Under the pieces are notes generated by a model that worked only from the letters and a program-made list of their open reading frames with translations, did not search any database and had not been told where the DNA came from. DNA of 63,732 bases, counting the filler, from Chrysochromulina tobinii (Eukaryota): assembly GCA_001275005.1 (NCBI GenBank). It is 5 parts of 5 records of this genome, joined end to end, with 100 filler letters (N's around TTAATTAATTAA, not from the genome) between each part and the next. Parts side by side here need not be neighbours in the genome. Positions count along the whole stretch, not along the records: positions 1 to 22,066 come from JWZX01001139.1; positions 22,167 to 29,755 come from JWZX01001140.1; positions 29,856 to 50,695 come from JWZX01001142.1; positions 50,796 to 61,504 come from JWZX01001143.1; 1 more part is not named here. One strand, 5' to 3'. Made by a program: the position numbers and the translations under genes. Each line of letters opens with the position of its first letter. The first letter of the stretch is position 1. Shown piece after piece: positions 1 through 63,732 of the stretch.

Positions 1-3000
1 GGGGCGGGGGCGAGGGCGGCGGCGGTCTGGGAGTTGGAGGTGAAAATCCACCTACGGGCGCGGGCGGGAGTGGCGGCGGTGTCGAAGGCGGTGGAGGAGA
101 TGGAGACGGAGGTGGCGGCGAGGGTGATGGCGGCGGTGGCGAGGGCGAGGGCGGCGGAGATGGAGGTGGCGGCGAGGGCGGCGGCGGACGAGGCGGTGAG
201 GAAGGCGGCGATGGAAGCGATGGCGGAGGGTCACCCGATGCACCGTGCTTGATCACGCGCACCATCGAGACGCACAGAGGCTGCGGAAGGCCCGATAGGT
301 CGAACGCTCGCACTTCGAAGTCAAAGGAGCGATTCGAGCCCAACGGCCGTACCGGTAGCTGCGAGGCCACAAATGTGACCGTCTTGAGCTGACCGTCGCC
401 CACTGTGCGGATCGGGAAGCCGACGAGCGTGGGCGCGCCACCCGCGGCGGCGGTGTGTGCCTGGGTGAGGCGAACTGAGCCGACAAGGACATCGAAGAAG
501 CTCACCTTGACGACAGCGCCCCGCAGCGGGCGCGGGGGGGAGAAGACGAAGGCACGGTCGAGTGTAAACCCGATGACTCCACGCGGCGCCGTTCGCGCGA
601 TCCAATCGTAGGGCGCGCCGCCGGCGGTACCCACGCCATCGGTGCCCCAAAAGGGCACCGAATTGCCTGAAGGCGTCTGCGTGATGCGCGCGTCGCGAAA
701 GGTGACTACGCCGTCGATCACAGTGGGGGGCTGATCGCGCTGGTACAGCCAACGCTCCATGTTTGCCACCGCACCCGCTCGTCTCAGATGCTCTAGCCAC
801 TCAAAATGCGTCGAGGCGAGGAAGCAAAAGGCGTCCGGCGCGTCCGCGACGGTGCGTCCGAGCTCGAGCGCCACATAGGCAAAGATGGAGGGGTTGACAA
901 TGGTGGCCGAGGCGAGGAGGTAGTTGACGCGCATCTGGAGCACGCGCATCGAGCTCATCAAGTACCGGTAAGGGAACGAAGCGATCGAGCCCCAGCGTGC
1001 GGTGCCGTTGAGGATGGGCGCCGTAGCGTTCCATGCGCCCCCGCGCTCTGCTGGCGAGTGCGTCATCCATTCGCTCGACCATTGTCCCTCATACTCTTCA
1101 TTCTCTTCGCCCAGCATCCCACCGCCCATATGGACGCCCGCCGTCTCGTTGAAGATGACGTACTCGTTCGCCCAGAAGCTCTCGAACGACTGGCTGCTGA
1201 ACAGGTGCGGCAGCTGATACCAGTAATGCTCGACGAAGCCGTTGCGAAAGCCAAAGCCGAGGGAGAGCCCATAGCGCGACTCGCCGCCCATGAGCACTTT
1301 AGACTCGACAGCCGCGCAGACATTCTTCCAAGCGTCGAGGCGCTGACGCACGTGAGGATAGACCAGAGTTCCGTTGATGGCATACGACGCGGGATCGTAG
1401 TTCGGGTCGTAGATCGGGTACGTCGGCCCCTTGGGCCCAATGTACTCATCGCCGTACGAAGAGGATGCGTAGCCCGCGTACATCACGACGACGGTGTCAT
1501 TCTGGCAGAGGCGGGTGGCTTGGAGCGCAGAAAGGAACGCAAGGTACCGTGAGTGGAAGTACGGATGAGCTGGGTCGTACGAGCCGCCCTCCTCAGAATT
1601 CTCAGTGTAGCGCGTGGTGAGGTTCCGACCCGCCAGGTAGGTCGGTGCGGACGGGATGTGTGAAGTCAGGATGCGCAGCTCCACCTTCCAGCCGCGCCGC
1701 GCGGCCTCGGCGACATTCGCATGGATCGGCGCGAAGTTGTACACCCCCTCGGCCGGCTCCAGCTGCTTCCACATAGCCCACATCGCGAAGACAGGCGTCA
1801 CAGTGAAGGGCATCGTGGTCGTGGGCGGGAGGGCCATGGCCGATGGGCCGCCAAAGGGCATTTCGCTGTCGGGCCACTGGCTGTTCCACGTCTTGGGTGG
1901 CATGGGCACGTAGCCAAAGCAGCGCTGCATCGCGACTAGTCCCAAAGGCGACGGCGCCATGTCGGGCGGCAGGCCCCAGTCGTAGCCGCGTACCTAATGA
2001 GGGAGGCAATCATCCTAATGAGGGGGCCATCGTCCTAATGAGGGGGGGCATAGGCCCCAATCGTAGCCTCGTACCGTCGTGTTCGGCGTGTCGTGCCACT
2101 GGTCGGGGACCACATTGGCATACGTCTGCGCCGCCTCGATGGCCGTGCAGCCATCGAAGGCGGATGCTTGGGCAAGCTGATCGTGACGCCCATGGCACGA
2201 AAAGTTGCCAAACCAGGCTGTTGGCCAAACCTCGTCTCCCGGATTGACCAGCAGAGTGTGCGGCGGCCACAATGGCGGCGGCGCCGGCGGCGACGGCGGC
2301 GGCGGCGGCGGAGCGGGCACCTGCTTTGCCCACGTCACGCCGCCCATCCAGTTGCCGTTGCCCACCCACATTGACATGCGCGGACACGTACCAAACGGCT
2401 GGCTATACGAGTATGAGTAAGACATCAGGTGGCACTCTCCGTTCCAGTACCCAAAGAAGGCGTAGGAACACGTGGCAGACGTGCGGCATGCCTCGCGGCA
2501 CAGCCACGGGTTCGGCGTCCCCGCTCGCGGCGTTTGACCCCGAAGGACGCCCGAGCCACCCGTGCTCGTCTGCGCGCCGCTGGGAAGAAAGTAGACGGTG
2601 ACGTGCGTGCCCGCTCCCGTGTGCGAGCCGGGCCAGTCGCACATACAGACGTTTACACCGTTGGGGCCGCAGGTCGCACCGCCGTTGTACGCCGGGAAGC
2701 CGTCTACTGTGCTCGCGACGCGGCCAGTCGGGGTACAGCCCGCAGCGCAGCCCGTCGCACTGGTAAGGATGCTCATCGTGAACTCCTGGGGGGGCATCGG
2801 GGGCGGCGGCGAGGGAGGCGGTGGCGTGGGCGGCGGCATGGGTACGTTCTTGACGAAGGTGATGCCCCCCTGCATCCCGCTGCCCGTCTGTGAGCCCACC
2901 CAATGACTCGCGCGCGGGCACGAGCCACCTCCCGCGATGTATGACACGTCCCACGAGAACAGGTGACAGAAGCCCGACCAATAGCCAAAGAATGCAAAGT

Positions 3001-3475
3001 TGCAGCCGCCCAAGCCGAAGCTGCCCGCGGTGCGGCAGGCCTCGCGGCAGCGCGTCGGATCCGCCGTGTTCTTCAGGAGGCGGTTGGTCACGTCGGCTGT
3101 GGTGCATGCGCTGTAGCCCCACGATGCCGCGTTTGGCGAGTCGGAGCACGCCCCTGTCGCGGTGAAGTAGACGGTGATCTGCTGCCCGCCCTGCTGCATC
3201 GAATTGGAGGCGCTCGGGTACTTTGGGGCACCGTTCACCCACGTTCCGGGCCAATCGCACGAGCAGATGTTGATGCCGCCGCTGCAGCTGGAGCCACCCG
3301 TGTACGAGCTAACAGCTGGCTGGAAAGAGGCTGCAGCCACCTGCGCGCCGACGACGGTAGAAGCCGTCGAGCAGCCGGATGGACAGCCCGTGTTGTCGGT
3401 GAGGACGCCGATGGTCACCTGAACCGTCTGCGCCGTGGCGAGGCGGAGAAGGCCCGCGAGCAAGGGGAGCAGCAT
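1..3475 (-). CDS. Secreted multidomain protein: signal peptide, two Cys-rich PAN/Apple-like repeats, PPSPP linkers and a clan GH-A-like glycoside hydrolase domain; 2 exons (3475-2075, 1993-<1), runs off the window start
   Basis: ORF 2015-3475 starts MLLPLLAGLLRLATAQ and has two CREACRT..C..AFFGYW.G.CHL repeats. Removing GT-AG intron 1994-2074 continues in frame (VRGYDWGLPPD...WKQLEPAEGVYNF...RNGFVEHYW...GEENEEY...MERWLYQRD). WxxLEPxxGxYxF is typical of GH42/GH35-like enzymes. The second exon has no stop that I found before base 1, which would explain its absence from the ORF track. Confidence 0.7.
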
Positions 3476-3646
3476 CCCTCTGCTGACCCCTGTGGATCCC
3501 TCTGCTCGTGGTGCTGCATCCGAAGAGCTGTGCCCTTCCTCGTGAAGCGAAGCCTTTTTCTACTACCGGGTACTTGTACACGGTATTGCGTGTGACACTT
3601 CTCCGAAAATTCACGCGTTATTTCCCAAGTTTCGTCACACGCTCGC

Positions 3647-6516
3647 ATGGCCATGCTCGCGTCTGTCACGGCCGCCCTTGGCGTTGGCCAGATGAACCCC
3701 ATCCCTGGCGGCTACCGAATCGGCAACGCCCTTCCCGGCTACGAAAGCAAGCAGTGGTCGTTCCGCGGCTCATTCTTCGAGGTCAGGACGGCCGAGATGG
3801 AAACGCGATACTCCGAAGTATTCTGGACCTCGCTGCCGGACGTGCCGCTGCCCGCGGACATTGTCGCCAAGTTCAAGGACAAGAATATTGTCATCTCTGG
3901 GTTCGAGGTAGACGTTAAGCGCATGAACAACAAGACGGGCGTGGAGGAGTCGGTGCCCGTTTTTGAGAGCTATAATCACCACTATGGGCCGGCGCTCGTG
4001 TCGTCGTATGCTGAGATGGATCGGGATGAATTCGGCCAGCCCACAGGCCCAAACCACGGGCATGGCAAGTCCATTCTGTTTCGTGTCAAGCCCGGGGCTA
4101 CCCCCCCACCCGACGCCAAACTCGTCGAGAACTTTGTGCACGGCAACGGGAACGAGCACCGCCAGATGTACCACGGCACCTCGGCAGGGTTCGGCCAGCT
4201 CATCTACTCGCCGGCGAACTTCTCGATGGTCGCGATGCAGATCAACACCAACTTCAACGGCTCGGGCATCCCCGGCGGCCCCCTGCCCCAATTCTCCCGG
4301 GAGCACGCGCCACCTGCTACCAAGTGGAATCCACTCTTTGAATGCCCTTGCACCTCGCGCATCTCGAAGCAGCTCGGCAGCTTGAGCTCGCAGCTCGGCG
4401 GCTCGTGCGCCAAGCTGCCCTATGCCGCGGCCGATTGCTTTGCCGGCGCAGCCCAGGCTTTTGGCGAGGCGACCCTCACCAAGAATGTCAGCGTCTCGTC
4501 TGCGGAGCTGTCGCCTGGATGCACGGTTGCGCGCGTGGCGGAGGGCAGCGACGACCTCGCGGTGACTTGGAATCAGAATCTGAAGTCAACGGTGCCTTGC
4601 AGCGGCCGCGGCGGCGGCGCTGTGACGAGCGCCGCGGGCCACACCAAGGACCTCGTGGACATGCGCGTCGAGGTCGACGCCATCGCAGCTTTGGTGACGA
4701 TCACATTGGCCGGCCCTTCGGCGGTGTGGTTTGGCGTCGGGTTCAACGCGTCGGCCATGCAAGACGAGCCGTACGCGATCATAGTAGAGGCGACGGACTC
4801 CGAGCCTCACATATCGGGCACCGTCTCTGAGCGCAAGCTCGCCGACCATGCGCCTGGGACTGCCCTGCCCCCCTCCATCAAGCTCATTAGCAGCTCGGTG
4901 AGCTCGGGAGTGAGGACATTGATTACCTCGGATGGCCTCTGTGATTGCCTCGGACTGCCACTGAGTGCGTCGGATGACCACTTGTGGCGTCTGATTGCAG
5001 GTGAGCTCTGGAGTGAGGACTGTGCTTCTCCAGCGCGAGCTTCGCGGCGCATCCCCGGACTATTACAGCTTCTCTCTCGCGAGCGCGACGATCCCGTTCA
5101 TCAACGCTGTGGGGAGCACGCCCAGCTTCCAGCAGCACAAGCAGCGCAACACCGCCACGCTTCGGCTCGTACCAACTTCGCCCGCACACCCAAGCTGCCT
5201 CTGCGCGGGAGCCGAAGGAACCATCGACGGCTACCACCTGAACGCGAACTGCGTCGGGGAGCCTCTGAGTGACCTCCTCTTGACCAACAACCCGACCTGC
5301 CAGGTGAGTACGTACGTCGGAGGCCTCGCATGCTGCCGCCACGGCACCTTCCTCCTCGATGCTGAGCAGGCTGTGCCGGAGTACGTCGACCGCACCTTCT
5401 TCCGCTTCCGATTCTACTACGAGGAGCTCCAGGTGCGATTGCCACTGATTGCCATTGATTGCCATTGCTTGCCATTGATTGCCATTGATTGCCATTGATT
5501 GCCATTGATTGCCATTGATTGCCATGGATTGCCATGGATTGCCATGGATTGCCATTGATTGCCATTGATTGCCATTGATTGCCATTGATTGCCATGGATT
5601 GCCATTGATTGCCATTGATTGCCATTGATTGCCATTGATTGCCATTGATTGCCATTGATTGCCATTGATTGCCATTGATTGCCATTGATTGCCATCAGAG
5701 CTCCAGGTGAGATTGCCACGGTTTGCGTCTGATGGCCACAAATTGCCACTGAGTGCCACTGAGTGCCACTGATTGCGTCGGATTGCCACAAATTGCCACT
5801 GAGAGCCGCCACGTGCATGCAGCCCACCACGCGCCCTATCTACCATGTCGAGTGGGCGGCCAACGGCTGCGACAGCGGCATCACAGGGCCCTCTTCCTTT
5901 CATTGCACGCACATCGAGTTCGACGTGATGCCGAATGCGAGCAGCACGACGTTCCAGCAGTCGTTCCAATCCACCTTTGCCGCGGGCATGATGCTTGCGG
6001 ACTCGTGCCCGATGACATCGTCGCAGTGCATGGATCGCTCTAAGGTGGGGCCTGGCGGCATCGAGCTGGTGATGGCGGCCGCTCACTGCCACGCGCCCAA
6101 CTGCATCCGTCAGGTGCGTATGACTGATGGCCACTGATGGCCACTGATGGCCACTGATGACTGATGACCATGAGCAGAGATGACTGATCGCCACTAATCG
6201 CCGTTGGTGGCCACTGATGGCCGCTAGTTGCATTGGCCACTGATGGCCGCTGATTGCATGCATGCAGGAGCTTTGGAATGTGGACACCAACGAGCTGCTC
6301 TGCGCGGGCGTACCGGTACATGGCGCGAGCGAGCAGCTGTACGACGAGGAGGGATACCTGTTCTCGCCACCCTGCCTGTGGGGAACCGACGAGGGCCTCA
6401 AGGCGCCGCCCAAGCTCGCGCTCAACACGACGCTGCGTATGGTAACCATCTTCGACAACCATTACTACCACGCTGGCCAGATGGGCATCTGGCAGATGAA
6501 GGCCGCGTTCGCTTGA
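3647..6516 (+). CDS. SURNod19-like / copper monooxygenase-like protein with an internal DOMON-like domain; 4 exons (introns 4898-5000, 5433-5822, 6114-6267)
   Basis: IVISGFEVDV...VPVFESYNHHY and GNGNEHR resemble SURNod19. VTITLAGPSAVWFGVGF is DOMON-like. C-terminal AAHCHAP...HAGQMG is an HxH...M copper-site pattern. Removing the three GT-AG introns joins the ORF fragments in frame. Confidence 0.65.
5437..5695 (+). repeat. Intronic decamer array (GATTGCCATT)n, ~25 units
   Basis: Directly visible tandem array inside intron 5433-5822. Confidence 0.95.
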
Positions 6517-7017
6517 GTCCGCGCGCGCAAACTCAGACTTTCAGTTTGTCGAACGAGGACCCGCGAGAGATTTTCAACCTTACATGAGTGAGGGGGGATC
6601 GCCACAGGCTCGGGTTCCGCGGCGTTGACTCCGTTTAACTCTCTCCCTGACTCCCAGGGGGGTCTGCTACCGTTCTCCGCCGTCGCTCTAAGTTACGCTC
6701 AAAATTTGTGCCTCGCGGTGAGTGCACGCGCGGCCCGCCACTATGTTGAAACATCATAGGTGGGTAACTATCGTAAGTGTTGAAACCGCCTCCGCCTCCG
6801 CACACACCGCCAAGCGCGCCCGGCCCCCCTCGCCCTCCAGAAGGTCGGGAAGGTCGCAAAATCTCGCGCAGCCCCGCAGCACTGAGCACACACGACACGC
6901 TCCTACTGAGACAGTCCCACACACGAAATCGCATCAGACGAGGCGCTCTTCTGGTCCGTGACAGGATGACTGAAGCTGGGCAGAATTGTGCAACGGGGCC
7001 TTCTTGATTTGGGTGCC

Positions 7018-7857
7018 TCAAGCGAGCGGACCGTGTGCTGGCCGGAGCTCAACGATGCGACGTTTCTCCTTGAGCTCATGGTACATGAGGCAGAAGGTGC
7101 AGGGGGCGGTGCACGGGCAGCACATCTGCCAGAAGGGGTCGTCGCACGGCCCCGGCGACGCCGACGACTTATTCAGAGCGACTGCGGTTGCCTTAAGCAT
7201 GTTGGCGTCGTAGATGCACCACGTCTTATCGGGGCAGGTGACCATGCCGATGCACAGGCCGATGGGGATGCCTGACACTTGCAGATACGTCAGTAGGTTC
7301 TGGATCTGCGAGGGGCAGTTGAAGAAGTTGGGCGCCGGCTGACGCTCCCTCGTGCCCACCATGACTTGATCGCCGATCATGTCCCCCATATCGCAGACGG
7401 CGCAGCAGTGGCAGAAGGTGACGTAGAGGCAGCCGGGAAGAGGTTGAGATAAGCAGCTGTACGTCTCGCCCCACGACTCGCTGCCGTTGCCGGCCTGAAT
7501 GCTGGACAGCTGCCGTGGCGCATTCATTATGGCGTTTTGGGCGTAGTTTTGAACGTAGTAGGAGTTGCTCACGGGAACGGCCATCACGATCGCGGGAGAA
7601 TGCTGGGCACCCTTCAAGATCTGGATGTCGTCCATCACGGCCGGCACCGGAGCGGCGCTGCTGATGGGGGCACCGAATGCTATGCCCGGCTGGGCGTGCA
7701 CAACTGGCGGGGCTGGGTTCACGTGGAAAAGCTGGCCGGGCCGGAGGCCGGCGGGGACCGTGACATTCATGAACTGCCCGTCGACTTCGACGGTCAGCTG
7801 ATTCCCACCGTAGACGCCCTGGGGGACAATGACCTGGATCAAGCCATGATCTGCCAT
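7018..7857 (-). CDS. PLAC8/Cys-rich membrane-associated protein
   Basis: Single ORF with CLYVTFCHCCAVCD and MCCPCTAPCTFCLMYHELK, a PLAC8-like pattern; start uncertain (7857 or 7899). Confidence 0.55.
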   Translation of the reverse strand: MADHGLIQVIVPQGVYGGNQLTVEVDGQFMNVTVPAGLRPGQLFHVNPAPPVVHAQPGIAFGAPISSAAPVPAVMDDIQILKGAQHSPAIVMAVPVSNSYYVQNYAQNAIMNAPRQLSSIQAGNGSESWGETYSCLSQPLPGCLYVTFCHCCAVCDMGDMIGDQVMVGTRERQPAPNFFNCPSQIQNLLTYLQVSGIPIGLCIGMVTCPDKTWCIYDANMLKATAVALNKSSASPGPCDDPFWQMCCPCTAPCTFCLMYHELKEKRRIVELRPAHGPLA

Positions 7858-8026
7858 GGTGCACCGCCTCTGCAACTCATGCGCCACTATCTGCGCCACT
7901 GCGTGAATTAGAATCGGCGTGAATGCACCACGGGCACCTCACAACAACCCCGACTCTTCCACCCAAGCATGAACCGAGCACTCCTGGCCCTGAGAAGGGA
8001 CTACGGTAGACGTGAAAAATCAGCCG

Positions 8027-9517
8027 ATGCAAGTGGGGCTTCTCTTCCTCGCCGGACTCGCCGCGACGGGTCACTACGCTTGCGATCGCGACCTTGTCAC
8101 CATAGAAGGCATCGCAGCCGCAGCGAAGAGCAGCCTCTCAGACCGCTACACGGTCTACAGCGGTTCGCTCGTAGCTGTGCCAACCTCCACAGGCGGCGCA
8201 GTCAATCCATCCTCACGATATTTTTCGGTACATGTGGACCGGGCGAGCTTCCCCGACGGCCTGTGCGCGCTCGTCGACAAAGTGGCTCAGGGAAACTGCG
8301 TCCAGCACCCAGCGCTGTGCAATGTGAGCCTTTGCAACGCCGCTTACACTCTTGCGCCGACGGACGCACTCGTGTGGCTCGGTTGCACCCCACCACCGTC
8401 CATCTACTTCAGCTGGCAGAGCTACGTGCTCATCCGACTGCGTCCAAAGGCATTCGTTCCGTGGGCAGAGTATGGCGACACGCTCAATCACGTGGTGCTC
8501 AACACGTCGGCGCGTCGACCGTGGAATAGCACCTCCGCCATCATCGTGAGTGCCGACGTGCGCACAATCCAGCAGACGAGCGCCGCTCTTGTGGCCGCCG
8601 GCCTTGAGTCGTCGGCGCACAATTTCGACGTGATCAATGCCTCGCTGCTGCATCTGGAGCGTCCGCACGTGCCGGGCCTCGTCGACCGGCCCGATTTTCT
8701 TCAGACGTTCGTGCGCGTCGCTGAGCCCGCCTCCGCCGAGCAGCTCACCGAGTACCTCAACGTCAGCTGGCCGGTACTGCTGCTTCGTGCCCGAGAGGAG
8801 GCTGCCTTTGAGCAGCACGCCGTTCCTCCGCTGCGGAATCTCAAGACGGGCGTCAATGAGTCGGCGCTCGCGCCGCCGCTTGCGCAGCTCAGAGAGGCCG
8901 TGCTCGCCCACTATGGCGCGCGTAACCGCTCCCTGCTGAGTGCGGAGCCGGTGCAGCAATACCATCTGGACGCTGACCTGAGCGACGACCTGCGATGCCT
9001 CGTCGACCCGTCGTTTGATCCGGAGCCACTGCCCCTCGACCCGAACGCGACGACGAACCGAACAGGCTGCGGCGCCGCGACGCGCGACTGCCTCTACACC
9101 GGGGTCATGGCGCCGTCGACTTTGTTCCTCACCTCAGGGCGCGTGCTCGTGCTCCTGGGCGTCAACCATCGGCGCACCCGCAAGAGCGCCTACGGCAACC
9201 TGATGCTCTCGGCGTACGTCGGCGCCAAGTTCACAGACTACAAGTACTCGGTCACCATCAACGAGACTGACATGCAAGGCTCAGCACACCAGTACGTGCC
9301 CGAGCTCCCGGATGATGTGACCCAGAACCTCTTCGCCGTCAGCTTTGCACGCGACTGCTCGGAGCTGGGCGTCAGCGCGTGCAAGGTGGTGGGCGAGGCG
9401 GTCATCGGCTCGAGCGAGCGCCTCGCAGTGCTCGGGCGCGATTACCTCGACGTGCTCTCGGCCGCACACCCCGACTTTGGTGAGATGGAGCCCTCGCAGC
9501 TGTTGATACTGGGGTAG
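8027..9517 (+). CDS. Secreted hypothetical protein
   Basis: ~500 aa intronless ORF with a hydrophobic signal-like N-terminus (MQVGLLFLAGLAA) and protein-like composition. Confidence 0.6.
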   Translation: MQVGLLFLAGLAATGHYACDRDLVTIEGIAAAAKSSLSDRYTVYSGSLVAVPTSTGGAVNPSSRYFSVHVDRASFPDGLCALVDKVAQGNCVQHPALCNVSLCNAAYTLAPTDALVWLGCTPPPSIYFSWQSYVLIRLRPKAFVPWAEYGDTLNHVVLNTSARRPWNSTSAIIVSADVRTIQQTSAALVAAGLESSAHNFDVINASLLHLERPHVPGLVDRPDFLQTFVRVAEPASAEQLTEYLNVSWPVLLLRAREEAAFEQHAVPPLRNLKTGVNESALAPPLAQLREAVLAHYGARNRSLLSAEPVQQYHLDADLSDDLRCLVDPSFDPEPLPLDPNATTNRTGCGAATRDCLYTGVMAPSTLFLTSGRVLVLLGVNHRRTRKSAYGNLMLSAYVGAKFTDYKYSVTINETDMQGSAHQYVPELPDDVTQNLFAVSFARDCSELGVSACKVVGEAVIGSSERLAVLGRDYLDVLSAAHPDFGEMEPSQLLILG

Positions 9518-9814
9518 AACTTGCGCGAGTAGTTTGTGCTTACCGGGCTGGCCTCGCCTGTTGGCCAGGGGGCGCTGGAGGCTCAACGTAACGTTACAAA
9601 ACGTTAACAATCTCCCTACCAAATCCAATCTGATCGTAACACGCCAACACAATGACAATCGAAATTCTATTTCCAATTTCGCGCCGGGGCCGGGGAGAAG
9701 GTAGCCGACGCGAGCCGCTGGCCCGTCCGGCTAGCCGGCCCCCACAAGCAACAGTACAGCGTATGCACGTCCACACGGTTGGAGTTGCACGACCGCATCC
9801 ACTGTGGCCAACCG

Positions 9815-11230
9815 CTATTCACTTCGACTTGTTGAGCAGCCCGGCTCTGCAATGGCTAGGAGTGGGAGGGCGGGCGCTCCTTCAGCACGGCGGCGACCGC
9901 CCTCGAGAGCTTCGCCTGCTCCCGGCGGGCCTGGATCGCACAAGATCGCCTCACTTCGCGCCCGCAGTGCCTCGAGATTCGCGAGCTCGCGAGGTGGCGG
10001 CGGCGCCGACGAGCCAAGCAGCTTGGAGACGACGCCGTGGCGTACAGCCCACTCTCGTGCGAGTAGCGAGACGCGGTGAGCGCTTCCCCAGGCGAGGATG
10101 ACGCCAGAGCCGCAGTGGCCGTAATTGTGCAGCGTGTCGAACCCAGTGTCGAACCCAGTGACCAGCCCGGGCTGCTCGTCAGTGTCGGCAGCAGGCTCGA
10201 TCTCTAAGCGGATGCCATCGCGCCGTCCTGGGCGTAACCCTGCCCACCGCCCGATCACCGGCGCATCGCGAAGGCAAGGGAAGCTATGGCGGCACTTTGT
10301 GAGGAGTTCCTCATGCATCTCATCGGTCGGTGTGGGGTCGTCGTTGCCGACTTGAGCAAGCCCAGCGACAGCCACGACGCCGTCTGCTTGAGGGACAACA
10401 TATGTGAGGCCGAAGGGCGAGTCGGAGTCGTCCATGACGTCTGTCACGTGTGGCGCCTGCAGGTATGCGAGCTGACCTTTGACTGGGAACATCGTCTTGT
10501 CTCCGAACACCGTTGACGAGCCGAGCCCAAGGCAATTGATGACCAGCAGCTGGCGGAGGCTGCGAGCTTCCATCGGCCCGTCGCCGACTCCTAGACCGAG
10601 CGCGGCTGCCACGCTGCCAATATCCTGGCGCGATCGGATCGTGTGCCCTAGATGGAGCTGAACGCCAGCATCGATGCAGGCCGACTGCAGCCACTCAAGG
10701 TAACGACGCATGTAGAGAATCGGCGCGCGATGCCAGTGGCCTCCGACAAGATCTCGACTGTACGCGGGCAATACCTCTGGTGTGAAGTCGGCAATCAGCT
10801 CGAGCCGAGACCACGGAGGGTCGGACGTATCGCTCGGTGGATGCCGCCAAGCGTAGCCGGACCGAAGAAGGCGGACACCTGTGGCGCTCTCGGCGCGTGC
10901 CAGCTCATTGAGGAAGACGCGTGAAGAGAGGGCCAGGCGGCATGCCAGCTCCTCCGGCAGCACATGGAAGGGAGGGTACTCCCAAATGGCACCAGCTCCA
11001 ATGGAGACTGTCTCGTCGTACCCATCTCTGGAAACTATGTGTGGCTCGAAGCCGTCAAGTGCAAGCATCAGCGCCGATGTCAGTCCGTTGACCCCTGCGC
11101 CGAGCACGAGCACTTTTAGGCGGTCGCGCTCTTCCGGTGAAGCCATGTGAGCAACCCTCGGGGCATTTGGGGCGCGAGGAATCGCTGGAGGCCTGTCGGG
11201 ACCCGATGCGCCAGAACTGGGGTCCCACAT
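9815..11230 (-). CDS. FAD-dependent D-amino-acid oxidase family protein
   Basis: VLVLGAGVNGLTSA dinucleotide-binding motif, INCLGLGS, PVKGQ, GLRP, HNYGHCGSG. Confidence 0.85.
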   Translation of the reverse strand: MWDPSSGASGPDRPPAIPRAPNAPRVAHMASPEERDRLKVLVLGAGVNGLTSALMLALDGFEPHIVSRDGYDETVSIGAGAIWEYPPFHVLPEELACRLALSSRVFLNELARAESATGVRLLRSGYAWRHPPSDTSDPPWSRLELIADFTPEVLPAYSRDLVGGHWHRAPILYMRRYLEWLQSACIDAGVQLHLGHTIRSRQDIGSVAAALGLGVGDGPMEARSLRQLLVINCLGLGSSTVFGDKTMFPVKGQLAYLQAPHVTDVMDDSDSPFGLTYVVPQADGVVAVAGLAQVGNDDPTPTDEMHEELLTKCRHSFPCLRDAPVIGRWAGLRPGRRDGIRLEIEPAADTDEQPGLVTGFDTGFDTLHNYGHCGSGVILAWGSAHRVSLLAREWAVRHGVVSKLLGSSAPPPPRELANLEALRARSEAILCDPGPPGAGEALEGGRRRAEGAPALPLLAIAEPGCSTSRSE

Positions 11231-11418
11231 GGACTCACAGATGCAGACACCCTTCTGGTTCTTTTGACTTCACTTGACTTGATTCCCACGACTCAGATGT
11301 TAGCGTTTCGTCAACAAGTCAACTACAAGTACCGTAACCCCAATGCATCCAAGGTCTGTCTACCGTGTCCGGCACCCGCGCGCCCTGCAGCGCCCGTACG
11401 GCGATACAGGTGAAATGA

Positions 11419-12779
11419 ATGCAGGCACCGCCGACGCGTAGCGCCCGGCGGTGCGGCCTACCATCCGGATCCGACGTCTTCGCCAAGGCCGAGCGGGCGC
11501 GACAGGAGGCAGCCTGGAAGCGGAAGCTAAAGTGGGCGGAGAAGGCACACATCGAGACCATGCGCATGCTGCAGCAGGACGACATGGCCGACAGCGGCAT
11601 GTCGGCCGAGGAGTTCAATGCGGCCGTGGAGGCGCAGGCGTCGCCGTGGACCACCAACGGTAAGAAGAAGCCGCAACCGCCCTCGTCGCCGCGGCCGAAA
11701 TCCGCGCGGCCGGCCACGCCCACGACCACCACCGTCCAGATCCCGCCCAGACTGCTCGCGATCTGGGCATCCCGACCTGACTGCTACCGGCAAGGGTATC
11801 AGCAGGGCTACCAGAAGAGCTACGCGGAGTTCTCGCGAGAGGTCGAGCGCATCGAGCAGGCTCATGTGAGTGTGCATGGTGAGATGTCGTCCGAGCTGTT
11901 CAAGGAGCGCGAGGCGCAACGTGAGCTCCGCCAGACCCGCCAGACCTTTGCCACGCTACACCACTCGAAGGAGATGTCGGATATGTGCTACGAGTTGTCC
12001 AAGGAGCACGCGGCTCAGCGCGAGCTCAGCCAGAAGTTGGATCGCTGCACCGTGTGAAGTCGATGACGGACTTGGCGCTCCAGTCCGAGCGTCACGAGCA
12101 CGAGCGCACCCGCGCGCGACTCGACGCGGTCGAGAGGGTGGTACTGCAGGCAAACGAGCTCGCCAACCAGCTCGACCGTGAGCGCCAGATGCACGAGGCG
12201 ACTGCCCTTGATCTCGCGAACGTGCTCGCCCGCGAGCGTTCGGTGCACGACACGATGCGGCAGCAGCTCTCGCAGCAGCAGCTCGATCTGCAGAGCGCGG
12301 AGACACAGGCAGCACGCGAGTCCACGACGCAGCAGCGGCAGCTCAGCGAGCGGCTGGGCACGTGCGAGGCTGCGCTCGCGCGCCGTGACGAGCGGCTGGG
12401 CACGTGCGAGGCTGCACTCGCGCGCCGTGACGAGCGGCTGGGCACGTGCGAGGCTGCGCTCGCGCGCCGTGACGAGCGGCTCAACGAGCTTGAGCGAGCC
12501 AAGTACGAGCTCAGCTTGCAGCTTGACGTGGCGCAGCTGGCCCAGCGCGACGCCACCGCGCAGCTCGACACGGCGCTACTGACTCGACGCGAGCTTGAGA
12601 CACAACTTGAGGCGACGCAGCGGGGCGACATCGAAGCGATCGCCTCGCAGTTTGCGGCAGTCCGTCAGCGCAATAGCGAGCTGGAGGCAGAGCTCCGGCT
12701 CGCTACCAAAGAGCTCCAGGCAGCCCGTCAGCGCAACAGCATGCTGCTGCTGACTTCACAGCTCAAGCCAAAGAGGTAG
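11419..12779 (+). CDS. Coiled-coil protein split over two overlapping frames (frameshift or unrecognised intron near 12035-12050)
   Basis: ORFs 11419-12057 and 11985-12779 are both E/Q/R-rich coiled coil and overlap. Confidence 0.45.
12348..12480 (+). repeat. Coding tandem repeat, 42 nt x3 (ERLGTCEAALARRD)
   Basis: GAGCGGCTGGGCACGTGCGAGGCTGC(G/A)CTCGCGCGCCGTGAC repeated three times. Confidence 0.9.
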
Positions 12780-13510
12780 GTCAGTACGTGCAGAGGTCCA
12801 CTGCCGTGCCGCAGGGGTCACCCTCTACCAGCGCCCTCTCCCGACACGCGATCTACCAAAGTTTTTATCTACGATCCGGCGCGCATGCCGGCGCGGCGAC
12901 GCCGATCGCGCCGCCAGGCCGGTGGCCGCGTATCACGGGCCGCAACGGGAGCTCGGCGTTTGAGATTGAGTGTGTCGAGACTCCGAGTGTCTGTGCCTGC
13001 GCGCTGTTGGAGCCGCTGTGGCGTGTGTGGACAACACGCAACTGCCGACGCTACTGTATACACTTAATGAGCCCCAGCACACAAACACCGACTCTGTCGT
13101 CAAGAATGGGATCGGTCCGCTGCTACACCGGCGCTAGCACGGCGCCTAGCAAGCCCAAATCAATAAGGACTTAAGGAGTGTTAGGAGTCGGTGTTGCGCC
13201 GCACGGCATGCGTCCGACCGCCGCAGTCACCCGCGCACCGTTCCGTGCTCTCCGCTGGAGGGCAGTGCCGCTCTATACGCACGACGTCTCCGTCTCTCTC
13301 TCATGATAGTTCCCCTCTCGCAACAAGCCCACGCGAGATGTGGGCACACGCCGTTCTGGGCACGCGAGTCTACAGCCCTACGCTCACTCAGGCAAGACGT
13401 TGACAAATCAATAAGTCATCATTCTAGAAGTCATTCGAGAGGAGGGCGTGATGATCATCGATGATGACCACTGATGATGACCATGGATGACCTCTTGATT
13501 AAGAAGTCGT

Positions 13511-14359
13511 TCAAGAAGAGGACGTGATGGCATTCGGCCTGATAGGCGACAAAGGCGCCGCGTTCGGATCCGGATCTGCAGCTCCGCCCTCCTTGCCCTT
13601 CCCTCGGCGCGAGTTGCTCCGGCCACCTTTGCCACTTCCACGGCCGCCACCGTCCTTGCCAGGAGTGTCGTCGTCCGACTCGTGCGGCATCGAAGACTTC
13701 GCCTCTGCTCGAGATGGGGCAGAGCCGTCAGGGAGATCACGTGGGAGATCGTCCTCGCCTCTTCTGCCCCCACCATTGCCGCCGCCCTTGCCTCGCCCCT
13801 TGCCCTTGCGACTGTCGCCCTCCTCGCCGCCACGAGGACTCTCAGCCTCAACACGGCTCTCAGTCCCAGCACCGCCAGCGCCAGCGCCAGTATCAGCGCG
13901 GCTGCCACCCTTGCTGGCGCTGCGACCGCCAGCCTTGCTCCTGGCATCAGATTTCGCATCGCGGCTCTTGCCATCGGGGCTGGCGCTCGCGTTCTTGCCA
14001 TCGGGGCTCGCGCCAGGGCCGCCAGAGCTGTCATTGCCCCCCTTTCCACCAATCCCACCTCCGCCTTTGCCACCCAGCTTGCTTTTTGCTTTGCCTCTGC
14101 CACTTTCAGCTTTGTCCCCTTCGCTCCCCACAACTCTCTCGAGCAGGGTGAAATAGCTCTTCTCCAGTGCCGCAAGCTTCTCGCCCTGCGTGCTGGTGGT
14201 GGCTTTGAAGCTGTTGACAGCTTCGGTGACATCGTCAAGCTGACGATCAACCCGCCGAGAGCGCGAGGAGGCAAGCTTCATGGTAGCGAGCAGCTTCTGC
14301 AGGTCCGCAATGCTCTTCGCTCCTGTCGCCGTTGGCTGAGACTGCACCATGGCGGCCAT
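13511..14359 (-). CDS. Hypothetical low-complexity G/K/S-rich protein with a short coiled coil
   Basis: ORF 13511-14788; the most plausible start is MAAMVQ at 14359. Confidence 0.4.
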   Translation of the reverse strand: MAAMVQSQPTATGAKSIADLQKLLATMKLASSRSRRVDRQLDDVTEAVNSFKATTSTQGEKLAALEKSYFTLLERVVGSEGDKAESGRGKAKSKLGGKGGGGIGGKGGNDSSGGPGASPDGKNASASPDGKSRDAKSDARSKAGGRSASKGGSRADTGAGAGGAGTESRVEAESPRGGEEGDSRKGKGRGKGGGNGGGRRGEDDLPRDLPDGSAPSRAEAKSSMPHESDDDTPGKDGGGRGSGKGGRSNSRRGKGKEGGAADPDPNAAPLSPIRPNAITSSS

Positions 14360-15195
14360 GTCAACTCGTGTGCGGCGCGCGGTGGCGGCGCCGCCCGCGT
14401 CGTGGAGCGGCGGTAGCGTGGATACCTGTGCGCGATCGTCCGCTCTTCCCGGGAAGTGTGAAGTCAAGTGACTCGACTTGAAGTGTGAACGGAACGCGAC
14501 ACACGTGTCGTCGGTGGCGCCGGGGAGGCGCGTCTGGCGCGCGAGGTGGCGAAGGATGGTCATGAACGTAGCCGCGAGCGCGCCGGTCGCATGGGGTTGG
14601 AGCTTGGGGGTCGGCAAGATAAGCAAATACACTACGCGCCGCAACCAAACCATGAACCAAACGTCGTCGTCGATGCCACATGTACCGGATGAATCGATGC
14701 ATATTGCATCTGATGATGAAGATGTGCAAACGAATGATCTCTCTCTCGATAACGATATAGTGCGGATGAATGCGGAGGACGGGTGCACGGGTCCGAAACG
14801 CGAAAGGGCCTAAGGGGAGGAAGCTCCAGAACTCTCGCCTTGAACCAGCGTACCCGCCTTCGTGTCGTCGTATGACGCGGCGGCTCGAATGGCAAAGCCC
14901 AGTTACGACCCCGGCGCGGCCCTGAACAGCTACAACACAAACATGCGTGCGTACACCGCCGTCCTCCTTTACGCTTTCGTTTCCCTTTTGGGCCGATCTT
15001 TGGCCCCAGACCCAGTGTTATCGCTGGGCCGCTCGGCATCGCACCCCTCTGGCCCTCTGCTCTGCCGCTCACACGTCGCACTCTCATGGGCCCTATGCAG
15101 ACAAAGGCGCCGGTCACGCGAGGCGCCCGGGCGTCGTGGCATCATCATGGGCACCCTTGAGCCCTCCTCACGACGGCCGTCGCGTCGGCCAGTGC

Positions 15196-18114
15196 TCACG
15201 CGGCGAGCTTCTTGGCCGCGGCGACCACCTCCGGCGAGAGGGTGATCGTGGTCGCCTTGTCATTGTACGTGGCGAGCTGGTCGAAGTTGAGGTACCGGTA
15301 CGTGTCCGCGGCCGACGCGTCGATCTTCTTCCAGGCCTCGAGGTACTCGTCGGGCGTGGGCAGCTTGCCCTTGATGGCCGCGAGCGCCGCAAGCTCAGCC
15401 GAGGCGAGGAAGACATCGGCGCCGTTGCCCAGGCGGTTGGGAAAGTTGCGAGTGGACGTGGAGACGACTTTGGCCTTGTCCGCGACGCGCGCCTGGTTGC
15501 CCATGCAGAGCGAGCAACCGGGCATCTCGGTACGCGCGCCCGCCTTGCCATAGATGGAGTAGTAGCCCTCCGCGGTGAGCTGGGCGGCGTCCATCTTGGT
15601 TGGGGGGGACACCCAGAGGCGCGTGGGCAGCTGCCCCTTGAACGAGTCGAGCATCTTGCCCGCGGCGCGGAAATGGCCGATGTTGGTCATACACGAGCCG
15701 ATGAAGACCTCGTCGATCTTGGAGCCAGCAATCGTGGGATCCGAAAGGAGCCGTGCGTCATCGGGATCGTTCGGGCAGCACAGGATGGGCTCCTTGAGCT
15801 GGTCCATGTTGATCTCGATCGTCTCGTAGTACCTGAGGAGGGGCGCACGCAGTGCTCATCAGCGCCATCAGTGGCAATCATCAATGGCCATCAGTACCGC
15901 CTTCCTGAGCTTCGGCCATCAGTGGCAATCATCAGAGGCAATCATCAGTCATCTACGTACTTGGCCGCCTTGTCCGCCTTCATGAGCTTCGGCTTAGCGA
16001 GCCACTCCTCCATGTTGGCGATACGGCGCTCGAGCGTACGCCGGTCGCCGTAGCCCTCGGCGATCATCCACTTGAGCATCACTACGTTCGAGGTCAGGTA
16101 CTCGGAAATCGGCGCCTGGTCGAGCGAGATTGTGCAGCCGGCCGCAGAGCGCTCCGCGGACGCATCCGAGAGCTCGAAGGCCTGCTCGCACTTGAGGTGC
16201 TCCAGGCCCTCGATCTCGAGGATGCGGCCCGAGAAGACGTTGATCTTGCCCTTCTTCTCGACGGTGAGCAGCCCGCGCTGGCGCGCCGCGTACGGGATCG
16301 CGTGCACGAGGTCGCGCAGGGTGATGCCCGGCTGCATCGTGCCAGTGAACTTGACGAGCACGGACTCGGGCATGTCGAGGGGCATTGTGCCGGTGGCGGC
16401 GGCGAAGGCGACGAGGCCCGAACCGGCGGGGAAGGAGATGCCGATCGGGAAGCGCGTGTGCGAGTCGCCGCCCGTGCCCACCGTGTCCGGGAGCAGCATG
16501 CGGTTGAGCCACGAGTGGATGATGCCGTCGCCAGGGCGCAGCGAGACGCCGCCGCGGTTCATGATGAAGTCGGGGAGCGTGTGGTGTGTCTTGACGTCGA
16601 CAGGCTTGGGGTACGCGGCGGTGTGGCAGAAGGACTGCATCACGAGGTCGGCCGAGAAGCCGAGGCAGGCGAGGTCCTTGAGCTCATCGCGCGTCATCGG
16701 GCCGGTCGTATCCTGCGAGCCTACGGTCGTCATGAGCGGCTCGCAGTACTCGCCAGGGGATACTCCAGGGCGGCCGCATGCCTTGCCGACCATCTTCTGA
16801 GCGAGTGTGTAGCCCGCGGGCGTGGGGGGCGCGTCGCCGAGCGAGCGGAAGACTGTCGTCGCCGGCAGATCGAGTGCCGTGCGCGCGCGCGACGTGAGGC
16901 CGCGTCCGATGATAAGTGGGATGCGCCCACCAGCGCGCACCTCGTCAAAGATGACCTGGGTCTTCACCTCGAACTTGGCGAGCACCTGATGAGGGAGGCC
17001 ATCAGTGGTCATCAAAGGCAATCAGATGAGGGCGAGGGTGGTCTCGAGCTTTGGCGAGCACCTCGCCGGTCGTGTGCGACTTCGCGACGCCCTCGTACGG
17101 GTAGATGTCGACGACGTCGTTCATGTGCATCTTGCTCACGTCCATCTCGATCGGCAGCGCGCCTGCGTCCTGCATCGTGTTGAAGAAGATGGGGGCGATC
17201 TTGCTACCGATGCAGATGCCGCCGCCGCGCTTGTTCGGCACGTAGGGCAGGTCGTCACCCATGTACCACAGGACAGAGTTGGTGGCCGACTTGCGCGACG
17301 AGCCGGTGCCGACCACGTCACCCACGTACGCGAGCGGGAAGCCCTTCTTCATCGCCTCGTCGATCTGTGCCTTGGTGCCGTTCTCCTTGTCGGTGACGCC
17401 CTTGATGCCGTCGCGCGGGTGCTTGAGCATAGCGAGAGCGTGCAGCGGGATATCGGGGCGCGACCAGGCGTCAGGCGCCGGCGAAAGGTCGTCGGTGTTG
17501 GTCTCGCCCGTCACCTTGAACACGGTGAACGTTATCTTCTTCGCCACCTCCGGACGCGACGTGAACCACTCCGCGTCCGCCCACGACTTCATGACGCGCT
17601 TGGCAGCGGCATTGCCCTTCTTGGCCTTGTCCTGAACGTCGTGGAAGGAATCGAAGACGAGGATGGTCTTGGACAGCGCGTCGGCCGCGATCTCGGCGAG
17701 GTCCGGCTTGTCGAGCGCGTCGACGAGAGGCTGGATGTTGTAGCCGCCCTGCATGGTGCCGAGCAGGAAGACGGCATCCTTCTGCGAGATGAGCGGCGAC
17801 GTGGCGTCGCCCTTGGCGACGGCGGCGAGGAAGCCCGCCTTGACGTAGGCGGCCTCGTCGACGCCGGGTGGCACGCGCATCTTGAGCAGCTCGAGCAGCT
17901 CCTTGCCCTCATCCGCCGGCGGCTTCTGGAGCAGCTCCACGAGCGCTGCCGTCTTGGCCGCATCGAGCGGCTTGGGCACGATGCCCATCGCGGCGCGCTC
18001 AGCCACCTCTTTCTTGTAGTTGGTCATGAAGGTCGACGCCATGCGCACGGCGCCGAGGCGCACCGCCGGCGCCGAAGCACGGGCCTGCACGAGGCGCGAC
18101 GCCCGAGACAGCAT
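15196..18114 (-). CDS. acnB: Aconitate hydratase B (bacterial-type AcnB) with a mitochondrial-type transit peptide; 3 exons (introns 16986-17061, 15833-15960)
   Basis: [84 protein letters not shown]-terminus [27 protein letters not shown] is R/S/A-rich. Both introns splice in frame. Confidence 0.95.
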
Positions 18115-18327
18115 CGGAAAGCGCAGGACCCCCTGATTACAAGTCTCCCCCGTGACGTCATCAAGAAAAGAGTCGCTGTGGAAAACGACGCGCATTGAGC
18201 GCGTTGCGAGTTACAGTGTACATGTACCTCATCAAGGGGCTCCTCCCAGGCCGCGCCGCGCAGCTCACTTGCTCGTTAGTGCTCGCGCCACCCCCCCCGT
18301 CCAGTTCGGGAGCAAATCCTTGCTTGT

Positions 18328-18420
18328 CATGTCCAAGTCAAGTCAAGTCAAGTCAAGTCAAGTCAAGTCAGTTGACTTGACTTGACTTGACTTGACTTGA
18401 CTTGACTTGACTCATGTCCA
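18328..18420. mobile_element. Foldback microsatellite insertion (AGTCA)7-GT-(TGACT)8 flanked by an 8-bp direct repeat CATGTCCA
   Basis: Perfect inverted pentamer arrays at 18336-18412; CATGTCCA at 18328-18335 and 18413-18420. Confidence 0.65.
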
Positions 18421-18444
18421 CTTGAATTGACACGTTCGCGGCAA

Positions 18445-19395
18445 ATGAGCGCATCCTGCCTCGTGCCCTTCAGCATGTCGTGCAACGCGACACTCCTGCT
18501 CCCGCCGAAGGTGGCATGCGCGCATCCATGCTCGTGGAACGGCGGAATCGAGAGTCCCATGTTTGTCCACAAGATTTCGGATACAACGCGCTGCCCCTGC
18601 GCACATGTTCCGCTCACAGCGTTTGCAGTGGATGGGGGTGCGTCATCCGATGCTCTTGGCTGGGCCAGGGCCCGAGACCAGTGGAACATTGTCGCATTTG
18701 AACCCCTCCCCCGCAACTGCCTGCGTTCTGCACGCGTGCTCAGTCCGTTCGCACCACGAGTGCGGCTCGTGTGCAGCGCACTCTCCAACGTCAAGGGCCC
18801 CGCTGTGTTTGACGATCAAGGGGAGTCAGATTCAATGGGCAGTCTTAGCGCTGGCGCTGCGAATGCGGATGGCGTATGGAACCGTAGCATTTCCGTGATT
18901 GTGAATACCACCACATTGGACGATGTCATGAGTGGCAGCACAGGGTCGATCTTCCTGCTCAAGCTCGACCTTCAAGGCGCTGAGGTGCTGGCTCTGCGTG
19001 GCGCGGCAAAGCTGCTACACGAGCAGCGTATTTCGTGGATCTTCTGCGAGTTCGACCCGTTCATTCTTCAATTGTCTGGCACGTCTGCGCACCTTCTCCT
19101 TGACCTGCTTGCATCACATGGCTTTTCTTGCCACAACTTTCGCGGTAGGTCCTGGCGGCCGTGGAACTACTACAGGAGGTCCGATGGTAGTACGAATTAC
19201 TGGACGAACCTCATCTGTGGCCATAATAGTGTTGCCCGATGGGTCGGTGGTGACTGGCGACGCGAGCTTCTCTCAGAATACTGCAAGGAGCAGAGGTGTA
19301 CCATCAATATCAATCAGAATCACACAATCGGAGCTACGAAGGCGCGGCGAGGTCATGGGCGAGGTGAGCTGGTGTGCAGGGACGTATGTGGGTAG
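18445..19395 (+). CDS. FkbM family methyltransferase
   Basis: AVDGGA, IVAFEPLPRN, TTTLDD, LLKLDLQGAEVLALRGA; start uncertain. Confidence 0.8.
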   Translation: MSASCLVPFSMSCNATLLLPPKVACAHPCSWNGGIESPMFVHKISDTTRCPCAHVPLTAFAVDGGASSDALGWARARDQWNIVAFEPLPRNCLRSARVLSPFAPRVRLVCSALSNVKGPAVFDDQGESDSMGSLSAGAANADGVWNRSISVIVNTTTLDDVMSGSTGSIFLLKLDLQGAEVLALRGAAKLLHEQRISWIFCEFDPFILQLSGTSAHLLLDLLASHGFSCHNFRGRSWRPWNYYRRSDGSTNYWTNLICGHNSVARWVGGDWRRELLSEYCKEQRCTININQNHTIGATKARRGHGRGELVCRDVCG

Positions 19396-19662
19396 TTCTA
19401 CTACTGTACTGGGCCCACTCTTGGTCTCTTGCAACTCTTAACCACCTCGAGGTGCCACCTGTGTACGGTCTGTTGTACTGGGGTTGTGTCGAGAAGCAGA
19501 TGGCTCCCTTCCCGCCCACGAACCATCAAGAAACTTGAATGTCGTCTCACCGACATGGCTTGAGCTCCAACGATTGCCATCCGTGTGGCGGCTCAGCAAC
19601 GTTTCACGCGCCGTCGTGAGCGCGTCGGGTCGGGCGCGCGGCGTCGGGCGTCGGAACGAAAA

Positions 19663-21129
19663 ATGGGTCAGCAACCCTCGCAGCATCATCTTGACGAGGA
19701 CGACGCCGACGAGGACGAGCGGTCGCTGCCACCACCATCGTTGCTGCCACCACCATCGTTGCTGCCACCACCATCCATCGCCCGTCAGAACACCATCGAC
19801 CTATTCGAGCCCGACCCGCTGGCACACGAGGAACTCACAGGCCGGGAGGCTTACTTTGACGAACGCATCCGCACAATATCGCAGGCGATCACGGCACTCG
19901 GCGTCATCGCCGCGGGCATGTACTACCTCAAGGACGTGCTCATTCCCTTCCTCCTTGCCCTCGCGCTCAAGTACCTGCTCACACCACTCATCGATTGCTT
20001 AGCTTGCCAAGATATGAAGTGTCGCTTCAGGCTGCCGCGGGCCCTTGCGGTGCTCCTTGCCATCCTCGTGGCGTTCCTTGGCATGGTGGTGCTCGCCCTC
20101 ATCCTTGCGCGCTCGCTGAGCACCTTCAAAAGCAAGTCCGACTTTTACGGATATAGGGTGCAGCAGCTCGCCTTGAGGGAGTACATCACCTTGCGCGACT
20201 TCCTGCCATCCGACATGAAGCGGTCCCTCGACCACCTGAACGTGAGCGCCGAGATCAACAAGGCGCTCGCTGAGATCAAGATCGGCAACCTGATCCTCGA
20301 CCTGCTCGGCACGGCGGGCGCGCTCGCCGAGACGGTGCTCTACGTAACGCTCATTCTGATGTTTCTGCTCGTGGGGCATGGGCCGGCCGACGAGGCGCAG
20401 CGCTCTGGTCTGATGGCCAAGATCGACAAGCAGATCTTTGTCTACATCCGCGGCAAGATCGGCCTCTCCTTGCTCGTCGCGGTGCTCAACTGCACCATCT
20501 ATTTCCTAATCGGGCTCGAGCTGTGGCTCGTGTTCGGAGTGCTTGCCTTCTTCCTTTCCTTCATCCCGGCAATCGGGCTCGCCATCTCGGTCTGCCTGCC
20601 CATGCCCATCGTCATCCTCGACCCGAGCTTCACCTTCTGGCCCACGTTGTTCGCCTTTTGGGGCCCCGTCGTCGCGGTCACCCTCGTGAAGGACGTCCTC
20701 GAGCCGCTCGTACTCGGTAATGCGACGTCACTCCAGCCTGTGGCCGTGGTGCTCGCGATCATGCTCTTCGGCAGCGTGTGGGGAATCCCAGGTATGATCA
20801 TGGCGGTCCCGATGACGGCCGTCATCCGCCTCGTCCTCTCCAACGTCGACCATCCGCTGGCCAAGTTTGTCGTCCTCTGCCTCGCTGGGACGAATGGCCC
20901 GCCACTGCCTGAAGTCATGAAGGCCAGGAGGCTGTCCAGAGAGACGCACTCGCAGCTTGCGCCGCCGTCCTCGACCGGCATGAAGTGTGGCATTGGGAAG
21001 TACGGGGGAGGTAGCACGAGTACGACGGCACAGACGCCGACCATGTCCGGGTCGGCTGCCGGGTCGCCCCCTGATAGAGGAGCAGATGCAATGAGCTTTA
21101 GGCTCCCCCCGCCAACCGCTCTGGTCTGA
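19663..21129 (+). CDS. AI-2E (UPF0118/PerM) family transporter
   Basis: Multi-pass hydrophobic ORF with LIPFLLALALKYLLTP, FFLSFIPAIG, LEPLVLG, WGIPGMIMAVP. Confidence 0.85.
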   Translation: MGQQPSQHHLDEDDADEDERSLPPPSLLPPPSLLPPPSIARQNTIDLFEPDPLAHEELTGREAYFDERIRTISQAITALGVIAAGMYYLKDVLIPFLLALALKYLLTPLIDCLACQDMKCRFRLPRALAVLLAILVAFLGMVVLALILARSLSTFKSKSDFYGYRVQQLALREYITLRDFLPSDMKRSLDHLNVSAEINKALAEIKIGNLILDLLGTAGALAETVLYVTLILMFLLVGHGPADEAQRSGLMAKIDKQIFVYIRGKIGLSLLVAVLNCTIYFLIGLELWLVFGVLAFFLSFIPAIGLAISVCLPMPIVILDPSFTFWPTLFAFWGPVVAVTLVKDVLEPLVLGNATSLQPVAVVLAIMLFGSVWGIPGMIMAVPMTAVIRLVLSNVDHPLAKFVVLCLAGTNGPPLPEVMKARRLSRETHSQLAPPSSTGMKCGIGKYGGGSTSTTAQTPTMSGSAAGSPPDRGADAMSFRLPPPTALV

Positions 21130-21204
21130 TGCGAGCCGACCGGACGATAGTGATTCAGTTAGAATAACCTACACGAAGAGGGAAGCGGGTTCGTCACCTA
21201 CAGC

Positions 21205-22066
21205 ATGGAGAACGTAGTCCGCTCTCGCGACATCGAACATGCATGCGGAGTCTGCGGATCACACACACGGTTCCAGAAAATCACAGGCTCCAGGGCCCAG
21301 GGCAATTGGATGCACGTGTCCAGCCTCCAACCCAACAGCGGTCCCACTGCAGGCAACACTCTAGTCACCTTGAAGGGCCGTTTTGAGAGCGCTTCAGCTG
21401 GTGCCGTGCACTGCCTATTTCACGTCAAGAGCGGGCTCCCGTCTGTCTCGGTCGTCGCCATGGTGCACGGCCCAACGCAAATCTCATGCACCGCGCCAGC
21501 TTGCCCACCCGAATCGTGCGCTGAAGACATCAGCTACGCTTCATTTGCAGTGCGTGCCGAGGGCAGCGCTCCGTCTCGCTCCTCTCTCATCTACACCTAC
21601 TTTGCGCCAGAGAAGGCGCTGGAGGCGCAACTGCTACAAGTCACTCCGTCGGGTGGGCCTCGGCAAGGTGCATCGACGCCGCTGCGCTTAACGACCAATG
21701 GTGCCTTCGCGGAGCTGGCGAGATTTGGCGTGCTGCTGCAAGTCGGCGACAATGCGCCGGTGCCCATCTACTCTAGCGCAACTGAGACAGAGCGAGATTG
21801 GGAAGCTCGGTCGCAAGCTGACCTCACCTGGCCACCAGCGCCGCCTTCCTTGCCTCCAAGCCCTCCGCCGTCGCCACCTCCCCCATCCCCCCCTTCACCA
21901 CCGAGTCCTCCACCATCACCACCGCCACCTTCTCCACCGCCGTCGCCGCCGCCATCGCCACCACCACCGTCGCCTCCTCCGTCCCCTCCCCAGCCGTCAC
22001 CTCCCCCACCTTCGCCGCCACCTTCGCCGCCGCCGCCAAGTCCGCCACCCTCGCCGCCTCCGCCAA
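21205..22066 (+). CDS. IPT/TIG-domain protein with a PPSPP repeat tract, truncated by the contig end
   Basis: LQPNSGPTAGNTLVTLKG and VTPSGGP IPT-like starts, followed by Pro/Ser repeats up to the N gap. Confidence 0.6.
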
Positions 22067-22166
22067 NNNNNNNNNNNNNNNNNNNNNNNNNNNNNNNNNN
22101 NNNNNNNNNNTTAATTAATTAANNNNNNNNNNNNNNNNNNNNNNNNNNNNNNNNNNNNNNNNNNNN
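22067..22166. other. Artificial contig spacer (N44-TTAATTAATTAA-N44); also at 29756-29855, 50696-50795, 61505-61604
   Basis: Identical N-padded linker carrying stops in all frames, seen four times. Confidence 0.98.
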
Positions 22167-23803
22167 CCCCAGCTGCAAGTGCTTTGGGGACGTGCCCACC
22201 TCGATGAGCCTCTGCGGAGAGCTGAAGCGCATGACAACGTGCCTGGGCACCTACTTGCTGGCGCCGCAACGCACTGCCTACGGGAAGCCGGTGTGGAAGC
22301 ATACGTCGGCGGACAGATGGATCGCATGGGCCACCGATGGCAAGTGGAAGGTACAGGAGGGCGTGGATGTGGGCGTAAATGCCCTAGGCTTCATGAGATT
22401 GGAGACGGCCAGTCTGCCGCACCAGTCGAGCGCGGACTGGGAGGAGGGTGACGGCAAGGGTTGGCAGAAGGCCCTCAGCTGCAAGTGCTTTGGGGACGTG
22501 CCCACCTCGTTGAGCCTCTGCGGAGAGCTGGAGCACAAGACGGAGTGCCTGGGCACCTACTTGCTGGCGCCGCAACGCACTGCCCACGGGAAGCCGGTGT
22601 GGAAGCATGCGTCGGAGGACAAATGGATCGCATGGGCCACCGATGGCAAGTGGGCGCTACAGCCGGGGGCGAATGTGGGCGTCAATGCCTCAGGCTACAT
22701 GCTCTTGCAGGACACGTCGGCCAGTCTGCCGCACCAGTCGAGCGCGGACTGGGAGGAGGGTGACGGCAAGGGTTGGCAGAAGGCCCTCAGCTGCAAGTGC
22801 TTTGGGGACGTGCCCAACTCGATGAGCCTCTGCGGAGAGCTGAAGCGCATGACAACGTGCCTGGGCACCTACTTGCTGGCGCCGCAACGCACTGCCAACA
22901 GGAAGCCGGTGTGGAGGCATACGTCGGCGGACAGATGGATCGCATGGGCCACCGATGGCAAGTGGAAGGTACAGGAGGGCGTGGATGTGGGCGTCAATGC
23001 CTCAGGCTTCATGAAATTGGAGACGGCCAGTCTGCCGCACCAGTCGGCCGCGGTCTGGGAGGAGGGTGACGGCAAGGGTTGGCAGAAGGCCCCCAGCTGC
23101 AAGTGCTTTGGGGACGTGCCCACCTCGATGAGCCTCTGCGGAGAGCTGGAGCATTGGCCGCCGGAGTGCCTGGGCACCTACTTGCTGGCGCCGCAACGCA
23201 CTGCCAACAGGAAGCCGGTGTGGAAGCACGCGACGGAGGACAGATGGATCGCGTGCATCTCCACTGGTATTTGGAAGGTACAGGAGGGCGTGGATGTGGG
23301 CGTTAAAGACGCAGGCTTCATGACATTGCAGGACACGACGGCCAGTCTGCCGCACCAGTCGAGCGCGGTCTGGGAGGAGTATGATTTCAGAGTCTGATGG
23401 CAAGGGTTGGCTCAAGGCCGCCACTTTGCAGTGCAGCCAGTCTCCCCACGTGCAATCCCGGGGTGCGATGGGCGCATCGTGCAGTAGCTGCGGGCGTCGC
23501 GATGAGTCCCGAACCGATCCACTCGCTATCATGCGGGCGGTCGACGAAGCCACGTTCGCGTCCCTCGAGGCGGAGGCGAAGACGGCCGAAGTGCTCCTAC
23601 CGAAGCACGCGGTCGCGCCCACCGTCCTGCGCCCGTCACCATCGCGCATATCGCCTCGAGCTTCCGCGCTCCAGCGCTTGCCAGAATACCCATTTGGAGA
23701 GACGTCGTCCGTGGCACCGCCGCCCTCGTCGAATGGGCACACCAACGGCACGGCTCACGGCGGGGAACATCTCTACCATAAAGCCTGGTGCGGGCGGGGC
23801 TGA
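22167..23803 (+). CDS. Tandem-repeat protein (four ~103-aa Trp/Cys-rich units), 5'-truncated, with a frameshift near 23378-23398
   Basis: Four ~310-nt near-identical units (CKCFGDVPTSMSLCGEL...YLLAPQRTA.GKPVWKH...RWIAW...LPHQS...WEEGDGKGW); the last unit continues in another frame (SDGKGWLKA). Confidence 0.65.
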
Positions 23804-24172
23804 CCTAGGGGTCCTGGGGGCGGGGTGATGTGTGTGTCGCTGTGCGGTCGGTGGGAGAGCTTACCGGATCCCGACGGCGGGGAACATGAGGCAATCAAAT
23901 CGCATGCATAACAGCCGAGCGCTAGGACACCTGCGTGCCAGTGCCGGGACTGTGTCGCTCGTGATCGTGATGGCGGCCGTTTTCCATACATTTTTTTCTG
24001 GGTTGTGAACGTTTAGATACAGCCGGTAGCCTAAGTATGTACCCCGTTCTACTTCTAGCTTCGTGTACGTGGTACGTTTATCGTTTCGTTTGGCGGTGAC
24101 TGAGTCGGCGCCGGGCGTCTGCATTGTTTGGTCGAATTGTGAAGCTTGCATGAGACCCCCCCCCCTTTGGGG

Positions 24173-25951
24173 TTACCTTTTGAGCGTGCTCGCGTACACG
24201 CCCACAAAGGCCACCAGGAACAGGAGCCCTGCCCAGGCGAGGCCCTGCATCCAGACCGACGGACGGTGCGCCTTGGGAAAGGAACTGCGCATCACGAGCC
24301 AAAACGTGACGGCGCCGAAGGCAGGCGCGGCGACGAACGAGAGGGTGGTGGCCATGTCGATGAGCGCGGGCAGGCTGCCGGGGAAGAGCACGAGGAGAAG
24401 GTAGGAGGAGACGGTGGTGAAAGCGAGGGAGACTGCGTACGCGCACTGCTGGGTGTTCGGCTCGATTGTGATGACTGTGACGGAAGTGATGCTGACGTCG
24501 AGGGCCGCGCCGTCGGATGGTTTGCAATTGAAGAGTGCCTGCAGCGAGCGCGAGATGATGCGGGCGTAGGCGTCGAGGATTGTGATGCACGTACCGAGCA
24601 TCGCGCACGCCGCGGATGTAGCGACCACTGGCCAGGCCCATGCGCCCAGGCTGCGGCTATACAGGTCCACGACCGCCGCGGCGAGCGCCGCCGAGCCGTT
24701 GGGCAGCACCTGATGAGGGAGGTCATCAGAGCCAATCAAGAGCCATCAACGGGAAGGCCGTTGGGAAGCACACCTCTCCCGGAGTCGTGATGAGGGAGGT
24801 CATCAGATCAAATCAACAGCCAAGCAAGAGGAGGGCCGTTCACACCTCTCCCGAGTCGTGAAGCAGCAGCACGCCGAGCGCGAGGAAAGCGAGCGCGAGC
24901 GCCGCCGTGAGCGCATAGCCCGCCCCAAACTCAAGGAGCGACTCCCTGAGGCTAGGGTGCAGGCCGCTCGTCCGATACCTACGCGGAGAGACGCCATCAA
25001 GAGTCATCAGAGGGCGAGGGAGATGAAGAGAGAGAGAGAGAGAGCGAGGCCATCGAGAGCCATCAGGAGTCATCAAGGCGCGCGCACCGCTCGACCGCCC
25101 AGAGGGAGCTCGCAATCGAGCGTCATCAGTGGCAATCAGGAGTCATCAAGGCGCGCGCACCGCTCGACCGCCCAGAGGGAGCTCGCAATCGAGCCTCATC
25201 AGTGGCAATCAGTGGCAATCAGTCGTACGCACCGCTCGACCGCCCAGAGGGAGCTCGCAATTGAGCCTGTGTCGACCGGGATCGGCATCCACCCCATCAG
25301 AGCCACCAAGAAACGGATGCCGTCCTCGTCCCATGGGTCCGCTTCCACAGCCGCTTCCACAGCTGCTGGCGCCTCGGCGTCGACCGGTGCGGCGCTGCCG
25401 TTGGCTGCGGTGGAGGCGACGGCGCGGGGCGTGCGTGGGGCGGCGACGAGCGCGGCGCCGAGCGCGGCGAGCGTGCAGACGGTGAGGAGCACGGTGATGG
25501 CCTTAGTGATGCGATCAAGCATTGAGAAGCGCCCACTTAGCAGCACGAGAGAGCAAACTAGGTAGAGCACCGCGACAGTCGAGCCCGGGCCGAACATACC
25601 GTCCTCTCCTAGCGAAAGGAGGTTGTCGATAAAGGCGCCGGTCGTGAGGGCCACGGCAGCGGTGATGACAGGGCACGAGGCGACTTCGAAGATCGTGAGC
25701 AGCATGATGGCGCAGCGACCGAGCGAACAATAGCCATCGACGAGTGAGGTGCCCGTCACGTTGGCATATCGCGAAGAGAACTCAAAGAATGGATACTTGA
25801 ACAAATTCGATGCGCAGATGGCCCACGTGTTTGCCCAGCCGTACTTGGCTCCCGAGCGCGTGCTCTGGACGAGGTGCGAGACGCCGATGGCTGTGCTGGC
25901 AAACATGACTCCTGGGCCAAGCAGCTTGCATGCTCGATCAAACCGTGACAT
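24173..25951 (-). CDS. NRAMP/MntH-like divalent metal transporter (prokaryote-like subfamily); 3 exons (introns 24979-25232, 24710-24845)
   Basis: LGPGVMFASTAIGVSHLVQSTRSGAKYGW, NLFKYPFFEFSSRYA, LVALMGWMPIP, LIDMATTLSFVAAP; exons join in frame. Confidence 0.8.
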
Positions 25952-26274
25952 ATTGACGCTGGCTGTGCCGCTCGCCGCCCTGGACATTGACTGGATATGG
26001 ATGGGAGTGTCAGTGGAGGAGCCGCATGAGCCGCGCGAAGGTGTCCGCTTAAATGGACTCGGAAACCTTCTAAACTTCGATGTATCATGTGGACCAACGC
26101 GGGTAGGTCCTGCGGACTTGTCTGCAAATGAAACCTTAGCTCGCCTGATATCTCTTTGAGTAATTGTTCCGGCGGCGCCGCGCATTCGTTGCAAAATTCT
26201 GTCCTGCATGCCGAAAGAAAGAGAAACGTAGCCGTGAATGAACTCGTGAATGCGAAACATTTTGCCGCAAAACT

Positions 26275-28084
26275 TCACCCCCACCGCGATCTACGCGCTG
26301 CTGCGCCCCCCTCGCTTGCGGCCCCGTGCGCCGCAGGGGTGTCTCGCGCGGGCGGGAAGCGACGTCGCCTATTCGAATTCGTCACCGCGTCGTCCCGGGC
26401 GTCGTTGGCGGCAGCGTGCGCCCCTCTGCTCGATCGACGCGAAACGCTCCACACGACAGCGCCCTGATGACGCATGCGAGGCTCGAGCAGCTCGAGCACG
26501 TCCTTGAAGCCGTTCGCATGCAAGACGCACGGCACTTCGCCGGTTGGCCGGAAGGCAAGCCGACCGTCCGGACGTAACGTCACATCCTTTTGGCAACAGT
26601 GGCAATCAGTGGGCATCAGTGGCAATCAGTGGCACTCAGTCCGGACGTAACGTCACGTCCTTTTGGCAACAGTGGTCATCCGTGGCACTCAGTGGCAATC
26701 AGTGGTAATTCACCTCGGCTCCTAGCGAGTCCAAATGGAGGAACAAGGTGGCAATCAGTGGCAATCAGTGGCAATCAGTGGTAATTCACCTCGGCTCCGA
26801 GCGAGTCCAAATGGAGGAACAAGGTGCCGTTAGTGTCGAGGGCATGCGAGGGCGCGTGCCTACGCGAGGCGAGCGCGGCTTGCAGGCATGCCTATGTGCG
26901 AAATGGCGCCGTGGTGAGCACTTGCATGCGAAGGCGCGGGTGCGGGCCCGCGGGCGGCGAACGCGGCCTGCAGGCATGTCTATGTGCGATGATGGCGCCG
27001 TGGTGAGCACTCGCCTGGTCCTCGACGGCGCACGGCACCGGGCGTGTGAAGGTGCGCGGCGGTCGGCATGACGTGCACGGATCGAGTTGGTAGCCGCCCA
27101 CCTGATGAGGGAGGCAATCAGAGGCGCAATCAGAGGCGCAATCAGAGACGCAATCAGCATGCAAAGCACGGATCGAGTTGGTAGCCGCCCACCTGATGAG
27201 GGATGCAATCAGCATGCAATGCACGGATCAAGCGGGTAGCTGCCCACCTCGCCCTCGAATGCACAACACGGGAAGCGTGGGGACGCTTGACGCAACGAGC
27301 GCGCGAGGGCCTCAAACCCCGCGAGGGTACCTGATGAGGGAGGCAATCACCCGCACTCAGTGGCAATCCCATGCAATCCGAGGGCCTCAATCCCCGCGAG
27401 GGTACCCATCACGAGACCCTAATTAGGATGGCAATCAAGAGCCATCAAGAGTCATCAAGACTCGCGAGCACACCCATCACGAGACCCTAATTGGATGGCA
27501 ATCAAGTCATCAAGGCTCGCGAGCGCACCCATCACAAGCCCCGAATTAGGATAGTACTGGCGTGTGCGGCGTGCCGTGTACTTGACCTTCCACGGCAGCC
27601 GTGGGTCGGGTCCGAAGGGATCGTGCGCGTCGCGGGGCAGCGGATACCATTTGCGCTCGCCGCCAACCACGAGCGGCGCGCCGCCAAAGCGCGTCCGGAA
27701 TCGCTCCTGCAGCTCATCGGCATCGCACTGGAAGATGACATCGGTGTCGGAGAGGAGCGCGAGCGAGGAGGCTGTGCGCGAGTGCTGCTGCTGCTGGTCC
27801 TGGAGGCCGTCGCGCTGCTGCGGGCCCTGGCTGCCGCGCCGCCACGCTTCGAGCATCCAGTCATACTTGTAGCACGCGTTCGCACTCCACGGCGCTCGGT
27901 AGCAGCACTCGAGCGCCTCGCGCTGGGCGGTGACGTTGATCACGACGCGCCGCGGCGGCGCGCCGACGGTGATCTGCTCCGAGGCCCAGCCGGCATGCGC
28001 GCGGTAGAGCGTCTTGGCCGGCGGCTCGTTCCAGGCGTCGGCTCGGTTGGTGTGCAAGAAGACGTCAAGGGCGCTCGGCTTCAT
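26275..28084 (-). CDS. PLOD-type GT-A glycosyltransferase-like protein; 5 exons (introns 27331-27528, 27102-27247, 26892-27014 GC-AG, 26587-26789)
   Basis: SDTDVIF, LVVGGERKWYP, YPNSGLVMG|T, EDQ|A, LDTNGTLF, VLHANG: the motif order of PLOD glycosyltransferase domains appears after splicing. Confidence 0.7.
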
Positions 28085-28304
28085 TGCTAATCGTCGTGAA
28101 AAGAAAGAATGATTAATTTTCGTGCGAATAACGCCCCAGACCTTAATAAACAAAACGAGGGACGCCCGCGATGTAAGTGTTCGAAGAAAACAGGCCACGA
28201 CTTCCAAATTTGGGTTGTCCCGAATCCTGAAGGAGCGAAGGAGCGTCAGCGTCTTGGTGCTGGTGAAGACCCCGTGCTCCTTGCGACTTCTCGCGCCGGG
28301 CGCG

Positions 28305-29755
28305 ATGCTCTACTCGCAGCAGCTAACCGGCGGTGGGGAGAGGCGTAGCGTCGTGCCACCGCCGCAAAAGGTCGACCGCAGCTGCCTCGACAAGATCTTC
28401 TTCAAAGCGGAGTCGCTCGAGATCATCCTGTACGAGTTCGGCGCGGACATGTCGAGTTTGGCGAGCGACGGGCAGTACTGGCGCAGCGTCTTCGGCGGCG
28501 CACGCATCGTGCTCGGCACCATCCGCTGCTCGCCGAACGTGTTCCTCACGTTCCGCTACTTGCTGCTCAGCGCGACGGCGTGTTGTCTCTACTTCCAGGT
28601 GACGACCAACTCGGCGACGGTAGACTACCACGTGCTTCTGTACTTTGACGTGTGGATCGGCATCGTGATGTGCCTGTACTTCCTCCTCGCCACCGCCCTC
28701 TCCACAATCGCCGTCTGCACGAGTGGCCCACCCTCGCGCAGGACGCCGTTCGTCGTCCGTCTCACAGAGATCCTGTACGGGATGCTGCTGCCGTCGGTGT
28801 GGGTCAACATGCTCAACACGTTCTGCGTCGAGGTGGCACACTACCGGAACTGCGTCCCCTCGATCGCCCAGCACGCGGACTGGCGCGTCTACGAGCAGCT
28901 TGGTCTCGACGGCGCGCTGCTTGGCATTTTCATGCTCGACGCGACCTTCAATAGGCAGCCGTACTATGCGTTGTTCCACGCGGTCTTCGGGCTGTGCTTC
29001 TGTTTCTTCTACTTGGGGTTCACGGGCGTGTACCAGGCGGTCGGAGGCACCGACGTGTGGGGCCACTCGTAAATCTACCGCTGCCTCGAATGGATATCTG
29101 ATGCCCTCTGATGCCCTCTGATGAGCCATGATTGCCTCTTGAGGACCTCTGATGACCCCTAATTGCCTCCCTTATCAGGTACATCTACCGCTGCCTCGAC
29201 TGGACCGTGCCGCTCGACGGCGCACGAAGCGCCACGGGCAAGCTGCTGATGATGAACTTCTTCATCATCGTGCCGCTGCTCAACTTCACGTATTGGTTCC
29301 TTTTATGGGCGCGCCGACGCACACTCGCACTCGGCAAGATGCCCACGACCGAGCGCGGCGCGGCGCTCCTTTCCCCACAGCCCGTGCCTGCGGGCCGTCG
29401 ATGGCTCTTTGAGCACAGCGCGGACTATCGCGACCTGCGGCTCGACGGCCGTCACTGGCAAGCCCAGTTTGGAGGGGCGAGCCGCCCGAATGACGAACCC
29501 GTAGGCGCGTACGTGTGCTGCAACTCGGTCGCCTTTGCCGTCACGCGCTTCCTCTTCGCCCTCGTCGCGTGCCTCCTCCTTGAGGCTCGTATCTTCCAAT
29601 TTTGGAATGCCTACCCCGACCGGTGGTGGTGCGTTGCTGCCGCCCCCCGCCCCCGACCGCCGCCCCCGACCGCCGCCCCCGACCGCCGCCCTCGACCGCC
29701 GCCCCCGACCGCTCCCCCCGAACCCCTCCCGCCCCTATCCCCCTGCCCCCGACTC
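28305..29755 (+). CDS. Rolling-stone-like multi-pass membrane protein, 3'-truncated; intron 29069-29178
   Basis: Hydrophobic helices, FYLGFTGVYQAVGGTDVWGHS|YIYRCLDW; a second similar domain appears to begin before the gap. Confidence 0.55.
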
Positions 29756-29855
29756 NNNNNNNNNNNNNNNNNNNNNNNNNNNNNNNNNNNNNNNNNNNNT
29801 TAATTAATTAANNNNNNNNNNNNNNNNNNNNNNNNNNNNNNNNNNNNNNNNNNNN

Positions 29856-32800
29856 AGGAGGAAGAGGATGACGAGGAGGAGGGGGAGGAGGAAGAGGAGG
29901 AGGAGGAGGAGGAGGAGGAGAAGGAGGAGAAGGAGGAGAAGAAGGAGAAGAAGGAGAAGAAGAAGAAGAAGGAGAAGAAGGAGGACAAAGTTGAGCCTGG
30001 CCGGACAATCGTGCAAGAGGCCGGCGTGAAGAAGACGCAAAAGGGGAAGACGAGTGAGACGGTCGCGAAAGGCGAGCCGGGGGAGGACGGGGCGATGCCC
30101 GTGCTGGTCACTCCCGAAGGCCTCTCGCCGACGGAGGCGTGGCTGCTCCGCTGGGTGCGCGCCGTCGTGGCGCTCTATGAGGCCAGCTCGCAGGTGGAGC
30201 CGTACAAACTGCGGCTGAGGGAGAAGCAACGGCAGTTGGCGCGGCTGCAGCGCGACCAGGAGAGGTCCGTCGAGGAGAAGCATGAGGAGGCCCTCAAAGC
30301 CGCATCCGACCACGGCATCCCGAGCGACCTGTTCCCCGTCAATGAGCCGTGGAGCCTCTTCCCTTGGTACGAGCAGCTCGGACCGCGCGCGGATGCAGAG
30401 GAGAGCCTCCGACTCGCCATCGGGTTGCGTGACCTCGAGAGGTTAGGCAAGTACCTGCAGCTGGGCGCGGAGCGGGGGCTGCGCAAGCACAACTCAAGGA
30501 TCTTCTACGAGGCGTCCGAGCTCGCGGACTTGCTCGAGGCCGAGGGAGTGGCGTCGAAGCGATCTCGGGCTATAGGGCTCAACGACGATGTGCCGTCGGC
30601 GGATCCGGACTTGGCGGACGCCCAGCTAGCCCAGCTGGCGCGCTCGCCGGCCGCGCCACCGCCGATTATGCGTGAGAAGACGGAGACGATCCGCCATCGG
30701 CTCAACGACGCTCTGTCGGCGTTCATCGAGGAGGTGGATACGAGCATCCTCGAGAGGCCGCCCGTGCAGGAGCCGCTCGTGCGCCTGCTCACCAAGCGTG
30801 CTGAGCAGTGGGCGCGTCTCATTCACACGGGGCGCGACGCCGAGCGGCGCGACCTGATCCTAAGCATGGTGACCGACGCGGTCGGGCTCTCGTCGATGCA
30901 GACTGAGCAGAGCAAGGAGCAGGAGCAGGAGAAGGAGCAGGAGCAGGAGCAGGAGCGCGAGATCGAGATGGAGCGCTACGTGGACATGGCGTACCTGCGT
31001 GACAATGAGGAGCCCATGCGATGGGCCTTCTGTACGCTGGGCGAGGCGCGATCTCCCGGGCTCGTCGAAGCGAGCAGCGCCGCCGAGGCGAGCGTGCCCG
31101 TGCCGGCGCCCTTCAAAGACGGCAGCTTCTACGCGGCCTCGTCGTTCAAGCTGCACGCGCGCACGCCGCTGCCCTTCCCACAGTACCTGTGCATGAGCCG
31201 TAACCACTTCAATCTCGAATGGGTGGGCGAGCGTCGGCTCAAGAATGCAGTCATGGTGCTCGAGTGGGTACCCTCCGTCTCGCAGCTCGCGCCGCTGCCC
31301 ACGCGCAACGACAGCATGAGCGACGCGCAAAAGGCGCGGCTGCAGTCGGCGCTGCGCCTGCTCGACCTGGACTGCTCGGGCAGCTTCGATCGCGCCGAGC
31401 TGCGCGAGGTGCTGCGCTCTGCTGAGGACCTTCAGCTCTCCGAGGCGGAGCTCGACGACCTGCTCGCCGAGCACGGCGAGGAGCTCTCCTACGACGTGCT
31501 GCACGACGTGCTCACGTCGGGTCGGTACCGGCGCACTGACAAGGGCCGTTACTTTGTGCTGCTCTCGCTCGCCGAGGCCGAGACGGTGCGAGCGATCATG
31601 CACATGCGCCAGGGGCGCGCGCTCGTCGAGGGCGCGGACGTCGCGCTCGCGCTGCGCTGCTTGCCGGCGGGCGACGCCGTCTTCGACGCGAGCGACAACT
31701 TCCCGATCCCGCCACGCTACCAAGCGAGCGTGAGCTACAATTGCTTCCGATTCATCGACTCGACGATGCACTTCAAGCCGGATGAGCTCAACGTGCTGCT
31801 GAGGTCCATCCCGGCGAAGCCCGTCACGCGCCGCCTCTTCTTCGCGATGGTCGTCGCGTGCCGCCGGCGTCTTCGGAAGAATTGGGAGGCGACGCCGCTC
31901 GCGAAGCTCTTCACCCTCGAGGACGAGTGGTCGATGCTCAAGCTGCGCGCCCAGGTGGCGCGCACGCGCGAGGCCATCCGGAAGCGCGGCCTGCTGCTGC
32001 ACGACGCGTTCCTCAAGTTCGACTACTCTCGCACGGGCATGCTCACGCTGGCGGAGGTGTACGGAGCCTTCGAGTGGCTGCGCATCCCTGTGGAGCCAGC
32101 GGAGGTCCTCTTTTTCGTGCGCTCGGTGAGCCGCGAAGACCACGTCACGTACAACAACTTCATGGAGCTCCTCTGCCCGCCCGATGAGGAGGCGGCGAGT
32201 TTTGCACTCCTCGAGGGCGCTGCGGCCGAGGCCGATGGGGAGCTGCCCAGCACGGCGCTACCGGTCGATCCGTCGACGCCGGCGCTCGTGCGCCAGCTCA
32301 GCCGCGTCGCCCCCAAGGGGTCCGCCGTGCTCTCGGACCTGTCGCTGCAAATGGACCTGGAGGAGGCGGAGGTGGAGAAGGAGTTCAAGCGGCAGCTCAA
32401 GCTGATCGAGATCGAACGGGAGGCGCGCCAGCGCGAGCAGGCGGTCATGGCGGACTTCCACTGGCTGCGCTCCACGCGCAAGCCGGGCAAGCCGCCATAC
32501 CTGGTGACGCGCCACAGCTGCTACTACGACTGCGCGCGCGGCAAGGAGGGGCACGCGGACGGGCTCCCGATTGGTCTCGAAGGGCGTGGCAAGGTGCGCT
32601 ACGTGCGCCAGGGCGAGGCGCGCGTGCCCTGCCTGCGGCTGCCGCACCAGAGCTTCTTGGTCGCGCGCGTCCCCTTTAGCAAGAACGGTGGCGGCGACCA
32701 CCTCAACCAATTCACAGTGACGATGCAGGTCAAGTTCACGGTGGAGCTGCCGAAGCACCTGACCTCGACCGCGGGCTTCGACACGTGGTCCAAGCTGCAG

Positions 32801-34614
32801 GAGGGTGATCTCCCTTCCCAGCTGCGGATCACCTCGCATCACGGAGGGTCGGGTCGGCTGGGCGCGCACGACTGCTACGGAGACGCGAGCAGCCCGCAGA
32901 TCCGCCTTGATGAGTGGTTCACCATCTCGGCGAGCGTGGACACCGCGGCGGGCGTGATGCTCACCTACGTCGATGGTCGACTCGCGTCCACGGTCAAAGG
33001 CATCCCGGAGCTGTGCAAGGACGGCCAACATGCGATCAAGCGGCGGCTCGCGCTCTTTTGGACCAAAGAAGCTGATCAGTACTCGGACGCGTTCGTGTAC
33101 GTGCGCTCGGTGGCCGTGCACGCGCTCGTGCTAGATAGCGAGCAGGTGCGCAAAGGAGCTCTCGCGCGCCTCGTGATTGCCTCCCTCACCATGATTGCCT
33201 CCCTCCTCAGGTGCGCAAGGAACATGAGGTGCTCCACAGCCTCCTGATCGAGGACACCATCGCCTCGACGCCGAGCTTTCTGCAGCCGACGCTCTCCGCC
33301 GCCCACGCCGATGCGCCGTTTGCGTCCACGACCGCCGTGCGCTCCCGTCTCAGTGCGATGGTGAAGCGGGGCCTCGAGGCGGGAACAGACCTCTGGGCCG
33401 CGCTGCAGGCGCGCGACCAGGCGGCCCTCAAGACCCTCGCGCAGAAGCTCGATGCTCCTCAGATCGAGATGTGCGCCAAGTGGCGTCTGCGCGACGCCGA
33501 GGGCATCGTGTGCCCTCGGGACGAGGCAGCCGCCCCCTTTGGCGAGACTCTCGCGCATGCATGCGCCTTCGCGGGCGCGATGGGCCTACCACTGCTCCAA
33601 CGGCTCCTCGGTACGAGTGCGAAGGCGGACCTCGCGCGCCGTCGTGGCATCTCGAGCGGCTTCACGGTGCTGCACAGCGCCGTGGCGGGCGGTCACCTCG
33701 AGGCCTGCCGGCTGCTACTGGACGCCGGCGCCAAGGTGAACACGAGCAGCTCAACACGGCGCACAGCCCTCTGGACTGCATGCGTCAAGGGGCTCCACGA
33801 CGTGGCACTGCTGTTGCTCGAGCGTGGCGCCGACCCATATGCCGCGCCGCAGGGCGCCGAATCGGCTGTCGATGCACTGCGGCGCATCGGCGGCAAGGCC
33901 GCGATGGCGCTGCACGCCGAGCTCACCAGCCGTAGCAATGGGCGCAGCTCGGCGCCGAGCTCGGGACCGAGCTTAGAGGGCTGTCCAGTGGCGTTGCCGG
34001 CGGCAGCGGCTAGGGACGGCGCCGGTCCGAAGCGTGGGGCTGCCGAATCTGCCGAATCTGCCGATGCCGAGCTCAACGGAGAGGAGGGCGACGAGGGTGA
34101 GGAGGAGGAGGAGAGCGAGGAGGAGGAGGAGGAGGAGGCGGAGCGTGAGGCTCGAAAGGCCCTTGCTGCTGCCGCGCCCAAAGATATTCTCGTGCCCTCG
34201 CTCCATCCGCACCCGCTCGAGCCTTGCCATCAGCATCGATACTGTAACGTGCGTGGACCCGGGTGCAAATTCAGCCCGACGGCGTTCTCGTGCATCGAGT
34301 GCACGTGGGACGTGTGCCAGGTGTGCTTCGACCGCGCGCCGCGCGAGGGGATCGAGTCGGTCGTGTGTGCCGCCAAGGACAGCGTCGCCGACCTGCTGCA
34401 CGAGATCTCACAAGCGACGCACGACCCGGATGAGGGCGATACAGGAGAGGACGACGTGGGCGACGCGATGCTCGACGATGAGGACGGCGATGAGGACATG
34501 CTCCGCCTCTTCTCGGAGGCGCAGCGCCAGACTGCGAATGGCCGGCGCTCCGATGACCACGGGAGAGGACGCCACGATTACGACACGGGAGATGACGACG
34601 ATGAGGACTACTGA
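29856..34614 (+). CDS. Large multidomain protein, 5'-truncated: EQEQE motif, EF-hand pairs, LamG-like domain, ankyrin repeats, ZZ-like Cys/His finger; intron 33146-33210
   Basis: DLDCSGSFDRAE and DYSRTGMLTLAE EF-hands; WFTISASVD...TYVDG LamG-like; TVLHSAVAGGHLEACRLLLDAGA ankyrin; HPHPL...CNV...CIECTWDVCQVC. Confidence 0.75.
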
Positions 34615-35210
34615 GGGCGGTGAAGGTACAATCATGTACTCGTGGTGAAGTTACAATCATGTACTCATACGAGTAGAAGTGTAAGTTCGAGGACTGACTG
34701 TGGGGGGTCAAATGATGAGCTAGCTCTTTGCTCAAAACAACACGGTCGCAAAAGTACCTACCCAGCCGCCTGCCGTACCGCGTACGCTCAAAAGTCAGCC
34801 GAACAATGCTGACGCTCTAGAACCTCCGCTCTATCCACTATCGGGTTCATGATCGGGTTATGCAAGTCGAAAAAAAGTGAAAACTGTCAAGACACATGCG
34901 ACGAGGCGGACTGCAGAATCCTGAGATTTTTTCGCACATGAGGCAAGGGACAAGGAGATACATGTAGTTACTTGCTTGGGGGTTCGAGTCCGCCCCGGCA
35001 TTGCATGCATGCGTCTTGAAAATCGGTAGAAGTTGAAGAGATGCGCGCTTGCTTTTCGTCGGCTGTTTTTTGAGCGCGTCGTCATGCGCATCGACGTCTA
35101 CATATCTGCATTGCGTGTGCCGTGATTGGTGCCAATCAAGGCAAAAGTGCCGTGTGCTGCCCGAAAGGGGCTCGGTTGAGCCGACATAGCATCGCCGACT
35201 GGCGTGCACG

Positions 35211-36641
35211 ATGCGCCCACAGGGCCCGCAAGCCGCAAGACTTAGGTGCGCGGAGTCCTATCAACCAGAAAGGGGCACGCTTCCCGCAGCGATGCTGCAG
35301 CAGCCTCCCGAGGCGATATACCGCTATCAGCCGCCGGTGGCTGTGCGATGCCACGACTCAATCTCAAAAGACGTGTGGGGACCGCTGGGTTCTGTAGCAG
35401 TACCTGAATACACCTCCAAGCTGCACTACTTCCAGGGTGTGGACGCATACTGCAGGCACTCTCGATTCGCTTCGTGGCCAACCTGCCCGCCGGCAGCCGC
35501 GCCGCTGAGCAAGGAGGACGTCTTCTTTGGTGTGCTCACGACAAGGAGGCTGCTCACGTCACGGGCACGTGTGGCAAGCCGCACGTTGGCGCTCCAGGGT
35601 GCGCGGCACCGGATCTTTGCTGAGTTCCAGATGGCCGACAATGCAACAGGGTACGTCTCGGCGCTGCCCGAGTCGGCCAAGCTCGAGACTCCTGGCTCGC
35701 GCTCACCGTACATTGCCCAGAAGGTGCTTGAGATGCTTGTGGTCATGTACCGGAGCGGGCGCGGTGCGCGCTGGTGGGTGGTGTGCGACGACGACTCGTT
35801 TGTCTTCGTCGAGCGCCTCGTGCGCGTGCTCTCGATGCTCAATGCGAGCGAGCCGCTGCTCGTCGGCGGAGCCCGCGGGAGAGCACCCCTCTGCGGTAAC
35901 GGGCTCTGCCACTATAAGAATTGGACAGAGCAGCACGGCCACCCGCCGATCGTCAAGCACCACGCAGGGGGGCCGGCGTACGTGCTCAGCGACGCGGCCA
36001 TGCGTCGCGTGGTGCACGGCCTCCGGCACCAATTGTGCTTCGATGCTCCCTATGGGGACACGGCAGTCGGTGCGTGCGCTCGGGCAGTGGGGGTGCGACT
36101 GCTGCTGCTACCGGGAGGGTACGTGGTCAACAACGCCAACCGGCAGACACTTGAGTTCGAGAGCTTCAAAGGCCAGCTTGTCACTTACCATCGGCTCTCC
36201 CTGCGGCGCCGGCTTTGCTGGGCACGCTACGGCGAGTGCGATGCACGGTGCGCGTGCCCTTGCGAGTGCGGCTTGCAGCGATGCTCAGTGCCCGTCGATC
36301 CCAAAGTGAGGCAGCGGGTCGAGGCGCAGGGCCCGAAGCTCTGGCAAAACCTCTCGAAGAAGGAGAGGGGGGCGGCGATGCACGCGGCGCTGCACGTGGT
36401 CTGGAACTGCTCGGAGCACTTTGACTGCACGGCGGAGGACAACGAGTGGACGCCGGGCAGCAGCGGGGACGGCGAGCACGCGACGCCGGCGGCGACGTCG
36501 GAGAGCGCGGCAATGCGCACGTCCATGTGCGAGTTTGCACAGCCGCGCAAAGCGGGGACGGCTGCTCTCCTGCCGCATGCTCTGCCGCCGTCGCTAGGCT
36601 CGCCGAGCGAGGAGCAGAGGGTGATCCTCCACGCCAACTAG
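35211..36641 (+). CDS. Fringe-like (GT31) glycosyltransferase
   Basis: FFGVLTT, WWVVCDDDSFV, GGPAYVLS, DTAVGACARAVGV; start uncertain. Confidence 0.75.
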   Translation: MRPQGPQAARLRCAESYQPERGTLPAAMLQQPPEAIYRYQPPVAVRCHDSISKDVWGPLGSVAVPEYTSKLHYFQGVDAYCRHSRFASWPTCPPAAAPLSKEDVFFGVLTTRRLLTSRARVASRTLALQGARHRIFAEFQMADNATGYVSALPESAKLETPGSRSPYIAQKVLEMLVVMYRSGRGARWWVVCDDDSFVFVERLVRVLSMLNASEPLLVGGARGRAPLCGNGLCHYKNWTEQHGHPPIVKHHAGGPAYVLSDAAMRRVVHGLRHQLCFDAPYGDTAVGACARAVGVRLLLLPGGYVVNNANRQTLEFESFKGQLVTYHRLSLRRRLCWARYGECDARCACPCECGLQRCSVPVDPKVRQRVEAQGPKLWQNLSKKERGAAMHAALHVVWNCSEHFDCTAEDNEWTPGSSGDGEHATPAATSESAAMRTSMCEFAQPRKAGTAALLPHALPPSLGSPSEEQRVILHAN

Positions 36642-36867
36642 CTCGCGGCGCTGGCCAAGCCGCTGCACGCCGCGGCAGCTCGTTAAAGTGCGTCCGCCGG
36701 CTAGGTCACTGACGCGGCGACCTGCGTGATATCCTAAAGGAAAAGATGGCGACTTTTCGATATCTGTAACTCCAAGACCAACACTCATGCATGCATTTTG
36801 TCGGTTGTGGCCGAGAGCAACGTAAACGTCTAAAAAGTCTGGAGATTTGAGCGCAGCCTCACGGTTC

Positions 36868-39800
36868 ATGCTTATCGACGACATTTCTGCCTTGCGTCGA
36901 TCGCTCGAGGAAAAAGAGGTTGCCCTCAACACCGTCCTCACCGAGCAGGAGCGTCGCTCGCTCGAGGAAAATGAACTCCACGCCGTTAGCGAGCGGGAGA
37001 GAGCGGCGGAGCTAGCCGCCAAGGTGACCCTTCTTGAGAGGCAATTGGCGCAGCAGACCGAGCAAATCGCGCACCTGCTCAGCGACCAAGTGCAGCAGTC
37101 GCCAATGGTGGCTGTGGCGATGGAGGCGGCGAGTGGGCTGTACTCGCTGTCGCCAGCCAATAGGCTGATCGCCCTGCTGGACCTATCCGAAATTTTGAAC
37201 GATTGCACGCAAGAGGAGGGCACGGCGGTTGGGCGTGCACTGCGAGAGGGCGGTGCAGTGCGGCACCTGGCCATACTTCTCAACGATTTTAACGATGAGC
37301 ACAGTATGCAGGCGATGCTCCTCTGCTTGGCCAATTTGTGCTCCGACTCGCTCGACGCCTCGAGTTCCGAGACAAAGCGCGAGCTCCTGGCCGGTGACGT
37401 CGGCGAAGCTGTCGTTCGTTGCCTGCGCGTGCCGCCTTCGGACGGCTTGGCCGCCAGCTTGGTGCTCACATACGCCGCAGGTTTGTGTCTGAACGTGTCC
37501 AACGACTACCCGTGGTCAATGACGCTCCTTGCACTTGGTGCTCTCCACGATTTCCAAGCCCTGGTCAACAATGAGGACCTCCTAGTGGCGCACTATGCGA
37601 AGGGGACGCTCATCAACCTGCTCGCGCTCTTCCCCACAATTGCTGCGCTCGACGCCAGCTCGCCATCCTCGGGATTGCTGCCCGGAGCGGCGTCGACCGT
37701 ACGACTCTCGGACGCCACAGCAGCCACACTCGAGGAGTCGCACGAGTACCGCTCCTTCACAGCGCAACGGCAGCAGAAGCTCGAACAGCAGCTGGCTCTG
37801 GGGTATGGCACCGGCGTCGAGATCATGCAAGTTGCCGACCCGCTGTCGACAAGGAGACGGGCATCACAGGCAGCGATCCTGACAGCGAACGGCCTCTCCG
37901 CCGTCGCCCCCACCACCGTCACCGCCGCCGCCGCCGCCACCGCCGCCTCTATCGTCCCTGCTACCGTCACCAGACTGCAGCAGGCCGACGACCCATCTGT
38001 CACAGCCGTGGCCCATGCAGCAGACACGGGCCAATCGTCTTCAAAGCTGGTACAGACCGCCTCCCTCGCCACCTCCGCCGTCGCCTCCACCACCGCCTCC
38101 ACCGCCATTGCCGCCCCCCTCGCCGCCGCCTCCGAGCCCACCACCATCACCGCCACCTCCAAGCCCGCCGCCATCGCCACTGCCGTCATCCCCATCGCCG
38201 AGTCCGCCGCCTTCCCCGCCGCCCAGCTCGCCGCCTCGGTCCCCAACTCCGTCCCCGTCCCCGCCGCCGCCATCGCCTCCTCAGTCACTTCCATCGCCCT
38301 CACCACCACCCCCGTCACCGCCGTCCTCACCGCTCCCGCCGCCCTCGCCCCCGCCCTCACCTCCGACACCCAGCCCGCCGCCCTCACCTCCGCCGCCTTC
38401 CCCGCCGCCACCTCCGTCCCCACCGCCCTCGCCACCACCGCCGTCGCCTCTGCCCCCGCCACCACCGCCGTCGCCACCACCGCCCTCGCCACCACCGCCG
38501 TCGCCTCCACCATGGCCACCTCCGCCATTGCCGCCCCCCTCGCCGCCGCCTCCAAGCCCACCACCATCTCCACCACCTCCAAGCCTGCCGCCGTCGCCGC
38601 CGCTGCCATCTCCATCGCCGAGTCCGCTGTAGCCGAGGTAGGAGTGGAGGAGCAGCCAGTCAAGTTGGCCATGGAGGCGGAGGCAGCAAGGCGGGCCGCA
38701 AGCACCGATGCTGCTAAGCACCAAGCCGAGATGGAGCGCAAGAAGGCGGAAGATGAGAAGGCAGCAGCCGAGGCGGCGGCGGCCGAGGCGGCGGCGGCCA
38801 AGGCGGCGGCGGCCGAGGCGGCGGCGGCCGAGAAGGCGGCAGCCGAGAAGGCAGCGGCCGAGAAGGCGGCGGCCGAGAAGGAGGCGGCCGAGAAGGCGGC
38901 GGCCGAGAAGGCGGCGGTCGAAAGGGCCGCGGCCGAGGCGGCGGCGGCCGAGAAGGTAGCAGCCGAGAAGGCGGCGGCCGAGAAGGCGGCGGCCGAGAAG
39001 GCGGCCCTGACGTTGCAGTGCGCGTCGCGCTGCAAAGCGGCGCGTCGCGAAGCGGCAGCATTGAGAGCACATGTCGAAGCGGAGCACAAGAGGGCTGCTG
39101 CCGAGTGCAGGGCGGCCACGCGGATCCAGAAAATGTGTCGAGGCTGCATGGCTCGGTTCTACTATGAAGAAAGACGCGCCCTTCAGCAGGCCATGAACAA
39201 GGCTCACGCTGCGGCGGCCGAGGCACGGAAGAACAAAGTCGCGCAAGAGATGCAAATGCTGGCTAGGAACCAGGCAGCAGCGGAGGGAAGGGCCGCCACG
39301 AAGTTGCAGGCGCATCATCGCGGCAAGGCCGATCGTGCCCGAGTCGACGCGATGCGCCTGCAGGCGGCGGAAGAGGCAGCCGCAAAGCATAAGGCGTCTA
39401 CTACGCTGCAGGCCAACCAGAGGGGCAAGGTCGATCGCAAAATGCTCGCTGAGGAGCGCGTTGCAGCTGAGCACGCGTTGACTGATGCACTTCACTCGAT
39501 TGCGGAGACCGTGGCTGAGCAGTGTGCTGCGGAGGAGGCTGCCAAGATTGCCGCAGAGAAGAAGGCACAGGCGAGGAAGAGGCTCAAGCAAATCCATGCG
39601 GGTGCTTTGTTCGGTGTCAAGGGCATGCAAGTCGGCAGGCAGGCTGCCGAAGTGCGTCGGCGAGAAGAAGAGGTTGTCAACTTGAGCGTAGATACCATCG
39701 CATCGCTGCTGGACTCGTGTATTGCTGACAAGGCTGAGGACGACCGACGCGAGGCAGCTCGACAGAAGCGAGAAGCCGAAGTTGTGGCGTTCGGGAGGGC

Positions 39801-41886
39801 CCGGGCGATGTTCCTCGTTGCGCAGATGCTCAAGGAGCGCGAGGACGAAATAAAGCAGTATGCGTTGGAGACCATGAAGAAGCTGCTTAAAAGGACATTT
39901 CTGGACAAGGATAAGGAGGATAAGCGCGAGGCCGAAATCGTCACCTATTCAGACGCCACGTCGAGGGTCTTGCTAGCCGTGTGCTTTCTGTACAAGGCAC
40001 GGGAAGACGCAATGTATGCGGAGGCTCGGCAAGTGAACTACGAGTCGACGGAGATCTTGGCTGCCGCTTTCACATCCATGGAAGAGCAAGTGACGCAGAT
40101 GGCCGTGGAGGAGCACGAAGCTCGGCTGTCAGAGGCTATTCAGTCGATTGCGATGGATCTCCACCTGAGCCAGATTTACGAGGGGGCTGACAGCGTTGCG
40201 TACGAGGTTGCCTTGGAGGTGGCTGAGAAGCAAGAAGCTGAGGCTTTCTCAGCGCTGACCAAAGCTTCGTTGGTCTCGCACATGTCCATGCTGAGCAACC
40301 GCACGTCCATCGAGACCGCTAAACGGCTCGAGGCTGAGCTCACTGAGGAGCTTCGTCGCGAGGAGGAAGCTGTGATGGCAGCGGCACAGGCGGCAGTGCG
40401 TCAGAAGATGGGCAACCTCATGGCCAAGACTGCAGAGGAAGAGGACGAGGAGATCGCTCGCCAAATGCAACAGGAGGCGGCCCGCAAAGCAGAGGAGGCA
40501 AGTCGCCCCAAACCATCTGTGTGGGATGGGGTGCCACCGCTTGGCGGGCGCGCAGATTGGTCTGGGCTGTCGCCACGTGCCCTCCGGGAGGTGCTGCGGC
40601 ATGGCAGCGGCATCCACGGCGCAGCTCGAGAGCGGCTTGTCAACCAATGCTCGGCTGGCATGGCAAGTATTGCGAAAGCGTCCTCTACCCGTCCTACCAG
40701 CACACCGCCTCACAGCGCGAGGATCTCTGACGCTCCAGCCCGGCAGTTCTTTCTTCCTTCCGTCACTGCTACGCCCATGCAACGGTGGCACACAGAGGAT
40801 ATGGATGGCGATGGCTTCGGTCGCCGGCGTGCATTTTCCCCGCCCCCGTCTGCAGTCGCCGCCACCTACTTGCCTGCACAGATGCCCGCCACATCCTTGA
40901 TAGATCGCGAGTGGCGACCGCGGCCATTAGCTCCTCGCCCCCCGTCGTCAGCACGCCGGGGAGCAGGGCAGCTCGCACCGTCTCCTCGAGCGTCGCAGGT
41001 TATGCCTGCACTGGCAGCTCTGCTTGCCCCGGGCCTCACTCCGAGTACACGGCCCTCAACACGGCCCGCTACGGCATACGCGTCCGCTCGTTCATGGGAC
41101 GAGGGGCAGCTTGCCAAGCACGAGCTCAGAATGCAGCTCGGACTGGACGCAAGGGCTGCAGAGCAGCAGGCGTTTGGAGGGCCGCGTAGTTGGCAAGCAG
41201 ATGCAGATGTTCCGATGAATCGCGGCCCGCAGTGGGCGCGCAGAGACGTGGAGGCAGCACTTCAGCAACTGGAACTTGAAGAGAGCAGCAAGCGTCCACC
41301 TCGACTGAGATCCACACGGCGGCGCGGGCGACGAGTGCCCTGGGCCCAAGCTGGCCTACACGTAGCTACACTCAACGGCGGAGGTGAGTCGCTTCTGCAA
41401 GGTGCTCGTGCAGAGGATACCACGACGACAAGAGATAGCGACGGAGGGCACATTGAGCTTGACGCGCTGGATCAGGCCGACCAGCCGTTGATCCATCACA
41501 GGTGCTCCTTGAAGCCAGAGACCTCAGAGCAGGCAGCCTGGGCCGACGAGCGGTGCGAAATCCCACACTCTCCATCCCTTGTCAGCGGCAAAGAGCTGGA
41601 GGCGACCGAAGCAGCCTTTACCCGGCATCTTCTTCGGGCGCATGCGATGAGACCTCGAACTGCACTCAGTTCGAGGATGCGTCAACAGGGCGATGGGGGT
41701 CTGGCGGACTTGTCAAATGTGGCAGAGCTCCCGCTCACTAGGCGTCCGCAACTACGCCAATCGGTTGGTCAGACACCTGTCATGGCTCCTCTCATGCCCC
41801 CGGGCTTGCACGCAGACGTTGCCGATCTGATCCTGCTGGCAAGCAAGGTACGGACACGCGCAGCGAGTGCGCGGCGAGACGGCTAA
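36868..41886 (+). CDS. Large protein with ARM-like N-terminus, Ala/Thr-rich tract, AAAEK repeats, IQ-like motifs and coiled coil
   Basis: 1679-aa [36 protein letters not shown]; (AAAEK)n at ~38760-39005. Confidence 0.7.
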
Positions 41887-42432
41887 GGCGGTAATCGCTT
41901 GCGGCCACACGAGCAAATAGCATGTGATTGTGAACACTGGAAGAGGGCCGACGGACATGTACAAAAACTGACCTGTAGTTTCAGAAAATTCTACTGCGAT
42001 GCGTGAGGGCTAAAATGAATCTCCACATGGTAGCGGTGGCTTGCGCTTCCAGCAGCACCAGCAGCACTCGGACCGCTCGGTGACGGTGTTGATATATGTC
42101 GCCCACGTCCGGTCACAGCTCACACGTGGTCGCACAGCCTCGACAGTCACACGCGGACGCCCGCGCCCGCGCCGCGCGAGATCCACCATCGCATGGCGCA
42201 TGCGCCGCGATGCAGCATAAGTCGCCGAAGTCGGTAGACTGCAGTGGTGTAGCCATTATAGCGTAGTGAGGCTACATGTACGCTACGTCGCGGACGGCGG
42301 CGAGGGCGGCGGTCAGGCGGCGGCGAGGGCGGCGGCGAGGGCGGCGGCGAGGGCGGCGGCGAGGGCGGCGGCACACAAGCACCACCAGAACCACCTTCGC
42401 CACCGCCTGCACCACCTTCGCCACCGCCACCG

Positions 42433-43461
42433 TCACCCGGAGTTCTTGCCACCCGCGTACGGAGCTAGCCTGTTGGGGACGTGTTGGTTCATACAGCACT
42501 GTCGCGCACTCTTACAACAGTCGCCTCCAGCCGAGCAGCACGGATAGGCGTGCTCAAAGATGGACGTTGCGTTCACTGGAATGAGTCGCCCTGACTTGAG
42601 ATGGGCCTCCAAAGTGGGCGAGGATGACCATGAGGATGGCCAGCGTCTCCTCGCATGGCCGTGATATTCTGGAGCCTCGATAGCAATCGAGCCCGTCTCG
42701 TTATTTGGACCAGGGCCGCGCAAATGCTGCACGTACAGCGGTAGGTTCAGTAGGTTGCGTACATCCAGCGGAATGCCTGCCTCTTCCTCGACAAGGAGCG
42801 TTTGGTAGCCTAGGCTGGCAATGAATTGCAGCAACCTGGTCGTATAAGCAGGACTCTTGTGCACCGCACACTCGACCGAAAACACGGGCAAATCACGCTT
42901 CAACGTGCGTACAGCTCCGCGCAAGACGTCGAGCTCATTGCCCTCAGTGTCCCAGTGGGCGAAACCAAGGCGTTCACCTGTCCAATTGGTTGCAAATAGC
43001 TCATCAACTGTCCAGACGTCAAACTCCTGGCCGGAGGTATTCAGTTTCACAATGTTCATTACGCCCACCGAGTCGCGCTTTGCGCCCAAAGGGCTCGCAC
43101 CCAGATCAAGTGAAGCAATTGAAATCTGTTGGCCGGCTCGACGCATTTTCGATGGAGGTACATGGAAAGTGCTTCGCTCAGCACCAAGGCCACCGAGCAG
43201 CGGCTGGACGTTCTGCAGCCGCTGTTGGGCGCTTGTGCGTCTGACCGAGTCGATGTTGCGCTGTAGTGGATCCATGGCGTGCACTGTACGATTGGGTGAT
43301 GCCGCAGCGTAGAGGCAGGTCTCTACTCCAGTGTTGGCTCCTGCGTCGATGATGCTGCCGGAAGGCATACTCCCCTCTGCGAACAAGCCGAGCACGATTT
43401 CGTTGAAGAGTGGCTCGGCGCAGGCCGCGGCGACGAGCAAGATGTGATGCCCTTGTCGCAT
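42433..43461 (-). CDS. FkbM family methyltransferase
   Basis: IIDAGANTG, VHAMDP, HWDTEGNELDVLRGA. Confidence 0.8.
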   Translation of the reverse strand: MRQGHHILLVAAACAEPLFNEIVLGLFAEGSMPSGSIIDAGANTGVETCLYAAASPNRTVHAMDPLQRNIDSVRRTSAQQRLQNVQPLLGGLGAERSTFHVPPSKMRRAGQQISIASLDLGASPLGAKRDSVGVMNIVKLNTSGQEFDVWTVDELFATNWTGERLGFAHWDTEGNELDVLRGAVRTLKRDLPVFSVECAVHKSPAYTTRLLQFIASLGYQTLLVEEEAGIPLDVRNLLNLPLYVQHLRGPGPNNETGSIAIEAPEYHGHARRRWPSSWSSSPTLEAHLKSGRLIPVNATSIFEHAYPCCSAGGDCCKSARQCCMNQHVPNRLAPYAGGKNSG

Positions 43462-43759
43462 GAGGAATTCTTTGCTTACCGGTAAAAAGACACCCGGGGG
43501 GAGCTTACCGGTAAAGACTCCAAAAGCGGCGAGTCATATTATTGCTCGCCAAATGCCATCGTGAGTGAGTGAGTGATTGGGTGACCAAAAGGTTTCTCGA
43601 CCTGTACTACGGTGTGTTTGTGTCTCAATGACTCACTCACTCACTCTCCCTCAGCTACCCGGACATCGGCGGGAGCAGCGAACCCCACATTACTCTCCCC
43701 GGTCCCGCCTCCCCCCGTCCCCCCCCCAAAAGCGGAGCTGATCACAAAGGTGGGTTGCG

Positions 43760-46518
43760 ATGGGTGACTCGATGGCGGGGAACGCCGCGCTTCGGTCGAA
43801 ATTGGCACCGCTCGAGCCGCTTCTAACGCCGCTCGAGACCGAAACCGAGACCACCGTCGACGAGGTTCGAGCCATCAGCAGCCGAAACTCGGAGGCCTCG
43901 CTCGCGTCTTCTTCACAACAGGATCCGGCACACGCTGAAGCATCCGCTCTTCTGGAGCCCCTTCCGATTGAAAACACTGCGATGACGGCGAGCGCTTCGG
44001 GCGTCAAACGGCCGTCCCCGCAAAATAGCACGGACGTCTTCAAGGTGCCCACGAGCCCGAGCAAGCGGCAGGCAAGTGCCCTGAACCTGCGCCCACCTCT
44101 GCTTGTTGTCGACACGAGCATCATCGAGGAGGCCAACTCGCCGCCGTTGCCGCGCACGCCCGCGAACGTGCGCATGAATAACCCAACCGAGCTGCATAAT
44201 GCCGTGTGCATGGGCCAGGTCGCTCAGGCGCGCGCGCTGCTCGAGGAGGGACACGCCATCGACCCGATCGAAGAGCATGGCTTCACTCCGCTGCACAAGG
44301 CGTCGGCGCTTGACAAGGAGGACAAGCGGCTGGCGCTCGTCGAGCTGCTGCTCGAGCACGGCGCGGACGTGCTGCGCGGCGACAAGGAGGGCTACACGCC
44401 GCTGCACTGGGCCGCCGCGCTCGGCCATTCGAATGTACTCGTGCCGATGCTCCGGATGGGGGCGGCGGTGACGCAGCGCTCGTTCGAGGGTGAGACAGCG
44501 CTGCATCGGGCGGCGCGATTCGGGCGTCTCGAGTGTGCGAAGCTGCTCGTGGGCGAGCATGGCGATCCCAAGGCCGTCCTTGAGCGCAATAGGGACTTCC
44601 TCACGCCGCTCGACGTGGCGGGCATGCCGCTGAAGCGAGTCAACCGGCAGCACCGCATGCAGCTCCGGCGGGCGCTGCTCGAAGCGGTACCGAGCGCGCG
44701 GACGCTCGTGCTGCACCACCCCGACTGCATGCTGCACGAGACGGGCGACCTGCACCAGGAGCATCCGCTGCGCCTCGAAGCCATCCTCACTTACGTGCAT
44801 GCCTCGCAGCCCCACCCACCAGTGCCGCCCACCGCCGCCGCCGCTGCCGTCAGCGCCGCCGCCGCCGCGGCCGTCAGCGCTGGCGCCTCCGCGAGCAGCT
44901 TTGGGCGACTAGGGCGCGAGGAGGCGGCGGCGGCGGCGGCGGTCAGGGAGGCGGCCGCCGCGGCGATAGGAATCGGCGCCGTCCCGGGCAGCTCGCCGGG
45001 CGCCCTCCCGAGCACGCTGGCCGAGGGCGGTGTGTCGCGCCGGCCGAGTGCTCGGGAAGGCGCCCGAGAGGGTGCTCGGCACTCGCCGTCCCAGGCAGCC
45101 ACGGCAACGGCGAGCGACGCGGCAGCGGGCGCAGGCGGCGCAGGCGGCGGGCACGGCGGGGGCGGCGCGGGCGCGGGCGGCAGCCACCACACGCGCGCCG
45201 GCACACCCGTTACTTGGGAGCTGCCGCCTTTTGAGGTGACGGAGCTGTGCAATTTCGAGCCCGCGACCCACGAGGCTTTGCAGCGCGTGCACGAGCCCGC
45301 GTACATTCAGATGGTGCAGTCCGCGGCGCTGCTCATGCAAAAGAATGCGGCCAACGGCCATCCGCCGCCCTCGCCCATGCCCCTCACACCCATGGTGCAG
45401 CTCGCACGCGGAGCCAAATTCGAGGCCCTCAAGGACCCGCGCACGTGCGACACGCGCCTCTCGGCTGGCTCGTATGCAGCGGCGCGGCGCGCGGCGGGCG
45501 CCGTGTGCCGCGCCATCGACGAGGTGATGCGCGGCAACTGCCGCAACGCGCTGTGCGTCGTACGCCCGCCCGGGCACCACGCGGGCGTCCAAGGGCTCAT
45601 CCCAGGCTCCACCTCGTGTGGCTTCTGCGTCTTCAACTCGGTCATGGTGGGGGCGGCCCACGCGCTCCAGGGCCCGCTGCGCGTACCGCGCGTCGCGATC
45701 GTCGATTTCGACGTGCACCACGGCGACGGCTCCGAAGAGATCGTGCGCGCGCTGCACCGGGCACACTCACTGCCGCCCAACGCCCTCTTCTTCTGCTCCA
45801 TTCATCTCTACGACCCAGGCGACGCCTCGTTTGGCGCCTTCTACCCGGGCTCCGGCGCGGCCGACGACCTCAGCGCCAACGTGCTCAATGTGCCCGTCGC
45901 ACCGCTGTGGCGCAAGAGCGCCATCGGCAAGGGGGGCGGCGGGCGGCCCTCAGTTATCCTCGGAGGCTCTGCGCCAGGGGCGTCGCCCAAGTGCGCCTGT
46001 TGGGGCTGTGGGCGCGCCGAGTGGCGCTCGGCCTTTTCGCAGGTGAGCTGAGTGCCTCTGAGGACCGCTCTGATGATCTCTCTGATGACCTCGGAATTGC
46101 GACTCATGCCTCGCTCTGACGATCACTGATGACCTCGGAATTGCGACTCATGCCTCGCGCTCGGCCGTCTCCGCAGCGCGTGCTTCCCGCCTTGCGCGCC
46201 TTCGGACCCGACCTATTGCTGCTCTCGTCCGGATTCGACGGCGGGCTTGGCGACATCGGGAACTCGAAGCTCGACGACAAGGAGAAGTACCACCAGGGAC
46301 TCGACTTGAGCGCGGCGGACTTTGAATGGGCCACCGAGCAGCTCGTGAGCGTGGCCGCCATCTGTTGCCCAGGCAAGGTCGTCTCCGTCCTCGAGGGTGG
46401 GTACGGCAACTACGAGGCGACACGCGACACGGAGAGTGGCTACACTGTCTCGAGAGCCGGCCTGGCGGAGAATGTCGGCGCACACCTCTCGGCGCTCGCC
46501 GGCGTCAATCCCCGGTAA
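43760..46518 (+). CDS. Ankyrin-repeat plus class II-like histone deacetylase; intron 46043-46176
   Basis: TPLH ankyrin repeats followed by HQEHPLRL, RPPGHHA, GFCVFN, DFDVHHGDG, SGFDG, LEGGY. Confidence 0.9.
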
Positions 46519-47182
46519 TGGGGGGCTACCGTGACGAGAGGGAGGGCGGCGGTGGATTCTCGAGACGACCTTTCCAGAGCACACATGCCGAGCGTGCGCA
46601 ATCATCCCCCATATTCATTGTCACTCGTGCGTACAGCCGTTGTGAAGCCCAGAGTGCACAGACCACAGTTCTATCTGAGTCACCGCAGAGACTCGTCAGA
46701 CGAGAGTGAAGGCCCTGTTTTCGCTTTCAAAATAGCATTCCAATATTTTTTGAGGTCCCACGGCGCATCCATGTCGAAAAGGTCAAGTACACGGAGTCTA
46801 CGCCCCGATGGGTTTTACTCAAGAATCAAGGGCCCCTTGCAAGAATTCACTTCAAGCACTTCTTCGTTCCTTCATAGACCCGGGATCTTCGGACACGTGC
46901 GATGTGCAACCCATTCACGCATTCTCACTTCTTCCCACGGTTGCCACAGCCTCTCCTATCGCCAGGAGCTGATCGGCTTGGACAGCTTCCGCTCCTCTCG
47001 CAATCACCTCACCAGCAGCCTTGTTTGGTTGGTTGTTGCCTTCTTAGGGGGGTTCGAGTTCAATGCGAACCATGACTCGGGTTCGAACCCCTCCGCAATT
47101 CGCCACGCCTCCCATGTCTTGGCGTATCCATACACCGCAACTAGGCCATTTTCTATCAGAATGCCCGCAAATAATCAGACAT

Positions 47183-47923
47183 TCAAGAGGATTCCTCCAC
47201 GCCCACGCGTGGATCGGGCTCGTCGTGCGCGGTGCGGACCTTGCGCACTTCCCACACCATCCGCTTTCTGACCTCATATGGCGAACGATCGAAGTCCAGG
47301 GCTTTTTCTTTCCCCTCAGGTGGCACGTTGCTCATCAGCTGCGCCCACTCACTCTCCACCTGCTGGTCAGATGGATTCCACGCGTCATACTGAGATTGCT
47401 CCTCAGGGGTCATCAGAGGAGCTCCTAAGAGGACCTCAGAGCTCACCGAACCCTCGTCCGCTTTCTCATTCGAGGAGGCACCGGCTTGGAAGCCTGGGGG
47501 AATGGTGCTTTGCTCGTAGCCCGTGGCAAGATGCTCGAAGACGATCGTGCCCGCCGCGCTCACGCGCGCCGCCCACCCGTCGGGCAGGCCGTTGACTAAC
47601 ACTGGCATTGGCCGCGAGCGCTTGGAAACCCCAGAATCCGCGAGCGCTTGGACAACTTCGCCGCCAGCAGTTTGCTGCATAAGCAGCTCGACCGCTTCAC
47701 TGGGATTCCAGTTACTAGCCTCAAGATAGAACGTCGCGATTTCTGGCTCCACATGCAGCACATCGACCAAAACAGCAACAAGAGTGTCGTGGTCGTCGTG
47801 CGTTGTTGCGCCCAGCTTGACGACGAGGCTATCTAGAGCAGAGTCGAGGTCTGAAGGGGTATCGTGCGCGCGCCCACGCTTAGCGGTAGGAGCAGAGTCG
47901 GAAGGTGCGCCGCCCATGTCCAT
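47183..47923 (-). CDS. Hypothetical protein with UBA-like and WW-like segments
   Basis: IATFYLEASNWNPSEAV (UBA-like), LPDGWAARVSAAGTIVFEHLATGYEQSTIP (WW-like). Confidence 0.5.
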   Translation of the reverse strand: MDMGGAPSDSAPTAKRGRAHDTPSDLDSALDSLVVKLGATTHDDHDTLVAVLVDVLHVEPEIATFYLEASNWNPSEAVELLMQQTAGGEVVQALADSGVSKRSRPMPVLVNGLPDGWAARVSAAGTIVFEHLATGYEQSTIPPGFQAGASSNEKADEGSVSSEVLLGAPLMTPEEQSQYDAWNPSDQQVESEWAQLMSNVPPEGKEKALDFDRSPYEVRKRMVWEVRKVRTAHDEPDPRVGVEESS

Positions 47924-48385
47924 GGTCGGGGCTCCGGGAGGAGTGCGACGAACGCATTCTTCCGCTCGCGTTCCGCGGCCACGCTCGCTTTCCCAAAGGG
48001 GCCCCTCCCTCGGCTTTCCTCGGCCGCGTCCCAGACAGTAAGTTTCGTCGCGGTTACCTGAACTGACCAGTAACCAGTAACCCCAAGCTTTTTGAGTATA
48101 GCGAAAATTATACATATCCGCCGCCCCGTTCACTAATTGGGGATCCCCGAGCCAGGTTGTGCTTGATTTCGCTGGGGAGCGACTCTACTCTTTAGTACGA
48201 AGTACGCTCATCTCTCTTGCACTACGTAGGTCGCTCACCTCACCTGCTCCGCGCGTGGAAGTCATCATGTCGCTCTCAAATGAAAAGCGCTATCTTTTTC
48301 GACGACTAGATCCATGCGTGTTCGGTGTTGCTGTTGGCGGACCTGACAGTGACTTCTGACTAACCTCAGTGTTTCAAGATCTATT

Positions 48386-50695
48386 CTACCGCCCAACGTC
48401 TAGCTTCCAGGCTGTCCAGCGCCAAGCTTGAAGTGCCGCGTGAAGCCGCAGGCCACGCACGCCCGCGAGGGCACGGTGGATGCAGTCGTCGCGCTGCTCG
48501 GCCGCCAGCTGCTCCGCGACCGTGTGCCACGACTCCGCCTCGCCACGGAAGTGCGCGAGCTCCGCATGCTGTCGCTCGAGGGCAGCACGCGCCGCGCTGA
48601 CCTGCTGGCTGGCCATGGCGCGCAGGGTGGCCTCGCGCGTCTCGGACCACACGTAGAGCTGGGTGAGGCGCCCGCCTATGCGCTCGGCCTCGGCATGCAA
48701 GGCCGTCAGCAGCAGCTGCGGCGCGTGCTGCCGCTCGAAGACTATGCGTGCCTGATGGAGGCAATCAGAGGCAATCAGAGGCAATCAGAGGCAATCAGAG
48801 GCACTCAGAGGCAATCAGGGGCAATCAGTGGCAATCAGGAGGCAATCAGAGGACTATGCGTGCCTGCTCGATGAGCGCCTCAGAGGCAATCAGAGGCCAT
48901 CAGAGGCCATCAGGAGGCCATCAGGAGGCCATCAGGAGGCAATTAACGACACTCGCCTGCTCGATGAGTGGCTTGACTACGCTCGGCGCGGCAAAGGCGG
49001 TTTTCAACGGCAGCTCGTGCTCCGCGTGCGCGTCCGGCGGGGCCGCCGCCTCCAAGGGGTAGCGCGGCCGCAGCGCCACGGCTGTCTCACTGTCCAGCAC
49101 GGCGGCGACGGCGGCGGTGGCGGCCGCGCTCCGTGCGGCCAGCGCGGCGGCCTCAGGCGCAGCGGAAGCTGCGGCGGCGACGGCGGCGGTGGCGGCCGCT
49201 TCCCGTGCGGCCGCCAGCTGCAAGCGTAGCGCTTCGACCTGCGATCTCCACACCGCCTCGCGTCGGCGTAGCTCCTCGGCTTCGTCTGCGAGGCATCCAA
49301 GCTCGCGTGCCTGCCTCGCCGCCGCCTCGGCCTGCCTCGCCGCCGCCTCGGCTTCGACGCTCGTCTGATGGGCATGGCGCAGAGACAGCTCTGCCTCGAG
49401 CTCTGACCGACGCGCCGTCAGCTCCGAACGGAGTGCATCCTGCCTTGCCGACCACTCGGACTCGGCCGCCGCGTGCCGCGCCATAAGGGCGCCCTCTCGC
49501 TCGGCAACAGCGGCCTCGCGAGCAAGCAGCGCCGCTTGCCGCTGCATCACTGCCGTCATCGCCGCCGCGGCGTCGGGGGAGGCGGCCGCAGCGGAGGCGA
49601 CGGCAACGGAGGAGGAGGCATCGGAGGCGGCTCGGTTGGAGGTGCCACTGTTGAGAGCGCTGTTGTGAGCGCTGGCATCGGAGCAGGCACTGGCCGCCGC
49701 GCGTGCCGCAGCGAGCGCCTCCGTCTGCTTCCATAGCTCTCCTTCGAGTGTGTGGAGCGCCTCGAGTTGCTGCTGCTGCTCGAGTAGCCGGCGCGACTGC
49801 ACGGCCAGCAGCTGGCCCTGCGCTTCCCTCTGGGCGGCGTGCGCGTGCGCGCGCTGCGTGGCCTCGAGCAGCAGCTCGCTCTGCGTTGAGAGCTGTTTGC
49901 TCTGCGTGACCAGCTGCTCGCCCTGCTTCTCGAGCCGGTGCGTGAGCTCCGCGATCTGGCTCGATCTCGCCTCGATCTGGCCCACGAGCACCGAGTGCTG
50001 CTCCGCCCACGACGCGAGCTGCGCTTCGCACTCGCGCACGCGCACGCGCAGCGCGGCCGCGGCCTCGCGAGCCTCGGCCGCCTCGGCCCGCTCCTTTTGG
50101 CTCTCCAGGGCGCGCTCGTCGTCCTGCTGCCTCTGCTGCTGCTGCCTCTGCTGCTCCTCCTGCTGCAGCTGCTGCTTGTGTTCGGCCTGCTCCCGCCGCC
50201 AAACCTCAACCGCCCTTTGCGCCTCGTGCCGCTCGCGCCGTAGCCTCTCGCCCGCCTCGGCCGCATCCGCGGCCTGCGCCGCCACCTGCGCGGCCCGCTG
50301 CTCGATCTCGTCCCGCCGCGCCTGAAGCGCGCGCTCGGTTTCGTCCCGCCGCGCCTCGAGAGTGCTCGCCTCCGCGCGCATGGCGAGCAGCTGCGCACGC
50401 ACCGTCTCCTCCTGTGAATGGAGGCTCTGCAGATTTCGTTCGATGGACGCGTGCTGCGACGCGAGCGCCGTCGCGTGCGCCGCGCTTTGCGCCTCGAGCG
50501 CCGCCTCACGCCGCCCGGCCGCCGCCTCACGCGCCTCAAGAGCGGCCTCACGCGCACTCGCTTCGCTCTCTCGGCAGTTGAGGTCGTGCTCTCGCCGCGC
50601 ACACTCGGCCGCCCGCGACGCCGCCGCAGACTCGGCTATACGCGCCGCTGCCATGGCGGCCGCCGCCCCCGCCGCCCCCCCCCCCGCCCCCGCCG
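48386..50695 (-). CDS. Coiled-coil protein, 5'-truncated; GC-AG intron 48752-48956
   Basis: E/Q/A/R-rich ORF; PLIEQ|ARIVFE joins in frame after splicing. Confidence 0.65.
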
Positions 50696-50795
50696 NNNNN
50701 NNNNNNNNNNNNNNNNNNNNNNNNNNNNNNNNNNNNNNNTTAATTAATTAANNNNNNNNNNNNNNNNNNNNNNNNNNNNNNNNNNNNNNNNNNNN

Positions 50796-53700
50796 AAGTC
50801 GGTGACGGCGCGTGCGTGCGCGGTGCGCGGCCGTCGGTCGAGCAAGGCCGCCTCACCAAAGGCCGGTAGCCCCCCCGGCGTCGCGGCCGCGCCACCGACC
50901 GCGGGCACCGGCCCTAATGTGGCCAGTAACTGCCGTCCACGTGTGAGTTGCACCGCCCCCTGCAGGCACCCAGGCAGGCACCGAGGATGGCACTCAGAGA
51001 GGCCCTCAGTGGTAATTAGGGAGGCACTCAGAGGTAATTATAGGGAGGCACCGAGGAGGGCACTCAGAGAGGCCCTCAGAGGTAGTTATAGGGAGGCACT
51101 CAGAGGTGATACTGAGGTGATTAGGGAGGCACTCAGAGGTAATTAGGGAGGCACTCAGAGGTGATTAGGGATGGAGGCACTCAGAGGTAATTAGGGAGGC
51201 ACTCAAAGAGGCCATCGCACCTGCAGCACCCAGTAGACGCAGTCGGCCGGGTTGCCAAGGTCGAAGAGCACCTCGCCTGCAAGCACCTCGCGTAGCTCGA
51301 GCAAGCAGACGAACTCGCGCACCGAGCGGCTAGGGAGGTCGCGGAACAGGTCGGTGTGAACGAGCTCGGCCTCGACCATCGTCTCAAACAGCTTCCGCCG
51401 TACCTGGTGCACTCAGATGCAATCCGATGCACTCAGATTCAATCAGCACAGGAGATCTTCACAGGCAGCTGCTGACGAACCTTGGCCACAGGGAAGCACT
51501 CAGAGCTGATTAGGGAGGCACTCAGAGCTGACGAACCTTGGCCACACCGTCGGGGCGTAGGTGGAGGTGAAGCTCATCGGCATTGAATGTGAGCACCTCG
51601 ACATCGTCCGAACAGCTCATCGTCGAGGCACGTGGCTTCCCCAGCAGCGCCTGCCGGCAATCAGCATGCACACATGATGAGGGAGGCAATCAGCATGCAC
51701 TCAGTAGGAGGTCCCCAGCTGGCGCGATTGAGAGAGGCACTCAGAAAGCCATCATCAGGCCATCATCAGGCCATCATCAGGCCATCATCAGGCCATCATC
51801 AGGCCATCATCAGGCCATCATCAGGCCATCATCAGGCCATCAGAAAGCCATCAGAAAGCCATCATCATCAGGCCATCAGCGGGCCATGATCGGCCATGCT
51901 TGGAAACGTACTTCAGTCCCGAAGAGGACATATTCACAGCCCGCGCCACGAGGACACACCACCGCGCGACGCTCGCGCCCCTTGCGCTTCTCCTGGAGGA
52001 TGCGTGTGGGCAGAGGGGAGCGCCGTTGTGAGCACTTGCATGCAGCCGTAGCGTCACGTGGAGGGCCTCGCTCACCTGGAGGATGCGTGGGCCAGGGGGC
52101 GGCGGTATCCCAATGTCATCTCCAAGACCAGCTGCTACCTGCCGCTCCTCGAGCTTGCCTGCGGTGAGGACGTAGAATGCCTTCGCCACCGCCCCTTCGC
52201 GATAGAGCGCCGCGTATCTGCATGCAATCAGAGGGCCATCAGAGGGCATCAGAGGGCATCCGAGAGCATCCGAGGGCATCCGAGGGCATCAGAAGTACCG
52301 CGCGTGTCGGCGGCGCCGACCGGCCGATGAGAGCATCGCGAGCTGCCGAGTGTCAAGCTCATGAAAGAAGTCACACGTCTTGAGCGCCTCGGAGGTCTTG
52401 TGCACGTCAAGGGCGACTTTGGCCAAGCGAGCAACGTCGACAACGTCACGACCAGCCATGCTGGCACGGTATACCTCCTACCAACGGCATGCAATCAGAC
52501 GGCATGCAATCAGACGGCATGCAATCAGACGGCATGCAATCAGACGGCCATCGGATGCAATTAAAGTCAATCAGGATGCAATTTAAGGCAATCAGGATGC
52601 AATTCGATGCGATCAGGATGCGATCAGAGGCGATCAGATGCGACCGAGTGCACTCTGAGATGTCATGCTGGCACGGCGAGCAGGTGTAAGCAGGCCATCA
52701 GGCCTCGCATGCCACCCGGCCTGATTGATTGCCTCTGATTGCCTCTGATAGCCTCTGATTGCCTCTGATTGCCTCCGATCGCATGCCACCCAGCCTGATT
52801 GATTGCCTCTGATTGCCTCTGATTGCCTCCGATCGCATGCCACCCGGCCTGATTGATTGCCTCTGATTGCCTCTGATTGCCTCTGATTGCCTCCGCTCGC
52901 ATGCCACCCGTCCGTCCCATCAGATTGCCTCTGATTGCCATCAGGCCATCCCATGCAAACAAAACGCACCTGTCGGTAGAGCCGCACGGCCTCCCACATG
53001 ACGCGCCTCACCTGATGAGGGAGTTCATCAGAGGCTCATCAGTGGCAATCATATGGTTCCACAGCCTCCCACACGGCGCGCCTCACCTTGCGCCGCAGCC
53101 AGTCGCGCCGCCCGGGCGACACCGACGGTGGTTCGCTCGCAATCGCCCGCACTCGCCCGCACTCGATCTCGATCTCGATCTCGACGGTTTCGTCAGATGG
53201 CGTCTCGGCCCGCGGAAGCGCTGTGTTGGGCACCCCCCAGTGCATCCCCACGGCATCGAAGCCAGCCTCAGCGCCGTAGTTGGGCTCCTGCAGCGGAGCG
53301 CCGTGTTGGGCAGCATCGTGCGGGTACGCGCCGTGTTGGGCATCGCCGTAGTTGGGCTCCTGCTCGGCAGCGCCACTGCAGCCGCCTCCGCCACAGTCGT
53401 AACCGCCACCTGCTCCCCCGGCGCTCACGACGGCGCTCACGATACCCGCCGCGCTCTCCACGGCGCCGCTGCCCGGTACGGCGCCGCCCGATACGGCGCC
53501 CATGCTCCACGCGAAGGCGGGATGCTCTGCCGCCGCCGCAAGCGCCGTGGCGAGCGCCGCCTCCTGGGCCGCCGCCTCGTAGGCAGCGCCGTGCTGGGCA
53601 CGCGGAGAGCGCGCGGGAGGGCTCGTAATTGCCGACGTCATCAACTCAGTGAGGGAGAGCTCCGAGTCGAGCGCCGTGTCGGGCGCATCCTCGGGCGGCG

Positions 53701-54928
53701 CGAACCGTTGCGACGAAACTGACGAAACTCGCCGATGCTCTATAGACGAAACTGACGAAACTGGCCGATGCGCCAGAGACGTCGCCGCCGCCGCCTTCGC
53801 CGCCGCCTCCGCCTCCGCCTCCGCCGCCGCCTCCTGCGCCGCCGCCTCCTCCTCTGCCGCCGCCAACGCGGCGACCGCCCAGGCAGACTCGACAGCGGGC
53901 GGCAGCAGCACCGGCGGACCGGGCGCCGGTACCGGGCGCCTCGGTCGTCGCGTAGGGATCGGGCGAAGCGCCCAACACGGCGCTCTCGGCGCGCCAGACC
54001 TGCGCCTCGACGGCGACTGGATTGGGGCGCCATGCCCCCCCTCCCGCTGGGATGGTGGGGGCTGCTCGCCATCGCACGTCCGCCGCGGCGCTCACTGCCG
54101 TGCTCATCCCGGCGCTCAGCCCGGGCGACGTCGGGTGGAGGGACATTGTGGAGCGCGGGGGCGCGGGGGCTGAGCCGGGACGGACGGCGCGAGGCGGCGG
54201 CGGCCGAGTGCCTGCTGCCGAGCCTGGCCTTGCAGCGCGGCCGTAGCCGCCGCCGCCGGCGCAAGTGCTGTTCACACCGGTACCAGTGCTGTTCACACTG
54301 CATGTCGGGCTGGCACTGCGTACTGGGCTTGCAGCGCGGCTCCCGGCATCGGAATCGCCGCCGCTGGCGCGGCCACTGGCGCCGCCACTGCTGCCGTTGG
54401 CGGCGCGTCTATTGCCGACGCCGACCCGCTGCGGCAGGCTCGGCGCCGATTGAGGCCTTGCCAACGGGCGCGCCGCACTCTTCACAGCATACGAGGCTGC
54501 CTGGGCAGAGAGGTGGGGGTACGGGTCGCGCCACTCGGGGCTGCGGCGCGACGGCACCATGTCCCAATCCGACTCTTCCGAGGAGACGAGCCGAGCGATG
54601 TGCTTGACGGGCCTGACGATGCTCAGCAAGCGCAGCTGTCGATGGTTGATCCCAAAGATCTGGGCGACGGTGTCGCGCCGCCGCTGGTCGAGGGCCTGCT
54701 CGAGCGCGACCGTGTCCTCCTTCTGCGCCTCCAAGGCCGCGAGGCTGTACAGCGGCGCCGCCGACGACTCGCCGAGGCGGCTTGCCGAGCCTGAGTGAGC
54801 GAGCTTTCGCAGCCGGGCGACGTGGCCAGTGAGCTCGACCTTCTGCCTCACCGGATTGTCGGAGGTGCTCTGCAGGTACGCCTGCACGCGGCTGCTCCCG
54901 TACAGGGCCAGCAGCTGCGATGCAGGCA

Positions 54929-54967
<39 letters not shown>

Positions 54968-55148
54968 GCTGCTGCTGCTGCTGCGTGGGCGGCGGCGGCG
55001 GCTTCTGGTACTGCGGAGCTCGTACCGCCGCTGGCTGGAGCTGCAATTTGTAGAGCTCGGAGGAGATCACCTGACGGCGTCGCTCGAGGGCCTCGTCGAG
55101 GGCCACGCGGTCCATGCGCTGCTCGGCGAAGCCTGCGAGGCGCTCCAT
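50796..55148 (-). CDS. Multi-exon cyclic-nucleotide-binding domain protein with a long low-complexity N-terminus; 3'-truncated; exon structure only partly resolved
   Basis: LKTCDFFHELDTRQL...YAALYREGAVAKAFYVLTAGKL and LFRDL...VLAGEVLFDLGNPADCVYWVLQ are cNMP motifs on exons separated by repeat-filled introns (e.g. 53012-53086); apparent frameshift near 53920-53940. Confidence 0.55.
50985..51205 (-). repeat. Intronic ~21-nt tandem repeat (sense CCTAATTACCTCTGAGTGCCTC)
   Basis: Repeated GAGGCACTCAGAGGT(A/G)ATTAGG on the + strand within the cNMP gene. Confidence 0.8.
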
Positions 55149-55326
55149 GGGGGAACTTGAAGCCGCCGCGCGCAATCAGAAGCGCAATCAGAAACTCGAA
55201 CGCGAAATTTGGTGTCGACGGTCCCGTGGTGGAGACTTCCCCTCCCCCACGTGAGTTAGAAATCCTCAGAAATTCACGAATCATCGTTCATGCTCTTGGG
55301 TACTAGCGAGGAACTTCGCGCCGAAA

Positions 55327-56166
55327 ATGGGTCCCGTCGTCGCTATCCGGCCAGCGATCGCGCACACGCCCGGCACGTGGCGCCTCATCTACTTCGACGC
55401 GCCCAACCGCGGCGAGCAAGTGCGGCAGCTCTTCTTTCTCGCAGGTACCGTCTTCACCGACGTGCGCGTGCATCCCTATCCCGAAGGCCTGGATCCGTAC
55501 AAGAAGGCGGCAATGGGCGACGACTCGCCGCTGTGCGGTACCGATCTGTGCCCGGCGGTGACCGCGCCTGATGGAACTCATTGCGTCGAGACGTCTGAAA
55601 TCATGCGCTTCGTCGGCCAGCGGGTCGGCTTGGCGCCAGCGCCCAACTCCGCAGCGGACGCGAAGGCCATGGAGGTGTGCCTCGCCGCTCAGAGCTGCTT
55701 GGATCGCGTCTTCTATGGCCTGCTGCGCGCCATGATCGTGCAGCGCATTCTGGGCTCCGAGCTCTTCGGCACACTCTACTGGGCGCGAGGCTTCCTGGGG
55801 GGCAAGGTGGATATGGGCCCGCCAACGACAGCGCTTGAGGAGACCATGCAGGCGGCCGAGGCGGCGTTGGTCGCTTCGGGCGGCCCGTTTGTGTGCGGCG
55901 AGGCCTTGTCGTATGCTGACGTCTCGCTCTTCGCCGTCCTGCGAGAGTGTCTCGAGTTCCGCTGCTTCGACTCGACCGCCCTGCTCGGCCGACACCCGAA
56001 GCTCTCTGCGATGCTCGGCATGCTGCGGGAACGGACGCAGCCGTGGATCGATCGGCGAGTACGCGAGCACCAGTTAGGGATCCCCAACACGGTGGACTAC
56101 TTTGTGGCCACGAACACGCCCTTCCCATGGTCCAGGAAGACCAAGACGTACTCCGAGAAGGTCTAA
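55327..56166 (+). CDS. Glutathione S-transferase family protein
   Basis: WRLIYFDAPNRGEQVRQLF, ETSEIMRFVG, FVCGEALSYADVSLF. Confidence 0.85.
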   Translation: MGPVVAIRPAIAHTPGTWRLIYFDAPNRGEQVRQLFFLAGTVFTDVRVHPYPEGLDPYKKAAMGDDSPLCGTDLCPAVTAPDGTHCVETSEIMRFVGQRVGLAPAPNSAADAKAMEVCLAAQSCLDRVFYGLLRAMIVQRILGSELFGTLYWARGFLGGKVDMGPPTTALEETMQAAEAALVASGGPFVCGEALSYADVSLFAVLRECLEFRCFDSTALLGRHPKLSAMLGMLRERTQPWIDRRVREHQLGIPNTVDYFVATNTPFPWSRKTKTYSEKV

Positions 56167-56680
56167 TTTAAGGTTCTAAACTCTCATGCTTCGGACGTTT
56201 CAGAAAAGGAATATATACCGTTCTCGACGCTTTCCCTTTCGACGATCGTTGTGTGCTCGGGCGCGGAAGTCCCAAGGGAGTATAGGGTTCGTCGCACCAC
56301 GCGCGCTGTCCTGACCCCGCTGGCCGGACCGGTCACCGGACCGCCTCCCCCGTGGAGTGTGTGCGCCGGCGCGGCTGCGGGACGGTGCGTGTTTCTGTTT
56401 GGAGTTTGCCACGCGCGCGGGCCGGGGGCGGGGCAGCCGAGGAAGTTCCCCTCGGCGCCGCCTTGCAGCCACCCGTACTCCATTCGGATTCCAGCCAAAA
56501 CGAAAGGCGTCCACTTTTGAAGACCACACTGATGAGTCCACCGCACACGGATTCGACCCCCAAGTTATGATACCGACCAAATGAGGCAACGCCCAGCAAA
56601 GGATCAAGAATCATGCCACAGCAATGGAAGGCAACCGAACGCCCAATCACTGCGACGCCCAATCACTGCGACGACGCCGC

Positions 56681-58051
56681 TTACTTTTTGGTGCCCTTGC
56701 CCTCGTAGGCCTTGAAGACGAGTGCCGCGTTGTGGCCGCCGAAGCCGAGGTTGTCCGAGATCGCCGCCTTCGTGTGCGCGAGCGTCTGAGCCTTGTTCGG
56801 GCAGTAGTTGAGGTCGCACTCGGGGTCAGGCGTCACGTAGTTGATCGTCGGCGGCGCAATGCCCGTCTGCATCACCTTGACCGCGATCGCGGCCTCGATG
56901 CCGCCCGCGGCGCCGAGCGTGTGCCCCGTCATCGACTTGGTCGACGAGATGGCGAGCTTGGACGCAAACTCACCAAAGACCTTTTTGATCGCCATCGTCT
57001 CGAACTTGTCATTGTACGCGGTCGAGGTGCCGTGCGCGTTGATGTAAGCGACGTCCTCGATGGGCACGGAGGCATCCTCGAGGGCCTTCGCGAGGCAGGT
57101 CGAGAGGCCCCGGCCTTCCGGATGCGGCGTGGTGATGTGGTGCGCGTCGCACGTCGCCGCATACCCGCCGAGCTCGCAGTAGATGGTCGCCCCACGCGCA
57201 ATGGCATGGGCCTCCGTCTCGAGCATCAGCACGCCCGCGCCCTCGCCCATGACAAACCCCGCGCGGTCCGCATCAAAGGGGCGCGACGACTCCTGCGGCC
57301 TGTCGTTGTACGCCGAGTTCATCGCCTTCATCGCACAGAAACCTCCAAACGACAAGGGCGTGATCGCGGCCTCGGCACCGCCGGTGAGCATCATGTCGGC
57401 CTCCCCATTCTGCAGGAAGCGCAGCGCCTCGCCAATGGCGTGGGAGCCCGCCGCGCACGCGGACGCCACACCAAAGTTGGGCCCCTGCGCGCCAAGCTCG
57501 ATGCCCACGATGCCCGACGCCGTGTTGCCAAGCAGCGCCGGGATGGTGAAGGGCGACAGCTTCTTACCCTTGGCGAGGTTGAGCGTCTGCTCCTCGAAGG
57601 TCTCCATGCCGCCGAAGGCGGAGCCCACGATGACGCCGAAGCGCGCGAGGTCGATTTTGCCGAGGTCGAGCGCGGCGTCCTCGACGCACAGCTTGCTCGC
57701 CGCGACCGCGAAGTGTGTGAAGCGGTCGACGCTCTTGACCGTCTTCGCGTTGGCAAAGTAGGGCTTCGGGTCGAAGTCCTTGCACTCGGCGGCAATCGTC
57801 GTCGGGAACTGTGAGGCGTCGAAGCGCGTGACCTGGCCGATGCCGCACTTGCCTGTGATCAGATTCTGCCAGAACTCCTCCTTCGAGCCGAGCGCCGAGA
57901 TGACGCCGATGCCAGTCACGACGATCTTGGGCTTGGCGCCGGCAGCGGCGTGAATGGCGGAGGCGCGTGGCGCCCGCGGCGCCCGCGACTGCAGCAGGGC
58001 GCCCTCGGGCGCGAATGACAGCGCCGAGGCGACGAGCACGGAGTGCAGCAT
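56681..58051 (-). CDS. fabF: 3-oxoacyl-ACP synthase II (KAS II), plastid-targeted
   Basis: IVVTGIG, SACAAGSHAIG, YINAHGTST, KSMTGHTLGAAG, NLGFGGHNA; bipartite leader MLHSVLVASALSF-AP plus an R/A-rich transit peptide. Confidence 0.93.
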   Translation of the reverse strand: MLHSVLVASALSFAPEGALLQSRAPRAPRASAIHAAAGAKPKIVVTGIGVISALGSKEEFWQNLITGKCGIGQVTRFDASQFPTTIAAECKDFDPKPYFANAKTVKSVDRFTHFAVAASKLCVEDAALDLGKIDLARFGVIVGSAFGGMETFEEQTLNLAKGKKLSPFTIPALLGNTASGIVGIELGAQGPNFGVASACAAGSHAIGEALRFLQNGEADMMLTGGAEAAITPLSFGGFCAMKAMNSAYNDRPQESSRPFDADRAGFVMGEGAGVLMLETEAHAIARGATIYCELGGYAATCDAHHITTPHPEGRGLSTCLAKALEDASVPIEDVAYINAHGTSTAYNDKFETMAIKKVFGEFASKLAISSTKSMTGHTLGAAGGIEAAIAVKVMQTGIAPPTINYVTPDPECDLNYCPNKAQTLAHTKAAISDNLGFGGHNAALVFKAYEGKGTKK

Positions 58052-58341
58052 TTTATTTCAGAGGAGATTCCTCGAGATGCGCGGAGGTCCATTTCCGGTG
58101 CAATAAGGAGTGCTCGCATTATACCATGTACTGTTCACGAACGATCTATGGGTTCACCTGGTCTCGCGGCGGCTGACACCAACCCGCCCACCCTTGTGCG
58201 GCGGGGTCCGGCAGCATCCCCGGCAGGATGGCGCGCACGCCAGCAGTCGCGCACGCTGTGCGGACGCACCGCCCCGCGTCGTCAATTTGAAGTTGACTCG
58301 ACGCACACACACACCGCACACGCCCAACCCCATCACATGCG

Positions 58342-61300
58342 TCAGTGCGGAAGGATGTCTTCAACGTCAAGGGAGAGCGACTCGAGATCATCGGAGAGAT
58401 TGTCGTGCGAGGGAGAGAGCAGGGGCTCGCGTGCGGCCACCGGCCGGACAGCCGGCCGTGTGAAGGCCGCGGGGGGCGCCCGACACGACGCGCGCCCGCC
58501 GCCGCCGCCGCTGCCACCGGCGATGCCGCCACCGGCGGCACCTCGAGCACGGGCGATGCCTATGTTGTCGTTACCGTCCTCCTCCTCCAGATCCGGCAGA
58601 TCGCCGATCTCGGTGTCCTCGCGATCTGCCGCGGAGGAGATTGGTTTCGTCATGATGGGTTTCGTCATGATGGGTTTCGTCATGGTGACCATCGGGGTGG
58701 CCGTTGGCGCCGCCGCGGATGAGGACGCAGCCCCCCTCGCGCCGCCGCCGAGGCCGGCAAGGCGGTTGCCTCCCAGTCCTGTGGGAAGTCCTGTGGGAAG
58801 TCCTGTGGAATTGCCGTAGAGGGAGCTAGTGGGATTCCCCTCCTCGGAGGAAAACGAGTCCGCCGCGTCGCCATACCCACCGCCGCCGCCGCCGCCGTAG
58901 GACGAGAGGACAGCACCGAAGCCAGCCCTCTGCATCGCACTCGACGCCGAGGGGTCGCCGGGCGCAGGGGTCGGAGCGGTTGGAGCGGGGACCTCGACGG
59001 GTGCCAGCCCGCCGCCAAGCCCTCCGCCGCCGCCACGGCGCCCCAGGCGCGCCCCGCCACCCAGCCCGCCGCCCCCAAGCCCGCCCCCCCCAACCCCGCC
59101 GCCGAAGCTGCCAGTGCCGCCACCGACACTGCCTCGGTTGACGAAACTCGCGCCGGAGGACGCAGCTGGCGCTGCGGCGGGCGGATGCGCCTCCAGCGGC
59201 TGCTGCATGCGCGCCGTGGCGGGCGCCGCCGGCTTGGGCGTGCCTTCGTTGGAAGTTTCCTCGAAGGACTCCGAGTACTCATCCGCGTCGTCCTGAGCGG
59301 AGTCGACCTCCTGGATCGGCGCCGTCCTGAGCAGCGTCGTCTTGGGCGGCGTGCGAACCGCCGAGGCGGATGACGTGGCGGATGACGTGGCGGATGACGC
59401 GGCGGCGGCGGCGCTGGTGGCGGCGGCGGGTGCGGCGCGCGCCGTGGTGAGCGCCGGAGGAGGCGCCGCGATGGCGCCCGCCGTGGTGAGGCGCCGTGGT
59501 GAGCGCCCCGGCGACGGGCGGTAGGGCGAGTCGGCCGACAGGTCGAGATCGAGCTCCGACGCCACGTCCGAGCCGCCGTAGCTCGCCTCGAGCAGATCAT
59601 CACCACCGGCGTGCCGCCCATCACGGCGCCCCGCAGACGGCGACGTGCGCGGATGCGGCTGCGGTGGCTGTGCCGCGCCCATCACGGCGCCCATACGGTG
59701 GCGGCCGTGGCCAGCGGCGCCGCGGATGGCGGTGGCCTCGCGTGAGGCGTTGCCAGGAGGGGATCCGAGACCCATGCCCGCACGCGCGCCCATTCGGCCG
59801 ACCGGCTGGCCTGCAGCAGCAGCGGCGGCGCCAGCAGCGGCGCCAGCGCCAGCACCACCGAGCGGGCCCGCTGCCAGCGCCGCGGCGGACGGCGCAGGGA
59901 GACGCGCCGTGGCGGGCGCCGCCGGCTTGGGCGTGCCTTCGTTAGAAGTTTCCTCGAAGGACTCCGAGTACTCATCCGCGTCGTCCTGAGCGAGCAGCAC
60001 CTCGGGGAGCGGCTGGCCGGGTTGTGGCAGCACGCTCTCGTTCAGAAACTGGGCGGCCGCGCGCTGGTACTCGGTGGCCTTCGCGCCGGTCGCGGGCGGC
60101 ACAAGCGCCGAGTTGAGCAGCGTACACAGCGCGGAGCGCGCGAGGCCGCCCACCTGATGAGGGAGGCCATCAGAGCTCATCAGTCGCATTCAGTCGCAAT
60201 CAGCGCGGAGCGCGCGAGGCCGCCCACCTTGCTCAGCCCGTGCAGGTACCTGAGAGAGAGAGAGAGGGCGAGGCGCCGTGGTGAGCACGTGCATGCATGG
60301 CAGGCCATCCGAGGCAATCCACGTACTGCACGAGGCGCCGTGGTGAGCGCGTGCATGCATGGCAGGACATCCGAGGCAATCCACGTATGCATGAGGCGCC
60401 GTGGTGAGCGCGTGCATGCATGGCAGGCCATCAGAGGCAATCCACGTACTGCATGAGGCTTCCGAAGAGCCGCCACTCTCCCGGCCCGACCGCCGCACGC
60501 AGCGCGTCCAGCGTGAGCGCCGCCTGGCAATAATACTCGTCGCCAACCTGATGAGGGAGGCCATCAGAGCTCATCAGTCGCAATCAGTCGCAATCAGTCG
60601 CAATCAGTCGCAATCATACTCGTCGCCAACCTTGACGTAGCTGTCGGTGCGCAGGTCGAAGCATTTGAACTTGTCGAGCTCTTCCCGCCCAAACTGCAGC
60701 CGCGTTCGGAGCGCCGTCGCGAGCGCGCCGTTGCTCACCTCCTTGCCCGCCGCCGGTCTCGTCAAACCCGCCTTCACCCACTTGGCGCCGAGCGGCACGT
60801 CCAGAAAGGCGGGCGGCAGCAGAGCGACAGGCCAGCTCATCACGAGAGCGCGCAGGGCATGCGCGCACCTGTGGGGAGAGGGGAGGGGGGCGCGCCGTGG
60901 TGAGCACTTGCATGCAAGGCAGCTCATCACGAGAGCGCGCAGGGCATGCGCGCACTGTGTGGGCGTGAGGGCTCGCAAGCCTCCCGCGCCGTCTCGGCGC
61001 CATAGCTCGAGCGCGCGCAAATGCTCCTGGCGCGCGCTCGGGGGCAGCGCCTGCGAGGAAGGGGCGTCATGGTGAGCGCGTGCATGCATGGCAGGCCATC
61101 AGTGGCACTCCACGTACTGCACGAGGCGTCGTGGTGAGCGCGTGCATGCAAGGCAGCTCATCAGTGGCACTTCACGAACCTGAGAGGCGGTGCGCCACGA
61201 CTGGACCACCTGTGGGGAAAGGGGAGGGGCGCGCCGTGATGAGCACGGGAGTGGACGCGCCGTGATGAGCACTTGCATGCAGGGAGGGAGGGCGATGCGC

Positions 61301-61504
61301 CACGACTGGACCACCTGCTCCGCCTCCCGCCGTGGTGAGCACTTGCATGCAAGGCAGCTCATCCGTGGCAATCAACGTACCTGCTCCGCCTCGCGACGTG
61401 CGACGCTCTCGGGGCGGCTGAGCAGCGTCGCCGCCTGCGCTTGCAGGGCCGCGGCCAGCGGTAGAAGCTCATCGCCATCGGCATTGGGTGGGGTTGGGTG
61501 GGTC
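58342..61504 (-). CDS. Multi-exon hypothetical protein with a low-complexity C-terminus; introns include 60154-60227, 60548-60630, 60869-60955
   Basis: The long terminal exon ORF starts after an acceptor at 60154; upstream short exons are separated by duplication-type introns; internal ~85-nt duplication (AQDDADEYSESFEETSNEGTPKPAAPATAR) at ~59210-59300 and ~59905-59990. Confidence 0.5.
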
Positions 61505-61604
61505 NNNNNNNNNNNNNNNNNNNNNNNNNNNNNNNNNNNNNNNNNNNNTTAATTAATTAANNNNNNNNNNNNNNNNNNNNNNNNNNNNNNNNNNNNNNNN
61601 NNNN

Positions 61605-63732
61605 GAAGCCTGCTGAGCAGAATATCCGTCGCGGGCGGGCATGGCCGCCGCCCCACTGACGAGAGCAGCGACGAGGGCGACACTGACCCGCGAGTTGCTG
61701 CGCGTGCCTCGGCGCGTTGCCTTTTTCGGGCGAGAGTAGACGCTCGGCATAGAAATAGCCGGTGCCGCCCATCTTCCCACTTCGCGAACAGAATCACCCG
61801 GGGCCTTTTCCGGAGTCTTCTCCGGCAAATAGGCCCGCGCCAAAATGCCAAATGCAGTGCCGCGGGGGGGCGCAAAGCGACCCAGGTCACGCCGCACGAG
61901 CCACCCGCGGAGCATGGACTGGATGAAGACGACCGCCGGGAGCATCCGCGACAGTGCCGCCATGTCGACGCGCTGACGAGACTGCCCCTGGAGCACCTCC
62001 ATATCCGCCGCGTTGAACGGCGCCGACATGTCGAGGTTGCGCACACGACCGGCATCGGGCATGCCCTGAATGACGGCCGGGGGCACGACGAACGCCTGCC
62101 GCTGTACTTCGGCCAAGAAGGCCTCAAGCCCATCCTCGCGGGAGAGCGGGTCCGCCATCGAGTTGTCCTCAGACTTGAGCCAAAAGAACCGGATCAAGCA
62201 GTCGAACTTGATCTGCAGGACGAAGAGTCTCTTGAGGAGCAAGTTCAAGCGCTCGGCGCGCGACCATCCGACCAAGACTTCTGCGCTGACTTCTCGAAGG
62301 ATTGGTTGTCAATGCCGAAGGGAATCCACTGCTGCCGCCACGACGGGCCCTGCGACTCGATGCAGTGGACCACTGTGTCGCCCTCCAAGAAGTCGATGGG
62401 CTTCTTCGCGGCCGCCGTGCCATAGCGCCACCAGTCGTACGGGCCCGCGCTTGAGCACCAGCCACCGCCCGCGTATCTCTTTGATCTCGACGCGTCCGAG
62501 TAGACCGACGGCCCCTCCTTGAAGCGGTCCGTCGTGAAATACCCGCGCCCGAGGTTGAGGGACAAGATGTCGTAGAAGAAGCGGTAATCTTGCCGCTCCG
62601 CTCGAGTCGTGCGCCGCTTCTGCCACGCCACTGACAAGCCGATCATCAAGGCAAAGATGTTCGCCAAAAGGCAGCTTGCTCCGGGTGGCATTGACATGAT
62701 CGCCCGACGCAAGCGTCCCGCCGCCTGCTGTCGCTCGAGCAACTACGAGCAACGTCAGCGTCTTGCGCACCGAAAACTCCAGGAGCATATCCATGTACTG
62801 GACCAGCTTGCGCTCCTCGAGGGTCCTCGTGCCCGTGAACGAATCCCACCACAGGCCCAAGAAGAGCTGGACCTGCGACGCCGACTTGTCCTTGATTCTC
62901 TTGAACTGGACGCCGCAGACGTTCTCGGCCCAATCCTGGAACTTCGCCATGCGTGACGTGGTGCCCTTGGCCGTCGCGCCCGTGGCCGCGAGGTCATCGA
63001 CATACACCGTCATCGGGATCGTCAAGGTCTCCGCTGCACGCGCCATATTGAGGACGACGTCGACGAAGAAGATCTTGAACACCCCTGGCATGCCGCGCGT
63101 ACCGAAATCGCCGTTAAGATGACAAAACAGCGACAGCTCCGGGCCTTCCCCACGATAGAAGCGATGGAGCATGAAAGGCCACACCCATGGGGCAAACGGA
63201 AGCATCGGGAACGCCGCCTCGACGTCAGAGACATGCGCCGCGTATCCAGGAAGAAAGCGCCGCGCCATCTCCGAGTAGGAATCGAGCGTATGCGAGAGCC
63301 CCATCATGTCTGTCGCGGCGTTGAGCCCGGTACGCGTATGGTCGTCTGTTGGGCGCCCCTTATCGGGCTCGAGCGGCTTGGCCACCGCCCCCATCGGAAA
63401 GATGAATGCCGAGGGGAACACCTCCCTAATCAGGCGCAACGTGTCGGCCGTCGCCTCGCCCAGATGCAGCGTACGGCCAGCCTCCACGCGGGACTCGGTC
63501 GCCTCGGTCACGCGCGAACGGAAGGCTCCCGTCGCGCTCTCGTAGTTCTTGAAGAATCGATATCCTTGGAGCCGATCAGGATGGAGTCCAACTTCGAAAC
63601 CCCATCGCAGCCCATTGTGCACGAACTCGGCGTGCTTCGCCGTAACAAACCCCATTCTCACAGCCCTCCACATGTTCGACACGAAGGCGTCGTACTTGAT
63701 CGTCACGCCCGGTAGCGAGCACGCGTTGCTCT
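61605..63732 (-). mobile_element. DIRS/Ngaro-like retrotransposon pol fragment (RT + RNase H), disrupted by two frameshifts
   Basis: RT motifs SDVEAAFP, FGTRGMP, VYVDD, FLGLWWDS; RNase H motifs YSDAS, IDFLE, DNQS, NSMADPLSR spread over three frames joined at 62736-62753 and 62261-62274. Confidence 0.75.

Follow-up and report, generated by a model that had tools for sequence, protein, structure and literature searches.

Introns that open with a copy of the next exon in Chrysochromulina tobinii: splicing, shared 3′ ends and possible origin

The source of the splice signals of new introns is an old question, and introns born of DNA repair are usually without a traceable donor. The window analysed here, a stretch of 63,732 nucleotides of C. 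tobinii made of five linker-joined contigs, raises this question in a particular form. In nine segments on four of the contigs, the initial annotation described introns that begin with a near-perfect copy of the start of the next exon, mostly followed by filler repeats and a stereotyped acceptor (hereafter the cassette), and proposed an intron-generating system behind them. Are these segments genuine introns, from where were their two ends obtained, and are their positions new?

Spliced segments in the window

The described layout was present in all nine segments, with copies of 8-36 nt. These and related features are as follows (evidence in brackets).

1994..2074 (-): predicted intron; 23-nt copy of the next exon, 21 matching; stacked cassette variants; end CCTCCCTCATTAG (open frame)
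4898..5000 (+): predicted intron; 20-nt copy, 19 matching; filler, without cassette; end TGATTGCAG (open frame)
5433..5822 (+): predicted intron; 26 copies of the 10-mer filler (boundaries inferred)
13425..13530 (+): non-intron outcome; diverged duplicate of ~28 nt, filler between the copies (sequence)
15833..15960 (-): aconitase B intron 2; 4-nt copy GTAC; internal copy of the upstream exon; cassette-like end (protein match)
16986..17061 (-): aconitase B intron 1; 11-nt exact copy, filler, cassette (protein match)
24710..24771 (-): unit of duplicate, filler and cassette; 15-nt copy, 14 matching (sequence; RNA cover of the permease introns here too thin)
27102..27192 (-): second stacked unit; 27-nt exact copy, filler, cassette (absent from one RNA contig, i.e. 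removed)
27193..27247 (-): first stacked unit, 55 nt (retained in RNA contigs of X18 and X15)
27331..27528 (-): single intron (RNA joints in two runs)
29069..29178 (+): intron; 26-nt copy, 24 matching; filler; cassette (RNA joints)
33146..33210 (+): predicted intron in an EF-hand protein gene; copy of only 8 nt, exact; two cassette copies (open frame)
48752..48863 (-): predicted unit; 12-nt copy starting with GC; filler; cassette-like end (sequence)
52726..52939 (+): filler block, antisense, within an intron of a minus-strand gene (sequence)
53012..53086 (-): intron; 27-nt copy, 24 matching; filler; cassette (RNA contigs, indirect)
60154..60227 (-): intron; 27-nt exact copy (RNA joint in 2 of 4 runs)
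60250..60449 (-): second-family intron; three internal repeats; 4-nt copy GTAC (RNA joint in 2 of 4 runs)
60548..60630 (-): intron; 15-nt exact copy (21 nt with one mismatch); filler; cassette (RNA joint in 1 of 4 runs)
60869..60955 (-): second-family intron; 36-nt exact copy; TGCATGCAAGTGCTCACCACGGCG...CCCACAG (RNA joint in 1 of 4 runs)
61210..61314 (-): second-family unit; 24-nt copy, 23 matching; within a longer repeated intron region (sequence)

Exact RNA joints, corresponding to GT/GC...AG removal, were found at four of the nine segments (29069, 60154, 60548 and 60869); 29069-29178 was precisely skipped in all three RNA runs, and a DNA contig reads through it. A fifth segment, 53012, fits indirectly: two RNA contigs contain the exon version of the copy (three differences), consistent with splicing. 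Restoration of the coding sequence, as the annotation had claimed, was seen in the reading frames: removal extends the open frame from 581 to 1049 aa at 1994, from 1115 to 1549 at 33146 and likewise to a longer frame at 4898, while removing 16986-17061 together with 15833-15960 reproduces 904 of 904 residues of the NCBI C. tobinii aconitase KOO34665.1 (the frame test is uninformative for 53012 and 60869, which are 3n introns). The observation is confirmed, and the segments joined in RNA are real spliceosomal introns. An assembly artefact or retained sequence, although repeat-rich segments do lie in short-read contigs and array lengths vary between assemblies (L017/L074), has a negligible probability given the exact skipping in RNA, the DNA contig through 29069-29178 and the presence of the same duplicate introns in independent assemblies that are 1-4% different.

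The reading of such segments as whole introns stands for those joined in RNA, but some units are inner to a longer intron. For example, 27331-27405 is excised within 27331-27528, where the end of the upstream exon plus donor occurs twice and is followed by a 27-nt copy of the next exon, by filler and by the cassette. Retention of 27193..27247 in the X18 and X15 contigs leads to an in-frame stop. Within 5433..5822, the end of the upstream exon recurs together with the donor, as a duplication across the 5′ boundary, and 13425..13530, spanning the stop codon of the gene at 13511-14360 (-) with filler antisense to that gene, is without a GT/GC-AG register. The acceptor GATKGCCTCCCTCATCAG has 10 matches in the window at ≤1 mismatch, in agreement with the roughly ten close copies first counted, and 16 at ≤3 (0.09 expected). 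The combination of filler with a single acceptor type describes most segments, but not 4898-5000, which is without the cassette, or 60869-60955, which belongs to a second family. The last 35 nt of the 60154 and 60548 introns are identical (46 of 50 over 50 nt).

Exon duplicates, 3′ families and filler

The alignment of intron 5′ ends to the downstream exon was extended to the window plus 146 loci among the matches listed (810 kb including overlaps); these loci were chosen by cassette pattern, and the sample is therefore cassette-selected. A duplicate was called where a copy of the next exon at the intron start scored at least 10. Such copies, of 11-60 nt (median 23; 41 of 89 perfect), were found in 89 of 221 cassette-ended introns versus 0.9 under the null, which upholds the proposal that a long and variable duplicate supplies the donor GT. 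The second 3′ family carries a duplicate in 17 of 66 introns (null 0.2) and the third in 6 of 17 (null 0.05). GT or GC follows 199 of the 221 cassette-ended introns, as compared with ~18% of coding dinucleotides. Thus a direct repeat shared by intron end and adjacent exon occurs above background, as in repair-born introns of the Daphnia type. The remaining, non-exon insert is 28-254 nt long.

The filler consists of degenerate 10-mers with 149 unit variants, not exact copies of one telomere repeat as in a telomerase insert, and resembles multimers of CTGAT, which we take to be the branch-point word. At the join of duplicate and filler, microhomology averaged 2.29 nt versus 0.51 under the null (38 of 89 joins testable), and just 3 of 89 joins coincided with the start of a filler unit, so that no fixed register was apparent. 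The suggested telomerase- or RT-like addition from a single fixed template finds no support in these joins, the three 3′ ends, the 149 variants and the 3′ parts shared with neighbouring introns of the same gene. Sequence downstream scored as sense coding in 140 of 187 instances and as antisense in six, and of 249 pairs of adjacent filler runs 241 were oriented alike.

Much of this pattern would also be expected if a short non-autonomous RNA, either SINE-like or derived from excised intron ends, were reverse-transcribed in the target-primed manner that the annotation suggested, with target duplications of variable length: LINE-mobilised elements have a variable target duplication, a fixed end and microhomology at the other end, and the sense and genic bias also agrees. 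Yet three distinct fixed ends, the frequent origin of the insert in the same gene, the number of filler variants, the lack of any A/T run of six in 89 inserts and the antisense and off-register inserts described below render it rather improbable. Still further down we place a DNA-transposon Introner whose inverted ends are short (CTGATG...CATCAG) and whose target duplication is exceptionally long and variable. Its layout, with the donor from a duplicate and the acceptor from the element, would be that of the Symbiodinium and Polarella class 4/5 Introners, CTCATCAG, at the end of the cassette, is a filler word in reverse complement, and the complementarity of the termini slightly exceeds that of shuffles (5.3 versus 4.6 of 10 positions); however, the insert starts at the putative end in only 3 of 89 cases, and CTGATGAG, which may resemble a hammerhead core or box C/D motif, is present in 8 of 89 units. 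Nor are the bodies near-identical (30 nt common to 0.15% of 23,966 between-contig pairs, with a mean exact shared 3′ end of 11.5 nt), and the duplicates are 11-60 rather than 3-8 nt. The annotation's view of an element without terminal inverted repeats, distinct from a classical Introner, is in line with these figures. The transposon is largely refuted for current events, and could describe the ancestor of the cassette.

Copying between introns and the age of their positions

In the listed sample, 19.9 of 123 introns had their best 3′ partner in a neighbour on the same strand no more than 3 kb away, far above the expected 1.6 and the permutation maximum of 7.2. Moreover, exon starts are more alike in the sharing pairs (4.56 versus 3.50 of 7 nt; P=0.0004; 16 non-independent pairs), as expected if the exon start guides the return of the copied strand. 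At locus L051, a 101-nt intron that includes a copy of its own exon recurs entire at a non-homologous site 2,868 nt away, the two sharing TCGGCAAGC at the left end; in a systematic search of the listed loci for exon tags copied from elsewhere in the locus, this pair was the sole clear case. At L132, a 27-nt duplicate plus the 3′ end of a neighbour lies off register, at a site that is uninterrupted in the homolog L099 (the only comparable intron site among paralog pairs of the 146 listed loci), and L013 carries a 48-nt antisense insert in frame. Besides introns, the same event also gives rise to inserts of another kind, off register or antisense. Stacked units at a single site differ in duplicate length (L020, L131, L094, L107), which likewise speaks for local copying. 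From these three loci we infer gain at new positions in a few cases.

Splicing, the duplicate, the shared 3′ parts and the microhomology are observed directly, and the repair-like origin that had been suggested is supported. The account that we consider probable, with some reserve, is that the copying of DNA, misled by microhomology, passes from an exon into the repeat-rich 3′ part of an intron already present, in many cases one of the same gene, and returns 11-60 bases upstream, so that a duplicate and a borrowed acceptor would be left behind. An exon break or stalled strand would pair by 1-6 nt with the filler repeats of a nearby intron; synthesis would run through the AG of that intron; the strand would re-pair with its original site at a G(T/C) lying upstream, duplicating the intervening stretch; and selection would retain duplicates starting with a usable GT/GC donor, or products lying inside an intron. 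At an intron-free site the product would be a new intron, and at an existing 3′ boundary a stacked unit; deletion between the direct repeats would either exchange the old 5′ end, and so renew the intron, or lead to its exact loss. Sloppy local DNA copying thus likely both creates and rebuilds introns, without a transposon. The rare antisense inserts favour a DNA template, at least sometimes; a cis pre-mRNA template is possible and is counted within this account. Against it, a blind DNA process would leave many extragenic copies, and the sense and genic bias therefore weighs on the other side. A stronger version, to which we give tentative credence at somewhat under even chances, is a transposase-free, self-propagating gain in which template switching at microhomologies, perhaps on the pre-mRNA of the gene itself, lets existing introns bud new ones into further exons of that gene, on a scale of thousands, while the same direct repeats permit both renewal and precise loss.

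Comparison with relatives bears on the age of the positions. In ProRS, the closest relative (P0267/P0400; 88% over the searched region) has an intron at the position of the intron with the 23-nt duplicate, and therefore some duplications renew older introns. In aconitase, the closest genomic relative (P0003; 81%) breaks at the site or 9 nt after it. Genomic ORFs of more distant relatives read through both sites, which speaks for the local-copying account. The aconitase and ProRS positions may be old. P0149 was considered as a close relative without aconitase intron 1 and rejected as a likely chimeric contig (70% identity in one half, 100% in the other). No presence/absence polymorphism was seen in the allele pairs L002/L004, L008/L047 and L088/L135, where introns are shared, and aconitase intron 1 was present in 13 of 13 population ORFs reaching it. 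Lake runs X19-X21 contained almost no aconitase words, and the cassette had no match in viral_contigs.

That there is only renewal, with old positions (e.g. relics of an ancient burst of Introners into G(T/C) sites) whose bodies are rewritten by tandem duplication across the 3′ boundary, subsequent deletion between the direct repeats and gene conversion among neighbouring introns, and with hardly any new position, seems to us unlikely, though it is the most plausible of these rivals. It draws on the shared ProRS position, on possibly that of aconitase, and on the uniformity of the compared alleles and ORFs; the ProRS position and the absence of polymorphism are also evidence against the local-copying model. 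Furthermore, 23 of the 89 duplicates sit within stacked introns as inner units, and for some of these (L138, L104) the donor in front is no exon copy. AG precedes 28 of 66 outer duplicates as against 5% of coding GT sites, which fits AG|GT deletion but also fits donor selection. Renewal does not accommodate the L051 intron, which is another intron entire, or the L132 and L013 inserts at intron-free sites, and conversion through the cassette does not need alike exon starts. As to local copying, then, the proposed intron-generating system gains from L051, L132 and L013, which point to new sites, and loses from the lack of polymorphism and the position shared in ProRS.

Relation to known routes of intron gain

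The C. tobinii system is read here as a variant of known intron-gain routes, and no description of its duplication-plus-filler introns was found in the literature as available to us (the accessible text of the genome paper, PMC4580454, names introns once). In the accessible accounts of Daphnia pulex, introns gained by staggered double-strand-break repair have direct repeats of 4-12 bp and AT-rich inserts with no known donor (PMC4202315; review PMC3443670). Both systems have one repeat copy at the intron end and the other in the adjacent exon, and internal duplications in young introns; in C. tobinii, however, the repeats span 11-60 nt, and the insert can be recognised as the 3′ portion of other introns, in many cases from within the same gene. 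Introners of classes 4/5 and 6/8/10 in Symbiodinium and Polarella are described as carrying the 3′ site and taking the 5′ site from the target duplication (10.1101/2020.10.14.339549; 10.1101/2022.06.06.494994), which matches the duplicated-target donor, imported acceptor, unchanged coding and G-starting targets seen here, but theirs are fixed duplications of 4 or 8 nt, inverted repeats and near-identical bodies, none of which is found in C. tobinii. A marine Chrysochromulina Introner (figure in 10.1101/2022.06.06.494994), compared by description, has a 4-bp duplication and opposite polarity, and its families might overlap the cassette. The dataset portion available from PMC12130899 lists zero Introner families for C. 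tobinii, its curation having discarded satellite-driven families.

As in tandem genomic duplication (the Rogers model) and in intron transposition, both outlined in the review (PMC3443670), an exon duplicate gives a splice site and an existing intron gives signals. Rogers introns are pure exon copies that need AG|GT; in C. tobinii, 38 of 66 outer duplicates have no AG upstream, and another intron provides the acceptor. Transposition by reverse splicing, as outlined in the sources available, moves whole introns without long duplicates. The Micromonas introner elements, for which the available text gives an R-loop reverse-splicing model (PMC4540971), share the genic sense-strand bias and nearby insertions, but are near-identical, clean whole-intron copies without long duplicates or filler. 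No link of Replitrons to these introns was seen in the accessible part of PMC10288648.

C. tobinii is a cultured alga for which DNA and RNA data are public, and hundreds of cases in it show donor intron, target, duplicate and microhomology side by side. An intron position may be older than the long 'target duplication' seen at it, and screens that discard satellite-like introns overlook such systems. Since RNA aligns equally at either copy, the duplicates are also a likely source of wrong gene models in this genome. If transposase-free gain is true, it would mean a genome-scale cycle of intron birth and death that is invisible to Introner searches.

Splicing and occurrence of duplicate-starting introns

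Introns that begin with a copy of the start of their next exon (the duplicate) are real and genome-wide. This layout, reported by the initial annotation for nine segments of the window, was recovered in all nine. RNA contigs skip 29069-29178 in three of three runs, with a DNA contig spanning the segment, 60154-60227 in two of four runs, and 60548-60630 and 60869-60955 each in one of four. For the 53012 intron, the exon version of the duplicate was found in two RNA contigs, and reading-frame tests support intron status for four other segments. After removal of two introns, the gene at 15.1-18.1 kb encodes a 904-residue aconitase B that is identical at 904 of 904 residues to KOO34665.1 (Chrysochromulina tobinii), which identifies the source as this freshwater-type haptophyte or a strain that cannot be told from it. 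The initial annotation needs correcting in two points: 60869 belongs to a second family of intron ends, and some duplicate units are not complete introns but inner parts of longer ones, with 27331-27528 being removed as one.

The stereotyped acceptor sequence (the cassette) has 16 matches at three or fewer mismatches in the window (five contigs with N linkers between them, 64% G+C), against 0.09 expected. A cassette scan of metagenome contigs gave at least 150 stretches, which were retained as 146 loci (810 kb including overlaps); among the loci listed were 564 hits (413 non-redundant), and exclusion of inner copies, near-duplicates and hits near a locus end left 221 terminal acceptors. Among the matches listed, GT or GC directly follows the cassette in 199 of the 221, and a next-exon copy starting with GT or GC lies upstream in 89 at score ≥10 (0.9 when exons were shuffled among introns) and in 106 at score 8 (null 6.0). 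The duplicates are 11-60 nt long, perfect in 41 of 89 and 4.2% divergent overall. Extrapolation from this sample to the genome, given as 59 Mb in PMC4580454, suggests thousands of such introns.

The intron copy starts with GT and the exon copy with GC in 4 of the 89, the reverse holding in two; GA or GG comes after a few cassettes, with upstream copies to match (L020 9815, L012 10409; both metagenome loci). Such copies hint at non-canonical donors.

Other features of the window
15100-18114, minus strand: nuclear gene for the aconitase B, which is of bacterial type and extended at its N terminus by a stretch resembling a targeting peptide
18334-18412: intergenic inverted CAAGT/TTGAC pentamer arrays; the same pentamer run lies upstream of genes in L002 and L004
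22167-23379, plus strand: four coding repeats of ~306 nt each
43760-46518, plus strand: ankyrin repeats fused to a histone deacetylase domain in one gene
61605-63732: contig of different look, without introns, possibly part of a mobile element

Source of the duplicate and the insert

Where the duplicate abuts a common word of the filler (the CTGAT-type repeats between duplicate and cassette), which made 38 of 89 scorable and left 51 unscored, its last bases match the filler's usual left context over a mean of 2.29 nt, against 0.51 nt at other positions in the same exons (no more than 1.0 in any of 2000 draws). For 123 introns, another intron lies on the same strand within 3 kb; in 19.9 of these, such a neighbour was the best 3′ match of the entire set, where 1.6 would be expected and permutations reached 7.2 at most; shared 3′ parts reach 52 identical nt in L038 and 62 in L065, and a window pair (60154/60548) also shares its 3′ part. 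Exon starts of pairs sharing 3′ parts are alike at 4.56 of 7 nt, against 3.50 at random (16 non-independent pairs). L051 has a 101-nt intron, ending at 10612, whose first bases copy the exon that follows it. These 101 nt, exon tag included, recur 2,868 nt away between different flanks, with TCGGCAAGC common at the left end; the tag shows which of the two was copied from the other. We regard microhomology-guided local copying, with duplication and a templated insert selected for GT/GC...AG, as the probable origin.

More than one element is involved. The same duplication was found in 17 of 66 introns of family 2, which end in CCCACAG (null 0.2; wrongly called acceptors are included in the 66), and in 6 of 17 ending in GCATGCAG (null 0.05). 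Intron bodies are dissimilar between loci, the filler has 149 unit variants, no A/T tail was found in the inserts, and the insert starts at a filler-unit edge in only 3 of 89. Several end families, variable filler and free insert starts together exclude the telomerase-like addition suggested earlier, and also a current Introner with terminal inverted repeats, the terminal complementarity of inserts being weak. A DNA Introner is very improbable, and a retro-element origin, although somewhat better placed, is improbable too.

The second family of the window (minus strand; 26870-27012, 52015-52075 and 60250-61380) carries TGCATGCAAGTGCTCACCACGGCG followed by a pyrimidine tract and CACAG; words of this type have nine window matches, against 0 expected. 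Reverse-complemented, the cassette end CTCATCAG gives the filler word CTGATGAG, found in 20 of 221 introns; this may reflect an inverted repeat in an ancestor, or a small hairpin.

Some of the products are not introns. In L132, a 27-nt duplicate is joined to the copied 3′ end of a neighbour where the homologous L099 is uninterrupted; the insert has no clean GT/GC-AG register, and its host looks like a gene fragment. L013 carries an in-frame 48-nt insert with antisense filler, and the window holds two antisense pieces.

Antisense pieces in the window
13425-13530, antisense to the gene: insert spanning the stop codon
52726-52939, antisense to the host gene: block within an intron

Of 249 pairs of neighbouring filler runs <1.5 kb apart, 241 have the same orientation, and the sequence after the cassette is sense coding in 140 of 187, antisense in 6 and neither in 41 (102 of 120 benchmark coding pieces were called sense). 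A process blind to genes would be expected to produce more antisense and off-register copies. Their scarcity is the chief difficulty for the account given here, and because of it the template may be pre-mRNA in cis.

Stacking, possible renewal and age of intron positions

Among the 89 duplicates, 23 lie behind another cassette. Duplicate lengths often differ between units stacked at one site, and a few stacks open with a donor not copied from an exon. The end of the upstream exon is also commonly copied together with the donor, so both boundaries of existing introns are often crossed by duplications; deletion between direct repeats would collapse a stack to a single duplicate-starting intron. 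The stack at 27102-27247 (minus strand) consists of two adjoining intron units with no exon between; in two runs the 91-nt unit is lost and the 55-nt unit, which puts a stop in frame, is kept in RNA, and removal of both gives a 380-residue frame. The pattern points to recursive splicing, one unit at a time, or to a lower size limit for introns of about 55-60 nt.

Public ORF calls on genomic contigs (P numbers) served as a proxy for intron absence or presence in relatives. The aconitase intron 1 site is read through in P0002 (38-kb contig), P0006/P0007 and P0020 (69-77% identity), with the P0003 ORF (81%) breaking at or just past it; the intron 2 site is read through in P0151 and P0209. P0209, from a related alga, has an in-frame NPNPNPNP insert (CCTAAC-type repeats), which may be an intron with a filler of repeats that are telomere-like or derive from a branch point. 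The site of the L006 ProRS intron (23-nt duplicate) is read through in P0268 and P0300. In the closest ProRS relative (P0267/P0400), an intron ends at the same residue and the gene's second intron is absent; the shared position may have gained its introns in parallel, at CAG|GT. No presence/absence polymorphism was found among three allele pairs and 13 population ORFs.

Judged on sequence comparison, gain is supported by L051, L132 and L013 together with absence in distant relatives, and renewal of old positions by ProRS. That renewal accounts for everything, with bodies rewritten at old positions and hardly any new position, is unlikely; the second L051 site shows no remnant of an older intron.

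These introns resemble the repair-born introns of Daphnia, which have 4-12-bp repeats (PMC4202315), combined with intron transposition (PMC3443670). Their splice sites are supplied as in the Introners of Symbiodinium and Polarella (10.1101/2020.10.14.339549), but the fixed short duplication, inverted repeats and uniform body of those elements are lacking. A dataset of PMC12130899, whose curation took out satellite-driven families, lists 0 Introner families for C. tobinii. No description of these introns turned up in the literature searched, a result on which supplementary data may bear. The duplicate-starting introns of C. tobinii are apparently a previously undescribed variant on known intron-gain routes.

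What the first reader, a model, noticed from the sequence alone, without database searches (positions are those of the whole stretch)
48752..48956. Exact copy of the spliced exon-exon junction inside its own intron
Seen: the intron contains CTCATCGAGCAG|GCACGCATAGTC (48852-48875, sense orientation), 24 nt identical to the spliced junction, with repeat filler on both sides. Inference: this is either a preserved piece of the intronless ancestral allele left by serial duplication, or sequence templated from spliced mRNA/cDNA during repair. Either way it points to intron gain at this site.
Basis: partly seen in the sequence, partly recalled or inferred. Interest (0 to 1): 0.75.

Follow-up and report, generated by a model that had tools for sequence, protein, structure and literature searches.

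The report
Intron built by two stacked duplications
In a freshwater alga, a 205-base intron holds an exact copy of its own spliced junction, most likely because two short DNA duplications with repeat filler hit the same spot one after the other, and natural variants appear to carry only the first, which would let intron growth be studied step by step.

Summary
The minus-strand GC-AG intron 48956-48752 contains its own 12+12-nt spliced junction exactly. A single-copy DNA contig carries the copy, and one RNA contig shows the junction. The organism is Chrysochromulina tobinii or a very close relative.

The intron is two intron-shaped halves (93 and 112 nt), each a short flank duplication plus 10-nt repeat filler. 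This is common here: 277 of 466 filler regions carry a flank copy (shuffled 15), and 11 carry their own junction.

Key result: of 15 listed database ORFs for exon 2, 7 (45 contigs) run from filler plus the exon-1 copy straight into exon 2, so they lack half 2; 4 end as the window does. The copy is therefore likely the old acceptor junction, left inside when a second duplication moved the acceptor 112 nt. This allele evidence is protein-level only.

An mRNA template is not needed and found no support. It works like Daphnia staggered-then-staggered neointrons. The scan noted similar flank copies before, in this genome and others.

The parts
48957..50693 (-). Upstream exon (open to the scaffold gap) of a coiled-coil-like protein of no Pfam family; ends ...KPLIEQ
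   Evidence: distant homologues P0150 and P0173 hold its LE.ELW word and the exon-2 domain in one ORF
48752..48956 (-). Whole intron, 205 nt, GC..AG, phase 0
   Evidence: frame; one RNA contig
48864..48956 (-). Half 1, 93 nt, GC..AG: donor, filler F1, then a copy of the exon-1 end; the inferred older intron
   Evidence: a 19-nt word after the donor dinucleotide is shared with the exon-end-type intron of L101
48876..48954 (-). Filler F1: degenerate 10-11-nt repeats shared with many other introns
48852..48875 (-). 24-nt junction copy: 12 nt of exon-1 end (48875-48864) plus 12 nt of exon-2 start (48863-48852); the inferred old acceptor junction
48752..48863 (-). Half 2, 112 nt, GC..AG: copy of the exon-2 start, filler F2 and the present acceptor; the inferred later addition, absent from 7 of 11 informative database ORFs
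48386..48751 (-). Last coding exon, 121 aa (P0001), with a domain kept in distant homologues, one labelled Prymnesium sp.
61210..61380 (-). Second intron in the window with the same anatomy: 171 nt, halves of 66 and 105 nt, exact 12+19-nt junction copy at 61296-61326
   Evidence: splice sites inferred from the reading frame only

Best explanation
The intron consists of two intron-shaped halves, each a short copy of flanking exon plus repeat filler, and it most likely arose by two successive DNA-level duplications at the same AG|GC junction. Step 1 (inferred): the exon-1 end plus the next two bases was duplicated around filler F1, giving a 93-nt intron that ends in a copy of the exon-1 end and uses its CAG as acceptor. 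Step 2 (inferred; order from the alleles): the first bases of exon 2 were duplicated around filler F2, which brings its own acceptor, so the working 3' splice site moved 112 nt downstream. The old acceptor junction stayed inside the intron and reads as the spliced junction because its upstream side was already an exon copy. The mutational process is likely break repair or replication slippage with microhomology-guided template switching onto filler from other introns; no transposase or reverse transcriptase is needed. The copy is likely a scar with no function; the 205 nt must be removed whole, in one step or two.
For: (1) Alleles: 15 of 23 cluster members were listed; 4 (29 contigs) begin with the window's intron end (..LIASDCLHQ|ARIV), 7 (45 contigs) begin with filler-coded residues plus P/A-LIEQ|ARIV, 4 (9 contigs) are uninformative. 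The leading words PLSAS, TLIAS, LIASL are filler words (54 of 77, 18 of 20, 328 of 330 occurrences lie in filler, which holds 3.3% of all 5-mers). Half 2 is missing both in a divergent exon-2 haplotype (6 proteins, 4-5 changes) and in P0145 (1 change from the window), so one gain of half 2 is the shortest history. (2) Both single-step types are common: of 125 flank-filler-flank cases 46 are exon-start type, 18 exon-end type, 61 unclassified; duplications run 10-42 nt. (3) 277 of 466 filler regions hold a flank copy against 15.4 in shuffles; adjacent upstream+downstream copies were flagged 19 times against 0 in 20 shuffles. Both copy kinds co-occur in 48 regions (about 28 expected if independent), so combining two frequent events yields enough cases. 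(4) In 11 of 11 junction-copy introns at least one half is itself GT/GC..AG. (5) A 79-nt exon-start-type intron with a 30-nt duplication is present in L061 and absent in L086, 98.5% alike. (6) Filler-to-copy joints away from splice sites share 3 or more bases in 28 of 51 cases against 15-24% in controls (p 2e-7).
Against: The shorter allele is seen only as predicted protein; its DNA and whether each contig is DNA or RNA were not seen, and 8 of 23 members were not listed. P0145, which sets the direction, is one contig. No intronless allele of this site was found, so step 1 as a gain rests on class evidence and distant homologues. The focal intron itself shows no microhomology signal (two joints scored 2 nt, two not scorable). 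The copy-to-filler signal is weak (17 of 39, p 0.017, and the top five rows are themselves filler). Splice sites outside the focal and aconitase introns are inferred. The sample was drawn on an acceptor word, which favours exon-start-type introns. Point (4) is a weak test: 229 of 289 exon starts behind the common acceptor begin GT or GC anyway.
Confidence: 0.78

Rival explanations
1. The two-half intron is ancestral and the shorter alleles lost half 2 by deletion between the two 15-nt repeats; the two duplications could then have come in the other order.
For: Direct repeats allow precise deletion (established knowledge). Half 2 alone would be a plausible intron: L127 has an exon-start-type intron with the same GCACGC start, and in 5 of 11 junction-copy introns an exon end without AG and a 5-8-nt donor match to the next exon point to exon-start-first.
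Against: Needs two losses, or one loss plus recombination, since half 2 is missing in both the divergent haplotype and P0145. The exon-end copy is longer in the divergent alleles (PLIEQ against ALIEQ), so it is older than the window lineage. A scan for alleles without the present donor found 0 (exact match, no positive control).
Confidence: 0.12
2. The filler units are mobile Introner-like elements and each half is an insertion with a long target-site duplication; the two-step history is the same but the agent is a transposon.
For: Shared words between unrelated introns (19-nt donor word with L101; the acceptor word occurs 268 times). Introners are reported in a Chrysochromulina sp. MAG (PMC9860276, section 7 read). 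A second filler family in 61210-61380 is more element-like.
Against: Duplication length varies from 10 to 42 nt against 4 bp for the reported Chrysochromulina Introners; the longest exact matches of F1 and F2 to other introns (34 and 46 nt) lie in the simple repeat; joints show microhomology. This rival changes the agent, not the history, so it overlaps the best explanation.
Confidence: 0.2
3. The copy was templated from spliced mRNA or cDNA during repair inside an existing intron.
For: The copy is exact and centred on the junction.
Against: Alleles exist in which the same junction is the intron's own end. None of 8 candidate sites is a credible copy of a neighbouring junction, against 11 own-junction copies. 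Other copies lack 4 or 15 nt, have 2 extra, or carry the intron's acceptor bases (L074, L075, L103, L058). Power of the neighbour test is limited: copies are short and only 59 of 337 neighbouring filler regions lie within 120 nt.
Confidence: 0.04
4. Assembly artefact: a repeat-induced misjoin.
For: The contig with the copy ends in shared filler on both sides.
Against: An independent assembly of reads gives the copy at single-copy depth with 0 differences; 9 further cases come from other assemblies.
Confidence: 0.02

Closest known systems
Daphnia pulex neointrons from staggered double-strand-break repair, 'staggered-then-staggered' class (PMC4202315; passages read, supplements not read)
   Same: Direct repeat of a flanking exon end at the opposite end of a new intron; secondary insertions with further direct repeats enlarge it; alleles differ within a species.
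   Different: There the exon-intron repeats are 4-12 bp and the inserts AT-rich; here repeats are 10-42 nt, the filler is a genome-wide repeat family, and the second event sits on the old acceptor so that the spliced junction is displayed inside.
Intron gain by tandem genomic duplication of an AGGT-containing exon segment (as reviewed in PMC3443670; passages read)
   Same: The duplicated AG|GY supplies a splice site and the coding sequence is unchanged.
   Different: The two copies are separated by non-exonic filler that carries the other splice site; the intron is not a pure exon copy.
Introners of Chrysochromulina sp. and Symbiodinium (PMC9860276; passages and section 7 read, SI not read)
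   Same: One splice site carried, the other co-opted from a duplicated target; both orientations occur here.
   Different: Reported duplications are 4 bp; here length is variable and long, and no end-to-end conserved element was found for F1 or F2.
Fungal stwintrons and complex intervening sequences (PMC7138796; abstract read); recursive splicing at zero-length exons (recalled)
   Same: One intervening sequence made of two intron-like units that could be removed in two steps.
   Different: Stwintrons nest one intron inside a splice signal of another; here the units are head to tail, and two-step removal was not tested.

Membership tests
Spliceosomal GC-AG intron | Removed from mRNA at the proposed GC and AG | tested here: inconclusive
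   Frame restored; one RNA contig gives the junction with an 18-nt overhang, strain allele unknown
Staggered-break neointron (Daphnia type) | Direct repeat of flanking exon at the far end of the insert | tested here: met
   Half 1 ends with an exon-1 copy, half 2 starts with an exon-2 copy
Staggered-break neointron (Daphnia type) | Alleles lacking the insert in the same species | tested here: inconclusive
   Half 2 absent in 7 of 11 informative ORFs, protein level only; no fully intronless allele; a class example is polymorphic in DNA
Staggered-break neointron (Daphnia type) | Origin in a double-strand break | not testable with these tools
   Only footprints can be read; microhomology at filler joints
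Pure tandem genomic duplication (AGGT model) | Intron consists only of duplicated exon sequence | tested here: not met
   24 of 205 nt are the junction copy; nearly all the rest is filler
Introner (DNA-transposon derived) | Short fixed-length target-site duplication | tested here: not met
   10-42 nt, variable; my search could not see duplications under 10 nt
Introner (DNA-transposon derived) | Family of introns similar end to end | tested here: inconclusive
   Shared words and repeat tracts only, in 0.68 Mb, about 1% of a 59-Mb genome (size from PMC4580454)
Introner (DNA-transposon derived) | Terminal inverted repeats | tested here: not met
   None of the 25 longest inverted pairs in 47500-50500 lies in the intron; also absent from the reported Chrysochromulina family
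Recursive splicing / twin intron | Intermediate RNA cut at the internal AG|GC | not testable with these tools
   Only low-depth RNA contigs; none lay on the internal copy among the pieces shown
mRNA/cDNA-templated insertion | Copies of junctions other than the host intron's own | tested here: not met
   0 credible of 8 candidate sites, limited power

The most novel reading that the evidence does not exclude
Chrysochromulina runs an ongoing, transposon-free intron factory: repair synthesis duplicates 10-40 bases and fills the gap with branch-point-like repeats copied from other introns, so introns seed introns. Repeat hits at one junction stack whole intron units head to tail, and the internal CAG|GC is then used as a recursive (zero-length-exon) splice site in an intron of only 205 nt. 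I put the factory part alone at about 0.4; the probability given is for both parts together.
Probability: 0.12. Interest if true: 0.8.

Novelty: new variant of a known kind. Interest (0 to 1): 0.55.

Why it matters
How new spliceosomal introns arise is a long-standing question, and intermediates are rarely caught. Here a cultured alga with a published genome, reported as probably haploid (PMC4580454), appears to carry before-and-after alleles of one intron, plus hundreds of introns with the same footprints. That makes order of events, rate and mechanism testable by resequencing. It also warns that an exact spliced-junction sequence in genomic DNA is no proof of reverse transcription, and that such copies can mimic spliced reads with short overhangs.

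Tried and rejected
No whole genome is held for the window. Filler scans of viral contigs gave 0 and 0 hits. The genome-contig scan gave 32 mostly bacterial matches; exon 2 was not found in 5 of 5 genomes behind them. Word-indexed protein searches with exon 2 and with the end of exon 1 found nothing; no Pfam family for either; 9 exon-1 ORFs were not in the collection, so the 5' end of the shorter allele was not seen. The metagenome scan for alleles lacking the present donor found 0; by design it could not see the half-1-only allele and it had no positive control. Joint and loose-end tables were swamped by filler from other introns and were not used. The first junction scan was dominated by filler-filler matches and its output was cut; it was replaced by masked scans. 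Rows dropped before counts: 13 redundant loci and 6 allele duplicates of 132; of the 21 rows, 10 were repeats of the same intron with other boundaries, a second assembly (L053 = L047) or one spurious case (window, near 27400), leaving 11. The first microhomology test was inflated by splice-site words and was redone without them. Repair from an intronless homologue was set aside because the species is reported as probably haploid and the alleles explain the copy without it. Ten literature searches listed no paper whose title or abstract start describes this filler or own-junction copies in haptophytes; the library lacks most subscription papers, and the supplements of PMC4202315 and PMC9860276, which may bear on novelty, were not read.

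Full report
Observation. The gene lies on the minus strand. The stretch 48956..48752 (205 nt) starts GC and ends AG; removing it joins ...KPLIEQ to ARIVFERQ... in one open frame, while the unspliced frames stop. The longest junction-spanning match inside it is 24 nt, 12 from each exon, at 48852-48875, with chance about 3e-13. In DNA run X1 a 119-nt contig spans the copy with no difference at single-copy depth. One RNA contig of run X14 continues from exon 2 into exon 1 rather than into the internal copy, on 6 telling letters; this is thin support and the strain's allele is unknown. Distant homologues P0150 and P0173 hold an exon-1 word and the exon-2 domain in one uninterrupted ORF, which supports the gene model.

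Organism. The aconitase gene in the window is 99-100% identical to KOO34665.1 of Chrysochromulina tobinii. The genome paper gives 59 Mb, about one intron per gene, and suggests haploidy (PMC4580454, passages read); its main text has one occurrence of 'intron'.

Anatomy. The intron splits at the centre of the copy into two halves that are each intron-shaped: 93 nt (GC donor, filler F1, exon-1 copy ending CAG) and 112 nt (exon-2 copy starting GC, filler F2, acceptor). Removing only one half leaves stops. The filler is a degenerate 10-11-nt repeat found in most introns I saw in the window; its CTGAT core resembles the branch-point consensus (recalled). A 19-nt word right after the donor dinucleotide recurs at the start of an unrelated intron in L101, which has the form donor, filler, exon-end copy. 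L127 holds an intron of the other form with the same GCACGC start as half 2. A second intron in the window (61380..61210) has the same two-half anatomy with a 12+19-nt copy.

How common. After dropping 19 redundant loci, 683,772 bases including the window remained. Of 466 filler regions, 277 hold a flank copy of 10 nt or more, against 15.4 with shuffled flanks; adjacent upstream and downstream copies were flagged in 19 against 0 in 20 shuffles. A stricter exact search gave 11 distinct introns with their own junction, 2 of them in the window; the L103 copy has 2 extra bases if the likelier donor is used. Of 125 simple flank-filler-flank cases, 46 are exon-start type, 18 exon-end type and 61 could not be classed; duplications run 10-42 nt. 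The sample favours exon-start types, and its splice sites are inferred, except the aconitase intron, whose removal matches the annotated protein and which is absent from eukaryote-like homologous ORFs P0003, P0006 and P0007. One 79-nt intron with a 30-nt duplication is present in L061 and absent in L086 at 98.5% identity, the only such case in 7 pair alignments.

The intermediate allele. The profile-free HMMER search with exon 2 gave 13 hits. The best, P0145, belongs to a cluster of 23, of which 15 were listed. These ORFs start at a start codon upstream of or inside exon 2, so most show what precedes the exon. Four (29 contigs) read ..LIASDCLHQ|ARIV, the window's F2 end. Seven (45 contigs) read ..ASLTE-P/A-LIEQ|ARIV: filler-coded residues, then the exon-1 end, then all of exon 2. 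Four start inside the exon. Six of the seven share a divergent exon-2 haplotype never seen with the F2 end; the seventh, P0145, is one change from the window and shares its EALIEQ. So half 2 is missing in both the outgroup and the sister allele, and one gain on the window's lineage is the shortest history. A partly spliced RNA could mimic P0145 alone, but is unlikely for 44 contigs of a haplotype never seen with half 2. This is inferred from proteins; the DNA was not seen.

Mechanism. Shown: the two-half anatomy, the frequency of each half type, a polymorphic example, and ORFs lacking half 2. Inferred: step 1 duplicated the exon-1 end around F1 and made a 93-nt intron; step 2 duplicated the exon-2 start around F2 and moved the acceptor, leaving the old acceptor junction inside. 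Variable, long duplications and microhomology at filler-to-copy joints (28 of 51 with 3 or more bases against 15-24%) favour repair or slippage with template switching over a transposase; the opposite joint gives only a weak signal and the focal intron none. Other cases point to the reverse order, so both paths probably occur. An mRNA template is not needed: no credible neighbour-junction copy among 8 candidates and several inexact copies.

Comparison. It works like the staggered-then-staggered neointrons of Daphnia (PMC4202315, passages) and uses the AG|GY logic of the tandem-duplication model (PMC3443670, passages). It fails the short fixed duplication of the Introners reported in a Chrysochromulina MAG (PMC9860276, section 7), though a mobile filler is not excluded. 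Two-step splicing as in stwintrons (PMC7138796, abstract) is untested. Earlier notes of this scan describe a repeat-flanked intron family in this genome and similar copies in other protists; they are unchecked leads, not support.

Verdict. A real feature, explained by a known class of process, recurring at about 2% of filler regions. Its value lies in the apparent natural intermediate and the genome-wide system. New variant of a known kind; interest 0.55.

Noticed in passing
window 60870-60956 (minus): Exon-start-type intron with a 36-nt perfect duplication whose last 10 bases are themselves a filler word; its filler and 3' end closely resemble the intron 400 nt upstream, which suggests local copying between introns.
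   Followed up: no
window 15199-18114 (minus): Aconitate hydratase B gene, 99-100% to C. tobinii KOO34665.1, with two filler introns; the first is absent from eukaryote-like homologous ORFs.
   Followed up: partly
window 52420-52960: Two long filler tracts of opposite orientation lie next to each other in what may be one intervening region.
   Followed up: no
L061 against L086: A 79-nt filler intron with a 30-nt duplication is present in one and absent in the other; the exon there already contains the common acceptor word.
   Followed up: partly
L088 about 9817-10360; L097; L085; window 27040-27280 and 26540-26840: Acceptor-plus-exon-start or exon-end-plus-donor units repeated 2-6 times in tandem, giving runs of possible alternative splice sites.
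   Followed up: no
window 48387: An RNA contig of run X16 leaves the 3' end of the gene with 37 other letters, and P0159/P0167 end ...AGRYEYMYE, so another allele has a different stop and tail.
   Followed up: no
L027, L029: Contigs filed in bacterial MAGs (Gemmatimonas sp., Actinomycetota) carry the haptophyte-type filler, L027 with a full filler intron; likely eukaryotic contamination.
   Followed up: no
L001, L007, L009, L011, L015, L025: A dispersed repeat of about 70 nt in two bacterial MAGs contains the same 19-nt word as the filler, in an AT-richer context; probably unrelated.
   Followed up: no
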